The notes under the pieces: model-generated
What the model saw: only the letters and a program-made list of their open reading frames with translations
Databases searched by the model: none
What the model was told of the DNA's origin: nothing
Source: Callorhinchus milii
Taxonomy: Eukaryota
Assembly: GCF_018977255.1 (NCBI RefSeq)
Contig: NW_024704751.1
Coordinates: 8,370,001-8,434,000, forward strand
DNA length: 64,000 nucleotides
Direction: 5' to 3'
Made by a program: the position numbers and the translations under genes
Shown: positions 1 through 64,000 of the stretch, one piece after another
Position numbering within the stretch: the first letter of the stretch is position 1
Layout of the letters: each line of letters starts with the position of its first letter

Positions 1-229
1 ACAGACACTCCACTTTACAGTATATTCTGCGCAGCGCTTTGAGACGTCTCAACAACGTGATAAGGCGCGGTATCAAATGCAAGGATTATTATTATTATAA
101 TTATTATTATGATTACTTACCTGAAATGCACTGTGTAGATGTAGGTTGTTCTGGTAGACGTGTTGTGTGGGTTGAGACGAGCCTAGTTGAGATGAAGCTG
201 AACACTGACCAGGATTATCACATCCCCAG

Positions 230-3200
230 GAGCTGGAGGTGGATGGAGACCTGCTGCTGGTCATATCTGATTCCGATTTAATGGAAGATCTGGGAATAAC
301 ATCCAGCATTACTCGCAAAAGGTGAGGAATTGCTCGTATTTATATATAGAGATATTGATCACCTCAGGCTCCACGCTCCGTTCTCCCTGCACTTAAAACC
401 CCACTGTAGACTGGAACTCGCCATCCTCACCAGCCATAAACTGCGGCTAATCCAAACCTCCAACGCCCACATCCTCACCCCCACCAAACTCCACACACCC
501 GTCGAACCTCCGTCTCGCCCCCTCTCTTTCTATCAGTCTTTAAATCATGTCTCACCTCTTCGACCACGCCTCTGGTCCCCTCCCCCTCCCCCTCAGCTCA
601 TCATCATACCCCATCATTGCGAACTGCTCCGAAACGTTGCCCTGGGTGAAAAGTGCCGCATAAATGCTGCCGTTGTATCCGTAATAATATCCTGAATTAA
701 AGGGACCTCAATGTGACTGATGGCCGGGGTTATGTATAGCTGGGAGCTCGCGTCTGTCGCTTTAACCGACCCACTCTGAGTCTCACCGGCAGGTTTCTGC
801 GGGAGCTGACCGAGTTGAAGACGTACGCCAATTACTCGACCTGTGACCCCAGCAACGTGGCCGACTGGCTGGGCAGCATCGACCCCCGCTTCCGGCAGTA
901 CACCTATCACCTGGTCCAGGTGGGCATGGACCGTGCCAGCCTGCCCACCGTCACCGACACCCAGCTGCTCACCGACTGCCGAGTGCACCTCGCCTTCCAC
1001 AGAGCTCGTATCCTCCTCGCTGCCCGGGGTAAAGGTCCTCACGTTGTCACACTCGCACCCAGGGTCTCTCTCCCCGTCACGCTCACACCCGCACTCCTCC
1101 CTGCCACACTCGCACCCAGAGTATGCGAGGAGGGTGGGGAATGTGTGTGCCAGGGGGAAGTTATATGCCGGATGGGGGGAGAAGTGGGGGGGAACGCATG
1201 GTATAGAGGGTGGGGGGATTGAACATAGGTGACATAGGTGAGATGCTGCAAGGAGCGCCATGCCTGGGTCAGCGATGGACTGAGCCGTCGAGAGGTTTTG
1301 TTGACACACAGGTCGGAGCTAGCCAGGGGCCTGGGGATGGGGGGGCAGTCATATCGTTGCTCCAGTCCCCGTGCTGAGCAGAGTTCAGGGCTGGTGACTG
1401 TTGGCTGTGGAGACGTCTTGTGGCTTTTTCATTCCCAGAATCTAACGTGAAAGGGTTTGATTTTCAGAGCTGTTGCTGCCGTGTTTGCCCGACAGCTGTA
1501 ATAACTCCTGCTCGGAAGGGCCAGATGTGTTTATCAGTTACCGGAGGACAACAGGATCACAGCTGGCCAGGTTTGCACATCTGTATCTAGGGCTGGGATA
1601 GTCTCAGGGCCAGAAGGCCTATGGGCTTGACCAGAGCCATTGGTTCAGTCCATCTCCATCCCAAGCAAGGTCCTGGGTCCCAGCTTTGGGCTCTTGATCC
1701 TATGGTATCTCATGATGGGTGTCTGGATCACTCGGATGTTTAATTTTGTGGGTGAGCTGTGCTCATAATGTACAGTCACTATACTTGACAGCATCTTCTG
1801 CGAAGCGCTTTGAGATGTCAAATGCGAGGGTGGTTATTACTATTAAGGGCAAAATACTGCAGATGCTGGAAATCTGAAATAAGAACAGAAGTGGCTGGGA
1901 ACACTCAGCAGGTCAGGGAGCAGCTATGGAGAGGAAAGTGAATTAACATTAACTATCATTACTATTATAATAATCCTTATAATTATAATAATCCCTGTTA
2001 ATCTCCTCGTTGTTGAGGGTGACTGGGGCTGGGATGTGGTCTCTGACCATCGAGTGAGTCCCTGTCAATTGCCTGTTGCTGCCCCTCAGTCTGTTAAAGG
2101 TCCATTTGCAGCTGAGAGGATTCAGCGTCTTTATTGACGTGGAGAAGCTCGAGGCCGGGAAGTTTGAGGACAAACTGATCCAAAGCGTGAAGAAGGCGAA
2201 GAACTTTGTGCTGGTTCTGTCGGAAAAAGCGCTGGACAAGTGCATGGGGGACACCGAGATGAAGGACTGGGTGCACAAGGTGAGGGTGTGCTGGGTGCAC
2301 AATGACAGAGACACAGCAGTGTGGTTGTTGCATGTCCGGGAGTCACGTGTGTTGTCCTTGCCCTGGCATCTCTCTGACCTGCTGGCACCCCTCTGCTCAC
2401 CCCCCACACTCCGCTAACACAAGGCTGAGTTCCTCCCCATCCGCCAACCCCTCCGCTCCACCATCAGCGGCCGTGCCTTCACCCGCCCTAAACCTCAATC
2501 CCTCCGCTTCGCCTCCTCTGACTTTAAATCCCACTTTAAATCCAACTTAACCTCTTCCCTACGTCTACGGTCACTTCCCCCCCACTCCATCCCCAGCAGT
2601 GTCCAGTGCTCCTGAGACATTATTCTGCATGAAAGGGCGCTGTATAAATACAGGTCATTGTATGTGAATCGGCCAAAGCAAAGTGTCCTGGAGGTTTGGT
2701 CCCCAGTTGAGTGCAGAGATCGACGTGTTCCTCTGTACTTTGCCCAGGAGATTGTGATGGCCATGAACAGCGGGAAGAACATTGTGCCTGTGACTGACCA
2801 CTTTACCTGGCCGGATTCCAGATCTTTGCCCGAAGACATGAGGGGAATCCTGAAATTCAACGGCATCATGTAGGTAACCCAGTCTCCGATCCTGTCATGA
2901 TTCTCTCTCCACCCCCACCCCTGCCTCACACCAACCAGGCTCCACCCAATTGGACCTCTGTTCCCCTGCGTCGGGTGTGGGGTGGTGGGGAGTGGGGGGG
3001 AAGATTGTATAAGGTAACTACTTTTATTATTTGACGAGGGAATGTGTGCACAATTTGGATGTTAAGCAATCGTTTCCATTATCGTAGTCCCTCAGTCAAT
3101 GATTATACAATGAGCAAATACTCTCTACGGTAAGAAGCAATAATGGGAGCAACCGGGCTATCAACGAATCAAGTATTGATCAGTGTTACCTGTCCCTGGG

Positions 3201-3780
3201 AGTGCAGGAGGCAGCACAGGGTATGGCTCGATCTGCCTCTCATTGATCTTGACGTGAACTCTTTATTTTTATGCCTGATTTGTTATTGGTTATTGCATAA
3301 AGCCCAGACCCATCAAATAGCACCTACACCCTTTGGTTAAAACTCACAGGCCCGTTCCTGTGAAGCACATTTACCAGCAGTGTTCAGTCCGTGGCAGGAT
3401 TGAACACGTGCCAACTAAATAATTTCCCCCCCCCCCACTTCTCCTTATCAGAAGTAGTCAACCAAGGCAAGGACATGATGTTTTCCTGCAGTTAACATTT
3501 TATATTGGCTCCTTCCTTACACTTGTAACGAGGGGAGTGAGTGATTGTACGAAAGCGAGTGACTGCTGAGTACTGATCAGTGCTGTGGTTGTCCATATTG
3601 TAGTTCTGGCTCATTCGCTCTCCGTTCCTCCTCACATTCAGGTGGTGCCATGAATATCAGGACGCCACCATCGAGAAGATCCTGCGCTTTCTCTACCACC
3701 CTTCCCACCGGAACTCCATAGTCACAATGGACAGCAGCGAGAAAGCCATCAGCCCCCAAAGGCATGCCTCGACACCCTGA
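230..3780 (+). CDS. SARM1: SARM1 (NAD+ hydrolase; SAM and TIR domains), last six coding exons; 5' part lies outside the window
   Basis: Exons 230-321, 793-1028, 1468-1570, 2090-2279, 2748-2869, 3642-3780(TGA), all GT-AG and phase-compatible. Peptides [33 protein letters not shown] (SAM) and [50 protein letters not shown]|[25 protein letters not shown] (TIR). The catalytic Glu (human E642) is intact. Confidence 0.97.
1850..1950. mobile_element. Penelope-like element terminal fragment
   Basis: aaatactgcagatgctggaaatctgaaat...cactcagcaggtcagg; related copies at ~25690-25800 and inverted at ~34765-34840. Family assigned from recalled similarity only. Confidence 0.5.
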
Positions 3781-4149
3781 CCCCGGACCCTCTCATCCCC
3801 AACGAGAGACAGCGCCTGGGGTGGGTGGGGGGGGGGTGAGGGCAGGATGGAAGGAAGGCATCTTCTAACCTCAGCAGCTTCTAACCTCAGGATCACGTGA
3901 GACATGGACCATGACATTGTGTGAGGCATCCCTGACCTCTGTGTCCAAGGTCTCCCTCTCCTCCCCCAGTCCATCTCTCCCCTCCGCCAACCCCCCGCCA
4001 TACCCCTGCATCTCTTCCACCCCCAACCTTGTCTCCCACGATGACTGCGTTCCTCTGGTGCAATAAGTCACTCCTTTACCAAACACCCTCTTACCCCCCT
4101 GCCTAGTGCCTTGTCGCTCCCATACACTGATATTCCTGATGCAGTAGAA

Positions 4150-4600
4150 AGCGCCAAACTTCACCCGAGCTGTTAATTTCCACACGAAGACGCTCTCGCT
4201 GTGCAGCCGCTTGTGTGTCTCCCAGAAAAAGTGTCGTCTCCGGGCCACCGGGTGAGACGTGGTGGTGAGCGCCCCCGAGTGCCGGATGGTGGTTCTGCAC
4301 GCACGGCCCGAGGGAGACATCGAGGGAATTGATCGGAAGACGCAGTTCCAATGGTTGATTCTTCCCAGTACCTGGAGGTTGCGGTGGACAACAACCTTTG
4401 CCTGAACACTGTCCTGAAGGACCGCACTGAGAAGGGGGGAGGCGGGGGGCAAAGGGCACTCTGGTCATACTCATCGCTCAAGGACAGCAAGGTCCCAGTG
4501 CAGGTCGAGCTTGTGGCCTACGAGAACTGTGTGCAAACCGTCTTCCTTTATGGATCCGAGCTTCAGGGGATGCAGTGAAGAGGCTTCTTCCGGCTCGTTT
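4150..4600 (+). mobile_element. Decayed RTE-type LINE reverse-transcriptase relic in the presumed SARM1 3'UTR
   Basis: ORF 4351-4578 VDSSQYLEVAVDNNL...KDRTEK...VQVELVAYENCVQTVFLYGSE resembles the RT C-terminal pattern V..F.YLG....RI.KA...K..VY...V...LLYG.E; stops and frameshifts flank it. Confidence 0.5.
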
Positions 4601-5101
4601 GCCAAGCCCAGGATCAAGCGACGAGGTGGCAAACACGGGAAGCAGCTGCAGGGAGGGAGGCCTACACTGACCTGTCACTGAGACCCCTGGAGGCAGAGGT
4701 GGCTTCACAGCGGGTATGTCTATTTGCCAAGAGCCCCTTGAGGACCTGGATTGAGCAGCTGGTGCTGAGTCAGCCGGGTACCCTGCATTGGACTTGGACC
4801 TCGAGAACATCAAGGTGGCTGGCACCTCACAAGCACATCGGTGTCCCACAAACGGGTGTGGATTGAGGGTATTCTCAGATGTGTTTGGGAGATGCCACGT
4901 CAATGGGGTTGGCAGAGAAACAGCCAATATCACTCAGCATCTCGTGCCCCTTTCAGTGTCTCTCTCTAACCAGCTCCTCAACCCCTGCAATAACAGTAAC
5001 GAGACTGGGAGGGCAGTTTTAGCTCCACTCAAGATTTGCACTCACAGCCCAAACCCTTTTGTGTTCTTCCTTCTGCCAATTGTATAGAAAGCCTGTTTGC
5101 A

Positions 5102-5107
5102 TTTATT
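5102..5107 (-). terminator. Candidate SLC46A1 polyadenylation signal
   Basis: TTTATT on + (AATAAA on -), ~1.1 kb downstream of the SLC46A1 stop. Confidence 0.45.
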
Positions 5108-5140
5108 TTTGTAGAAAGCTCCTCCCGTTAAGAGGTATTT

Positions 5141-5146
5141 AATAAA
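5141..5146 (+). terminator. Candidate SARM1 polyadenylation signal
   Basis: First AATAAA I found downstream of the SARM1 stop, followed by T-rich sequence. Confidence 0.55.
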
Positions 5147-6199
5147 CTTTTATAATCTTCCCCACAAGGGACCGGGCCAGGGCAATGTTTGGGACGAGAC
5201 GTTAAACCCGAAGCGGTTTGGGTGGCACCGGGGGACATGGGTCTTTTCCAACGCCCCACGGAGGCAGGAGCAGTGAAGACTCTCAGGCTCTCTGTTAAAT
5301 ATTATAAAAAGATTGTATTTCTGCTGGTACATCATCATCATCATTGCCACAATTCCGCTTCTCTCTGGCTCATTTTCCAAAAGCTTTGGCACGCTGCAGC
5401 CCGGCTATACATTACCGTAGCCGCCATCAAATTACACTCAGAAATCACTGAGAGAACAGATTTAACAATGAACAATATTAGTGTGAGGTGACAGTCACTG
5501 TGTGACTTAGCGCAGTGTGAGGTGATCGTTTCGCCCATAAAATATACAGTCAATTCACTTTATAGCGTATCCTGTGAAGCGCTTTATGAGACGTTTCGAA
5601 GACGTGATAAGGCTCTGTATCAAATGCAAGGATTATTATTATTATTATTATAGCGTCACTGTGTGAGGCCGAGACTGTCCCTCACGTACAAGACGCAGGG
5701 ATCCTCTGTGCCTTTCACTTTGCGAATGGCCTCTTTCTCTCTGGAAATATCAGTTGCAGGGATCGAAACCGGGTGAGACGATGTTTTAAAGATTCTAAAA
5801 TATAATCAGCTGAAAGTAGAAAGCTGTTGAAAACCCAGAGAGAGAGAGTCTGTGTCTCGGTGTGTGTTCTGGGAGCCGCCAGCAGATTCCCTCACACACA
5901 CACAACCAAATTCCCCCTGAGCTTCAGCTGTCTTTAACATCGCTCTCAATACATTAGTTCACACCTGGCTTGATTGTTACTCTGCATAAGTTAAGCCGTA
6001 CGTCTTTGACTGTGCTTTCGGTTATCTTTCCCCTTCCCCGGCGCCTTTGGCTTCCACCCCCAGCTGGGATGCCCTTTGGGAATGTGAAAGGCACTGTATA
6101 AATGTAAATTGCATTGTGTAAATTGCATTGGTGTTCTCCTGATGATCACAGCGACTGATGCTTTCGGTTGTGACGTATCGCAGTAAGAGCCCGGAGTTA

Positions 6200-9100
6200 T
6201 CACACTGCATCTCCAAGACGCCTGTACTGCCCACCAGGCTCACGGCACTTCAGCAACCTGAGAACAGATAGATACGCGGAGATCGTGAGGCTGCATGTCA
6301 CACTGCAAATCAACCCTAGGGGGGCGCCGTCTCCTCGTGAGCTGAGCGCGCACTCTGCCAGACACACTGGTTAAAATGGTTCGAAAGGGAGCGTGAATCT
6401 ACCACACCCCAAATTTTGTTCGTTGTTCATTGCAGTGTTGTTATCATTCAGACTCTCAAGTCGGTGACAGCACGGGGAGTGACACAGTAAAGCTCCCTTG
6501 TACACTGTCTGTCCACACTCCCAGGTCAGGGTTAGAGACGAGAGTAAAGCTCCCTCTACACTATCCGTCCACACTCCGAGAGTAAAGCTCCCTTTTCTGC
6601 CCTTTCACCTGAGGTCCTGCCCGTGTCTATCTCAGGCCCATCCTGAATTGTAATGAAAACAGAGCCACCCACTGAGCTCATCCGAGCTGCAATCTTCCCT
6701 ACGATACCGGTAAGGATCCCGACATGTGCTGCTTCTGATGTTTCTCAGATTGATAGACGCTGAGAGAAAGCCTCACCACCAGCCCTCACCCTCCAGCATG
6801 TTCTCTGGCTGGTTCTGCTGATGGGATACTTTGCCTTTATTGCCCTGCTCTCACGTGAGCCATAACGTGCCTATCTTTATGCCTCTCGTGTCCCAATGAT
6901 GATAGATAGTACTCCACCACACACACAGCTATCTGTGTCCGCTGACAATGACATTCTTAATATAGACACGGCCTGGATTCTCCGAAACAGTGGCTTTACA
7001 CGGGTTAACAGGAGAGCAGTTACCGGGGCAGGCAACTCTGCACTCTTTGCGAGAGACACGCAAGGAGGTGGGGGGTTGGGGGTGGAGGGGAGGTTTGTGA
7101 AAGGCAGTGATTGGCTTCCTTCCGTGTATCTGCAGATTACCACAGGGGGGGGAATAGGAGGGGTGGGGAATAAATAACAACAACTAACATCTATATAACG
7201 CCACTCACGCGGGGTAGTGTCCCGGAGCTCTTAGTTTGGCAAGGATTAATTTGTTTGAACGGCCCATTTCCATGCTGGGTTACTCTAAATTAATCTAGGG
7301 TTACTCTAGGTTATTCCGGGTTACTCTAGATTACTCTACGTTAGTCTAGGTAAGAGAATCTGACGTACCCGAGGAGTCCTGCGGGAACGAGGAGCATCGC
7401 TGCTCCGAAAACAAATGTGAAACCTTTCATAAAGTGCAGTGTGGCCGGGTACAGAGAGCTGAAGATCCAGGTGGACATCAGCGAGCACAAGCTCTCCACA
7501 CACGCCACTGCTGCAAAGAGGGCACCTGTATACAGAAAGAGGAGACAGCGGTTATTACGCAATCCAACACTTAACGCAGCATAGACTTCGTGGAGTCCTG
7601 CAGTGTGTCGGTTATCGAGCACTCGCCTCGCAAGCGGGTTCAATACCCGGGTGTGACAGGGCGAAACCTTAGGCAAGTTTCCTTACTCCACGCGCCTCTG
7701 TTTACCTCGCAGTAAGTAGGAACCCGGTTGTTAGTCGATTGTCGTATCGCTTTTCCGGGGATAATAATCCCTTCAAAAAAAAACAAATAAAATAATAATT
7801 TGGTCACTCAATCCACGACTGTTTGTGGGACGCTGCTGTGCGCAATTGGCTGCCGCGTTTCACCCACAAAATAGACAGTCAACCACTTTACAGTATATTC
7901 TGTGAAGTGCTTCAAGACATCTCAGTGACGTGATAAGTTGCTATTTCAAATAATAATTATTCTGATGAACAATAATTAATTATTATTCATCAGAATTGAG
8001 GTGGAATGACTCAGAATTTATTGGGCAAATCTCTGCCGTGTGTTGTAAAGCATTACCCTGACAACAAGGCATTAATAGCAATTGCTTTGAGCACACACTG
8101 ACGAGAGTCACTAAAAGAGACGAGTGACAGGACAATTCACAACTTCACCTACAATCAGCTCAGTCTTCGTAGCTTCCCAATGCTACTGTCCAGCAAAGTC
8201 AAGAGGAAGCTTTGGTTCCAATTACAACACTTGGAGATTGTGTAGGAGAGAGACTGATTACCTCAGGTCAAGGCTGACACTTAATAAACCTTGAATTTAT
8301 AGGCTCCACAATAAGACTTTTTATCAGTTGAAAAGTCAAACTCAGTAATGAACGCGACCTTTGTTCGTCAAGTGCCTTGCTTGGATAACAAATTAATTGC
8401 ATGGGATGGCAGATTAATTTATTGTTTACTCAGGAAAACGGCGTTGGGAGGACAACATGACCAGGATGATCTGAGACACTCTATAACCCCGACATAGTGT
8501 CTTATCACATTGTTGAGTGGTCTCAAAGTCCTCCTCAGTGACCAGCTGCTGTGAACTGCAGCATGGGATTAACTTCCACATGTATGTGGATGACGCCCAA
8601 CTCTATCTCTCTGCCTCCACCCTCAACTCGAGGACCACAGCTGAAGACTATTAATGATGCACCAACTCCACTGCTTAATATTATCATTTTGTATTCAAGG
8701 TCATGTCATTCAGATATCTCAAAGGGCTTCACAGGGTATGAAGGTCTTAGGAGGGCAAACAGGCACAGACAAACCACTTCCTGCACAGTGTGACACTGTC
8801 AAGCAGACTAGACGGTGGTTACAGATAATGCTGACAATTCTCAAGGCTTTCAATAGGGAGACACATCAACAAAAACGACAACTTGGATTTATATAATGCC
8901 CTCCACGCCGGATGGCGTCTCAGAGCGCTTTACAGTTTCGGATCCTGGGACCGAGCCAGGGGGAGGGGGGGGGGGGGGGGGAGGTGACCAAAGGCGCAGA
9001 CGAAAAGAAAGGTTGGCAGCATTGGTTGGCGAGATAAGTCTTGTACTTCCCTGTGCTGCAGTGTCAGCTAAACCCCTAAACCCCCACCCCACTTGATAGA

Positions 9101-12100
9101 TACAACAGCTTATATCTATATAACAATCCTTGCATTTGGTACAGCGTCTTATCAGTTATCTATATGACTCAACGTACTTCACAGGATATACTGTAAATTG
9201 GGAGTCACTGTGTATTTTTAGCATCCAATGTCACCCATACAGCCATGAAGTGAGTGACCACAAAATACAGTCAATTCACTTTACAGTATATTCTGTGAAG
9301 CGCTTTGAGTCGTACGTCTCAAAGACGTGATAAGGCGCTGCATCAAATGCAAGGATTATTATTTTTATTATTATTTGGGGGATTATTGGGCAGGACAATG
9401 GAAGAAACTCCCTTCGCTTTTCCAATAGCGCCATTGGATCTTTAACATCCACGTAAACAGCCAGCCGGGTCCTCGGTTTAACGTCTCACCTGAAAGGCGA
9501 CACCTTCGACAAGGCAACAATCCCCAGTGCTCGGTCGGAGTGTCGGTTTGCACTGTGCAAGTTCAAGTCCCGACATGATCAGATCGTAAACAGAACAGTT
9601 TGTTCCCGATTGTGCCCTCCTTCACCCTCCAGCATCTCTCTACTCTCCTTGTGGCTGTGCGTCTGGTGGCTGAATAATGGACGGTCTCCACGCACCTCAC
9701 TCCACAGGTGGCCCGTTGTCTCCTGCTCGCCCACTCTTTTTAGCTTTCTAAACTTGCTCTCTTATTCTTCCTTCCAAAATGCGTTCCCTCACACTCTCTT
9801 AGTCGTCCATCTATGGTCTCGTCCAGTTACCTAAGCTGTCCCACAGTTCCACATGGCCCTGATTTTAGTCACAAGTCTCTCATGTGGCACTTTATCGAAG
9901 AACTTCTGAAAATCCTTCCATCATCCCCAACATACAATCTTCTCCACACTAACAAATTGCATTTATAATAGTGCCTTTCAGGTCAGGAGGGTGTCCCAAG
10001 ATGCTGAAGGTTTTCACTTGTGCTCTGAATGATGAGACAAACCTGGCTCCCTCGCTTTCTCCAGTTGGTCCGACACCAGATTCCCAAAGCACACAGTGAC
10101 CACTAGAATTGACTTGGAAAATATTTGAGACCCACAGGTTTGACGTAACCCTAGCTAGAAATTACAATGCAGGAAATCACATGCTAGCAAGAGTAAATCT
10201 CCTGTATTTACTGCCCAAAATAGCCTTATCAAAGGCAAACAGAGACACGGCACTACTCATTAATTCATTAACCGAGGGTTATTTGTAGGACACTTGAAGT
10301 CGGCGTTAATCCAGCTCCCTGCCTCTTCAGTGACGTTTCTTCCCAATTTACCATCAAGCTTCTATTGTTTAGGGAAGGAAACTGCCCTCAAAAATCAAAG
10401 CCAGGAATATGCTCACCGCAACTGCATAATTTTAAAATAAACATTAGTTCAGCTCACATTTCAGGTTAGCTGAAGCTCCAGGGTAGGGTTGAATTGCGTA
10501 TTCATCAGTGAATACACTTGCCCTTTAAGAGTCATTTTGCAAACACGAGGAGCAAAGTTTAGAGTTACGTAACTTGATCAATACAACACGCAATAGGATC
10601 AATGCCAACCCCCCCACCTCCCCTCCAGCCTCTGATCGCGTACGTACACTGGGAGATGAGAGCCGTGGGCTTCAATACCAACCTTTGTCCCAGCAGCAGT
10701 CACACACACCCTAAACTGTAGAAACACAGCAGTTCCGCATTGCTAAATTGATGTTCAATGTCCAAGCTAATTTTACCTCCTGGACTAAGTGCTTGCCTGG
10801 CCGTGGAGTCCTGTAGCTCAGTGGTTAGAGCACTCGCTTTGCAAGCGAGAGACCAGAGTTCAATTCCAGGCAGAGGGCGAAACCTCGGGCAAGTTTCCTT
10901 ACTCCACACAGAGCCTAATAATAATCCCTCCAAAACCAAAAACAATAATAAATTGGTCATTTTCAATCCTCGACTGTCTGTGGGACATTGCTGTGCGCAA
11001 TTGGCTGCCGCGTTCGCCCACAAATATACAGTCAATTCACTTTACAGTGTGTTCTGTGAAGCGCTTTGGAACGTCCTCCCGACGTGAAAAGCGCTATATC
11101 AAATGCAAGGATTATTATTATTGCCTTCATATGGCATATGTATCACCCTGGCACACTCGGTAGCGCTCTCACACTCGGGAGGCCGAAGGCTGTAGGTTCA
11201 AACCCACGTCAGGAGACTTTGAATTCCTGTCGGCTGAACCTGCAGTGCAGTGCTGGGGGAATCTCTTCATTGTTTAAGGTGCTGCCCTTCAGATATCATG
11301 GTTAACTGAGGTCCTCTCTGCCCGTTCAAGTGAACATTAAAGATCCCAATGGCACTATTGGAAAACAGAAAGGAATTTCTCCCAGTGTCCCAACCAGCAA
11401 TTCCCCCAAATTAAAATTGGTCACTCACTTCACAGCTATTTGTGGAACTTTTTTTTTTTGCAAATTGGCTGCTGTGTTTGTCCACAAAGCACACAGTCAC
11501 TTCGTTTTACGGTGTATCCCACGAAGCTCTTCGACACGTCCTCCTGACATGAAAGCCGCTTATACTGAGTTTTGTGTGTGTGGTGCGGGGGGATGGAGTG
11601 GTATAGTTCTTGGAAAAGGAAATTGTGCAGATTTCATTCTCCTCTCAACACGCACACACACACAGTGACTGTAGGATGCAGGATTACATCCATGGCCTTA
11701 CCTTGCTCGGTCCCCTGTGCCAGCTTCGACATCTTGGCTCGGATCACCGGGGTGGTTGCCATAGCGAGAATCCGCAGTCCGTACCCTGGTGACAGTGAAG
11801 AAGAAAAAAAAGAAAGCTCAGTGTTTGTCTTTGGGTCACAGAGCAGCAGAACATTCATTCCCCCAGGAAGCTGTGATTGATCACACCATCGCTCTTTGCC
11901 AGAAAATGACGACACCGGTGTCACATCATTCTAAAGTGTTTGCCATTACTCTGGTCACAAAGGAGGTTCAGATCAAGCTTCCCTTTGGCCACCCCCTAAT
12001 CAGGTGTCCGACAAACGCAGAAACCCATCGCTATGCCTAAAGAGTCTCCAAACCAAACTGATAAGTTCCACGCATCCCACTCTCACGTGGAAATTCCAGA

Positions 12101-14925
12101 GATGGTTTGTTCAAATGAAACGCGCACTCTGTTTGCTCGCACTCTCTCTTCCTGGAGAGACGCTTCCTGCTTACCCAATTCCAGAAATATTAGGCGCAGG
12201 TTGGAAAGAGCCGAGGCTTGGGGACCCGAGAGAGTGTGCGTGACTTACTGCTTCACCAGCTAGAACCCTATAGCTTGCCATCGGTATCGCTGCCTGGCAA
12301 GCGTTCCCACTGTTTGTCCAGCCCTAATAATAATAATAATAATAATAATAATCCTTGCATTTGATATAGCGCTTTTCACGTCAGGAGGACGTCCCAAAGC
12401 GCTTCACAGAACACACTGTAAAGTGAATTGACTGTATATTTGTGGGCGAACGCGGCAGCCAATTGCGCACAGCAATGTCCCACAAACAGTTGTAGATTGA
12501 AAATGACCAATTTATTATTGTTTTTTGTTTTTTTGGAGGGATTATTATTAGGCGTGTGGAGTAAGGAAACTTGCCCAAGGTTTCGCCCTGCCTGGAAATG
12601 AACTCAGGTCTCTCACTTGCAAAGCGAGTGCTCTAACCACTGAGCTACAGGACTCCCTACCCATCAGGGCTTTGGCTGCAGGGTTAACAGGAGCTGAGTG
12701 GGATGACTCCCTGCCCCCAGTGATTGGTCTGCCCTTCCAGGTCCTGCCGATGAGCCAGGCTGGGCTGTGCGGTGGTCATGAGTGCCCGGGAATACAGCGG
12801 ACCTGCCTGGCTCAGGAATCAGACTAGAGGGCTGGCTCGATTCTGACATTCCATTGCCAAAATGTCACCCTCCAAGGAGACCCTGCTGACCTCTACCCAA
12901 GGCACGAACAGTACCAATATCAGGCCCACCTCACCCTGGCGTTAGAAGTTACCTGTGAACATGATGGGGATCGTAGTTGCCACCGAAATGACCACCAAAC
13001 CCGCAATGTTGGACATGAGCCCGAGCTCCGCTATCCAGGTGTCCTCCAGGCACTGCTGCAGCAGCTTCAGGCCGAGCAGGCTGCTCAGGTAGGTCAGGTG
13101 CTCGGCGGCTGAGCCATAACCGATCAGATCGGACTGCCAGCACAGCGGCGAACTCAGCTCGAATAAGATCAGGACATCCTTGACCCCGAAATGCACGGTG
13201 ATCACGATGAAGAGGCAGAGGACGTAGAGGCAGAGCTGCCCCCGGCCTCCGTTCTCCCCCCTCCGGCTGGCGAACAAGCGCCACACAGAGCGGTAGTGCT
13301 CCGTGGTGAACAGCTTGCTGCTGCCCGCGACGCTCACAGACTCCCGGACGAAGAAGAAAGCGTAGAGTCCCGCGGCCAAGTAGAGGGCAAGCGCGAGCCA
13401 GAACGGGTTGGTGTAGCCCTGCGCCTTCCTCCACTGCCCGCCGATAACGCTGCCGAACATCCCAGCGAGGCCCAGGCAGGCCTCCAGCACGGCCACGCGG
13501 AAGGTCCGCGCCTCCTTGTCACTGACGTCCGCGATGTAGGAGAAGCAGCCAGCGAGCAGGGTGCTGAAGTCGCCCAGCGCGCCGCTCAGCAGACGTCCGA
13601 CCAGGAGGCAAGCCACGGGCAGGCTCAGGGACACCACCAGGAGGTAGACGGCAGCCTGCAGAGCCAGGCCCAGGGTGGGCACGAGCAGGATGGGTCTGCG
13701 ACCCACGCTGTCGCTCCAGGGGCCCAGCAGCGTGGCCGAGAACAGGCCCACGGCAAACCCGGCGCCGTTTATGCACAGGTTCCAGTGTGCGGTCAGCGTC
13801 TCCACCTCCTGCACCGGAGAAACGGCAACGGTTTGGTTCGGACCCGACGTCAAATCGACCGGTCGTCAACAACAACAACAACAACAACGTGCATTTATAC
13901 GGCTCCCTATCACGCTCGGCTGCGTACGGAGAGGCGCAGTGGGTGTGGGGGGGGGGGGGGTATCTGTCTGTGGGGGTGGTGTCTGTTTGTCTGTCTGTGG
14001 GAGGAGGGTTGTATGTCTCTGTCTGTGTCTGTCTGGGGGTGGGGGCGTGTCTGTCTCTGCCTGTCTTGGGTGGAGGGGATCTGTCTGGGGCGGGGGGGGT
14101 GCTCTGTCTGGAGGGGGGCGGTGTCTGGGGGGGGTCTGTCTGTCTGTCTGGGGGGGAATGGTCTGTCTGGGGGGGGGAATCTGTCTGTGGGGGGTGGGGG
14201 ATGTCTGTGGGGGGGGGGGGGTGGTGGTCTGTCTGGGGGGGGATCTGTCTGTGGGGGGGTGGGGGGTGTCTGTGGTCTGTGGGGGGGGGTGGTCTGTCTG
14301 GGGGGGATCTGTCTGTGGGGGGGTGGGGGGTGTCTGTGGGGGGGGTGGTCTGTCTATGTGTGTGGGGGGGGAATCTGTCTGGTGGGGGGGTGTCTATCTA
14401 TGTGGGGGGGGTGTCTGTCTATGTGGGGGGGGGGTGTCTGTCTATGTGGGGGGGGGGGTGTCTGTCTATGTGGGGGGGGCGGTGTCTGTCTATGTGGGGG
14501 GGGGTGTCTGTCTATGTGGGGGGGGGGTGTCTGTCTATGTGGGGGGGGGGGTGTCTGTCTATGTGGGGGGGGGGGGTGTCTGTCTATGTGTGAGGGGGGC
14601 GGTGTCTGACCTGCTGGAGCCGCCGCTCCCCGGGGCTGGCGGTGCTGTTGCAGCCGCGGCTGGAGTTGCCGGCGTAGCCGAGCCGCTCGCTGCTCCTCTG
14701 GTAGATGTACTGCGTGGTGAGCGGGCCCTGCAGCACCAGCGCCGCCATGGCCAGCAGCAGCACCGGCTCCACCGTCACCGCGGCCCGGCACCGGCCCAGG
14801 GCAGGGCCCAGGCTCCCCCCGCCGCACAGGCCCGGGCCCGGCACAGCCTCGGGCTCAGCCTCGGGCTCAGCCGTCGCCGGAGCCGCCACCGCCGCCGGAG
14901 TCGGGAGGGCCTCGGCGTCCGCCAT
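6200..14925 (-). CDS. SLC46A1: Proton-coupled folate transporter PCFT/HCP1, complete 5-exon CDS (~489 aa)
   Basis: Exons 14925-14611, 13808-12953, 11785-11702, 7525-7369, 6257-6200(TGA). Motifs [53 protein letters not shown] are present. The last exon ([18 protein letters not shown]) was chosen on acceptor, phase and length and is the least certain. Confidence 0.95.
7592..7960 (+). mobile_element. tRNA-derived SINE, long subfamily
   Basis: tRNA-like head, internal ctctgtttacc..gcagtaa.taggaacccgg segment, Deu-like gtttgtgggac..gctgtgcgcaattggctgccgcg, L2-like tail. Confidence 0.85.
9255..9580. mobile_element. SINE 3' tail (+) abutting a Deu-domain SINE fragment (-)
   Basis: Common SINE tail to ~9375, then the reverse complement of the Deu core (gccattggatctttaacatccac). 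Confidence 0.7.
10805..11122 (+). mobile_element. Full-length young tRNA(Ala)-like SINE, short subfamily
   Basis: A box TAGCTCAGTGG, anticodon arm CTCGC-TTTGCAA-GCGAG (TGC), B box GTTCAATTCC, tail gcgctatatcaaatgcaagga(tta)n. Confidence 0.92.
11155..11550 (+). mobile_element. Old Deu-domain SINE
   Basis: gaaggctgtaggttcaaaccc head; core gtgaacattaaagatcccaatggcactatt..ttctcccagtgtcc; similar copies at ~24950-25345 and ~29965-30215. Confidence 0.75.
12015..12310. repeat. Unclassified ~300-bp interspersed repeat
   Basis: gaaacccatc..ccaaaccaaactga..catcccac..cacgtggaaattccagagat; recurs inverted at ~22130-22430, direct at ~25360-25525, with fragments at ~27755 and ~42550. Confidence 0.7.
12325..12656 (-). 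mobile_element. Full-length young tRNA(Ala)-like SINE, inverted relative to 10805-11122
   Basis: Reverse complement is nearly identical (roughly 95% by eye) to 10805-11122. Confidence 0.92.
13940..14605 (+). repeat. G-rich minisatellite (TGTCTGTCT[ATGT]Gn) filling most of SLC46A1 intron 1
   Basis: Many ~20-24 bp units with long G runs; the units become more regular toward 14400-14590. Confidence 0.95.
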
Positions 14926-15160
14926 TGCTGCAGCCCCCCTTCCCGCCACCCCCCTCCGAGGCGGTCAGAGGTCACCACCCGCTTTGTAGCCCAAAGTCGC
15001 CCGAGCCGTCGTCGAAAGTAGCCCAAAGTAGCCCGACGTCACGCCTCTCCTCCTTCGAAGCCCCGCCCTCCCCCACGTAGACGCCGCCCCCCAACGCAGG
15101 CCCCGCCCTCCCCGACGCAGGCCCCGCCCCCCGCCCCTCCCCACGTGGAGGAAGGAGGAT
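14926..15160 (-). promoter_or_regulatory. CpG-island promoter and 5'UTR of SLC46A1
   Basis: Very GC/CpG-rich; repeated CCCCGCCC GC boxes at 15060-15137, GACGTCA (CRE-like) ~15035, CACGTG ~15142; no TATA seen. Confidence 0.7.
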
Positions 15161-15244
15161 AATAATCCCTAATAAATAATCCCCGTGCGGTTCGGCGGGG
15201 GGGGGGGGGGGGCGATCGCGCCACTGAGCTACAGGACTCCGCTG

Positions 15245-15279
<35 letters not shown>

Positions 15280-15436
15280 CCTTGCACTTGATGTAGCGCT
15301 TTTCACGTCAGGGGGACGTCCCTGTATATAATATACGGTAAAGTGAATTGTAATAAATAATGTGTAATAACTTATTCCGATTCGATAACGACTTTTGAGA
15401 GAGAAGTAGATACTTATTTGGGGAGGACAAGTTTGC

Positions 15437-15562
15437 AGGGCTATGGGGAGAGAGCGGGGGAGTGGGGTTGATCAGGGCTATGGGGAGAGAGCGGGGGAGT
15501 GGGGTTGATCAGGGCTATGGGGAGAGAGCGGTGGGAGTGGGGTTGATCAGGGCTATGGGGAG
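15437..15562 (+). repeat. 38-bp tandem repeat, about 3 copies
   Basis: cagggctatggggagagagcgggggagtggggttgat repeated. Confidence 0.9.
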
Positions 15563-15959
15563 TGCCACATTCGCCTACAAAATGCGCATACTCACTGGAA
15601 CCCCTGTAAAGCGCTTTGACGACGTGATAATGCGCTGTAAGGAATGTCAAAATTATTATGTATTATTGTCTTCAGTGCAGGTCTCCACAGCGTTAATTCA
15701 AAGCTACGTTCTGCGTGTACATCTCAGAGAAATTCTACTATTGCTTTGAATGCACTCGACAGAGGTAAATGATTCAGGCTGGTAAATACTGGTTAAAGCT
15801 AAATCCAGTGTAGTGGTTGCAGTCACTAGATAACTTTCTGACACCAGTTGATTCAGGAACTCACCATTAACACTTAAGAGGAGTTTGGTTACGTGTGGTC
15901 AGGTGCTGCACCTTAAGAAATGACCCACTGACACACGCTCTCCCCCCACTCCCCTCTCC

Positions 15960-16225
15960 CAAAGGCTTCCTATGGAGAGATTTCCTAGGAGAAGACCAAC
16001 ATTCCAAGCAACAGCCTGGATAATGCTTTTTCAATCCATTTATCTTGAATCTGTGTGTCCTCTGGTTACCGACCCAACTGTCAGTGGAAACAGTTTCTCC
16101 TTAGTCACTCTTATCAAAACCCCTCAGAATTTTGAGCATCTCTATTAAATCTCTATTAACCTTCTCTGCTCTAAGGAGAACAATCCCAGCTTCTCTAGTT
16201 TCTCCACGTGACTGAAGTCCTTGAA
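15960..16225 (-). mobile_element. CR1-type LINE 3' fragment
   Basis: gaaacagtttctccttagtcactc..aaccttctctgctctaaggagaacaatcccagc is typical reverse-strand CR1 ORF2 end sequence. Confidence 0.65.
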
Positions 16226-17760
16226 CCCGAGTGGATTAAACTGTCTGCAGAACTTCACAGGGCAACTGTCCGACTCCTGCCTTCAGCACAGCAGAAAGCA
16301 CATGGCAGATCTTAACCGCAACTTGAAATTGTTTATTTTCTTTGTATTTTCTTTCGACAATACTAAAGGTACAATAGGTTACTTTCCACAATTAATCCAA
16401 CAACCAATCGAGAAAACAATAAATGAACAGAGGGTTATTGTTCACCCATTTTACCCAGTAAATTGTTAACTTTGGTGTTTATGTACGTGAATAAATAACT
16501 CAATTGAAAAATTGGATTCAAGGGGATATTATCTCTGCAGCTTTGATTTGGAAACAAGGCTAGTGTGACTGGCCAGGAAAATGATGGATGAGATCACCTA
16601 TACTCTCCTCCCACCATCAATGGGTGGTTGGGCTTTCAGCCTTTCTGGCCCCGTTCTCCGGAACTCTCTGTTATTGTTGGGCTCCACCACTGTTAACCGC
16701 TCCGAGATGCTACCCTGTGTGGAGGGCACTATATAAGTGCAAGCTGCATATACTATATAAGTGTAAAGCTCTGGGGTTCTTCTCGATGTGATAGGTGTGC
16801 TACATAAATATTGGATTCTCCTCTGTCTGCTGTGAGCTATTAGCTTCACATTTCCCCTTTCAACTGGTGAAGAGAAGGGATTATTCGGTGAGTCAACCTT
16901 GAAGCGGGAGCTTTCCCCTGCCCCACTACCTGGTAGCTCGAAGAGTGGAATATGTAAGCTCATTGCAGATCTGGGGGTCAGATTGGCTCCTGACAGAACA
17001 CGTGCCACAGCGCTGTACAACAAATGTCTTGTACGTCACAGCCGATGAGCTGAATTTTAGAGGCTTTTCCTCTAAAAGCACTGAATTGCTGCCCAATGTA
17101 CCCTAAAGTGATTGGCACCACTTCTGTCCAGTGCTGACAACCAGTACACCCCAAGTAGCTTAGGAGGAAATGAATCACGTAATGTGGTACTGACGGGATT
17201 GTCCTTTGCTTGTTGCCTGGTGCACACTGAGATATCTCAGCGGGGGGGGGGGGGGGCGTTATAATGAGGCATTACAAGGCTCTCAGTGTCCCTCTCAGTC
17301 TGGAGAAGAATGAGCCAGTGTCTTGCTCCTGTACCAGGATATTAGTGAATCATGCAGCTGAGAGGCACATCACGTGCTCTGTTTACTCACCCAGCCATTG
17401 GGACGCCATTCAAATGCAAATTGTTGGTGTTGGTGGTGTTGGGGGTGGTGGTGGAGGACTATCTGTCATCTAAAGGGTGTCAAAAAGTTTAGAGCGAGGT
17501 CATAACTCATCACGATCCATCTGTCAAACCCTGCGTGAGGGGCTCTATAGTTGTTGTTGTTGTAGTATATTGTCAGCACCCGTCCACAAAATATACAGTC
17601 ACTGCGCTTTACAGTGAATCCTGTGAAGCGCTTTGAGATGTCTCAACAAAGTGATAAGGCTCCATACCAAATGTAAGGATTATTATTATTTGACACGTCT
17701 CAAAGCCCTTCGCGGGACTTTAGTGTAAAGTGTAGTGACTGTGTTATTTTGCAAGCAAAG

Positions 17761-17773
17761 GTTAATCATTCAC
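17761..17773 (+). promoter_or_regulatory. HNF1-like site upstream of SLC13A2
   Basis: GTTAATCATTCAC, 12/13 match to GTTAATNATTAAC. Confidence 0.45.
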
Positions 17774-18240
17774 TTTTCAATGTGATTAAGTACCTGGTAG
17801 GATCAGACCTGCTTGTGTGGTTCCCTGACCGATTGACTCATTCTGAGATGATCCATTCAAGGGGAAAAATGAGAGAGAAACAGTGGTCGGGATTAAAAAG
17901 TAATAATCCTTCATTTGATATAGCACACATTATGACGCCTCAAAGTGCTACACAGGAATCACGGCCAAAATGTAGTGACTATTTCCATTGCATCCTCCAA
18001 TTCATCAAGTATTGCAGTGATTGACCATTAAAGTTTGTGGTCAAACAATTAATGCGTGCAACCTCGTTTGTAAGTGTGTACAGTATCAGGTTATGAAGCT
18101 GAACCGCTCTAGGCGTTTCCAGTGTGTAATAAAGCAATCTCAAGAGCTGTAAAGGTTTATCTGCGGTTCAACAGTGTTTGCTTCTTTCAGCAAGTACAAC
18201 CTGTCCTGTTGGGGACAAAAAATAGACCAGGAATCAAAAA

Positions 18241-18272
18241 GTTAATCGTTAATTTTCCCCTGAGTTATATAC
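18241..18272 (+). promoter_or_regulatory. Proximal HNF1-like site plus TATA-like box of SLC13A2
   Basis: GTTAATCGTTAAT (11/13 match) followed by TTATATA, ~90-115 bp before the ATG at 18358. Confidence 0.5.
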
Positions 18273-18357
18273 GGCAGAACAAATCATTACTGGCACTGCA
18301 GTGATACAGCAGGCTGGAGGAACAAATACTGTGGTGAAATCGCTTGGGGGGAAAAAA

Positions 18358-21300
18358 ATGGCATCGTTTGGGCAAATCGTCTGGGCTTTTCGAAACCCAC
18401 TGCTTATTTTCCTGATTCCAATTGTGATGCTCCCTCTCCCTCTGGTTATTCCCACCACGGTAAGCAACACAGGTCTCTTTGGGACCTGGCAGCAGATACA
18501 CACAGCAGAGACCTCTTGACAGTTGGCACCGATTGACGAGGAACAAACACTCCACTGCTAATGCTGTCAATATTTGAGACACTTTGAGATAGATTGTTGA
18601 CTGCCAATTGTTTGTGAGAGGGAACGTGCCTGCCTTATAGCGATCTCTCTCTCCCACTGCTTTTATTTCTGAGGCTTTCCGAGAGTCTGAATCTGTCCAG
18701 AGTTGTGCTTCCATTCAGATGAAGATGTGAAGTGTCAAGATTGAAAAGAGGGAGCGGAGGGACGACAGGAGAGGTAGTGGTTAAGGTGTCACTGGGCTGG
18801 TTGCCTGTTTACAGCCTGTCTTCAGCAGAAGCTGGGGATTTAGAGCAAGCTGTGGGAGTCACAATATAGAGGAAGACAGTGAGGGGGAGACAGTGTGAGG
18901 TGGTGCAGGTCGGGGATTTGTGAGACCTTTCGAAGTTTTAGTTGCTGTATTAAATGCAAGAATATTATTCATCGCTCTGAGCTGTTTCCCCTGCGCGAAA
19001 GACGCTATCGAAATAATAATAATCCTTGCATTTGATATAGCGCTTTTCACGTCTTCTGGACGTCCCAAAGCGCTTCACAGAATATACTGTAAAGTGAATT
19101 GACTGTATATTTGTGGGCGAACGCGGCAGCCAATTGCGCACAGCAAGTTGTATGTTGTTGTTATTGATTGCACGGCAATGCTCCACTGGTTATCGGCCAG
19201 GAACATTAAAGGTAGCTGAGGTTTCAGTTACTCGTGGTTTTACATGTTTGTGACGGATTCCCCCAGGTGTCCTGGCCTCTACCACGTTCCTGTTATCTGT
19301 TACAGTCGTGGGTTAACCCTCGGAGTAAAAAAAAACCTCTGTGGCGTCTGTCCTGAAATTGCCTTTCACACCCTTGATCCCGTGTCCTCTTGAAATCTCA
19401 AAGGCACTTTCTCCTGATGTAAGATCCGAACTTTTGCCCTGACAGCGATGTCTGAGAGACCCATTTAGGTTCTCCCGACCGGTCTGCTCCCTGTCACATG
19501 GAAGACATGTGTGACAGCCAAAATAACTGCTAATGTATCAGCAACTTTGTAATATCAAGATCGTCATCTTGCGGTGTCCAGATTACTGGAAAACAAAGGT
19601 CCAACTTCTAAAGATCAAGGCAACTCTGGGGACGAGTACTCTCATTGGGAGGGACTCTGAGCTCTATTTTTAATCATCTCTTTAGGCTTTGAGCAATCAG
19701 TTGTTAAAAGACCCTCTACAGTGCCCAGAAAACAGCCATATCCAATCTACCAAGGTGTGTGCCCACTGAGATCAGGGGTTCTCACTAACAGGACACACTT
19801 CCATCCAGTCATTTACTTTTGAGTTGATTTTCTTTCCCCTGCTTGTCAGGGTGTTATAATAATAATAGTAATAATAATCCTTGCATTTGATATAGCGCCT
19901 TATTACGTGGTTCAGACGGCTCAAAGCGCTTCACACGATATATTGTACATTGGATTTGACTGTGTATTTTGGGGCGAAACACGGCAGCCAACAAATAGTC
20001 GTAGATTGAATGACCAATTTTTTTTGGAAGGGATTATTACTCCTGGAAATGATCCACCAATTGACCAAACACCGGGTTCCTACTTACTGCTAGGTAAACG
20101 GCTTTTTGTGAGTTACACAGAGATAAAGTCCAGAAACAGGCCATGTTGGTGTTTATACTCCACACAGCCTCCACCCCTCTTATTGTTTGTGGGACAATAA
20201 CTGTTTGTGGGACACTGCTGTGTGCATTTGGCTGCCATGCTTCGCCCGCAAAACACACAGTCCATTCACTTTGCAATATATTCTGCTGCACACTTTGAGA
20301 CGATTCAGTGACGCGATAAGGCGCTATAACAAATGCAAGGATTATTATGAATATTATAAATTGCTGTCGTTGTGAGAAACTGGGAAAGGAAGGGTGGTTT
20401 GGATTGAGAGCGATTGGGAAAAGGCGTGTGAGTAGGAGGCTCATGGAGCAGACCCGAGATAGTGGAGCGGAAGGAGTGGCCAGAGAGTTCGGCTGACTTG
20501 ACACTCTTCCCAAACTGACCCTCGCTGTCCTTTGTGTTTCAGGAGGCCGCCTGTGGGTACACCATCATCGTGATGGCTCTCTACTGGTGCACAGAAGCTC
20601 TCCCGCTTGCCGTCACGGCTCTGATCCCTGTCTTATTTTTCCCAATGTTCAAAATCATGGTTTCACAAGAGGTGAGTGTTCCGCACTGCACGCCATTCCC
20701 CCTCTTTCACAGGGAGCACAAATAGGAGGGGAAAAGAGCTAGATCTCGATGGAGGTTTCTGCTCCAGGTGGACAAGGTCATGTGGAATTCCACCTTGTCA
20801 TATCTCCCTTGAAATCTGAGCCTTTCCCTAAACTGGGATCGAGCGAGGCCACAGTGACATATTAACAGCATTGAGTCAATACAGAACAATATTTCAGTTA
20901 TGCTAAGGCAGGAAGACAAGAATGATCACAGTGTGAAGGGAAGTCAGGACAGATACCAGGAAGTATTTCTTTACCCAGAGGAAAAGTAACAGCTGGAATG
21001 CGTTACCCCAGAAGTGGGTTTGAAGTCAGGACAGTGAGATTCGTTCAAGAAACAACTCGATGCTGTAACGGGAGGATGGGAAGGTGGGGATTTTGGAAGG
21101 ATGAATGGGCTGAAGGACCTCTTCACCCGAACCAATCTCGTGACTTTATAAATCATCAAGAACTGCTATGGTCCATCTCTTTATGGCCAATAAAAATAGT
21201 AATAAAATAATAATGATCCTTGCATTTGATGCAACTGCTTTCCACGCCGAGAGGATGTCCGAAAGCGCTTCACAAGATATATGGTGAAGTGAAATGACTG

Positions 21301-24300
21301 TGCATTTTGTAGGCGAAGGTGGCAACGTTCCACAAACAGCCATGAAGTGAATGACTGATTTTATTTGGAGATTGTTGGCCAGGACCCCGGGAGAGGGAAA
21401 CACCCACCCAATGATAGAAGCGTTGGGACAGGTAACCTACATACGCTCTTGACCAGGGAATGGTTCCAGGCACAGGAACAAAAGCGGAAAATTAAGGGTT
21501 TGCTGGCAAACGTAGATGTGGTAAAAGCCACTGGACAAGCGCATTAGTCTAGAAAATATAAGGCCATTCTGCCCAATGAGGGCATCATTTTATAATAACT
21601 GATTCATCATGAACTCTTACTAATTTACCCAATCTCCTGGCCGCTGTGAATCGAAACCAATGAAGAAATTTCCAGAAGATAAAGCTGTGAAGTGTCACTG
21701 CTCTCGGGGAGTATATTTTAGTAATAAAGTCATTTCCTTATTATGTTCCCTTAATCTTTTAATCTTTTTTCAAATAGAGAAGGATGTAGCTAGGTACTGT
21801 GGTACACAGGGCACAGTGTAAAGGTATCTCTTTTTGTGCTCTCTGTTCCAGGTGTGTAAGCATTATCTGAAGGACACCAACATGTTGCTTATTGGGGGTT
21901 TGATGGTGGCTATTGCGGTCGAGCAATGGAACCTGCACAAGCGCATTGCCCTGAGGGTGCTGCTCATTGTGGGAGTCAAGCCTGCACTGTAAGCCTCTAC
22001 TCATACCTTGTTTGCTGTGACATGGGAATGGGGAGATCACTTTGTTGGTTTTGTAAATCATTACCTGCCACTCAGCTCCTGTAAATCCTGCAAGCCAAAG
22101 CCCCAACTGGGTGGAGTATTCCTTTCTTGACAAGCGCCAGGAAACCTTGCCAAATCGTGATATCAATGGCAAGCAATGAGGGTTTAGCCGGTTCGACTCC
22201 AGCAGTTACCCCAACGCGAACTCTGGGGTCTCCAAGTCTTGGCTCTCGCCAACCTGCGCCTAATACTTTCTGTAATCAGGTACAGCAGGCTGCGTCCCTC
22301 CAGGGAGAGAGTGCACATTCCATTCCAACACTCTATCTCTGGGATTTCCATGTGTAGGTGGAAACGCATGGGATTCTCAGTTTGGTTTGGATTCTCTTAA
22401 GCACGGTGATGGGTTTCCCCATGTGTCAGACGCCCGGCTGACCAAAAAGAAAAGGCTAAATGGAAAATGGTGCAGAGTCTGACAACAGAAGGTCTGAAAT
22501 TCAGGTTTCCCAAAACCAGATCACAGTTATTGGTTCAGTCCAAAGGATAAACCTAACCATCCCGCCGTCCTGCTGCCTGTAGTAGCTCCTGATTTGGATC
22601 TTCTCAATTCATGTTACAAAGCTAACTGTAGGATCTCCTCATTTGCAGTTTAATGCTGGGGTTCATGGGGGTGACGGCATTCCTCTCCATGTGGATCAGC
22701 AACACGGCCACCACTGCCATGATGGTGCCCATCGCACAGGCTGTGTTAGACCAGCTCAACGTCAGCGGCTCAGAGTTGGAAAATGAGGAACTGGAAAATG
22801 GCTTCGTCAATAAGGGTTTGGAACTGGCGGAAAAGGGTTCCCAAATGTCAGACGGTAAGCAGCTCAGTCATGGGCCACACCAGCTGCTCAGGGTGGCACC
22901 GAGCAAAGCCTCCGTAGGGGTTTACCGTGGATGGCTCTTTGGGACGAGCAGATCGGCGTTTGGCTGTAACAAGACTCAGGTGCACGTTTCAGTTATAGCC
23001 ACTGGATGGCGATGTGGAGCAGAAGCCCTGGTTGGTTGCCCATTGCAAATTCACAGCACAGAAGAGGCCATTCGGCCCATGGAGTCTATTCCGGCCCTTT
23101 TTAAGAGCAATCCTTTCAGTCCCAGTTACCTGCCCCTTTCCCCATTCTCCTCGTTAGATATCTCTCTGGTTCAGGGGAGGGTGTTTGAGGTCAGGACTTT
23201 TAAGGTTAAAAATATATATATATTTGGTCACTCAATCCATGACTGTGGGACATTGCTGTGCGCAATCGGCAGCCACGTTTGACCCATAAAATGCACATTC
23301 AATTCACTTCCTGATGATAATGTGGCTGCTGATGCCACACCGTGTTGTTACCGAGGGCTCCACCGCACTGCAATGGGGAGCCCTGGATGAATTTTGGGGA
23401 GAAAAGGATTAAGGAATTCAATGAGGATGGATTTCAGATCGGTGATTTTTTTTTTTTCCTGTTCCTAAAACAGGACAAATCTACTGCACAGAGCTGGAAG
23501 AGACCAACGAGAAAAAATTGGAACTTGAAGGTAAGAGAGGTCACAGCTGTTGTCAGCGTCCGGCAACAGATGACTAAATTAATACCTGGGCTAAGGGCTC
23601 AGCCATGACGAGAGGCTGGGTGGAGACTGGGTAGACTTTGGAATGAGACTATGAGTGTGAGGTTATATCCTTAGATCAGAGGAAGTAAGGGGTAAGTTAA
23701 TGGCGCTTTTCAACATTGTGAAGGGAAATGACAGGTTAGGTTAGATTGTGGACGACTCCTCCCTCAGGTAGAGGGATCGTTACAATGGGCAGAGCCTTAA
23801 AATCCGAACCGAACCATTTACCCTGACGTTTTCCTTCCCAAACGTTCCACAATGTGCCCTGTGCACTCCATTGGTGGTTCGAAATGCTGCCGGGGCACGG
23901 GCAACTTCCCTCACGGCCAACTTCTGGGTCATACCGATGTCACTTCCTGTGCGCTGCGAAGTGATGTCATTGGCGACCTGATGACCCGGAAGCGCGGCCA
24001 TTTCTTCCCACAAAGAAAATCAGGTGATTATAAGCAACAAAAAGCATTCCCCGCCCCACCCAGCCGAGGAGGAGCAAGAGAGGAGTCCCATTCCCAATAG
24101 CAGGGTCCCATTACCTTGCCAAGCACAATAACTGACCAAAACGCCCCATTAGCAGAAATCCAATGTGAGCAAACTCTTCCTTTAGGCAACGGTCACACCG
24201 GTCCAATCGGAGATGAGAACGGTCAGACGCTCGCAGAGCAAAGCAAAGAGGAAAAAGAGCACACCAAGCTCTCCAAAGGAATGAGCCTGTCCGTGTGCTA

Positions 24301-27300
24301 TTCAGCGAGTATTGGGGGCGCTGCCACTCTGACTGGAACAACCCCGAACCTGATCATGGTGGGACAGCTGAAACAGTACGTATTTTACGTGTTAGCCCAG
24401 TACAGGTAACTCCTGATAACTCGACCCTGGCATGACTTGTCGCTGCCGCTTAAGTCATCATGCTGTCAATATCGCGACTGCATTTTCATTCCTTTTATAC
24501 CGGGAAGCGCTTTGAGACGTCTCGAAGACGTGATAAGGCGCTATATCAAATGCAAGGATTATTATTATTATATTATTCTCAGTCTGCTCTTTGTGAGCAG
24601 GAAACACAAACCATGCTCTTGTACTTTCAGACTCTTCCCAGACAGTGGGGACATTGTGAATTTTGCGACCTGGTTTGGATTTTCCTTCCCGGTGACATTG
24701 ATCATGTTATTCCTGACCTGGATATGGCTGCAGATTGTGTTCCTGGGATTTAAGTAAGTCTGCGCATCCGTTGGTCTTGGACCCTACACTGTGTGAGGAC
24801 CGCTACATAAATGCAAGCTGTTGATGTTGTTGTTGGTCACTCCATCATCTGTTCCCTTCAGCGATATGACCATCAGCTTGGCTCAATCTCAAGAGTTCGG
24901 ATGCAGAGGCAAGTCTGCTGTAAATTTCCACGGTTCTGTGGTCCTGACTGAGGCAGGCTGACACTCTCGCCTTGGGTCAGAAGGTTATGGGTTCAAATCC
25001 CACATCGGAACTTGAGCTCATATAGTCTCGACTCTACCGTGACACTACAATGCAGTGCTGGGAGGGCTTTCAATCTTAGAGATGCTGTCCTTCGGATGAG
25101 GTGTTAAACCGTCTGCTTGTCCAGGTGGATAATAAAGATCCCACAGCACTATCCGAAAGGAGAAGGGAGTTTCTGTCTCCCGGTGTCCTGGCCAACAATC
25201 CCCCAAATAAAATTGGTTATTTGTTTCATGGCTGTTTGTGGGACGTTGCTGTGTGCGATCAGGTTGCACCACTCCCCGAGTCAGTCCATTTCACAGTAAA
25301 TCCTGTGAAGTACTTTGGGACGTCCTCTCGACGTGAAAGGCACTACACTTTTTTTTTTTGACGCATGCGGAAACCCATCACCGTGCTTAGGAGTATCCAA
25401 GCCAAACTGAGAATTCCAATGCATCCCACCTACACCTGGAAATCCCAGAGATAAATTGTCGGGATGGAATGCGCATTCTCTCCCTGGAGGGATGCATCCT
25501 GCTTAACTAATTCCGGAACATATTATGTAATTACTTATTATTCAAGGCACTATATCAAATGTAAGGATTATTATTACAGTACTGGGTAGAATCCAAGAGC
25601 CCTAACATTTGGCTTCGGCACAATTTTGATGTCTTGGTTAATATTTCTCTCTCGCCCAAAATCACCAGAGTATAGTCAATTTGGTCATTCATCTGAAACA
25701 AAAACAGAAGTGGCTGGGAACACTCCGCAGGTCAGGCAGCATCTATGGAGAGAGGAAAGTGAGTCAACGTTTCGGGTCCATGACCCTTTGTCAGAACTGG
25801 GGCATGTTGGGAGGAGAGGCTTTTAAGAGCTAACAGAGAGGTTGGGTGGGGGTTGGGGGGGAGGCAAGGAAGACAAAGGAGAAAATGGGGTAGAGGGCAG
25901 GTCATTCAACTCATTGCTGTGACTGTTTATTGCCAGTACAAAGTTAGCTGGCAGCAACCTCCCACAGTAATGAGCTGTCGCATTTGCCGGTGCACAATTC
26001 TCTGCGGCTAAAAGTAACCTACTCTGTGAAGCATTTCGAGTTATTTCGACGGGATAAGGTTCTGCATTAAAACCTGATTTACTATGACGTATCCTTAGCA
26101 ATTTTCTTTGTTTCAGTTTCAAAAAGAACTTTGGTTGCGGGAAGCTGCAGACAAAGAAAGAGATAGCGGCTTACGAAGTCATTAAGCAAGAAGTGAAAAA
26201 GCTGGGGCCCATGACCTTTGCCGAGATTGCTGTCCTCATCCTCTTCATTTTCCTGGTACTGCTCTGGTTCACCAGAGACCCTGGCTTCATACCTGGATGG
26301 GCATCAGTCCTGTTTAACTCTAACAATAAGGAGTAAGTCCAACTCTTGTTATTAAGTACTTTTCAGCTCCAAGCTTTCCCCCACCCCAACCCCAACGAAA
26401 GATTTTTTTTTAACATCTCTCAAAATGTTATGCTCGGGTCCAAATCCCTGACTGTCCAGCGCCCTGGGATGTCCTCCCGACCTGAAAGCCGCTGCACGCA
26501 TGTAATTTTGTATTGTGTTGTATCTCACTGTTCACTCCTGTTTTAGTTTTGTGACGGATGCCACTGTGGTCATCTTCATCAGTGTGATTATGTTTATTAT
26601 CCCGTCCGCCAAACCACGACTCCCATGTTTACACAATGGCGATGATGAAGCAGGTGAGGATGGGACAAGGACCCGATGTAGAGATAACCCAACAGCCTTC
26701 AGTCATTGCAATAGATGGTCTCAATAACACCCAAGCTTTACTGTCCATTGCTCCCTGGACACACAATTATCCCAACTATCAGTTCAAGGATACTTTGGCA
26801 TGGGCACAAGTGATTGTGTTTGATATACAGTCCCTTGGTTTGGCACAAGACAGTCACTATTGGCTCTCAGCCAATTGTCTCCTTTTTTATAGTTCCCCAA
26901 TCTCATCATAAGCTATAATTATCACTGAGTATTACACGCAGTGTTCAGGACATGCCAATAGAAAGCCTTGCGAAAAATTCTACTTATAAACTTGCACATG
27001 GATGGGGCAGGCACTGAGCTCACCCACAGTCTCAGTCTGTACCTCCTTTATCCATTCCTCAGTATTTCTCTCCATCACCAATCCTTCCGTACGCCCACTT
27101 CCATCCTTCAGTGTGACTATCCCTCCATCTCCACCCTTCAGTGTGGCTCGATTCACCTTCAGACCTTGACCTGATTGTTTGGGGAACATATTTTATCCAG
27201 AGCAAGACTGATAACACCTGGCACAAAAATAGGCCCTTGATTTGTGTCCACAACCCAGAAGAGAGGTGTCTATTGTATAGAATAAAAACGACTCCCCTGT

Positions 27301-29002
27301 TGTGTTCCCTAATCAATATTCTATCCCACACAGATAGCAAACACAAGTATGGACCAGCTCCCTCACTGCTGAACTGGAAGCTTATCCAGGAGAAGTTACC
27401 ATGGAATGTCGTGATCCTACTTGGAGGTGGCTTTGCTCTGGCTGAAGGCAGTGAGGTAGAGTGTCATCCAATCAAGCTTTCCCTCGGGATCAGTCTATAG
27501 CAGCTTAGTGTAGGGGTCAATGACCAGTGCATTTCTTCTCCTTCAAGGAATCGGGGCTCTCCACTTGGCTTGGAAGCCAGCTGATTCCTCTGCAGAATAT
27601 CCCGCCCTGGGCCATCGTAATCGTCCTGTGTTTGTTGGTGGCGACCTTCACGGAATGTGCCAGCAACACAGCCACGACCTCACTCTTCCTGCCCATCCTG
27701 GCTTCCATGGTAAGACTACTCGCTGTCTCCGACACTCAACGCCCGTGCGCACAAATTTCCATGTGTCTGGAACGGAATGCGCATTCGTTTCTCTGGATGG
27801 ACGCATTTGCTTACCAAATACGCACACTCACACGGACTTCACGTAACTCTCTCACTCACACGTACTTTCTCTCCCAGCAATCCCTGTCTGAAGTAGTCTA
27901 AAGCCTCGTCTCTGGTGTTGTGCTGTCGCTATGCTTTTTGTGTGTTCTGTGTGTTTCGAGTCCCTGGATTTTGAGAGCCGTTATCTGTTTTTGACCGATT
28001 CCAGGCACAGCGTATCGGGATCCACCCGCTGTACATCATGCTGCCGTGTACAATCTGCGCTTCATTTGCTTTCATGCTGCCTGTGGCCACGCCACCAAAC
28101 TCCATTGTATTCTCCTACGGTTACTTGAAGGTGTCGGACATGGTGAGTGTATCAAAGATAACATTTCCAAACTGACAATGGTACCAACCTGCCTTATATT
28201 GTGCCTTTCACCTGGAATAAAGCCCAGAACAATAATATTAGGATTCACCAAGACTGTAAAGTAAGAGGACACCGGTTTTGAGTTGCAAAACGGGACGATT
28301 TCAGGACAGACACCAGGAAGTGTTTCTTTACCCAGAGAGTAATTAACCACCAGAACAGGTTGCCGGGAAGGGTAGTTTAGGCCAGGATAATGGACTCATT
28401 TAAAAAGCAGCTGGACACTGTGCGGAGGGGAAGGTAGGGTGAGTGTTCTGGAGGGGTGGGAATTTGATGGCCCAAAGGTTCTTCTTCATCCAAACCAATC
28501 TTGTGATCTTGTAACCAAACAGGGAGGAGAGGATAGGAATTTGAAGGGTTGATGAAAAGCACAGTTAATGAGATTTGTTTTTAAGCGGGATGTAAGGGAT
28601 TATAAGGGAGGGAAAAAAGGCACAAGGCGTTTGGGGAGAGAGAATCAGACTGCGGATTCAGTGCCTGAATGCTCATTGATACGCAGTATCTGGGCTCACG
28701 CACGAAGCATGGTCACTTGAGTGAAATACAGTGTCTGTGGATGCGTACGCAAGACAAGTCATGGTCTTCAGGAGAGAAGTAGGGTCAAACGATAAATGCC
28801 AAAGAAATTTTGTTCTTGCCACCAGCAAGCTTCCGTAAGCTTGTTTGCTGACTGTTCTCCCTGTGTTACACAGGCCAAAACGGGCATAATAGTCAATATC
28901 CTGGGAGTGCTCACCATATCGCTGGCCATCAACACGTGGGGTCAAGTCTTGTTCAACCTGGACTCCTTCCCATCCTGGGCCAACAGCACCAAGATTCCCT
29001 GA
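18358..29002 (+). CDS. SLC13A2: Na+/dicarboxylate cotransporter NaDC1, complete (~605 aa, including a probable extra 57-nt exon)
   Basis: Exons 18358-18459, 20543-20671, 21852-21988, 22649-22854, (23474-23530), 24186[or 24153/24156]-24375, 24631-24753, 26117-26332, 26547-26653, 27334-27455, 27548-27709, 28005-28142, 28874-29002. NaDC1-type motifs [43 protein letters not shown]; both SNT motifs intact. Order SARM1-SLC46A1-SLC13A2 matches human 17q11.2. Confidence 0.93.
19855..20360. mobile_element. Two divergently oriented SINE copies in SLC13A2 intron 1
   Basis: Minus copy ~19855-20165 and plus 3' half ~20185-20360; another minus tail at ~19012-19146. Confidence 0.75.
24950..25345 (+). mobile_element. 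Deu-domain SINE
   Basis: gggtcagaaggttatgggttcaaatccc head; aaagatcccacagcactat..ctcccggtgtcctggccaaca core. Confidence 0.75.
25690..25800 (-). mobile_element. Penelope-like terminal repeat carrying a degenerate minimal hammerhead ribozyme motif
   Basis: Minus strand reads CTGACAA-A-GGGTC-ATG-GACCC-GAAACGTT. Confidence 0.5.
28290..28510 (+). mobile_element. CR1-type LINE 3' end
   Basis: caggaagtgtttctttacccagagag..ggatagga-type tail; a similar copy lies at ~20940-21150. Confidence 0.6.
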
Positions 29003-29149
29003 TATGAACCAAACCTGCGGGCTCTGGACGGACTGCTGAGCAGAGCTGTTAATTTGTTTTGAATTCATGTAAATGTTTCTGTGAAATTGTACCACTGAAG
29101 CAGCGCACTTTAGGGATGCAATTTATTTTCAAAAATGGGAAATTTAATG

Positions 29150-29300
29150 CTGTACACATGTATGCGCACCCACACACGCGCATGCACCTACACACACGGG
29201 GCGCGCGCGCGCACACACACACATGCACGCACATCCGTACACACATACAAGCACCCACATGCACGCACACACACACATGCATATCCACACGCACAGCACT
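29150..29300 (+). repeat. (CA/CG)n-rich microsatellite in the SLC13A2 3'UTR
   Basis: Alternating purine-pyrimidine tract. Confidence 0.85.
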
Positions 29301-29426
29301 ATGTAAGGGCTCCCTTTTCCAGACACAAAACCACCTGCTTTTTGTGTTAAGGTGTATTGTAAAAATAATCAAATTGTACAAACCGATGAGGTGTCGAACA
29401 AACAATAGGAAAAGTGTCGAACAAAC

Positions 29427-29432
29427 AATAAA
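29427..29432 (+). terminator. Candidate SLC13A2 polyadenylation signal
   Basis: AATAAA followed by GT-rich tgtgttggtgtg. Confidence 0.65.
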
Positions 29433-32400
29433 AAACTCTGTGTTGGTGTGAGAAGGAGCAGACTGATGAGCAATGGCGATCTGAATCCCAGAATCGGATC
29501 CGGCAATGAGGCTCAGCCCTCAGCGTGAGCCGTGAGGTGGTGGGATCTGACTGGTTGCGTGCAGTCCGATTTCACTACCTCTTTGGGGCTTTGTCCACCG
29601 CCCTGCCCAGCCCCACCATCGCCGGTTGGGCCTTCAGGCTTTCTGTCCCCACCCTTTGGAACTCCATCCCACATTCCCTTCGCCTCGCTCTCTCCCTCGC
29701 CTCCTTCAAGTCCCTCCTCTTCGACCGTGCCTTCAGCCACCCCTCCGTAAGTGGTCAACTTAGTTCTTCAAACAATCTTACATCCCTGCATAAGTGACTT
29801 TGAGCCAACGGAACACTGTAAAATATTTATAATTTGTTAAACGATTTCCTTTTTACTAAAATGTGAATAAATTAATAAGCCTTTCATTTTGTGGGTCTTT
29901 TTCAGGAGTTACAGACCAGCTTGTGCAGGGCGCTGTTAGTGTCATGTCAGGGTCTTTAGGGTAGAAATGCCGCATAAAGATATCCCACGGCACTATTCGA
30001 AAAGAGAAGGGAAGTTTCTCTCTCCCGGTGTCCTGGCCAACAATCCTCCAGAAAAAATTGGTCACTCACTCCCTGGCTGTTTGTGGGACTTTGCAGTGCG
30101 CAATCGGCTGCCGCCCAATTCGTTCACAAAATACGCAGTCAATCTACTTTATCTGATGCACTTTGAGATGTCACAATGACGTGATATCAAATGCAAGGAT
30201 TTTTATTGTTATTATTATTCCATAGACTGTGCCAAGTGCTGTCAGCATTATCCAACCATCGCCAATCACGCCTGGCGCGCAAAGGGCCCACTAACAATGC
30301 CTGGCTCCGAACCGGACTATGAAGATCCACGTTGTGGGTGGCCAATTCCAACATTCCATTGCCAGGCGTGTCACCTTGCTGCCAGTTCGGTCACAAGGAG
30401 ACCTCGCTTGCCTCTCCCAGGAGGATAGCCAATACACCGTGTCTAACTCTCTCTCCCCCGGGTCTAACACTCTCTTTCCTAAAGCCTTCAAATGAAAATA
30501 GGTCAAATTTGGAGCATTGCCATTCCAGACATCTCATTACCCAGCACTGAATGACAGGTAACAAACACGGGGTGTACTTATTCACGTGAAAGCAAATTAT
30601 ACCATCATTACTTAGTCTGCGGCATAGTCAATTGCCTGAGTAAGGGAGAGAGGTTCTTATTGAATTATATACCCATGTAAAAAGGCCTCAGTTTGTACAA
30701 GTTTAAACTGGTCTTGGAAGGCCATTGTATTGTCTTTCTGCATGTGTCGAATGTTTGTGGTTGTTGAAGGGAGGGATGTCAGGGTTGGGGAATGTATGGC
30801 TGCAACTCTTTCCATTTTGGTTGCTCAATCTCAACAGCAAAGACCAAGTCAGTCACAGTCCAGCCATACACAGAGTAACCCTCCACCTGAACTCCATCTG
30901 AGGGATTAGCCCTGAAGCTTTAGAACCCTCTTCCCCAATCCCTCCGCCTTGCCTGGCCCCTTCTTCCCCTCTTTTAGATCACGACTGAAGACCTTCCTCC
31001 AAGACCGTGCTTACTCTCGACACCTCCCCCCCCCGACTTGGTGTCATGCTTTGCCACTGCTAAGCTCTCCGAAACGTTGCCACACACGAAGGGCGCTGTG
31101 TAAATGCAAGTTCTTGTTGTTGAAGATGCTCCAGGATGATGTGAGCAGAATTAACCCAGGGTATTGGAGGGTAGGAATCCATTACATCTCGAAGCATCAA
31201 TCCCTCTTTTGTCTCTTACTCTAGGCATGCCTTATGTTGGGCTGATGTTCCCCTTGGTTATATTATGAGGAACAATCAACAGACAGTGCTAACAATAAAG
31301 TATCAGTCATGGTGCAGCTTCAGACCCCAACCTGACAATCCCTATGTTGCTGGGTTTCATGTTGTGTATTCACCGAGAATATGACCTCAGCAGGTAACCC
31401 ACGGTGGTAACATTGTAGGTTCAAAACAACTCCTCAAAAAAAAGGCACAGTTTTTTAAAAGAGTTTAAAAGACCACCTCGCAGAATCATAGAATTTTACA
31501 GCACAGAAGGAGGCCGTTATACCCATCGTGCCTGTGCCGGCTTTGGAAGAGCTCCCCAACCAGTCCCGCTTCCCCGCTCCTTCTCCATTGACTTGCAATT
31601 TTTTTTTTCGCTTTTTCAAGTACCTAATGCAATTCTCTTTCGAAAGTTGTGATTGAACCTGTTTCTACCAACACCTCTCATCCTTTTAGCTCAGATCGAG
31701 TGCCGTCGGCGTTCTTATCAGTTGCTCCTCGGGGCGGCAACTGCCGGGAGATGTCTCCTGTTGAGATCCACTCGTGTTTCCACATCCCCTGAACCAAATC
31801 TTCCCCTACGATAACGGGTAATGGGAGGATTGAGGTCTTGGCAACAGCGATGACTTCAGCCCTCTGTTGGTTCGGGTCGGTATCGCGGAGCTTCTGATCT
31901 GAGCACAGTCTGATCTGCCCACAAAGGGAACGAGGAGAGAGTGCAATGCAGAGCTCGCTCGAGCAGTTGATCACCAGTTCAGGTATGCCCTGACAGCGAA
32001 GCCATTCCATCACCTGCCCTACCTGGGTGGTCGAGACGCCAGGCATCAGGTCTGCATTGTCCTTTGACAATTTGGGGTCCAGAGAGCTCTTTTTCGGGGG
32101 GTGGGGGGTGGGAGGGGGGGGTGATTGGGGCTTGTCTGCGGAGACAACTCGTGTTTCGTTCTAATTCGCTTTAAGTGAGGGTGAATGGGGCCTAACCTTG
32201 CTCACCAATAACAAATTTAAAAAAGAGTGAAATTATAATGTTATCTGGCTGAGAATCTTCGGTGTTGCAATGCTATTTGGGAGTTTGTGTGGCTACAGCT
32301 GAACTTGTGTGAAAGTAAATCACGGTCAGGGTCAAAGATTTTGAGTCGAAAGACACATAAGAAACAAGCCATTTTTGTTTGAAGTGGAGTTACTTTTGTG

Positions 32401-32820
32401 GAGCTTGGGGCGGTGTGAATTCGATTGATTTGCGCAATTAATTGTGTCTGTGCCTTCCTACAGCTGTTGGATTAACAGAGTGCTAGTGAGTAAGCACACA
32501 CGGTATTTAACTTTTTTCTCGTGTGGAGAACTTTGCTAAGACTTTCTGTCAGCCTGGCGCAATGCTAACACTCTCGCCTTTGAGTCAGAGAGAAGGGGTA
32601 AAGGCAAAAACACAACGTGAGTTCAAGCCCCACGGCGGGACTTCAATTTACGTAGTCTAGGGTGGTCCAATCTTTTGGCTGCCCACAGCCGGATGTCGTG
32701 TTTCAAAAATGCCCTTGGCAGCTTAAGCAATAGTTTTGTGTTTTCCTTCCAGTAACATAACATTTACGCAGCGCCTTTTTCGTGTAGAAAGGGCGTCTCA
32801 AAGTGCTTAAGACACTACAC

Positions 32821-32853
<33 letters not shown>

Positions 32854-33299
32854 GCACTCAGCTGATGTAGAATCCCAGCTAATGTTATCAATTTGATGGT
32901 CTCAGTTGTCAGTCACTCTGCCTGAGATTGGGACAGAATCGGGAGAATGATCAGAAGAGGGCAGAAGAAACTCAATAAATAGATCCCTGGACAATCCCTG
33001 ATCTCAACAACAACAACAACAACAACAACAACAACTTGCATTTATATAGCGCCCTTCATGGTGCCTCGAAGCGCTTGACCAAGCTGTGAACACAGGACAG
33101 GCTCGGGGCAGAAGAGTCTGTGCAAAGCCATCTCAGGAACCACGGAGCTCATCGCTGGACAGTGCTGGGCTGATAGAGACACCTGCACACCAGGGCTCCA
33201 CCTCTTCACTCCTGAAATCACCAGCGCAGCCATTCAATCACAAGCAACTGAGCAGCCGGGAGACTCGGGAGTGTGTGAGGGAGTGTGTGTGCAGACATA

Positions 33300-36200
33300 A
33301 TGCATCGTATCCTGAGATTTATCCGCACCTACTGGAACTATCTGGTTTTCTTCCTGACTCCCGTTGTGTTTTTGCCTTTACCCCTGCTGACACCAGGCAA
33401 GGTGAGCTCTTTACTTACTCACTTACCTTACTTATACTATACTTATATACCCGCCCTCCCCCACCCAAAACCACACGCAGACTCACACAGACACATCAGC
33501 GTCAAGAAGCATTTTAGAATTAAAAAGGAGAACCCAGAAGGAGGTTGCACTACTTCAGGAGAAATGCGGTAAATCGGTGGTAGAGAAGGAGTGGGTGGCG
33601 GAGCTATTTAATGAGTATTTTGCTCATGTCACCTAGGAGATGCATACTCTCACAATAGAGTTTAAAGGTGGATTGAGAAACAGCTATTTGGGATAAGAAT
33701 CCAAAAAGGAAACAATACTAGAAATGTTAGAAGAACTAAAAATTGAGAAATCACAGGGCTTTGATGGGTTTCGCCCACAAATATACAGTCAGTTCACTTT
33801 ATAGTATATTCTGTGAAGCACTTTGAGAGGTATAGACGTGAAAATGCTATGGATTGTCGTGCTAGGATCTCCCAATGGCATTTACAAAGATTTGATAACA
33901 ACAGCAACACCTTACACTTATATAGTGCCCTCCATGCAGGGTAGCGTCTCAGAGTCCTTAACAATGGCGGAGCCTGACTGCGAGATGGGGGAGGGGGGAG
34001 ATGGCCGTAAGCACGGTTGAAGAGAAAAATTTTCAGGCAGAACTTGAAAGAGGGAAGAGATGGGACAAGGCGGAGGGATTGAGGGAGAGTGTTCCAAAGT
34101 TTTGGGGTGTAGTGGCTGAAAGCGCGACCTCCAATGGTGGGGCGGAGGGTGCGAGGGACGAGCAGGAGCTCAGTGCCAGTCGAGCGGAGGTGCCGGGTGC
34201 TGGATTGGGGAGTGAGGAGGTCGGAGAGGTAGAGAGGTGCCAGGGAGTGAAGGGATTTGAACACGAGAGTGAGGATCTTGAAGTCGATCCATTTGGTGAT
34301 GGGGAGCCAGTGGAGCCTGGGCCAGAACCTGGCCGGATAAGGTATCACATGGAAGACTGGTGGAGAAACTCAGGGCACCTGGAACAGGGGAAACAATGGG
34401 GGTTTGGATAGAAAGATGATTGTAGGATGGGAAGCAGAGAGAGGGCTGAAACGTTTTTCTGGTTGGAGGAAGATGGTTAGTGCTAGGGCCGCTCCTATTT
34501 TCCATTGATATCAATGAGCTTGACTTGGATATAGAGAGTATGGTATCAAAGTATGTGGATGATACCAAACTAGCAGGTATAGTGAATAGTGAGGAAGATG
34601 GCAAAGACTGCAAGAGGATTTAAACAGATTAGCGCAATGGGCTGATCAGTGGCAAATGAAGTTTAATGCAGGGAAATGTGAGGTTTTGATAGAAAAAATG
34701 AGAGGATTACAGATATATATTGAATGGCAGTATCCTGGAAGGAACTGAGGAGCAAAGGGATTTGGGGGTCGTTGACCTGAAACCTTAACCTACTTTCCTC
34801 TCTGCATAGATGTTGCCTGACCTGCTGAGTGTTCCCAGTGATCCAATAACAGGAAGGTTGGTCTAATTCACTTTATCTTCTCTCTTACAGATAGCAGCAT
34901 GTGGATACATCATTCTCCTCATGGCTGTGTACTGGAGCACAGAATCCATTCCTCTGGGCATCACATCGCTCATTCCCTTAGTCCTCATCCCAATGTTTGA
35001 AATCATGACAGCTAAAGAAGTAAGCAAGGTGTCGACCATCACGTTCAAATACCCCATCAACGCACACAAAACAAGCAGTGACAATAAACAGTAAATCACA
35101 AATAATGCTAATGGCAGCTTGTGCATGTGTCAGACACCAGGTTGACCCCCACAAAATCATGATGGCAGAACCTTATAGCGCTATTTTACGCATGTTCACA
35201 TGGGGATAGGGGAGAGAATACCAGTAAATGGTAGACATCTTACATTATAACATTTAGAATCATCTGTCAATTCAGATGAACATTCTTTACCCTGTGTAAC
35301 ACAGCAAGTGCAGAGCTGACCAGCCTCAGTAACACCATCACACCAATGATGTACTGCTTTGTGTTCCAGGTGGCCCAGCAGTACATGAAGGACGCAAATG
35401 TGCTCTTTATTGGAGGGTTAATGGTGGCTCTAGCCATTGAAGAATGGAACCTCCACAAACGTATTGCACTTAGGGTGGTCTTGTTGGTTGGAGTCAAACC
35501 CGCTTGGTAACACTTCCATTCAAAAAAAAGTTATTGTGTATGAAAGGATCTCGATATAAAGCACCCAAAAAAAAATTAACTATATATTCTAGATACTGGC
35601 AGATAGAATGATATAAGGGCCCAACTGAGATTGTGTCACTCAAGCAATGGATAATGATCTTGAATATCATTGGACACACTCTCCAACCCTAGGGAGGAGG
35701 AAAGCTTTCTATTCCAGAAAGTGGTCGGGATGTCAAGCGCAACACTACGATGGTAGCAGAGGGAAGTGATTGGGTCACTGCCCATCATAGTCGATTGGCG
35801 GATCACTAACTGGGGATAATAATCTTTTAATAATAATAATAAAAAAAATAATTTAGTCATTGAATCCACAATTGTTTGTGGGACCCTGCTGTGTGTAATT
35901 GACTGTCATATTTCGCCGACAAAATACAGTTTCACTTGACAGTATGTTCTGTGACCCACCTTGGGATGTCTCAATGACGTGATAAGGCGTGATATCAAAT
36001 GCAAATATTATTATTATTATTATTATTATGAGCAAAGTGCTAAAGTTCTTGTTGCTCGCAGGTTAACACTGGGACTGATGGGGGTGACAGCATTCCTCTC
36101 CATGTGGATCAGCAACACGGCCACCACTGCCATGATGGTCCCCATCGCACACGCCACGGTTGAACAGCTCAGTATGATCGAGGACAAAGTGGGCAAGGAA

Positions 36201-39200
36201 ACCCGGGAGGAAATAATATTAACAGAGTCATTCAATGAGATAAGAATTGAGAATCACCCCACAGATAATGATGTGAAGCTAACAGGTAACAGTCCTATAA
36301 AAGAGAGTGAGACTATAAGATGTATTGTTCTCTTCTACACTTTCTACGCTTTTATGTTTATTGCTCTACAAACAGCCCCCGAAGAAACACTGAGGAGCTT
36401 AGAGAGGGTTACCAGTTAGTTGATTAGCCTTACACAAGGTAAGTACTTGCCATTCCCATTCATAGTGTGGTCACGATTAGAAACTGGCTGCACAAACCAC
36501 AGGGCTCGGCGTTTTGTCCTATGCACAGCTGCGTGTCCCGGTGGCCTCGGTGGTTTGGTTTGGTTACTTTCTGTCACCGTTAAAATTGAAATGGAAATAT
36601 TTCAACAGATCCCCGAAAGGCAGCCGGACAGAAAAGGAATCTCTTCAAGCTGGTCAGTTTGTGCATCTGTTACTCCGCCAGCATCGGTGGCACAGCGACC
36701 CTGACCGGCACAGGACCCAACCTGGTGATGCAGGGACAGTTTAGCCAGTTAGTGTTGCCGTTTCTATTGCTCACACAAACAACTGCTCTCAGTGGCTCGA
36801 TCGACATGAACTTCCTAGCTTCCTAGGCTGCAGCGGTCAATGAAATGCGAATAACTGCCCAAACTGTCCGCTAACATTCTCTGCCCTGTGAGGATATTAG
36901 CTGAGGTTCTCACCCACCTCACCTGTGCTCTCCCATCACAAACATTGCTCTTGTTCTAGCTTGCGCTGTTTGTTGCTGCTCCACTGGAAAGTCCACCCTT
37001 CATTGTAAGCAGGCCCTGAGTCCCATTACTGTGTGACACACACAGCCATTCTGTCTTATAAGCCCTGTTAGATACCGGTGTAGATAAAGCCAGTATCAGC
37101 TTAAGAGCTGATGGATTAAACACTCCTTAACACCTTCGCGTAAACACAGCCATTTGTAGTGGAGATTCTTTGCATTGAATACATCTTACTGTTAAGATGC
37201 AAGGACTCTGAGACTCTACCCTGTGTGGAGGGCACTGTATAAGTGCAAGTTGTTCTATTAATAGGGTAAACCCGGTAAATAGTTTACTCTTCTATTTTCC
37301 ATTCTTGTCTTTGTTCTCTTTATGCCATTTGTTGTAATTCAATTGATAATTTCTGCCACTTTCCCATCCATTCGAATGCTTTTCCCCACTGTTTTCTCAC
37401 TGTTCCCCGGGCCTTGGCTCTTACCAACAACCTGCACCTCGTACTTTCCAGCATTAGCTAAACAGAGTAAACACATTGCCCTGTGTCTGCGATAGAATGC
37501 CCACTCTTTCTCAAATGCAGGGCAATGTCCATGTGTATGTGTAACTCTCCATAGTCTAGTTTGGAGACTCTTTAAGTTGGTGATGTGTTTCTGCACATTA
37601 TCAGACAACTGGCTGACCTGACCAAAACACAACAAAGAGCCAACATTTTCATTGAATTCCATTTGCTACAGTCAGATCTCTTGCTCTCTTCCTTCCAGTG
37701 CTCAGCACCTTTGCTCCCTTGAATGTTTCGTTGTAAATTGATACTCTAGTATAATTCTTGTCTGTTTCAAAGGTTATTCCCCAGAACGGAGGAGTAGTTA
37801 ACTTTAGTTTGTGGTTTGCATACGCTTTCCCCAACATGCTGGTGATGCTGTTTCTCTGCTGGATCTGGCTGCAGATTTTATTTCTGGGAATTAAGTAAGT
37901 ATCTCACTTTAAATGGAACAAAGCTTTGTTTGTCTTCAAGTACCGAAGTGCAGATATTATAACTATCAAAGAAACCTCAGACATGTTTCCTCACTCCAGA
38001 AGCCTCTGTTTACCTAGCAGTAAATAGGAACTTGGTTGTTAGTTGATTGGCGGATCACTTTCCGAGGGTGATAATCCCTTCCAAAATAAATAAATCATTT
38101 GGTCACTCAATTGCACGACTGTTTGTGGGACACTGCTGTGCGCATTAACATCTAGGGTTCTGGCAGGTAGGAGAGGGTCTCTCTTTCTATCTACAGAGTG
38201 CAGTTACATGAATGAAGTCGTTGAAGTGTATTATGAAATGGGCCTTTTACCAACAGTTTTAAAACATTGTGGGGCTGTGGATCAGTGAAAACGTGGCAGG
38301 AGATAGCAGCCTACCAGGTCATCAGAGAGGAGTACAAGAAGTTGGGCAAGATGTCCTTTGCTGAAATCCTTGTTCTCATCCTCTTCATCATCCTGGTGCT
38401 ACTGTGGTTCACTCGGGATCCTGGATTCATGCCTGGATGGTCTGTATTGTTCTCTACCGCAAACAAGAAGTAAGTTCAAGGACATCTGTGCCTCTCATTT
38501 AAGCCCCCCTTCCTTTGACATCCTTGTTATAACTTGTTGACTATAGCACTGACTAAAGTCAGACTCTGGAATAGCCCAAAACAACTAAAAATGGAAGAAA
38601 TCAGCAAGACTTCCTACTCAAATTGACTGGCAAAAAAACATCCTCCCCATCAACAATGGACAAGCGCAACATAACACAGAGTCTGAGAGAATGAGACGGG
38701 AACGTACAGCAAAAGACCCAAGACAGGGAATTGAAACAATTAGTTTAAGGAGGGAGTGAGACCAGCGAGACTCGGGTTAACTTCCAATGAGATAAAAATG
38801 ACTTGTTAATCTGCACCACTTCCTCACAGTGGGTGACCTGCTTTGTTTCAGATATATCTCTGACGGAACAACTGTTATATTCATTGCGATCCTCATGTTT
38901 GTCCTGCCATCGAAGAGACCTCGATGGGGAAACTTGGACCAATCCAGCTCTATGAATAACACACAAGGTATGCATTGAGGGTGCGATCTTCCTCCCAGTC
39001 TTTTACACACACGGTACATGTCGCCAGTCAGCGTTGTCGGCCTTGAAAACACCCCGTTACCAATCAGTGTGTTTTTGCCGTTGATTTCAGTTGCAACGAG
39101 TTTCGATGAATCCTTGCTTTCAATTTTGATTTCTTCTTCTCTGTGAATTTTATTTCATTATTATTTTGCCTAAATAATCAATTCTGATTATCAGGGGAAC

Positions 39201-42200
39201 GTGACTGTGAGGAGGTAACCAAGTCTAACAGTGAGCGGACACTGAATAACCCCAGCAAAAGAACAATTACTACAACAGTGCTTCAGCACCGAGTGTTGGT
39301 TTAGCTTCCTGGCCAATTCTTGGTAGTTGGGCCTTCAGCGTTTCAACCCCACCCTCTGGAACTCCAACCCATAGCCCCTCTGCCTTGCCCCCTCCTTTGC
39401 CTCCTTCAAGGCCCATCTCAATGACCGTGGCTTTGGGCATCCCCCCCCTATTCCCCCTTAGCCCCCACCCATTCCTCTTAATTCGAACCCCCAGCCCGAG
39501 TGTAAAACCCTTTGCTGTCCAGCACCTTGACACGTCACCCTGACATCAAAGGCGCTATATAAATGCAAAATGTTGTTGTTGTTATTGTATATCCAAAAAT
39601 AAATCTCTCGCGCCCGCTCTCTCTCTCTCTCACGAGGCAGCAAACTGCAAAGGACTCCGATGCTTCTTTTTCATTTCTTTCACAAGTTATTAAATTCCCA
39701 TTGATTACTGACTGTGTTTCTTTGTTAAATGCTGACCAGTTGGGCAACAGAAGCCTCGGTCCTCGACACTCTTGACGTGGGATATAGTGCAACACAAGCT
39801 GCCGTGGAATGTGGTGCTGTTATTGGGAGGAGGTTTCGCCTTGGCAAAGAGCTGTGAGGTAATTCTAAATGATTATCCCTCCACCTCCAGAAATGGCTGC
39901 ATGACACTTGCTGAGTGATACACTGTGTGAAGCAACCCAAATAGACCTGTCCAAGATAGAACCCTCTACAACAGGGTCTGAACAGGGAACTGGTTCAAAT
40001 GGAAGCATTTCAGATCAGCTCATTTGGAATTGGAAAACATTAGTCAATCATCAACAACAACAACAAAATTACATGCGTATAGGGCTTTCACGTCGGGAGG
40101 ACATCCCAAGGCCCTGGACAGCCAGAATTATGGACCCGAGCTGGAGGTCAGGGAGGGCAGGGGGTGGAAGCAGGGAGATCGAAAGCATGGTCGAACAGGA
40201 GGGTCTTGAGATGGGATTTGAAGGTGGCAAGGGAGGGGGGCGAGGTGGAGGGACTGCGGGATGGAGTTCCAGAGAATGGGGGCAGAGCGGCAGAAGGCCC
40301 GCTTGCGAATAGTGGGGAGAGGCCGTGATGGAGGCAAGCAATGTTGCAAAGGTGGGGAAAAGCTGAATAGGTCAAGGCACAGATATGTGGTTTAAAAGGA
40401 CAATTGAGAGTCCAACAAAACACTGAGGTTCCACGGTGGCTTAGTGGGCTAGAATGGGCATTCATGTATAGTGATGGTATCAATGCCAGAGGTGAAAAGG
40501 TGATGGAGTAGAGTAAGGAAACTTGCCTAAGGTTTCACCCCGTCCAGGAATCGAACCCGGGTCCTCTTACTTGTGAGGCAATCACACTAACCACTACGCA
40601 ATGGGATTACAATATACTACATCATAAGGCGTCCTATAATCACTTGGAGGCTGTCACCTCCTCAAAAATGTCTGTGAGATTAGTCAAAGTAGACCTACCT
40701 TTGGTGATCCCATGTTGGTTGTCATTTGTTAAGGTTATTTTTATTGGTAATCTTCCACTTCCTTTCACCTCAGGCGCTGACAGCATCACCATCCATGGTT
40801 GCACACGCCATCTTGCTAATAATAATAATAATAATCCTTGCATTTGATATAGCGCTTTTCACGTCGGGAGGACGTCCCAAAGCACTTCACAGAGCCAGTC
40901 TGGAACCTCGGGGTCTTGTTTGACCCTCAACTATCCTTTCTACCCCACATCTGTGCCATGACCCGCTCTGCCTTCCCCCACCTCTGCAAAGTTGCCCGAC
41001 TCCGACAGTGTCCCACACCGCAGGTCCCCAAAACCCTCATACACGCCTTCATTACATTGAGGCTCGACTATGCAAACTCATTGCTTGTCACCCTCCCCAA
41101 CTCCTTCCTCCACAGGCTGCAGATCATCCAGAAATCTGCAGCCCGTATCCTATTCCGTACTAGGCTCCGCGACCCTATCACTCCCATCCTTGTCCAACTC
41201 CACTGGCTTCCCATCACACAGAGGATACAGTTCAAGATCCTGGTCCTCACCTTCAAAGCCTTCCATGGTCTTACTCCCCACTACCTCTGCGACCTCCTAA
41301 CTCCCTACCATCCTGCTCACTCCCTCCGCTCAGCAGGCTCCACCTGCTTTACTTCCACCGCCTCGCTCGCCCCACTATTCGCAAGCGGACCTTCTGCCGC
41401 TCTGCCCCCACCCTCTGGAACTCCATCCCGCAGTCCCTCCACCTCGCCCCCCTCCCTTGCCACCTTCAAAATTCTGCAGCTTGTCCCCGCTCTATGAACA
41501 TAATGCCCCCATCCTCGCCTGACTACACTGGCTTCCCATCCCCCAACCCAAAGGATCAAATTCAAGATCCTTGTCCTCACATTTAAAGCTCTCCACGGTC
41601 TTGCCCCACCCTACCTTGTGTGGGGTGGGACAAGTTACATTTACGTATCCGTGCCTTGATCTTCTCAGGTTTTCCCCACCTTTGCAAAATTGCACGGCCT
41701 CTCCCCTTATCCCCCCCCCCCAGGCTCGAGTAACTCTTTGCTATTCAAATATGATTCAAAATTCTGCGGCTCATGTCTTCACAGCACCAGGCTCTAGAAA
41801 CTTAATGCCCCATCCACACCTGAATCCACTGGCTTCCCATCCCCCAACCCAAAGGATCAAGTTCGAGATCCTTGTCTTCACTTTTAAACCCCTCCATGGA
41901 CTTGCTCCACCTAACCTTGTGTGGGGTGGACAAATTATATTTAGATATAACTATAATTTGTTGTTGTTGATAACTCTCATTGCATGTAAAACACAGCGTA
42001 CACGGTTATGGTATGTTACTGGATTACCGTACTCTCACCAGTGGACAGCGAGTGTTAAGCTCACAGGACACTCTTGTAGCGCACAGTGTAGTGAAGAGCT
42101 TTTGGGTATAGTTTCTACAGCAAGAGATGCAATCCGTGTCTCAGTGCTGAAGGTCTGGATAAAACCTGCCCAAAATGATAAATCGATTCCCTTGAGAGAA

Positions 42201-44184
42201 GATTAAAATATTGTCCACTGGTGGGAGGTCTGTCATCCAGAAACAGGATCCAGATTTACCACAGAATAAGAAGCTGTGACTCTGTTTGCTGAGACATGAT
42301 TCCATTGTTTTTCAGGTGTCGGGTATGTCTGAATGGGTGGGTAATCAGCTGTTACCTCTCAAGAACATCCCACACTGGGCCATAGTGATTATTTTATGCT
42401 TGATGATGTCCATCATCACAGAGTGCACCAGCAACATTGCTACTGCCACCATCTTCCTCCCCATCATGGCTTCAATGGTAAAGCAGGAGTTCTTTAATGC
42501 CACTTTATGTTATCTTGTCCAGATGTCAGTTTGACTCAGTTGGTACCACTTCCACATGGAAATCCCAGAGATAGATTGTTGGAATGAAATGCAGCCAGGC
42601 TGGTATGCCTCATTTCTCTAGTTACATGGAATGATACAAGCACAGAACAGGTAATTCGACCAACTAGTCCACATAAATTATATTCCATTCAAGACCCTTT
42701 CCCTCCAAATTGATACAATATAGGGTCCCAAATTGGGCCAAATATGAAAGTTTATTATATTGACAAGTTGTCTAATTGGGACACAATGGCTCCTTTGGGA
42801 TTTAGTAACGAGAACTTCAACTGTTCCTTGGATATGTTGGTAGATTTAACTTCATTGCCAATGTCTTTTCTACTTGTCAATCTAGGCTGTATCCATTCAG
42901 ATCAACCCTTTGTATGTCATGATTCCTACCACCATAAGTGCTTCCTTTGCCTTCATGTTGCCTGTAGCAACGCCTCCCAATGCCATAGTTTTCTCCTATG
43001 GGCACCTCAAGGTCCTGGACATGGTGAGTACATCGAGGCAATGTGAGAAAAGGGTCATCCTTCCCCCAACTGAAGATGGAAATTTCAATTGGGTCAAGCT
43101 TCAATCTATTAACGCAGCATTTCAGTTTCCAGAATTGGTCGAATTCTTAAATAGTCTTCTTAATTTTGATATCATTTTTAAGAACTTACAGAAACTGACT
43201 TTAAAGTTAAAACTGAATTAAATAATTTGTCAAATTCTGTACACTCTGAAATGCTACAATCTGGACAGGTGGAATTTACCTATGGGAGTTTTAACATTCA
43301 AATTAGGAAATAGGGTGCTGCTCATTGTCATAAAAAAAACTGGGAGGGGAGGTGGGGTGGTGGGGGGAGAGTTGGGGGGTGGGGGCTATGAGATTCCCCA
43401 CAACCCATTTAGTTAATAATTAAATTAGCCACAAAAACAGCAATGGCATTGGTTACTTGGTCGACAAAGACTATATTCATCAGGTTAATCCACAAGTTGA
43501 ACAATGCCCCCAAAAAATAATGCTTGAGTTTGATATAGCGCTTTTCATGTCTTCTAGACTTATTATTGTTTTTTTTTCTTGAGGGATTATTATCAGGCAG
43601 GTAGAGTAAGGAAACTTGCTCATGGCTTTTGCCCTGTCGGGAATCGAACCCAGGTCCCTCGCCTGTCAGGGGAGTGCTCTAACCACTGAGCTACAGGATT
43701 CCTAAAGAGCCAAGAGCAATAATAACAATAATAATAATCTATGGGTTTGATATAGCGCCTTATCACGTCATTGAGATGTCTCAAAGCGCTTCACAGAATA
43801 TACTATAAAGTATATAAATTGTATATGTAAAATATATAAAGTATTATTATATACACAGAATATATTGGTAAAGTATATATTAAAGTACATAAAGGAGTCA
43901 GTGTACGGGTTTCACTAATGCTGTGCTTGTGGCAAGCCTTCCTTCAGATGTAGACGCCCTCTGTACCCTGGTCTGTCTGTCTATCTACTAAACTATGATT
44001 TAGCCTCATTGAAGTACCTTTTAGGTCGAATCTAACACTGATCTTTGTGTTCTGACAGGTTAAGACAGGAATGATCTTGAACCTGGTGGGAGTGATTTGT
44101 GTGACTCTGTCCATCAACACCTGGGGTCACATCCTGTTCCATCTGGACACGTTTCCCGCCTGGGCAAACGTGACCAGTCTATGA
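33300..44184 (+). CDS. SLC13A5: SLC13A5 (NaCT/INDY)-like Na+/citrate cotransporter, copy A; one apparent -1 frameshift in exon 6 (pseudogene or assembly error)
   Basis: Exons 33300-33401, 34891-35019, 35370-35506, 36062-36285, 36609-36747, 37773-37894 (122 nt; paralogs have 123), 38257-38469, 38852-38967, 39740-39858, 42316-42477, 42886-43023, 44059-44184. NaCT-type motifs [60 protein letters not shown]. Gene structure is solid; orthology needs a tree. Confidence 0.78.
33570..34770. mobile_element. Nested cluster: CR1 ORF2 fragments (+) interrupted by a SINE tail and an antisense L2 3' end
   Basis: CR1 RT motif [17 protein letters not shown] at ~34480-34690; L2 ORF 33794-34348(-) [31 protein letters not shown]; SINE tail ~33770-33850. 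Confidence 0.85.
35790..36030 (+). mobile_element. SINE ending ~30 nt before the exon 4 acceptor, shared by copies A, B and C
   Basis: The same (tta)n-tail/aaagttcttgttgctcgcag junction occurs at ~36030, ~47497 and ~56978. Confidence 0.8.
40050..40430 (-). mobile_element. Internally deleted L2 3' end
   Basis: Reverse complement matches 40925-41000 and 41370-41470 and ends in a (ttg)n tail. Confidence 0.8.
40895..41470 (+). mobile_element. L2 LINE ORF2 C-terminal fragment
   Basis: ORF 40916-41497 [49 protein letters not shown]. Confidence 0.92.
43515..43810 (-). mobile_element. SINE copies (deleted full-length copy plus a second tail)
   Basis: Head taaccactgagctacagga at ~43680-43700; tails at ~43520 and ~43725. 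Confidence 0.75.
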
Positions 44185-44613
44185 TGCAGCTCGCTGCTTC
44201 AGGGTGACAAGTCGTGCTATGTATCAAACTCAGAGCTGATTTCTATACGAGAGACACTGAAGACATTCAGCCAATATTGAGCACATAGAATGTGCAGAAG
44301 GCAGACCCACCCTCATCGAACATCAGTCGTAGTTGTGAATCTAGCCTTGACCAACCTTTATGGTCGGCCAACACAACACATTTTCAAGGAAAAACTGAAA
44401 ACACGCTACCAATCAATCATGGACTTGCCTTGCCTCGTGCGAATGTTCAAGGAGAGGGATTGTGTGTGGGCTCCTTGACAGTGGGCTTCAGGTGCATTCT
44501 CGTAGATCTTATTTTCCTTCAGGTAATTGGGGAAGAGGGTTTGACATATTCTCACTAATGTTACCAGCATTAAACGGATATCTGTCTAAACTGCTAGGAT
44601 TTAAATGAAGTTT

Positions 44614-44619
44614 AATAAA
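44614..44619 (+). terminator. Candidate polyadenylation signal of copy A
   Basis: AATAAA ~430 nt after the stop. Confidence 0.55.
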
Positions 44620-45784
44620 CTTTTAATGAAAAGGTCTGATTATTTATGGTCTCAATAGTTCTCTCCCTTGGCACGGACTACAGACGATCCAGAACCCCGC
44701 TGCTCTGTCCTCTCCCACACCAGGCTCCTCGAGTCCACCGATCCCAGACTCACTCAGCTCAACTGGCTCCCCATCTACTAGCAGAACACATTCAAGATCC
44801 TTGTTCTCTCATTCAAATGCCCCCACAATCGCCCCTCCCACCCCATGTTTGCGAACTCCTTCAACTATGCTTAACACAGACACAGTTTAAACAGCAGAAA
44901 CTTCATCTCTCCTCTTGTGAAGCATTCCTGCCAGTGAATGTCCACCCAAACTGTAAAAAAACACAGTGCTAGATATTAATAATAATAATATTCTTGCATT
45001 TCATATAGTGCCTGATCACATCTCTGAGATGCCTCAAAGTGATTCACAGAATATACCATATAGTGAATCAACTGTATATTTTGTAGGTGAAACACAATTG
45101 CACACAGTGATGTCCCACAGACAGTTGTGGATTGAGTGACCAAATTATTATTATTATCATCTTTTTTTAAGGGATTTTTATACACTGAGACTGAGGTGGT
45201 TTAATGGATAGTGAAGATCAGACTGTAGAATGCATGTGGTTTGTGTTCTCTTCCTCTCTTCCTCAAAATCTCAAAATCAGCCTGATTTGGGGGCACTTTT
45301 AGCTCTAGTTTTGACAGCAATATGTTGATGTAAGAGGCTTTTTAAGTTAAATTATCATTCCCTTTAATTTTCTCCTAAATTGAGGGGTGGGGGTCTGAGC
45401 TGTGGTTCAGCATGACACTGCCCAGCTATTTATATGCTCTGTTTGTCTCTCTGTGCGCTCAGCTCATGCGCTTTTGACGCATCAAGTCCCAGCTCATGGT
45501 ATCAATGTGATGTCGGTCACAGCTGAGGTTGGGACAGACTGAGCTGGAGTTGGGAGGGGAATGATCAGCAAGAAGACAATCAGCAAAACAGATCCCCCTG
45601 GACAGTCCCCCTGATCTCCAGACCCAGGTTGTGAACACAGGACAGGAGAGTCGGGGCAAAAGCCCCCAATCCATCTCTGGGACACACTGGGCTGATAGGG
45701 ACACCCGCACACACCAGGTTCTCCATCTCTTCACTGCTGAGACTCACGCTGTGTGTGTGTGAGTGTGTGAGTGAGTGAGTGGGA

Positions 45785-48700
45785 ATGTTTGCAGACACAT
45801 TGCTTCCCACCCTAAGGTTTCTCAGGGCCAACTGGAGCTATCTGGTTTTAATCCTGACGCCTATTATACTTTTGCCTTTACCCCTCCTGATACCGAGCAA
45901 GGTGAGATCTTTAACATACTTTACTTCTACTCTAGTTATATACCCGTCCTCTGACAACCCCCCCCCCCCCCCCCCCCCACCCCAATAGATCCATCCTACC
46001 TTCTTCTGCATCCATTGCACTCAGCCTCCAGGTGGAAGAGAGTTTAGTGGAAATCCAATGGAAATCCACAACAGCTCAATCAGTGTCTGCAGCAAACAAA
46101 CTGGTTGATGTTTGGGGGTTGACCCTTCAATCAGAATTGGAGTTGGGGCAGAGGTGCCAGACATAGAACCTCAGTGGGTGCCCAGTACAGGAAGTTTGAG
46201 CTGATTCACTTTATCTTCTCCTTTGTCTCCTCCAGACCCTCCTCGTCAACCACGCTTTCGGTCACCCTCCTATACCCCTACCCTCCCTGCTGTCCACCCT
46301 TCCTGATCCCAGTCCCAACCCCCAGCTCGGGTCCAAATCCTTGACTGTCCAACGCCTTGGGACTTCTTCCTGATGTGATGTTGTTGTTACAGATAGCGAC
46401 TTGTGGATACACCATTCTCCTCATGGCTGTGTTCTGGAGCACGGAAGTCATTCCTTTGGGCATCACATCGCTCATTCCCATAGTCCTCATCCCAATGTTT
46501 GGAATCATGACAACTGAAAAAGTGAGCAAGGTTCAGCCTAGTCAATCATCACGTCACAAATACCTCTCGACGCACACAGGCAGTGACAAAACATAAACAT
46601 TCACATCATTACTATTGTGTTGGCTTCACCACAATCGACAGGGCTTTCTGTCCAATGCCTACCATCTACATTCATGATGGCAGAGCTTCATTGGATAAGT
46701 AAGCACAGCACATCTGCTTTAACATTAGTCTTGAAAGATAAGAGATTGTATTGTGGGAGAAACGCCAGTAAATGGTGAGACACCTTAAGTTATAACATTT
46801 AGAATTATCTGACATTTCATTATCCGACAATTTCACCCACAAAATATACAACCAATTCACTCTACAGTATATGCTGTAAAGGCACTATATCAAGTATTAT
46901 TATTGTTGGTTCAGATGGACATTCTTTACCCTACATAACACAGCAAATACACAGCTGGCAGCCTCAGTAACACAGTCACACCAATGAAATGCTACCATGT
47001 GGTTCTTTGTGTTCTAGGTGGCTTTGCAGTACATGAAGGATACGACCATACTCTTTGTTGGCGGTTTAATGGTAGCTATCGCCATTGAAGAATGGAACCT
47101 CCACAAACGTATTGCATTGAAGGTGCTCTTGTATGTTGGAGTCAGGCCGGCTTGGTAACAATGACTTACATTGATATAGCGCCCTTCACGCGCATTAGTG
47201 TGCTAGAGCACTTGACAGTGGCGGTGTCTGACACTGAGCCAAGGGGAGAGTGAGGTGGTGGGGAGGTGACCCTAAGCATGATCAAAAAGGAAGGTCTTTA
47301 GGCGGGATTTGAAAGCAGCAAGGGAAGGGGCCAAGGCGGAAGGATTGAGGCAGAGAGTTTTACAGTTTCGGGGCGTAGGGACTGAAGGCACGGTCATCGA
47401 TGGTGGAGCAGAGGGGACGAGGGACAAACAGGAGGCCGGAACCAGCAGAGAAAAGTGAAAAGGCGCTGTATCAAATGCAAGGATTATTATTATTATGGGC
47501 AAACTGTTAAAGTTCTTGTTGCTCGCAGGTTAATAATGGGACTGATGGGGGTGACAGCATTCCTCTCAATGTGGATCAGCAACACGGCCACCACTGCAAT
47601 GATGGTCCCCATCGCACAAGCCGTGTTGGATCAGCTCAGTCTGAGCGAGGATAGGTTTGACGAGACAAGTCAAGAGGAGCTGCAAACAAAACAATCACTT
47701 AACCTGCTACCCGATGAAATACCAGTCTTGAAAATGTTTCCAGGTAACAGTCATAAAACAGCTTGCAAGACTTGTTTGACTTTGAAATGCATTTCTTCTT
47801 CTATAGTTTGCCCTCAATAACAACAATTTCATGCGGTGCCTTTCACGTCAGGAGGACTGGCACTAACAGGAGGAGGGAGGAAGTGGTTGGTGATGGAAAC
47901 AGAAGCCTCGGGATGCTCCGGGATGTAAGGGGCTCCGAGACACTATCCCGTGTGAAGGGTGTTGTACGAGTTCAGATTGTTTTTGTAGGGTTGACTTTGG
48001 CCTTCAGGATGATTGTGCAGCTACCAGTGTCCTGTCTGAGCTCCTATCAGTGGTTTCGTTATTTTCTGACACACTCACTCCACATTAAAATTGAAATGGA
48101 AATGTTTCAGCAGACAATGAAAAGGCAACCAGAGAGAGAAGGAATCTCTACAAGCTGGTCACTCTGTGCATCTGTTACTCCGCCAGCATCGGTGGCACAG
48201 CGACCCTGACCGGCACAGGACCCAACCTGGTGTTGGAGGGACAGTTTAACCAGTGAGTGCTGCCGTTTCTATTGCTCACACAGCTACTCTCAGTGGCTCA
48301 ATCTACGTGAAAGTGTTGAAGCTACCTAAACTCTATCCCAGGCTGTGAATTACTGCCCAAACTGTCCACTAACATTCTCTGCCCTGTGAGAATATTAGCT
48401 GAGGTTCTCACCCGCCTCCCATCAGAAATATTGCTCTCATTCCCTCTTGTGCTTCATTGTAAATAGTCAGAATCCAGAGCGCCCACTCTGGATAACATTA
48501 CTCTGTGATGCACACAGCCATTCTGTTATATAAATCCTAATAGAATACCGGTGCAGATAAAACCAGTATCAGGCTTAGAGTTGGTGGGTTAAACACTCCC
48601 TGACACCTTCACGTAAACACATGCATTTGTAGCCGAGATTCTTTGCATGTTCTCTTCATTTGTCTGATTCGAAGGATTTGGAACTTATGTTCTAATAAGG

Positions 48701-51700
48701 TAAACCCAATGAATCTCATTTTTTAGTCTCCTCTGCCTCTAATGCTTCTTTTAGTTGATCTCAACTGTCTTTCCGAAGCCTCCTGGATTCTCACTGCTTG
48801 TGTTCCTTGTCTATTTCTGTGTCTAACATATTTGTGTTTATTTAAAAAGGTTATTCCCAGAAAATGGGGGCGTAATTACTTTTAGTTCGTGGTTTGTGTA
48901 CGCTTTCCCCAACATGCTGATCATGCTGTTTCTCTGCTGGATATGGCTGCAGATATATTTTCTGGGATTTAAGTAAGTATCATATCTTATATAAATGTAA
49001 GTTGTTGTTATAATATTGAAAGAATGTTTTGTGGTTATGATTTGCATTTTTTGATATGTCCCTTTCCATTTTTCTTAGCTCCCCTAATCTCTTGTTTGAC
49101 CTCTTCTGTACAGTCTGGTTTGTATTCAGCCCAAGGGTCAATCTCTCCTTTCTCCCTACACACTTTATAAACCTTCCTTTTCTTCATCTCCCTTTGTATT
49201 TTACTATTTATCCAAGCTAAGGCTTAGGGACGCCGGAGTGTGTGTTGGGAGTTCTGCTGGAGTTTAACCAGCCCAAACCCTCGCCCCCCCTCCACCCCAA
49301 TCTTTTGGGCTTTGTCTTGCATGGTGAACAAGAGGAAAAATGGAAGAGTCCCTCCTTCCATGACTGGTCTGTCATCAGCAACCAAACTACTCAGACCACC
49401 ACAGAGACATGTCGCTATTCCGACATTCTATTGCCAAGCATATCTCTTTGAGCCTAGTTCAGCCTCAAGGAGACCAAATAGCTTATCTCTCCCCCAAGAA
49501 GGATAGCCACGAGTTAGTCAGTTGATATCTACCTCGGTTTGAGCCCTCATTAGCTGAATGGCAGCTTCCAGGAACTTCCTGTGAGCGATCTGGTGAACAG
49601 CACAGCTCAGCATGAAATGCCAAAGGGCACTGCCACCAGCCTCCTGGCACAGTTCAGACACATACCTTTCCTTCTACAATGTGTCATTACATAATATGGC
49701 AGTGGATAAAGCACCTTTCATGTCAGGAGAATATTTCAAAGAGCTTCATAGAGTTTACAGTGACTGTGTACTTTTGGGCAAATTGAAGTGCATTCTGAGA
49801 TGGATCTTGTTCCAACAGTTTCAAAATATTGTGGGGCTGTGGATCAGTGAAAACGTGGAAGGAGATAGCAGCCTACCAGGTCATCAAAGAGGAGTACAAG
49901 AAGTTGGGCAAGATGTCCTTTGCTGAAATCCTTGTTCTCATCCTCTTCATCTTCCTGGTGCTTCTGTGGTTCACTCGGAATCCTGGATTCATGCCTGGCT
50001 GGGCTACAGTGATCTTCGGCAAAAGCAAAAAGTAAGTTCTGTATTTTAATCCTCAAACAAATGAGCCAAACGTGGTGTTGGGTTGCATTAGCAGAGAGAT
50101 TAGCACACCCAACAAAATAAGTGGGGGGTTTTTAATTGAGAAAAACAACAACAAATTACATTTATGTAGCACCTTTCACGTCGGGAGGACAATGCAAGGC
50201 TGTGGACAGTCAGGGATTTGGAGAAGCCTGTATGGATGGTCATGAACATGGCCTGCATGAACAGCGGCTCTCCTCCTGCACCACTACTGAATGCCGAAAA
50301 GACAGAGGCTCTCCTGCTTGGCTCCCATCATTTGCCTACACCCCTCAGTCGCTGGTCACACCAAACTGCATGGATGGTCAATCCATCTGGCGCAGATACT
50401 GTGGAATCCCGGTGCTTGTTTGAGGTACTCCCTGCACTCAGCACTAGCGTGCTTCATGTCCCCTCTGATCCGCTTCACCATTGCTGGGCCAACTTTCAGG
50501 CATTCTGCTGGGTGAAGCGCTTTTTGAGATGTCCTCCTGACGTGAAAGGCGCCATATAAATGCAAATTGTTCTTCACAGTCCATTCTTCACTGCTTTTTT
50601 TCAGATATATTTCTGATGGTACAACCGTAATGTTCATTGCGCTCCTCATGTACATTCTGCCATCAAAGAGACCACGATTGGAAAGCTTGTTTAAAGACAA
50701 ATCCAGCACTGAGCAGCACATACAAGGTGTGTATCCAGGTTACGATCCTCCTCCCAGCAGTTGACACACACAGTACCTGTAACCAGTCTGTAAGGTTGCC
50801 CTGTTTGATGTGATAAGGCACAATACACTGCTGTGTGTAATTGGCTGCCGCATTTCACCCACAAAATACACAGTCAATCCACTTTTCCAGATATCCTGTG
50901 AAGCACTTTGAGATGTCTCAACGTGATAAGGCGCTATATCAAATGCAAGGATTATTATTATTATTAATAATAGAAATGTAAGTTAGGTCTTTCTCCCTCA
51001 TCAGCAGTGGAAGGCTAACCAGAAGTTATTAAAATGTCAACGTGTGATTTTCAAAGCTGGTTTATTGTTGTATTTCTTTATTAAATGCTGAACAGATGAA
51101 AAGCCTTCAACACTGTTGGATTGGGAAGTCGTACAACATAAACTGCCGTGGAATGTGATGCTGTTATTGGGAGGAGGCTTTGCCTTGGCAAAGAGCTGTG
51201 AGGTAATTGTAAATGCTTATCCGTCCACCTCCACAAGCAGAAATGGCTGCATGACACTTGCTCAGCGACACTTTGTGTGTAGTAACCCAAACAGTCCTGT
51301 CTAAAAGAGAACCCTCTACATCAAGATCTGAAAAAGAACTTGTTCGGGTGAACTCATTGATTGTATTTGAATCCAGTCTGGACTTCCAAAGAGCCATTTT
51401 ACAGGAGCTCAACCCTTTCTAATCCCAAAGCCAAATCTGTTCAACTTTCGGTCCCGATCTCCTCATTCAGTGAAAACCTTGTCTCACACAAATCAAACTC
51501 TCACCCATGGAGGTGGTTTTCCCATCTTCATAGATGATGACTAACTGATGTCAAGCAGTTGGGTTGGATTGGTCATTCTTCTTGTTGCATCCGGAGACAG
51601 GAGCCAGACAGATTTCCCACAGAATTAGAAGCTCTGACCCTGGTATTGTGACATGATTCTGTTCTACTTTCAGGCATCAGGTCTGTCCAAATGGTTGGGT

Positions 51701-52978
51701 AACCAGCTCAACCCACTGAAGACCATCCCACACTGGGGCATCGTGATTATATTATGCTTACTGATATCCATCTTTACAGAATTCACCAGCAACACTGCCA
51801 CTGCCACTCTCTTCCTCCCCATCCTGGCTTCACTGGTAAGCAGGGCCTCTTTTCATTTATTTCACAAGTTGTCTCTTGCTCAAGTCTACATCATATAAGA
51901 TGCATGGTAAGACGGAAACCATTCAGGGTTCAATGTGAGTTTTCCCAGTTCAATTTGTCTTCAATATAAGCGTTTAGGTGGGCTTTAAAGCGGTCACCTC
52001 TCCCTCTCCCTCGTTCAGTGTCCGACCTGCCACAGTACAGCACCTCAAGACGTGAGGAGCATTGTATAAATGTAAGTCATTGTCTCAAAGTAAAAGATAT
52101 CTGTTGATATCTGTTGCTAACTAATTTCTTTTCTGCTTATCATTCCAGGCTGTAAAGCTTAAGATCAACCCTCTGTATGTAATGATTCCTTGCACTGTAA
52201 CTGCTTCCTTTTCCTTCATGTTGCCTGTAGCAACTCCTCCCAATGCCATAGTTTTCACCTATGGGCACTTGACAGTCATGGACATGGTAAGTAGTACAAA
52301 GAGTTGCAAGTGAGAGGATCCGAGTTCGATTCCCGGGCAGGGTGAAACGTTAGGCAAGTTTCCTTACTCCACATGTCTCTGCTTACCTGACAGTAAATAA
52401 CAACTTGTTTGTTAGTTGATTGGCAGATCGCATTTCGGGGGTAATAACTCTTTTTTTAAAAAAAACGATGTGGTCACTCAATCCACGATCGTTTGTGGAC
52501 ACTGCTGTGCCCAATTGGCTGCTGCGTTTCGCCCACAAAATACACAGTCAATTCACTTTACAGTGTGTTCTGTGAAGCGCTTTGGGACGTCCTCCCGACG
52601 TGAAAAGCGCTATATCAAATGCAAGGATTATTATTATTATTATATTCTGTAAAGCACTTTGACATGTGTTGAAGCTGTGATAAGGCGCAAATGCAAGGAT
52701 TATTATTATTATTCATTGTTATTAAATGAGTTAATTCAGTATGATTCCTTAAAAGGACCACTTTTATTCTATGTTTGTGGTATGCCACTCCTTAGGAACT
52801 TTGACTTCACCTTTTAATTTGATAAATCTAATACTATCTTTTTCTTTTATAGGTTAAGGCTGGGTTCGTTATGAACCTGGTGGGAGTGGTTTGCGTTACT
52901 CTATCCGTCAATACCTGGGGTTGGATGTTTTTCAATATGGACCAATTTCCTGCCTGGGCAAACACTACAAATTTATGA
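45785..52978 (+). CDS. SLC13A5: SLC13A5-like Na+/citrate cotransporter, copy B, intact (575 aa)
   Basis: Exons 45785-45901, 46393-46521, 47018-47154, 47529-47743, 48114-48252, 48850-48972, 49819-50031, 50605-50726, 51096-51202, 51674-51835, 52149-52286, 52853-52978; 1728 nt open. Motifs [51 protein letters not shown]. Confidence 0.8.
52300..52715 (+). mobile_element. Long-subfamily SINE plus a second tail in the last intron (duplicated at ~61768-62185)
   Basis: B box gagttcgattccc, Deu-like core, (tta)n tails. Confidence 0.85.
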
Positions 52979-53399
52979 TGTGGCAAGCTGCTCAGAAAGT
53001 CACGTCCATACCTCGTATCAAACATTATTTGAGGTTACTTACACGCCAAGAACACTGAAGCCTGCCAATCAGAATATACCATATGTTCAATGAACTCCAG
53101 AAAACAAAAAACTCCACCAAACCAAGCTGTGAAACCCCTTCCCTCCTTCTACATTAGGGTCAATTATAGTACCTTACAACCTCTTCTATGTTATTCTTAA
53201 TGGTGATATCCTGCAGTCAGGCAATGTTGGCAGCAGTTATTGGAGTCCTGGTCCTTTCCCATTTATTGCTTATTTATTCTCATTAAAAGTGATTGTGGAA
53301 TGGTGTTTAATGGCAGTTCCTCAGTTATGATTATTAAATGTATGTCTGTCCAACTACTGGGATTTTAATGATTTTTAATATATTGATAAGTTGACTCCA

Positions 53400-53650
53400 C
53401 TCCCTACTCGAGTCTCCCCAATCCGAGTTCCGACCTGCCCACAGCACCAAGCCAGTGCGTGTCAAAGTTACAAATGACGTCCTCTCTCTGTGTGCCTCCC
53501 TCTGCCTCCTTGTCCTGCTGAACCTTTTCGCTGCTTTCAACAGTGTTGATCACGCCATCCTCCTCGACTGCCTCGCCTTCATCCACTTCAGTAGGATCGC
53601 ACTGTCCTGGTTCGAGTTCTATGTGAGCTACCGCCATCACTATGCCTCTG
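53400..53650 (+). mobile_element. L2 RT-domain relic in the copy B 3' region (duplicated at ~62867-63117)
   Basis: QSEFRPAHST..VKVTNDVL..LVLLNLFAAFNSVDHAILL resembles QSGFR..HSTETAL.KV.ND...LVLLDLSAAFDTVDH. Confidence 0.8.
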
Positions 53651-53742
53651 CAAAGATTCTGGAAGGGTTAATGGCCGGTATTCATTGTCAACCCACTGAC
53701 AGACACGATGTGCAATGAAGCAACAATAGGGACAATTGCAGT

Positions 53743-53748
53743 AATAAA
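53743..53748 (+). terminator. Candidate polyadenylation signal of copy B (63210-63215 for copy C)
   Basis: AATAAA with a downstream T/GT-rich tract; ATTAAA at 53282 is an alternative. Confidence 0.45.
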
Positions 53749-54827
53749 CTGAAAGAATTGTATTTATTTTGACTTTGAGTACACAGCAGGTTAAGCCTGA
53801 CATTGATTGTATAATTAGAATGTACAGTATACTGTACTAAACACACGTAGTGAACATACACCTGGCAGTGATGAGTTCTTGTGAAGGCATTCCTGCCAGT
53901 GAATGTCCACCCGAACTATAAAAAAAAGTGCTGGATATTAATAATAATAATAATATTCTTGCATTTCATACAGTGCCTGATCACATCTCTGAGATGCCTC
54001 AAAGTGATTCACAGAATATACCATATAGCGAATCGACTGTACATTTTGTAGGTGAAACACAATTGCACACAGCGATGTCCCACAAACAGTTGTGGATTGA
54101 ATGACCAAATTATTATTATGATTATCTTTTTTTAAGGGATTTTTATACACAGACTGAGGTGGTTTAATGGATAGTGAAGATCAGACTGTAAAAGGCATGT
54201 GGTTTGTGCTCTCTTCCTCTGTCTCAAAATCAGCCTGACTTGGGGACACTTTTAGCTCTAATTTTGACAGCAATATGTTGGTGTAAGAGGTTTTTTCAGT
54301 TAAATGAATCATCCCTTTAATTTTCTCCTAAAGTTAGCTCAAACGTGAAGCATTTGCTGCCTGGTTCAGAGGGGTTTGGTGTCAATGAAAATGAATACCA
54401 AGACATTGGTGGGGCTGGGGGTGTGGGGGGTGGGGGTCTGAGCTGTGGTTCAGCATGACACTGCCCAGCTATTTACATGCTCTGTTTGTCTCTCTGTGCG
54501 CTCAGCTCATGCGCTTTTGACGCATCAAGTCCCAGCTCATGGTATCAATGTGATGTCGGTCACAGCTGAGGTTGGGACAGACTGAGCTGGAGTTGGGAGG
54601 GGAATGATCAGCAAGAAGACAATCAGCAAAACAGATCCCCCTGGACAGTCCCCCTGATCTCCAGACCCAGGTTGTGAACACAGGACAGGAGAGTCGGGGC
54701 AAAAGCCCCCAATCCATCTCTGGGACACACTGGGCTGATAGGGACACCCGCACACACCAGGTTCTCCATCTCTTCACTGCTGAGACTCACGCTGTGTGTG
54801 TGTGAGTGTGTGAGTGAGTGAGTGGGA

Positions 54828-57800
54828 ATGTTTGCAGACACATTGCTTCCCACCCTAAGGTTTCTCAGGGCCAACTGGAGCTATCTGGTTTTAATCCTGA
54901 CGCCTATTATACTTTTGCCTTTACCCCTCCTGATACCGAGCAAGGTGAGATCTTTAACATACTTTACTTCTACTCTAGTTATATACCCGTCCTCTGACAA
55001 CCCCCCCCACCCCAATAGATCCATCCTACCTTCTTCTGCATCCATTGCACTCAGCCTCCAGGTGGAAGAGAGTTTAGTGGAAATCCAATGGAAATCCACA
55101 ACAGCTCAATCAGTGTCTGCAGCAAACAAACTGGTTGATGTTTGGGGGTTGAGCCTTCAATCAGAATTGGAGTTGGGGCAGAGGTGCCAGACACAGAACC
55201 TCAGTGGGTGCCCAGTACAGGAAGTTTGAGCTGATTCACTTTATCTTCTCCTTTGTCTCCTCCAGACCCTCCTCGTCAACCACGCTTTCGGTCACCCTCC
55301 TATACCCCTACCCTCCCTGCTGTCCACCCTTCCTGATCCCAGTCCCAACCCCCAGCTCGGGTCCAAATCCTTGACTGTCCAACGCCTTGGGACTTCTTCC
55401 TGATGTGATGTTGTTGTTACAGATAGCGACTTGTGGATACACCATTCTCCTCATGGCTGTGTTCTGGAGCACGGAAGTCATTCCTTTGGGCATCACATCG
55501 CTCATTCCCATAGTCCTCATCCCAATGTTTGGAATCATGCCAAATGAAAAAGTGAGCAAGGTTCAGCCTAGTCAATCATCACGTCACAAATACCTCTCGA
55601 CGCACACAGGCAGTGACAAAACATAAACATTCACATCATTACTATTGTGTTGGCTTCACCACAATCGACAGGGCTTTCTGTCCAATGCCTACCATCTACA
55701 TTCATGATGGCAGAGCTTCATTGGATAAGTAAGCACAGCACATCCGCTTTAACATTAGTCTTGAAAGATAAGAGATTGTATTGTGGGAGAGACGCCAGTA
55801 AATGGTGAGACACCTTAAGTTATAACATTTAGAATTATCTGACATTTCATTATCCGACAATTTCACCCACAAAATATACAACCAATTCACTCTACAGTAT
55901 ATGCTGTGAAGGCACTATATCAAGTATTATTATTGTTGGTTCAGATGGACATTCTTTACCCTATATAACACAGCAAATACACAGCTGGCAGCCTCAGTAA
56001 CACAGTCACACCAATGAAATGCTACCATGTGGTTCTTTGTGTTCTAGGTGGCTTTGCAGTACATGAAGGATACGACCATGCTCTTTGTTGGCGGTTTAAT
56101 GGTAGCTATCGCCATTGAAGAATGGAACCTCCACAAACGTATTGCATTGAGGGTGCTCTTGTATGTTGGAGTCAAGCCGGCTTGGTAACAATGACCTACA
56201 TTGATATAGCGCCCTTCACGCGCATTAGTGTGCTAGAGCACTTGACAGTGGCGGTGTCTGACACTGAGCCAAGGGGAGAGTGAGGTGGTGGGGAGGTGAC
56301 CCTAAGCATGATCAAAACGGAAGGTCTTTAGGCGGGATTTGAAAGCAGCAAGGGAAGGGGCCAAGGCGGAAGGATTGAGGCAGAGAGTTTTACAGTTTCG
56401 GGGCGTAGGGACTGAAGGCACGGTCATCGATGGTGGAGCAGAGGGGACGAGGGACAAACAGGAGGCCGGAACCAGAAGAGCGGAGACAGCGGGTGGAGGA
56501 GAGGGTTGGGGGTGTGTGAACAGATCGGAGAGGTAGGGAGATGCGAGGGCATGAAGGGATTTGAAAACGATTGAGAGGATCTTGAAATCGATCCTGGACT
56601 ACAATACATCCAGAAAGAGCTCCCTCTCTTTCGGAGTGTAGTAGCTGAGAATGAGAGGGAGCAGAAGGGAGAGCCTCTCTCAACCTCTTACATCTTGTGG
56701 GCTTGTGGAGTCCTGTAGCTTAGTGGTTAGAGCACTCGCTTTGGGCAAGTTTCCTTACTCCACACGCCTGATAATCCCTCCAAAAAAAATAATAATAAAA
56801 AATTGGTCACTTCAATCCACAACTGTTTGTGGGACACTGGTGTGTGCAATCGGCTGCAGCATTTTGCCCACAAATGTACAGTCAATTCACTTTACAGTCT
56901 ATTCTGAGAAGCACTTTGAGACGTCTAGAAGACGTGAAAAGCGCTGTATCAAATGCAAGGATTATTATTATTATTATAGGCAAATTGTTAAAGTTCTTGT
57001 TGCTCGCAGGTTAACACTGGGACTGATGGGGGTGACAGCATTCCTCTCCATGTGGATCAGCAACACGGCCACCACTGCAATGATGGTCCCCATCGCAAAA
57101 GCCGTGTTGGATCAGCTCAGTCTGAGCGAGGATAAGTTTGACCAGACAATTGAAGAGGAGTTGCAAACAAAACAATCACTTAACCTGCTACCCGATGAAA
57201 TACCAGTCTTGAAAATATTTCCAGGTAACAGTCATAAAACAGCTTGCAAGACTTGTTTGACATTGAAATGCATTTCTTCTTCTATAGTTTGTCCTCAATA
57301 ACAACAATTTCATGCGGTGCCTTTCACGTCAGGAGGACTGGCACTAACAGGAGGAGGGAGGAAGTGGTTGGTGATGGAAACAGAAGCCTCGGGATGCTCC
57401 GGGATGTAAGGGGATCCGAGACACTATCCCGTGTGAAGGGTGTTGTACGAGTTCAGATTGTTTTTGTAGGGTTGACTTTGGCCTTCAGGATGATTGTGCA
57501 GCTACCAGTGTCCTGTCTGAGCTCCTATCAGTGGTTTGGTTATTTTCTGACACACTCACTCCACGTTAAAATTGAAATGGGAATGTTTCAACAGATAATG
57601 AAAAGGCAACCAGAGCGAGAAGGAATCTCTACAAGCTGGTCACTCTGTGCATCTGTTACTCCGCCAGCATCGGTGGCACAGCGACCCTGACCGGCACAGG
57701 ACCCAACCTGGTGTTGGAGGGACAGTTTAACCAGTGAGTGCTGCCGTTTCTATTGCTCACACAGCTACTCTCAGTGGCTCAATCTACGTGAAAGTGTTGA

Positions 57801-60800
57801 AGCTACCTAAACTCTATCCCAGGCTGTGAATTACTGCCCAAACTGTCCACTAACATTCTCTGCCCTGTGAGAATATTAGCTGAGGTTCTCACCCGCCTCC
57901 CATCAGAAATATTGCTCTCATTCCCTCTTGTGCTTCATTGTAAATAGTCAGAATCCAGAGCGCCCACTCTGGATAACATTACTCTGTGATGCACACAGCC
58001 ATTCTGTTATATAAACCCTAATAGAATACCGGTGCAGATAAAACCAGTATCAGGCTTAGAGTTGGTGGGTTAAACACTCCCTGACACCTTCACGTAAACA
58101 CATGCATTTGTAGCCGAGATTCTTTGCATGTTCTCTTCATTTGTCTGATTCGAAGGATTTGGAACTTATGTTCTAATAAGGTAAACCCAATGAATCTCAT
58201 TTTTTAGTCTCCTCTGCCTCTAATGCTTCTTTTAGTTGATCTCAACTGTCTTTCCGAAGCCTCCTGGATTCTCACTGCTTGTGTTCCTTGTCTATTTCTG
58301 TGTCTAACATATTTGTGTTTATTTAAAAAGGTTATTCCCAGAAAATGGGGGCGTAATTACTTTTAGTTCGTGGTTTGTGTACGCTTTCCCCAACATGCTG
58401 GTCATGCTGTTTCTCTGCTGGATATGGCTGCAGATATATTTTCTGGGATTTAAGTAAGTATCATATCTTATATAAATGTAAGTTGTTGTTATAATATTGA
58501 AAGAATGTTTTGTGGTTATGATTTGCATTTTTTGATATGTCCCTTTCCATTTTTCTTAGCTCCCCTAATCTCTTGTTTGACCTCTTCTGTACAGTCTGGT
58601 TTGTATTCAGCCCAAGGGTCAATCTCTCCTTTCTCCCTACACACTTTATAAACCTTCCTTTTCTTCATCTCCCTTTGTATTTTACTATTTATCCAAGCTA
58701 AGGCTTAGGGACGCCGGAGTGTGTGTTGGGAGTTCTGCTGGAGTTTAACCAGCCCAAACCCTCGCCCCCCCTCCACCCCAATCTTTTGGGCTTTGTCTTG
58801 CATGGTGAACAAGAGAAAAATGGAAGAGTCCCTCCTTCCATGACTGGTCTGTCATCAGCAACCAAACTACTCAGACCACCACAGAGACATGTCGCTATTC
58901 CGACATTCTATTGCCAAGCATATCTCTTTGAGCCTAGTTCAGCCTCAAGGAGACCAAATAGCTTATCTCTCCCCCAAGAAGGATAGCCACGAGTTAGTCA
59001 GTTGATATCTACCTCGGTTTGAGCCCTCATTAGCTGAATGGCAGCTTCCAGGAACTTCCTGTGAGCGATCTGGTGAACAGCACAGCTCAGCATGAAATGC
59101 CAAAGGGCACTGCCACCAGCCTCCTGGCACAGTTCAGACACATACCTTTCCTTCTACAATGTGTCATTACATAATATGGCAGTGGATATGTCAGGAGAAT
59201 ATTTCAAAGAGCTTCATAGAGTTTACAGTGACTGTGTACTTTTGGGCAAATTGAAGTGCATTCTGAGATGGATCTTGTTCCAACAGTTTCAAAATATTGT
59301 GGGGCTGTGGATTATTGAAAGTGTGGAAGGAGTTAGTAGCCTACCAGGTCATCAAAGAGGAGTACAAGAAGTTGGGCAAGATGTCCTTTGCTGAAATCCT
59401 TGTTCTCATCCTCTTCATCTTCCTGGTGCTTCTGTGGTTCACTCGGAATCCTGGATTCATGCCTGGCTGGGCTACAGTGATCTTCGGCAAAAGCAAAGAG
59501 TAAGTTCTGTATTTTAATCCTCAAACAAATGAGGCAAACGTGGTGTTGGGTTGCATTAGCAGAGAGATTAGCACACCCAACAAAATAAGTGGGGGGTCTT
59601 TAATTGAGAAAAACAACAACAAATTACATTTATGTAGCACCTTTCACGTCGGGAGGACAATGCAAGGCTGTGGACAGTCAGGGATTTGGAGAAGCCTGTA
59701 TGGATGGTCATGAACATGGCCTGCATGAACAGCGGCTCTCCTCCTGCACCACTACTGAATGCCGAAAAGACAGAGGCTCTCCTGCTTGGCTCCCATCATT
59801 TGCCTACACCCCTCAGTCGCTGGTCACACCAAACTGCATGGATGGTCAATCCATCTGGCGCAGATACTGTGGAATCCCGGTGCTTGTTTGAGGTACTCCC
59901 TGCACTCAGCACTAGCGTGCTTCATGTCCCCTCTGATCCGCTTCACCATTGCTGGGCCAACTTTCAGGCATTCTGCTGGGTGAAGCGCTTTTTGAGATGT
60001 CCTCCTGACGTGAAAGGCGCCATATAAATGCAAATTGTTCTTCACAGTCCATTCTTCACTGCTTTTTTTCAGATATATTTCTGATGGTACAACCGTAATG
60101 TTCATTGCGCTCCTCATGTACATTCTGCCATCAAAGAGACCACGATTGGAAAGCTTGTTTAAAGACAAATCCAGCACTGAGCAGCACATACAAGGTGTGT
60201 ATCCAGGTTACGATCCTCCTCCCAGCAGTTGACACACACAGTACCTGTAACCAGTCTGTAAGGTTGCCCTGTTTGATGTGATAAGGCACAATACACTGCT
60301 GTGTGTAATTGGCTGCCGCATTTCACCCACAAAATACACAGTCAATCCACTTTTCCAGATATCCTGTGAAGCACTTTGAGATGTCTCAACGTGATAAGGC
60401 GCTATATCAAATGCAAGGATTATTATTATTATTAATAATAGAAATGTAAGTTAGGTCTTTCTCCCTCATCAGCAGTGGAAGGCTAACCAGAAGTTATTAA
60501 AATGTCAACGTGTGATTTTCAAAGCTGGTTTATTGTTGTATTTCTTTATTAAATGCTGAACAGATGAAAAGCCTTCAACACTGTTGGATTGGGAAGTCGT
60601 ACAACATAAACTGCCGTGGAATGTGATGCTGTTATTGGGAGGAGGCTTTGCCTTGGCAAAGAGCTGTGAGGTAATTGTAAATGCTTATCCGTCCACCTCC
60701 ACAAGCAGAAATGGCTGCATGACACTTGCTCAGCGACACTTTGTGTGTAGTAACCCAAACAGTCCTGTCTAAAAGAGAACCCTCTACATCAAGATCTGAA

Positions 60801-62444
60801 AAAGAACTTGTTCGGGTGAACTCATTGATTGTATTTGAATCCAGTCTGGACTTCCAAAGAGCCATTTTACAGGAGCTCAACCCTTTCTAATCCCAAAGCC
60901 AAATCTGTTCAACTTTCGGTCCCGATCTCCTCATTCAGTGAAAACCTTGTCTCACACAAATCAAACTCTCACCCATGGTGGTGGTTTTCCCATCTTCATA
61001 GATGATGACTGACTGATGTCAAGCAGTTGGGTTGGATTGGTCATTCTTCTTGTTGCATCCGGAGACAGGAGCCAGACAGATTTCCCACAGAATTAGAAGC
61101 TCTGACCCTGGTATTGTGACATGATTCTGTTCTACTTTCAGGCATCAGGTCTGTCCAGATGGTTGGGTAACCAGCTCAACCCACTGAAGACCATCCCACA
61201 CTGGGGCATCGTGATTATATTATGCTTACTGATATCCATCTTTACAGAATTCACCAGCAACACTGCCACTGCCACTCTCTTCCTCCCCATCCTGGCTTCA
61301 CTGGTAAGCAGGGCCTCTTTTCATTTATTTCACAAGTTGTCTCTTGCTCAAGTCTACATCATATAAGATGCATGGTAAGACGGAAACCATTCAGGGTTCA
61401 ATGTGAGTTTTCCCAGTTCAATTTGTCTTCAATATAAGCGTTTAGGTGGGCTTTAAAGCGGTCACCCCTCCCTCTCCCTCGTTCAGTGTCCGACCTGCCA
61501 CAGTACAGCACCTCAAGACGTGAGGAGCATTGTATAAATGTAAGTCATTGTCTCAAAGTAAAAGATATCTGTTGATATCTGTTGCTAACTAATTTCTTTT
61601 CTGCTTATCATTCCAGGCTGTAAAGCTTAAGATCAACCCTCTGTATGTAATGATTCCTTGCACTGTAACTGCTTCCTTTTCCTTCATGTTGCCTGTAGCA
61701 ACTCCTCCCAATGCCATAGTTTTCACCTATGGGCACTTGACAGTCATGGACATGGTAAGTAGTACAAAGAGTTGCAAGTGAGAGGATCCGAGTTCGATTC
61801 CCGGGCAGGGTGAAACGTTAGGCAAGTTTCCTTACTCCACATGTCTCTGCTTACCTGACAGTAAATAACAACTTGTTAGTTAGTTGATTGGTAGATCGCA
61901 TTTCGGGGGTAATAACCCTTTTTTTTTAAAAAAACGATGTGGTCACTCAATCCACGATCGTTTATGGACACTGCTGTGCGCAATTGGCTGCTGCGTTTCG
62001 CCCACAAAATACACAGTCAATTCACTTTACAGTGTGTTCTGTGAAGCGCTTTGGGACGTCCTCCCGACATGAAAAGCGCTATATCAAATGCAAGGATTAT
62101 TATTATTATTATATTCTGTAAAGCACTTTGACATGTGTTGAAGCTGTGATAAGGCGCAAATGCAAGGATTATTATTATTATTCATAGTTAAATGAGTTAA
62201 TTCAGTGTGATTCCTTAAAAGGACCACTTTTATTCTATGTTTGTGGTATGCCACTCCTTAGGAACTTTGACTTCACCTTTTAATTTGATAAATCTAATAC
62301 TATCTTTTTGTTTTATAGCTTAAGGCTGGGTTCGTTATGAACCTGGTGGGAGTGGTTTGCGTTACTGTATCCGTCAATACCTGGGGTTGGATGTTTTTCA
62401 ATATGGACCAATTTCCTGCCTGGGCAAACACTACGAATTTATGA
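54828..62444 (+). CDS. SLC13A5: SLC13A5-like Na+/citrate cotransporter, copy C, intact (575 aa)
   Basis: Exons 54828-54944, 55423-55551, 56048-56184, 57010-57224, 57595-57733, 58331-58453, 59287-59499, 60073-60194, 60564-60670, 61142-61303, 61617-61754, 62319-62444; exon sizes equal copy B; 24 aa differences by hand count. Confidence 0.8.
56290..56978. mobile_element. Antisense L2 3' fragment followed by a near full-length SINE (largely deleted in copy B)
   Basis: L2 ~56290-56600(-); SINE ~56707-56978(+). Confidence 0.85.
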
Positions 62445-63343
62445 TGTGGCAAGCTGCTCAGAAAGTCACGTCCATACCTCGTATCAAACATTATTTGAGG
62501 TTACTTACACGCCAAGAACACTGAAGCCTGCCAATCAGAATATACCATATGTTCAATGAACTCCAGAAAACAAAAAAACTCCACCAAACCAAGCTGTGAA
62601 ACCCCTTTCCTCCTTCTACATTAGGGTCAATTATAGTACCTTACAACCTCTTCTATGTTATTCTTAATGGTGATATCCTGCAGTCAGGCAATGTTGGCAG
62701 CAGTTATTGGAGTCCTGGTCCTTTCCCATTTATTGCTTATTTATTCTCATTAAAAGTGATTGTGGAATGGTGTTTAATGGCAGTTCCTCAGTTATGATTA
62801 TTAAATGTATGTCTGTCCAACTACTGGGATTTTAATGATTTTTAATATATTGATAAGTTGACTCCACTCCCTACTCGAGTCTCCCCAATCCGAGTTCCGA
62901 CCTGCCCACAGCACCAAGCCAGTGCGTGTCAAAGTTACAAATGACGTCCTCTCTCTGTGTGCCTCCCTCTGCCTCCTTGTCCTGCTGAACCTTTTCGCTG
63001 CTTTCAACAGTGTTGATCACGCCATCCTCCTCGACTGCCTCGCCTTCATCCACTTCAGTAGGATCGCACTGTCCTGGTTCGAGTTCTATGTGAGCTACCG
63101 CCATCACTATGCCTCTGCAAAGATTCTGGAAGGGTTAATGGCCGGTATTCATTGTCAACCCACTGACAGACACGATGTGCAATGAAGCAACAATAGGGAC
63201 AATTGCAGTAATAAACTGAAAGAATTGTATTTATTTTGACTTTGAGTACACAGCAGGTTAAGCCTGACATTGATTGTATAATTAGAATGTACAGTATACT
63301 GTACTAAACACACGTAGTGAACATACACCTGGCAGTGATGAGT

Positions 63344-64000
63344 TCTTGTGAAGGCATTCCTGCCAGTGAATGTCCACCCGAACTATAAAAAAAAGTGCTG
63401 GATATTAATAATAATAATAATATTCTTGCATTTCATACAGTGCCTGATCACATCTCTGAGATGCCTCAAAGTGATTCACAGAATATACCATATAGCGAAT
63501 CGACTGTACATTTTGTAGGTGAAACACAATTGCACACAGCGATGTCCCACAAACAGTTGTGGATTGAATGACCAAATTATTATTATGATTATCTTTTTTN
63601 AAGGGATTTTTATACACAGACTGAGGTGGTTTAATGGATAGTGAAGATCAGACTGTAAAAGGCATGTGGTTTGTGCTCTCTTCCTCTGTCTCAAAATCAG
63701 CCTGACTTGGGGACACTTTTAGCTCTAATTTTGACAGCAATATGTTGGTGTAAGAGGTTTTTTCAGTTAAATGAATCATCCCTTTAATTTTCTCCTAAAG
63801 TTAGCTCAAACGTGAAGCATTTGCTGCCTGGTTCAGAGGGGTTTGGTGTCAATGAAAATGAATACCAAGACATTGGTGGGGCTGGGGGTGTGGGGGGTGG
63901 GGGTCTGAGCTGTGGTTCAGCATGACACTGCCCAGCTATTTACATGCTCTGTTTGTCTCTCTGTGCGCTCAGCTCATGCGCTTTTGACGCATCAAGTCCC
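63344..64000 (+). repeat. Start of tandem unit 3 (upstream region of a probable further SLC13A5-like copy)
   Basis: Essentially identical to 53877-54533 apart from an N at 63600; the offset predicts an ATG near 64295, outside the window. Confidence 0.88.

Follow-up and report, generated by a model that had tools for sequence, protein, structure and literature searches.

A tandem array of SLC13A5 genes in the elephant shark, with changes in its younger copies at a proposed citrate-selectivity position

A tandem array of SLC13A5 genes lies behind SLC13A2 on the forward strand of the elephant shark (Callorhinchus milii) window, the whole 64,000-nucleotide stretch of DNA analysed here. The array consists of copy A and at least one, very probably two, younger SLC13A5 copies, B and C. 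SLC13A5 is a single gene in human, and the elephant shark array as assembled has at least three tandem copies. By itself such an array is ordinary; several cartilaginous fishes have SLC13A5 duplicates. Of interest are the excess of replacement changes that separates B from C and the recurrent changes at positions proposed to govern citrate selectivity. With modest confidence, we read the locus as the product of tandem SLC13A5 duplication, gene conversion and selection-driven divergence, with a possible shift away from citrate.

Copy A spans positions 33300-44184 (+) and has 12 exons (33300-33401, 34891-35019, 35370-35506, 36062-36285, 36609-36747, 37773-37894, 38257-38469, 38852-38967, 39740-39858, 42316-42477, 42886-43023 and 44059-44184). 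It encodes 575 residues if a frame break is read through. Repeat unit 1 (44913-53876, +, 8964 bp) consists of a 5′ flank, gene B and a 3′ flank. Copy B itself (45785-52978, +) has 12 exons (45785-45901, 46393-46521, 47018-47154, 47529-47743, 48114-48252, 48850-48972, 49819-50031, 50605-50726, 51096-51202, 51674-51835, 52149-52286 and 52853-52978) and an open frame of 575 residues, and its start ATG is located five codons upstream of the A-equivalent position. Repeat unit 2 (53877-63343, +, 9467 bp) is likewise made up of a 5′ flank, gene C and a 3′ flank. Copy C (54828-62444, +) also has an open 575-residue frame in 12 exons (54828-54944, 55423-55551, 56048-56184, 57010-57224, 57595-57733, 58331-58453, 59287-59499, 60073-60194, 60564-60670, 61142-61303, 61617-61754 and 62319-62444). 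Only the start of repeat unit 3 (63344-64000, +, 657 bp) is within the window; its exon 1 would begin near 64295, beyond the window end.

The original prediction of three head-to-tail 12-exon genes agrees with this layout, with all copies on the + strand and GT-AG boundaries at 33 of 33 introns. As open genes this applies to B and C, while A is frameshifted as assembled. The fourth gene unit that was proposed to begin at 63344 does match unit 2 at 656 of 657 positions, the remaining base being an N in a T run, but it shows no coding sequence within the window. The two age layers described earlier are clear. The A protein is 72.6% identical to B and 72.1% to C, with dS of about 0.31 and omega of 0.55-0.59 between A and B, while the B and C proteins are 95.8% identical. 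The predicted identity of about 99% between B and C is correct for the repeat units as DNA, but the two proteins have 24 substitutions in 575 residues. All three proteins are about 58% identical to the product of the upstream SLC13A2 gene. Copies A and B are homologous in the promoter region and in the 3′ flank, and A is therefore an older whole-gene duplicate.

Comparisons of sequence and fold indicate that A, B and C are almost certainly SLC13A5 (NaCT) genes. The maximum-likelihood tree contains 53 rows: four sequences come from the window, and the other 49 are named proteins picked from 290. Excluded were isoform duplicates, proteins of Rhinoraja (two) and Hemitrygon (one), most teleosts and all 14 unnamed matches. 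In this tree, which is unrooted and has neither an SLC13A1/3/4 outgroup nor mammalian rows, A, B and C fall into a single clade (100/100) that is sister to 17 elasmobranch SLC13A5 rows (99/96), and the gene at 18358-29002 is sister to 11 elasmobranch SLC13A2 rows (100/99). Placing A, B and C within SLC13A2, the grouping that the original prediction named as its refuter, gives a constrained tree that is rejected (AU p=0.016). At the diagnostic columns each copy is SLC13A5-type in 6 of 6 and SLC13A2-type in 0 of 6, and the TGTGPN motif with Gly228 is present in all three. The SLC13A5 identity first proposed is thus upheld by both the clade and the columns. Of 11 solved-structure matches, the best for both A (E 1.9e-204) and B (E 2.8e-198) is human NaCT, and the predicted structure of B (P0001, pLDDT 77) has NaCT 8uvb as its top fold match (E 1e-36). 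The DASS/SLC13 profile TIGR00785 scores 210 bits with the A model and 220 bits with the B model, against a cut-off of 198.6, and the PF00939 family assignment is precomputed in the database. SLC13A2/NaDC1 has the family and fold in common with A, B and C, but belongs to a separate clade.

Genes A and B are annotated already. NCBI names copy A SLC13A5 and copy B SLC13A5-like, contrary to the expectation that pipelines would label the copies SLC13A2-like. The exon 7 product of copy B has 100% identity with Callorhinchus milii SLC13A5-like isoform X2, in agreement with the cartilaginous-fish origin given in the original prediction. Copy B matches the database model P0001 at 523 of 524 residues and copy C matches it at 499 of 524, leaving B alone of the pair with a near-exact database representative. 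In the open-access literature we found no paper that deals with the array or with the number of SLC13A5 copies in cartilaginous fishes.

Exon 6 of copy A (37773-37894, +) is 122 nt long, compared with 123 nt in B, C and SLC13A2. The C run at about 37779-37782 has four C's where five are needed, which causes a one-base frameshift with a stop soon after. The older predicted protein XP_007894716.1 (P0002) reads through this site as B and C do and equals the A read-through at 521 of 521 residues. Because this older model reads through, we regard the frameshift as probably an assembly error, and the missing C is probably a homopolymer error of the long-read assembly. A C. milii long-read assembly from 68-fold PacBio data is described in PMC8302630, from which we infer that the window derives. 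No alternative acceptor that restores the frame of exon 6 was found by eye. The frame of copy A is, however, regained with a donor that lies 4 nt further on in exon 5; the current model P0003 gains an extra residue in this way and agrees with the read-through at 574 of 575 residues. The defect may instead be a real allele or reflect a shifted splice. As a result of the probable one-base assembly error, the current reference model of copy A appears to be distorted.

The upstream neighbour, outside the array, is an SLC13A2 orthologue (18358-29002, +) with 13 exons and an open frame of 605 residues. One UniRef entry labels this gene SLC13A5. Two further genes serve as synteny markers: a partial SLC46A1 (proton-coupled folate transporter, about 11720-14927, -), in which 12942-13865 matches 7bc6 with E 1.5e-120, and the 3′ exons of SARM1 (about 770-3780, +), in which 2058-2417 matches at E 5.5e-29. 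The gene order SARM1, SLC46A1 and SLC13A2 is presumably the same as that at human 17q11.2. Human SLC13A2 is reported to map to 17q11.2 (PMC7868109). SLC13A2 and SLC13A5 are apparently on one contig in 8 of 8 elasmobranchs that have both among the matches listed, so the linkage of the two genes looks ancestral.

We are confident that B and C are both genuine copies. The unit-to-unit junction is present twice without a gap. Units 1 and 2 are set apart by indels of 90 bp and about 450 bp, the latter a segment of intron 3 that is kept in unit 2 and absent from unit 1. At the 5′ edge, 24 of 452 aligned bases differ between the two units (about 5%; 9 of 209 inside a SINE and 15 of 243 outside), and the 3′ flanks of B and C differ at 1 of 898 bases. 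Identical runs between the units extend up to 1380 bp, and the non-coding differences are overdispersed (p=0.02). We infer that the B/C duplication would predate the age implied by the unit interior, which conversion would have homogenised. Unit 3 alone is quite possibly, though not probably, an artefact (false duplication). The original description of the array as "expanding" depends on this unit, which could be such a false duplication.

Differences between copies B and C are denser in exons (29 of 1728 bases) than in introns (34 of 5436 bases; p=1.5e-4). The coding changes include 25 replacement and only 4 silent ones. From local neutral rates, 8.7 replacement changes would be expected (p=5e-6), and the excess persists when a cluster in exon 7 is taken as one event (p=7e-4). 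The replacement rate also exceeds that of introns and silent sites together (p 4e-5). Against silent sites alone, the pN/pS ratio of 1.9-2.4 is not significant (p 0.07-0.15), and neither is the replacement rate when set against the four introns that diverge most (p 0.08). The exon-7 cluster of C (59310-59340, +) contains 6 base changes in 25 nt, all of them replacement changes, affecting 5 residues. Every change is derived in C, and the adjoining introns differ at 0 of 833 and 2 of 573 bases. The cluster could be a single conversion or multi-base event. When the 29 differences are polarised by A, C is like A in 9, B is like A in 16 and neither is like A in 4, a split that we read as suggesting changes on both branches. 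Conversion of C by A was considered and rejected.

The B/C differences were placed with human numbering and the helices of the B model, using helix names from PMC11584011 and PMC13370374. Four are in or just past H4c, five occupy the loop and the first turn of H6b, and seven fall in the disordered cytosolic loop. None of the 24 differences falls on a listed substrate contact, and the difference between B and C therefore probably concerns kinetics or regulation. Selection that keeps or drives the amino-acid differences between B and C seems reasonably probable from the pattern of changes. The pattern resembles a general model of tandem duplicates under gene conversion in which divergence peaks at selected sites: B and C share with it the homogenised introns, the divergent edge and the replacement-only cluster in exon 7. 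Unlike the general model, the present case involves two copies in one assembly.

The residues described as carboxylate contacts in NaCT, N141, T142, T227, G228, N465 and T508 (PMC13370374), and the affinity determinant F500 (PMC7868109) are kept in A, B and C. Relative to human NaCT/SLC13A5 (PDB 7JSK, 8UVB family), the elephant shark copies thus preserve the SNT and TGTGPN motifs together with T508 and F500. V466, in contrast, is replaced by Ile in A and by Thr in B and C, and B and C also carry C462F, N87T and N249T. The codons of B for C462F and V466T (human-equivalent numbering) are at 51782-51784 and 51794-51796 (+), in the second substrate/Na+ hairpin motif. Copy C equals B at both positions, with the same F462/T466 codons in the region 61250-61264 (+), and copy A has C462 and I466. 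Cys462 and Val466 occur in 156 of 158 named TGTGPN proteins, the exceptions being A (I466) and B (F462, T466). Thr466 is present in 45 of 88 SLC13A2-type (TGTTPN) proteins, and many fish SLC13A2 share it with B and C.

Work on VcINDY gives these positions a possible meaning. Pro201 and Thr379 of VcINDY are proposed to select succinate against citrate, with Gly and Val favouring citrate (PMC5413979). Pro201 corresponds to the NaCT glycine (PMC10980263), and our reading of the hairpin motif alignment is that position 379 corresponds to NaCT 466. The Thr at the T379 position of VcINDY matches Thr466 of B and C. Compared with the humanised VcINDY variant MT5 and its two selectivity positions, B and C revert one and keep the NaCT-type Gly at the other (P201/G228). 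T379 is reported not to be essential for succinate transport by VcINDY, and the humanised mutant is described as binding citrate better with no citrate transport (PMC5413979). In a human mutational scan N87T, N249T and R112K are reported as neutral, and G228P and G228V as deleterious (PMC12204159). The substrate preference of B and C may have shifted from citrate, but we put this forward tentatively. Given that T379 is dispensable for succinate and that Gly228 is retained in B and C, the shift amounts to a lead rather than a result. The earlier idea of new carboxylate substrates gains some sequence support from V466T and C462F in B and C.

Extra SLC13A5 copies are not peculiar to the elephant shark. 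Of 15 elasmobranch species for which an SLC13A5 is listed, at least 3 possess two distinct genes (90% clustering, among the matches listed). The pairs are Carcharodon P0111/P0115 (88% identity), Cetorhinus P0156/P0228 (82%) and Hemiscyllium P0238/P0246 (91.5%), with differences spread along the whole length. In each shark pair one copy is canonical and the other has Gly228 changed to Pro or Val. The elasmobranch duplicates are altered at G228/P229 in the first half of the protein, whereas B and C of the elephant shark are altered at V466/C462 in the second. A tree with the altered shark copies, B and C as one group is rejected (AU p 8e-9). Among 238 named proteins, the trio N87T, N249T and C462F is found in the database model of B and in two Conger conger models alone, and the Conger conger protein that bears the trio is a long-branch teleost SLC13A5.

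Root-to-tip lengths are 0.82-0.94 for A, B and C, compared with 0.86 on average in elasmobranch SLC13A5 and 0.42 in SLC13A2. Judged by these branch lengths, fast SLC13A5 evolution is chondrichthyan-wide, a rate that fits relaxed constraint equally well. Holocephalan-specific acceleration was rejected. It had first been suggested by 29-30 changes at 248 conserved columns, but the comparison sequences had themselves entered into the definition of those columns. When bony fish and tetrapods alone define the columns, 16% are changed in A, B and C, against 8-15% in 17 elasmobranch rows, and the matching root-to-tip lengths also contradict it.

Several other explanations of the array were weighed. 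Birth-and-death evolution under relaxed constraint, in which the copies are real but redundant and change without new function, is in our view unlikely. It would suit the omega between A and B, the evolution of SLC13A5 at about twice the rate of SLC13A2 in all chondrichthyans sampled, the frameshift in A as assembled and the lack of significance of pN/pS against silent sites alone. However, it predicts that replacement changes between B and C accumulate at about the intron rate, and the observed rate is three times that. The frames and every splice site in B and C are intact, as is the older model of A, and the core contacts are conserved, all of which also argue against it. It is improbable that assembly partly created B, C and unit 3, whether by placing haplotypes in tandem or by building a mosaic from collapsed copies. 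The near-perfect match of unit 3 to unit 2 and the single difference between the 3′ flanks that precede them agree with such an origin. The base lost from exon 6 of A and the N in a T run make base-level errors likely, and C, at 499 of 524, has no representative as close as that of B. The gap-free repeated junction, the large indels and the divergent 5′ edge are nevertheless hard to obtain in this way, and an artefact should not enrich exons for replacement changes.

Quite improbable is a dosage amplification of an unchanged citrate importer that serves the lipid-rich liver or the mineralised tooth plates and cartilage, the tissues favoured in the original prediction. Mammalian NaCT is described as acting in liver, with tooth and enamel defects upon its loss (PMC7868109), and chimaeroid tooth plates are reported to contain an unusual whitlockite mineral (PMC7596707). 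Conversion between B and C would suit this explanation as well. However, uniform proteins are expected under dosage, while B and C differ at 24 residues despite near-identical introns and both are missing the near-invariant C462 and V466. In the tooth-plate paper (PMC7596707) the word citrate occurs 0 times. Derivation of the copies from the adjoining SLC13A2, or from a separate SLC13 lineage, is extremely improbable. The position of the array directly behind SLC13A2, the frequency of Thr466 among SLC13A2-type TGTTPN proteins and the lack of an outgroup in the tree would allow it, but the tree clade, the AU test, the diagnostic columns and the solved-structure matches all point to SLC13A5, and the linkage of the two genes looks ancestral.

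The history that we favour is a holocephalan-lineage tandem expansion of SLC13A5, sited next to SLC13A2. An older duplication gave rise to A and the ancestor of B and C, as dated by their synonymous divergence. A unit of 9.0-9.5 kb, containing the whole B gene and its flanks, was then copied head to tail, as seen for B and C, presumably by unequal crossing-over. Conversion would hold the unit interior at about 0.6% divergence while the 5′ edge stands at 5%. With moderate support, selection would keep or drive the differences between B and C, mostly in the cytosolic loop and near the arm helices H4c and H6b. The weakest step concerns function. All copies would stay Na+-coupled elevator-type carboxylate importers, with A nearest to a citrate transporter, and B and C, with Thr for Val466, might have moved toward C4/C5 dicarboxylates such as succinate or have an altered citrate affinity.

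If B and C act like A, the locus is an ordinary tandem duplication that is annotated already. The altered pocket and the replacement-rich divergence hint at new cargo rather than added dose, and the array may show selection working against gene conversion. A wider proposal, which we offer with more doubt than confidence, is that SLC13A5 duplicates of cartilaginous fishes and the conger eel may have been repeatedly retuned from citrate at sites which structural studies suggest divide tricarboxylate from dicarboxylate transport, in elephant shark B and C by V466T or, in the lamniform and bamboo sharks, by G228P/V, with elephant shark B and C now diverging under selection. SLC13A5 is a human disease gene and a drug target, and the basis on which NaCT favours citrate over dicarboxylates is settled only in part; the natural paralogue pairs are ready test proteins for it. 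If the proposal is true, SLC13A5 duplicates would be natural experiments on what makes DASS proteins choose citrate.

Copies B and C of the SLC13A5 array carry TTG at the position equivalent to the start codon of copy A (within window 45785-45802 and 54828-54845, respectively). In both copies an in-frame ATG lies five codons upstream of this A-equivalent start, and its use would add five residues. Exon 1 is absent from isoform X2, the model of B in the database. The proximal upstream regions of B and C are nearly the same, with 2 differences in 404 bases. One of the two falls in a TATA-like word at window 45427 in B and 54470 in C, about 360 bp 5' of the start. In exon 4, the first ~69 bases of A (36062-36130) are identical to those of C (57010-57078) when compared by eye; this stretch is possibly an old conversion tract.

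The gene at window 18358-29002 is a true SLC13A2 orthologue, and our model of it includes one additional short exon of 57 nt (23474-23530). Position 466 (human NaCT numbering) is Thr in this gene too. Its UniRef entry, P0260, carries the name SLC13A5. SLC13A2 and SLC13A5 names are likewise swapped relative to the ML tree for P0274 (Xenopus laevis 'slc13a2-prov') and for P0226 and P0282 (ray and shark, 'Na+/citrate cotransporter-like'). A G-rich low-complexity array (13940-14610) fills an intron of SLC46A1.

The Conger conger proteins P0109 and P0110 are models in which two repeats are fused; they represent an SLC13A5-like gene on a long branch and share N87T, N249T and C462F with elephant shark copies B and C. 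Among sharks, the altered SLC13A5 copies of lamniforms (P0115 and P0232) and Hemiscyllium (P0238) have Ser at human position 87 in common, and the 228-229 pair is altered in each. Despite these features, the altered copies do not form a group in the tree. Instead of two events, they could represent a single old galeomorph duplication that was homogenised by conversion.

What the first reader, a model, noticed from the sequence alone, without database searches (positions are those of the whole stretch)
45785..62444. Copies B and C: exons more diverged than introns, and changes overwhelmingly nonsynonymous
Manual comparison of the 1728-nt CDSs gives 29 nt differences: 25 nonsynonymous (24 aa) and 4 synonymous, ~1.7%. 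Aligned introns show only about 30 substitutions in ~5.4 kb (~0.6%), and some introns are almost invariant. This reverses the normal pattern and suggests diversifying selection, or conversion that homogenises everything except selected codons. Relative to copy A, derived states fall in B for exons 3-6 and in C for exons 2, 7 and 12, so both copies are changing.
Basis: partly seen in the sequence, partly recalled or inferred. Interest (0 to 1): 0.85.

Follow-up and report, generated by a model that had tools for sequence, protein, structure and literature searches.

The report
Patchy divergence between twin transporter genes
Two nearly identical neighbouring copies of a citrate/dicarboxylate-type transporter gene (probably in a fish) do differ more in their coding parts than in their introns, but the differences sit in a few patches and loosely constrained loops, so adaptive divergence is possible yet unproven.

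Summary
Copies B (45785-52978) and C (54828-62444) are intact 12-exon SLC13 genes. They differ at 29 of 1731 exon positions: 25 replacement changes in 24 codons and 4 silent. Introns differ at 40 of 5434 positions, and flanks at 3 of 1848.

- dN/dS is 1.85 (Fisher p=0.37). A pairwise codon model gives omega 2.46, p=0.069.
- Replacement rate against intron rate gives p=4e-4, but only if sites are independent, and they are not.
- 52 of the 72 unit-wide differences lie in three patches: 47050-48135, 49845-49869 (six changes in 25 nt, all derived in C) and 52410-52969. The rest of the unit is 0.27% diverged.
- After allowing for the patches and the six-change burst, the exon excess is about 1.4-1.6-fold, with p between 0.0003 and 0.09 depending on treatment.
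- At least 10 of the 24 replacements lie in two poorly conserved loops. Most others are conservative.
- No donor for the derived states exists in copies A or Z.

Best reading: a gene-conversion or unequal-crossover mosaic among three near-identical units (B, C, D), with weak constraint and one complex mutation. Selection preserving divergence islands remains a live rival.

The parts
45785..52978 (+). Copy B, an intact 12-exon SLC13 gene. Exons: 45785-45901, 46393-46521, 47018-47154, 47529-47743, 48111(48114)-48252, 48850-48972, 49819-50031, 50605-50726, 51096-51202, 51674-51835, 52149-52286, 52853-52978.
   Evidence: GT-AG model with an open frame. Exons collinear on Pfam PF00939. The E7-E8-E9 junctions appear in a spliced contig of run X8 (record 27).
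54828..62444 (+). Copy C, an intact 12-exon SLC13 gene. Exons: 54828-54944, 55423-55551, 56048-56184, 57010-57224, 57592(57595)-57733, 58331-58453, 59287-59499, 60073-60194, 60564-60670, 61142-61303, 61617-61754, 62319-62444.
   Evidence: Mapped from B. All splice sites are canonical if exon 5 starts at 57595. The codon model ran without meeting a stop codon.
45381..54423 (+). Tandem unit B (9043 nt).
   Evidence: Self-BLAST and MAFFT. Identity to the older A-B spacer drops to about 89-91% left of 45381.
54424..63890 (+). Tandem unit C (9467 nt). It is 99.2% identical to unit B over 9014 aligned columns.
63891..64000 (+). Start of a further unit, D. It carries C's letter at both B/C-variable sites in its first 110 nt.
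   Evidence: The B-C and C-D spacers are identical over 559 nt.
47050..48135 (+). Divergence island 1, from exon 3 to the start of exon 5. It holds 33 of the 72 B/C differences: exons 15/345, introns 18/741 (12/735 without the indel-edge columns).
59313..59337 (+). Exon 7 burst in C (B coordinates 49845-49869). Six substitutions in 25 nt change five codons: S>L, V>L, T>V, I>L, A>V. All are derived in C.
   Evidence: No donor in the window. The segment is a variable linker.
52410..52969 (+). Divergence island 3, covering the 3' part of intron 11 and exon 12. It holds 13 differences (10 intron, 3 exon).
56479..56926 (+). A 448-nt stretch of intron 3 present in C and absent from B. A carries a SINE-like repeat at the matching place, so this is probably a deletion in B.
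33300..44184 (+). Copy A, an older array member used as outgroup. Against B: pS 0.28, pN 0.14.
20546..28996 (+). Copy Z, a more distant SLC13 paralog. Exon 1 was not located. dN/dS against B is 0.10.

Best explanation
B and C belong to a young tandem array of SLC13 (NaDC1/NaCT-like) sodium-coupled carboxylate transporter genes: Z, A, B, C and at least the start of D. Units B, C and D are kept almost identical, about 0.2-0.3% diverged including introns and spacers, by recent duplication and/or interlocus gene conversion and unequal crossing-over.

The B/C differences are what that homogenisation has not erased or has re-imported. There are two islands of older divergence, exon 3 to exon 5 and intron 11 to exon 12. 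There is also one complex, probably single-event, mutation of six bases in a variable linker of C's exon 7.

Many of the replaced residues lie in poorly conserved loops. Most of the others are conservative exchanges, so replacements accumulate at close to the neutral rate.

Shown: the counts, the mosaic, the polarity, the absence of a donor in A or Z, and the loop positions. Inferred: that conversion or crossover made the mosaic, that the burst was one event, and that constraint rather than adaptation sets the replacement rate.
For: 1. Mosaic. 52 of 72 differences lie in three patches totalling about 1.7 kb. The remaining ~7.3 kb holds 20 (0.27%). Clumping is significant for non-exon columns alone, with a longest identical run of 1381 columns (p=0.0006).
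2. Spacers are as homogenised as genes: 3/1848, and 0/559 between the B-C and C-D spacers.
3. A third copy is involved. D matches C at both variable sites in its first 110 nt. Independent contigs show a third exon 4 haplotype, and C-type letters at about twice B's depth at 48084-48135.
4. N:S is 25:4 against a neutral expectation of about 22:7 (p=0.37). Silent sites (1.0%) are no less diverged than introns (0.74%).
5. Weak constraint. The five exon 7 burst codons lie in a segment that is variable and carries an indel in 9 homologous exon fragments from other organisms, while the following helix is invariant. Five exon 4 replacements lie beyond NaCT residue 162, in a loop reported as unresolved by cryo-EM and free of disease mutations (PMC8203205, passage read). 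About 15 of the 22 replaced codons where A or Z could be compared are also variable among those paralogs (my tally).
6. Older pairs show ordinary constraint: A-B dN/dS 0.44, Z-B 0.10.
7. The burst is entirely C-derived. It lies between an intron with 0 differences in 833 nt and about 160 identical exon bases. Clustered multinucleotide changes are known to mimic positive selection (bioRxiv 10.1101/165969, abstract start seen).
Against: An exon excess survives every correction I tried.
- Collapsing neighbours within 12 nt still gives 18/1731 against 31/5434, p=0.045.
- The stratified test gives p=0.009 when the burst is counted once and the six indel-edge columns are dropped.
- Inside island 1, exons are 2.7 times more diverged than introns (15/345 against 12/735, p=0.011; p=0.09 with the edge columns).

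Strict neutrality predicts a ratio of at most 1.

- The N:S ratio is higher for B-C than for A-B (24:4 against 175:106, p=0.013).
- The pairwise omega of 2.46 is near significance (p=0.069).
- Closely spaced pairs (5 nt or less apart) occur 6 times in exons and 0 times in introns outside the indel edge. A purely mutational cause does not predict that.
- Conversion is inferred from pattern only. No donor tract was demonstrated.
Confidence: 0.5

Rival explanations
1. [quoted passage not shown] On this reading B and C (and D) are acquiring different properties. Conversion erases neutral differences, while replacements in exons 3-5, 7 and 12 are kept with a little linked intron divergence.
For: The replacement rate is 2.5 times the intron rate (p=4e-4 naive). 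The exon excess persists after stratifying and collapsing (p=0.005-0.09). Exons exceed introns inside island 1 (p=0.011). Omega is 2.46 (p=0.069). Both copies carry derived replacements, 14 in C and 8 in B. The C lineage shows 14 replacement and 0 silent changes among polarised sites. The five burst replacements all raise hydrophobicity. Exon 3 and exon 7 replacements lie in or beside the arm helices H4c and H6b. The interplay of these helices is reported as functionally important (PMC12204159 and PMC11584011, passages read). The review PMC3924837 (passages read) describes a divergence peak in an exon with low flanking introns as the signature of this process.
Against: dN/dS is not significantly above 1. 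The result depends on how the 25-nt burst and the six indel-edge columns are treated. Replacements are mostly conservative (I/M, K/R, L/M, I/V, V/L) or lie in hypervariable loops, and none touches either SNT motif. With only 4 silent differences the test has little power. Islands of 0.5-1.1 kb would include an exon by chance, because exons are about 600 nt apart.
Confidence: 0.3
2. Exon-limited conversion from a diverged paralog not visible in this window. Candidates are copy D, the SLC13 pair noted on another piece of the genome, or a cDNA intermediate. Such conversion would import closely spaced differences into exons only.
For: Closely spaced difference pairs occur in exons only (6 against 0). 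One 90-nt perfect A=C tract (B coordinates 47508-47597) covers 3 B/C differences. A-B silent divergence is low in exons 2, 5 and 7 (0.09-0.13, against 0.20-0.46 in the other nine exons), which shows that exchange between older copies has happened. The scan noted another SLC13 tandem pair elsewhere in the genome (unchecked).
Against: Derived states are absent from A by definition and from Z at all but 2 sites. No 12-mer or longer carrying two or more of C's burst states occurs elsewhere in the window. All other perfect A-matching tracts are 31 nt or shorter. Islands 1 and 3 include intron differences, so they are not exon-limited.
Confidence: 0.12
3. Assembly or consensus error in a collapsed or mis-polished tandem repeat creates some of the differences, in particular the exon 7 burst.
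For: In contigs of two other samples (X1, X2), C's letters at the six burst sites were listed at 0 of 6. Contigs spanning them read as B (records 3 and 20).
Against: C's letter was seen in those independent samples at 12 of the 27 exon sites and 11 of the 34 intron sites inside the laid stretch, and B's letter was seen beside it at several. Logan contigs drop minority paths, and A shares B's letters at the burst, so absence there proves nothing. Errors would not avoid silent positions or keep the frame.
Confidence: 0.05

Closest known systems
Divergence islands in duplicates under concerted evolution (human red/green opsin exon 5; Teshima and Innan 2008, as reviewed in PMC3924837)
   Same: Tandem copies are kept near-identical, introns included. 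Divergence is concentrated in a few short regions that contain replacement changes, and exons are more diverged than the flanking introns.
   Different: Here no functional difference between the copies is known. The replaced residues are mostly conservative or in loops. The peaks are not shown to be older than speciation, and significance is borderline.
Mosaic divergence of three tandem HMA4 copies in Arabidopsis halleri through interlocus gene conversion (bioRxiv 10.1101/2025.10.29.685298; abstract and outline seen)
   Same: Three tandem, recently duplicated transporter genes whose divergence varies along the gene as a mosaic.
   Different: That work rests on population data and a model. Here there is one assembly plus collapsed contigs, and a different transporter family and kingdom.
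Multinucleotide mutations that mimic positive selection (bioRxiv 10.1101/165969; title and start of abstract seen)
   Same: Several adjacent changes on one lineage, nearly all replacement, inflate dN/dS. The exon 7 burst (six in 25 nt) and five further pairs 5 nt or less apart fit this.
   Different: Six changes spread over 25 nt is larger than the usual tandem double or triple. No mechanism or template was found.
Human SLC13A5 (NaCT) and SLC13A2 (NaDC1), solved structures 7JSK and 8W6C
   Same: Each exon tested aligns to both with E-values from 1e-8 to 1e-21. Both SNT motifs are present. The 12 exons encode about 575 aa.
   Different: Humans have a single gene of each. Here there are four to five tandem copies. 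Exon scores do not decide between A2 and A5: NaCT is better for exons 7 and 12, NaDC1 for exons 4 and 10, and exons 2 and 3 are equal.

Membership tests
SLC13 / DASS sodium-coupled anion transporters (Pfam PF00939 Na_sulph_symp) | Sequence match to the family profile, collinear along the gene | tested here: met
   7 of the 10 B exons tested hit PF00939 at profile positions 80-120, 121-167, 166-205, 209-243, 248-287, 308-337 and 341-394, in exon order. Exons 1, 2 and 8 gave no Pfam hit. Exon 2 matches solved SLC13 structures.
SLC13 / DASS sodium-coupled anion transporters (Pfam PF00939 Na_sulph_symp) | Two Ser-Asn-Thr/Val hairpin-tip motifs | tested here: met
   SNT in exon 4 aligns to NaCT and NaDC1 SNT. 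SNT in exon 10 aligns to NaDC1 SNV. B and C are identical at both. That these motifs bind Na+ and substrate is taken from PMC12204159 (passage read) and from recall.
SLC13 / DASS sodium-coupled anion transporters (Pfam PF00939 Na_sulph_symp) | Na+-coupled di/tricarboxylate or sulfate transport | not testable with these tools
   Needs uptake assays.
Orthology to SLC13A2 versus SLC13A5 | Consistently best match to one human member | tested here: inconclusive
   Bits, NaCT against NaDC1: exon 2 42.8/42.4, exon 3 63.0/62.2, exon 4 50.3/55.0, exon 7 76.9/54.7, exon 10 55.3/61.8, exon 12 45.4/36.8. The SARM1 and vitronectin neighbours (unchecked notes) resemble the human SLC13A2 locus; that resemblance is recalled, not tested.
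Gene pair under positive (diversifying) selection | dN/dS significantly above 1 | tested here: not met
   dN/dS 1.85, Fisher p=0.37. Omega 2.46, LRT p=0.069.
Gene pair under positive (diversifying) selection | Replacement rate above the local neutral (intron) rate, with clustered changes allowed for | tested here: inconclusive
   Naive p=4e-4. Stratified p=0.00025-0.092 over 12 settings. Collapsing neighbours gives p=0.004-0.045.
Concerted evolution with divergence islands | Near-identity that includes introns and spacers, with significantly heterogeneous divergence | tested here: met
   99.2% identity over 9014 columns. Dispersion 6.6 (3.9 for non-exon columns only), reached by 0 of 5000 shuffles.
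Concerted evolution with divergence islands | Paralogs more alike within a species than orthologs are between species (ongoing conversion) | not testable with these tools
   No related eukaryotic genome could be reached. The best exon 7 hits in the protein collection are 69% identical or less.
Complex or multinucleotide mutation | Several changes within a few nucleotides, all on one lineage | tested here: met
   Six changes at 49845-49869, all C-derived against A. B and C share four other states that differ from A around them.
Complex or multinucleotide mutation | The changes arose in a single event | not testable with these tools
   Needs population haplotypes or D's sequence.

The most novel reading that the evidence does not exclude
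The near-identical array members are being pushed apart by selection at the two cytoplasmic 'arm' elements that couple the moving transport domain to the scaffold, and at the large intracellular loop. These are H4c and its continuation (exons 3-4) and the linker leading into H6b (exon 7). Gene conversion erases everything else. On this reading the array is a natural set of kinetic or regulatory variants of a citrate/dicarboxylate transporter, held apart in the way exon 5 holds the red and green opsins apart.
Probability: 0.25. Interest if true: 0.55.

Novelty: new member of a known kind. Interest (0 to 1): 0.35.

Why it matters
If selection really holds these copies apart, the array would be a compact natural experiment. 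It would show which residues tune an elevator-type SLC13 transporter, and it would be a vertebrate example of divergence maintained against gene conversion.

If, as I think somewhat more likely, it is a conversion mosaic with weak constraint and one complex mutation, it is an ordinary young tandem array. Its main value is then cautionary. A 25:4 replacement-to-silent count and "exons more diverged than introns" can arise without adaptive evolution when sites are not independent.

Tried and rejected
- Conversion from A or Z as the source of the differences: rejected for all but one tract.
- A local template for the exon 7 burst, direct or inverted, within 1.5 kb either side or anywhere in the window: only two chance 9-mers were found.
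- CpG or GC richness of exons as a cause: rejected. CpG transitions are 2 of 29 in exons and 3 of 40 in introns. GC is 0.466 against 0.437.
- Mis-annotation of the exon 4 loop as coding: rejected. The frame stays open and the GTAACAG donor is conserved in A, B and C, with A 9 nt longer.
- Finding this species' own, or close relatives', exon 7 fragments in the protein collection, to see whether C's motif exists elsewhere: 11 hits, all 69% identical or less, so no answer.
- Reading D's states from public runs: all four runs laid are collapsed contigs swamped by intronic repeats. Only hints could be drawn, no copy number or haplotypes.
- Literature: two searches listed no paper on tandem SLC13 arrays in fish. 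None of the 15 papers listed contains 'slc13a2'.
- The joined (spliced) protein was not searched, folded or mapped on a 3D model, as the operators' note requires. Site mapping is by exon-wise alignment to PDB sequences only.
- codeml and HyPhy are not installed, so no branch-site or MNM-aware test was run.
- Supplementary files were not asked for.
Full report
**What is there.** The window carries a head-to-tail array of SLC13-type transporter genes on the + strand. The members are Z (20546-28996, distant), A (33300-44184), B (45785-52978) and C (54828-62444), plus the first 110 nt of a further unit D at 63891. Earlier notes of this scan place SARM1 and vitronectin genes just upstream, and rhodanese genes 9.8 kb past the window end (unchecked). 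That leaves room for about one more unit.

I built B's model from reading frames and GT-AG sites. It has 12 exons, 1728 nt plus a stop, and no internal stop. Seven of the 10 exons tested match Pfam Na_sulph_symp (PF00939) at successive profile positions. Exon by exon the peptides align to human NaCT, NaDC1, NaS1 and NaDC3 structures. The scores do not decide between SLC13A5 and SLC13A2. A spliced contig in run X8 confirms the exon 7-8-9 junctions (record 27).

C maps exon for exon. The upstream exon 5 acceptor is AG only in B, and AA in A and C. All three copies share a CAG 3 nt downstream, so the likely product is 575 aa. The counts are unaffected.

**The observation.** A MAFFT alignment of units B (45381-54423) and C (54424-63890) has 9014 aligned columns, 72 substitutions and 8 indels.

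| Class | Differences | Rate |
|---|---|---|
| Exons | 29/1731 | 1.68% |
| Introns | 40/5434 | 0.74% |
| Flanks | 3/1848 | 0.16% |

Introns 6 and 8 are identical. Six of the intron differences lie within 10 nt of a 448-nt indel and are probably alignment-edge effects.

Codon by codon there are 25 replacement changes in 24 codons and 4 silent ones (plus the split codon at 50030).

Polarised by A, 14 exon differences are derived in C and 8 in B. Six cannot be aligned and one matches neither copy.

**Is it more than chance?**
- Against silent sites: pN 0.0187, pS 0.0102, dN/dS 1.85, Fisher p=0.37. My pairwise GY94 fit gives omega 2.46, LRT 3.31, p=0.069.
- Against introns: p=4e-4, and p=1.4e-5 against introns plus flanks. 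This assumes independent sites.

Independence fails. The index of dispersion of differences in 500-column bins is 6.6 (3.9 for non-exon columns alone). None of 5000 shuffles reached either value, and the longest identical run is 1381 columns (p=0.0006).

52 of the 72 differences lie in three patches:
- 47050-48135: 33 differences.
- 49845-49869: 6 differences in 25 nt.
- 52410-52969: 13 differences.

The remaining ~7.3 kb holds 20 (0.27%).

Conditioning on each exon's own stratum (the exon plus flanking intron) gives 29 observed exon differences against 15.9-21.0 expected. With the burst counted once it is 24 against 14.7-18.9. One-sided p runs from 0.00025 to 0.092 over the 12 settings. Collapsing neighbours within 12 nt gives 18/1731 against 31/5434, p=0.045. 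Inside island 1, exons are 15/345 against introns 12/735 (p=0.011), or 18/741 with the edge columns (p=0.09).

So a modest exon excess of roughly 1.4-1.6-fold survives. Its significance depends on defensible but arbitrary choices. CpG and GC content do not explain it.

**Where the differences come from.** Derived states are not copied from A or Z. Only 2 of about 21 polarised derived states match Z. Perfect A-matching tracts around the sites are 31 nt or shorter, with one exception. C equals A for 90 nt across the start of exon 4 (B coordinates 47508-47597), a tract that holds three B/C differences. Z agrees with A and C at two of these, so B is probably the changed copy there.

The exon 7 burst is C-derived. 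B and C share four states that differ from A around it, and B equals A at all six sites. No template for C's version exists in the window.

D's first 110 nt carry C's letter at both variable sites, and the B-C and C-D spacers are identical over 559 nt. So C and D are the closest pair there, and B is the outlier.

**Independent data.** Only collapsed Logan contigs were available.
- In two samples of another study (X1, X2), C's letter was listed at 12 of the 27 exon sites and 11 of the 34 intron sites inside 47000-52999. B's letter stood beside it at several. Much of the divergence is therefore real and present in other individuals.
- C's letters at the six burst sites were listed at 0 of 6, and contigs spanning them read as B. 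Because such contigs drop minority paths, and A shares B's letters there, this is no proof of absence.
- 17 of the 40 listed rows are not B/C differences. Five match A's state.
- Three (47661, 47686, 47715) are replacement changes that define a third exon 4 loop haplotype.
- Four more rows were not shown by the tool.

**Where the replaced residues sit.**
- The five exon 7 burst codons align to NaCT 289, 290, 292, 296 and 297. In 9 homologous exon fragments from other organisms this segment is variable and carries an indel. From the following Glu onward, 21 columns are invariant. The conserved part includes the Tyr and Gly that the NaS1 structure paper places in helix H6b (PMC11584011, passage read).
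- Five exon 4 replacements lie after NaCT residue 162. This is a loop that a commentary on the NaCT structure calls unresolved and free of disease mutations (PMC8203205, passage read).
- Exon 3 replacements align to NaCT 88, 112 and 120, and exon 12 replacements to 526 and 542.
- Most exchanges are conservative, and neither SNT motif is touched.
- My assignment of residues 100-120 to helix H4c rests partly on PMC12204159 (passages read) and partly on recall.

**Context.** Older pairs show ordinary constraint: A-B pS 0.28, pN 0.14, dN/dS 0.44, and Z-B 0.10. The B-C N:S ratio (24:4) is higher than A-B's (175:106; p=0.013). That is expected for very young duplicates under relaxed constraint, as well as under selection. 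A-B silent divergence is low in exons 2, 5 and 7 (0.09-0.13, against 0.20-0.46 in the other nine exons). This points to older exchanges between A and the B/C lineage.

**Verdict.** The claim of diversifying selection does not reach significance by the standard test. By the intron comparison it rests on non-independent sites.

The best-supported picture is a conversion or unequal-crossover mosaic among three near-identical units, with weak constraint at the replaced sites and one complex mutation. I give this 0.5.

Selection that preserves divergence islands against conversion, a known phenomenon (PMC3924837, passages read), remains a serious rival at about 0.3. Conversion from unseen paralogs is about 0.12, and assembly artefact about 0.05.

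Noticed in passing
window 48108-48116 (B), 57589-57597 (C), 36603-36611 (A): Exon 5 acceptor. B has a tandem CAGCAG (NAGNAG) acceptor, created by the B-derived G at 48110. A and C have CAACAG, so only the downstream site is usable there. B could produce a form one codon longer.
   Followed up: partly
window 36740-36755 and 37771-37790 (copy A): With B-like splice sites, A's exon 6 is 122 nt instead of 123 and reads into a stop. The frame is restored, with one extra codon, if A's exon 5 uses a GT 4 nt downstream. A-type exon 7 sequence appears in the RNA-like run X8 at the highest depth of the family.
   Followed up: partly
window 47508-47597 (B), with the matching stretches of C and A: C and A are perfectly identical for 90 nt across the intron 3/exon 4 boundary and the first SNT motif, while B differs at three sites. 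This reflects either strong conservation plus a small burst in B, or an A-to-C conversion tract.
   Followed up: partly
window 56479-56926 (C intron 3), against B after 47448: A 448-nt stretch is absent from B. A has a SINE-like element at the matching place and B keeps only its tail, so this looks like a deletion in B inside divergence island 1.
   Followed up: partly
window 47661, 47686, 47715 (B exon 4 loop): Contigs of two other samples carry a third haplotype with three further replacement changes (D>E, T>A, D>E) together with C's letters at 47669-47680. It may be copy D or an allele.
   Followed up: partly
window 34891-35019, 36608-36745, 38258-38467 (A exons 2, 5, 7): Silent divergence between A and B is 0.09-0.13 in these exons against 0.20-0.46 in the other nine. 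This suggests older exchanges between A and the B/C lineage. The first ~185 nt of exon 7 differ at only 8 sites.
   Followed up: partly
window 33285-33302 (copy A exon 1): A has GTG where B and C have their ATG. A's first in-frame ATG is at 33300, five codons further in, so A's exon 1 encodes 34 residues instead of 39.
   Followed up: no
window 20546-28996: A fourth, more distant SLC13 gene (Z) lies upstream on the same strand. Exons 2-12 were found by tblastn at 46-87% amino-acid identity to B. Exon 1 was not located.
   Followed up: no
window 45945-45970 (B intron 1), against C near 55000: B has 13 extra bases in a C-rich run just after exon 1, a length-variable simple repeat.
   Followed up: no
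window 51133, 51145 (exon 9): A spliced exon 7-8-9 contig in run X8 matches B and C perfectly in exons 7 and 8 but has 4 differences in exon 9, where B and C are identical. The two listed are silent. This suggests another expressed B/C-like copy or an allele.
   Followed up: no
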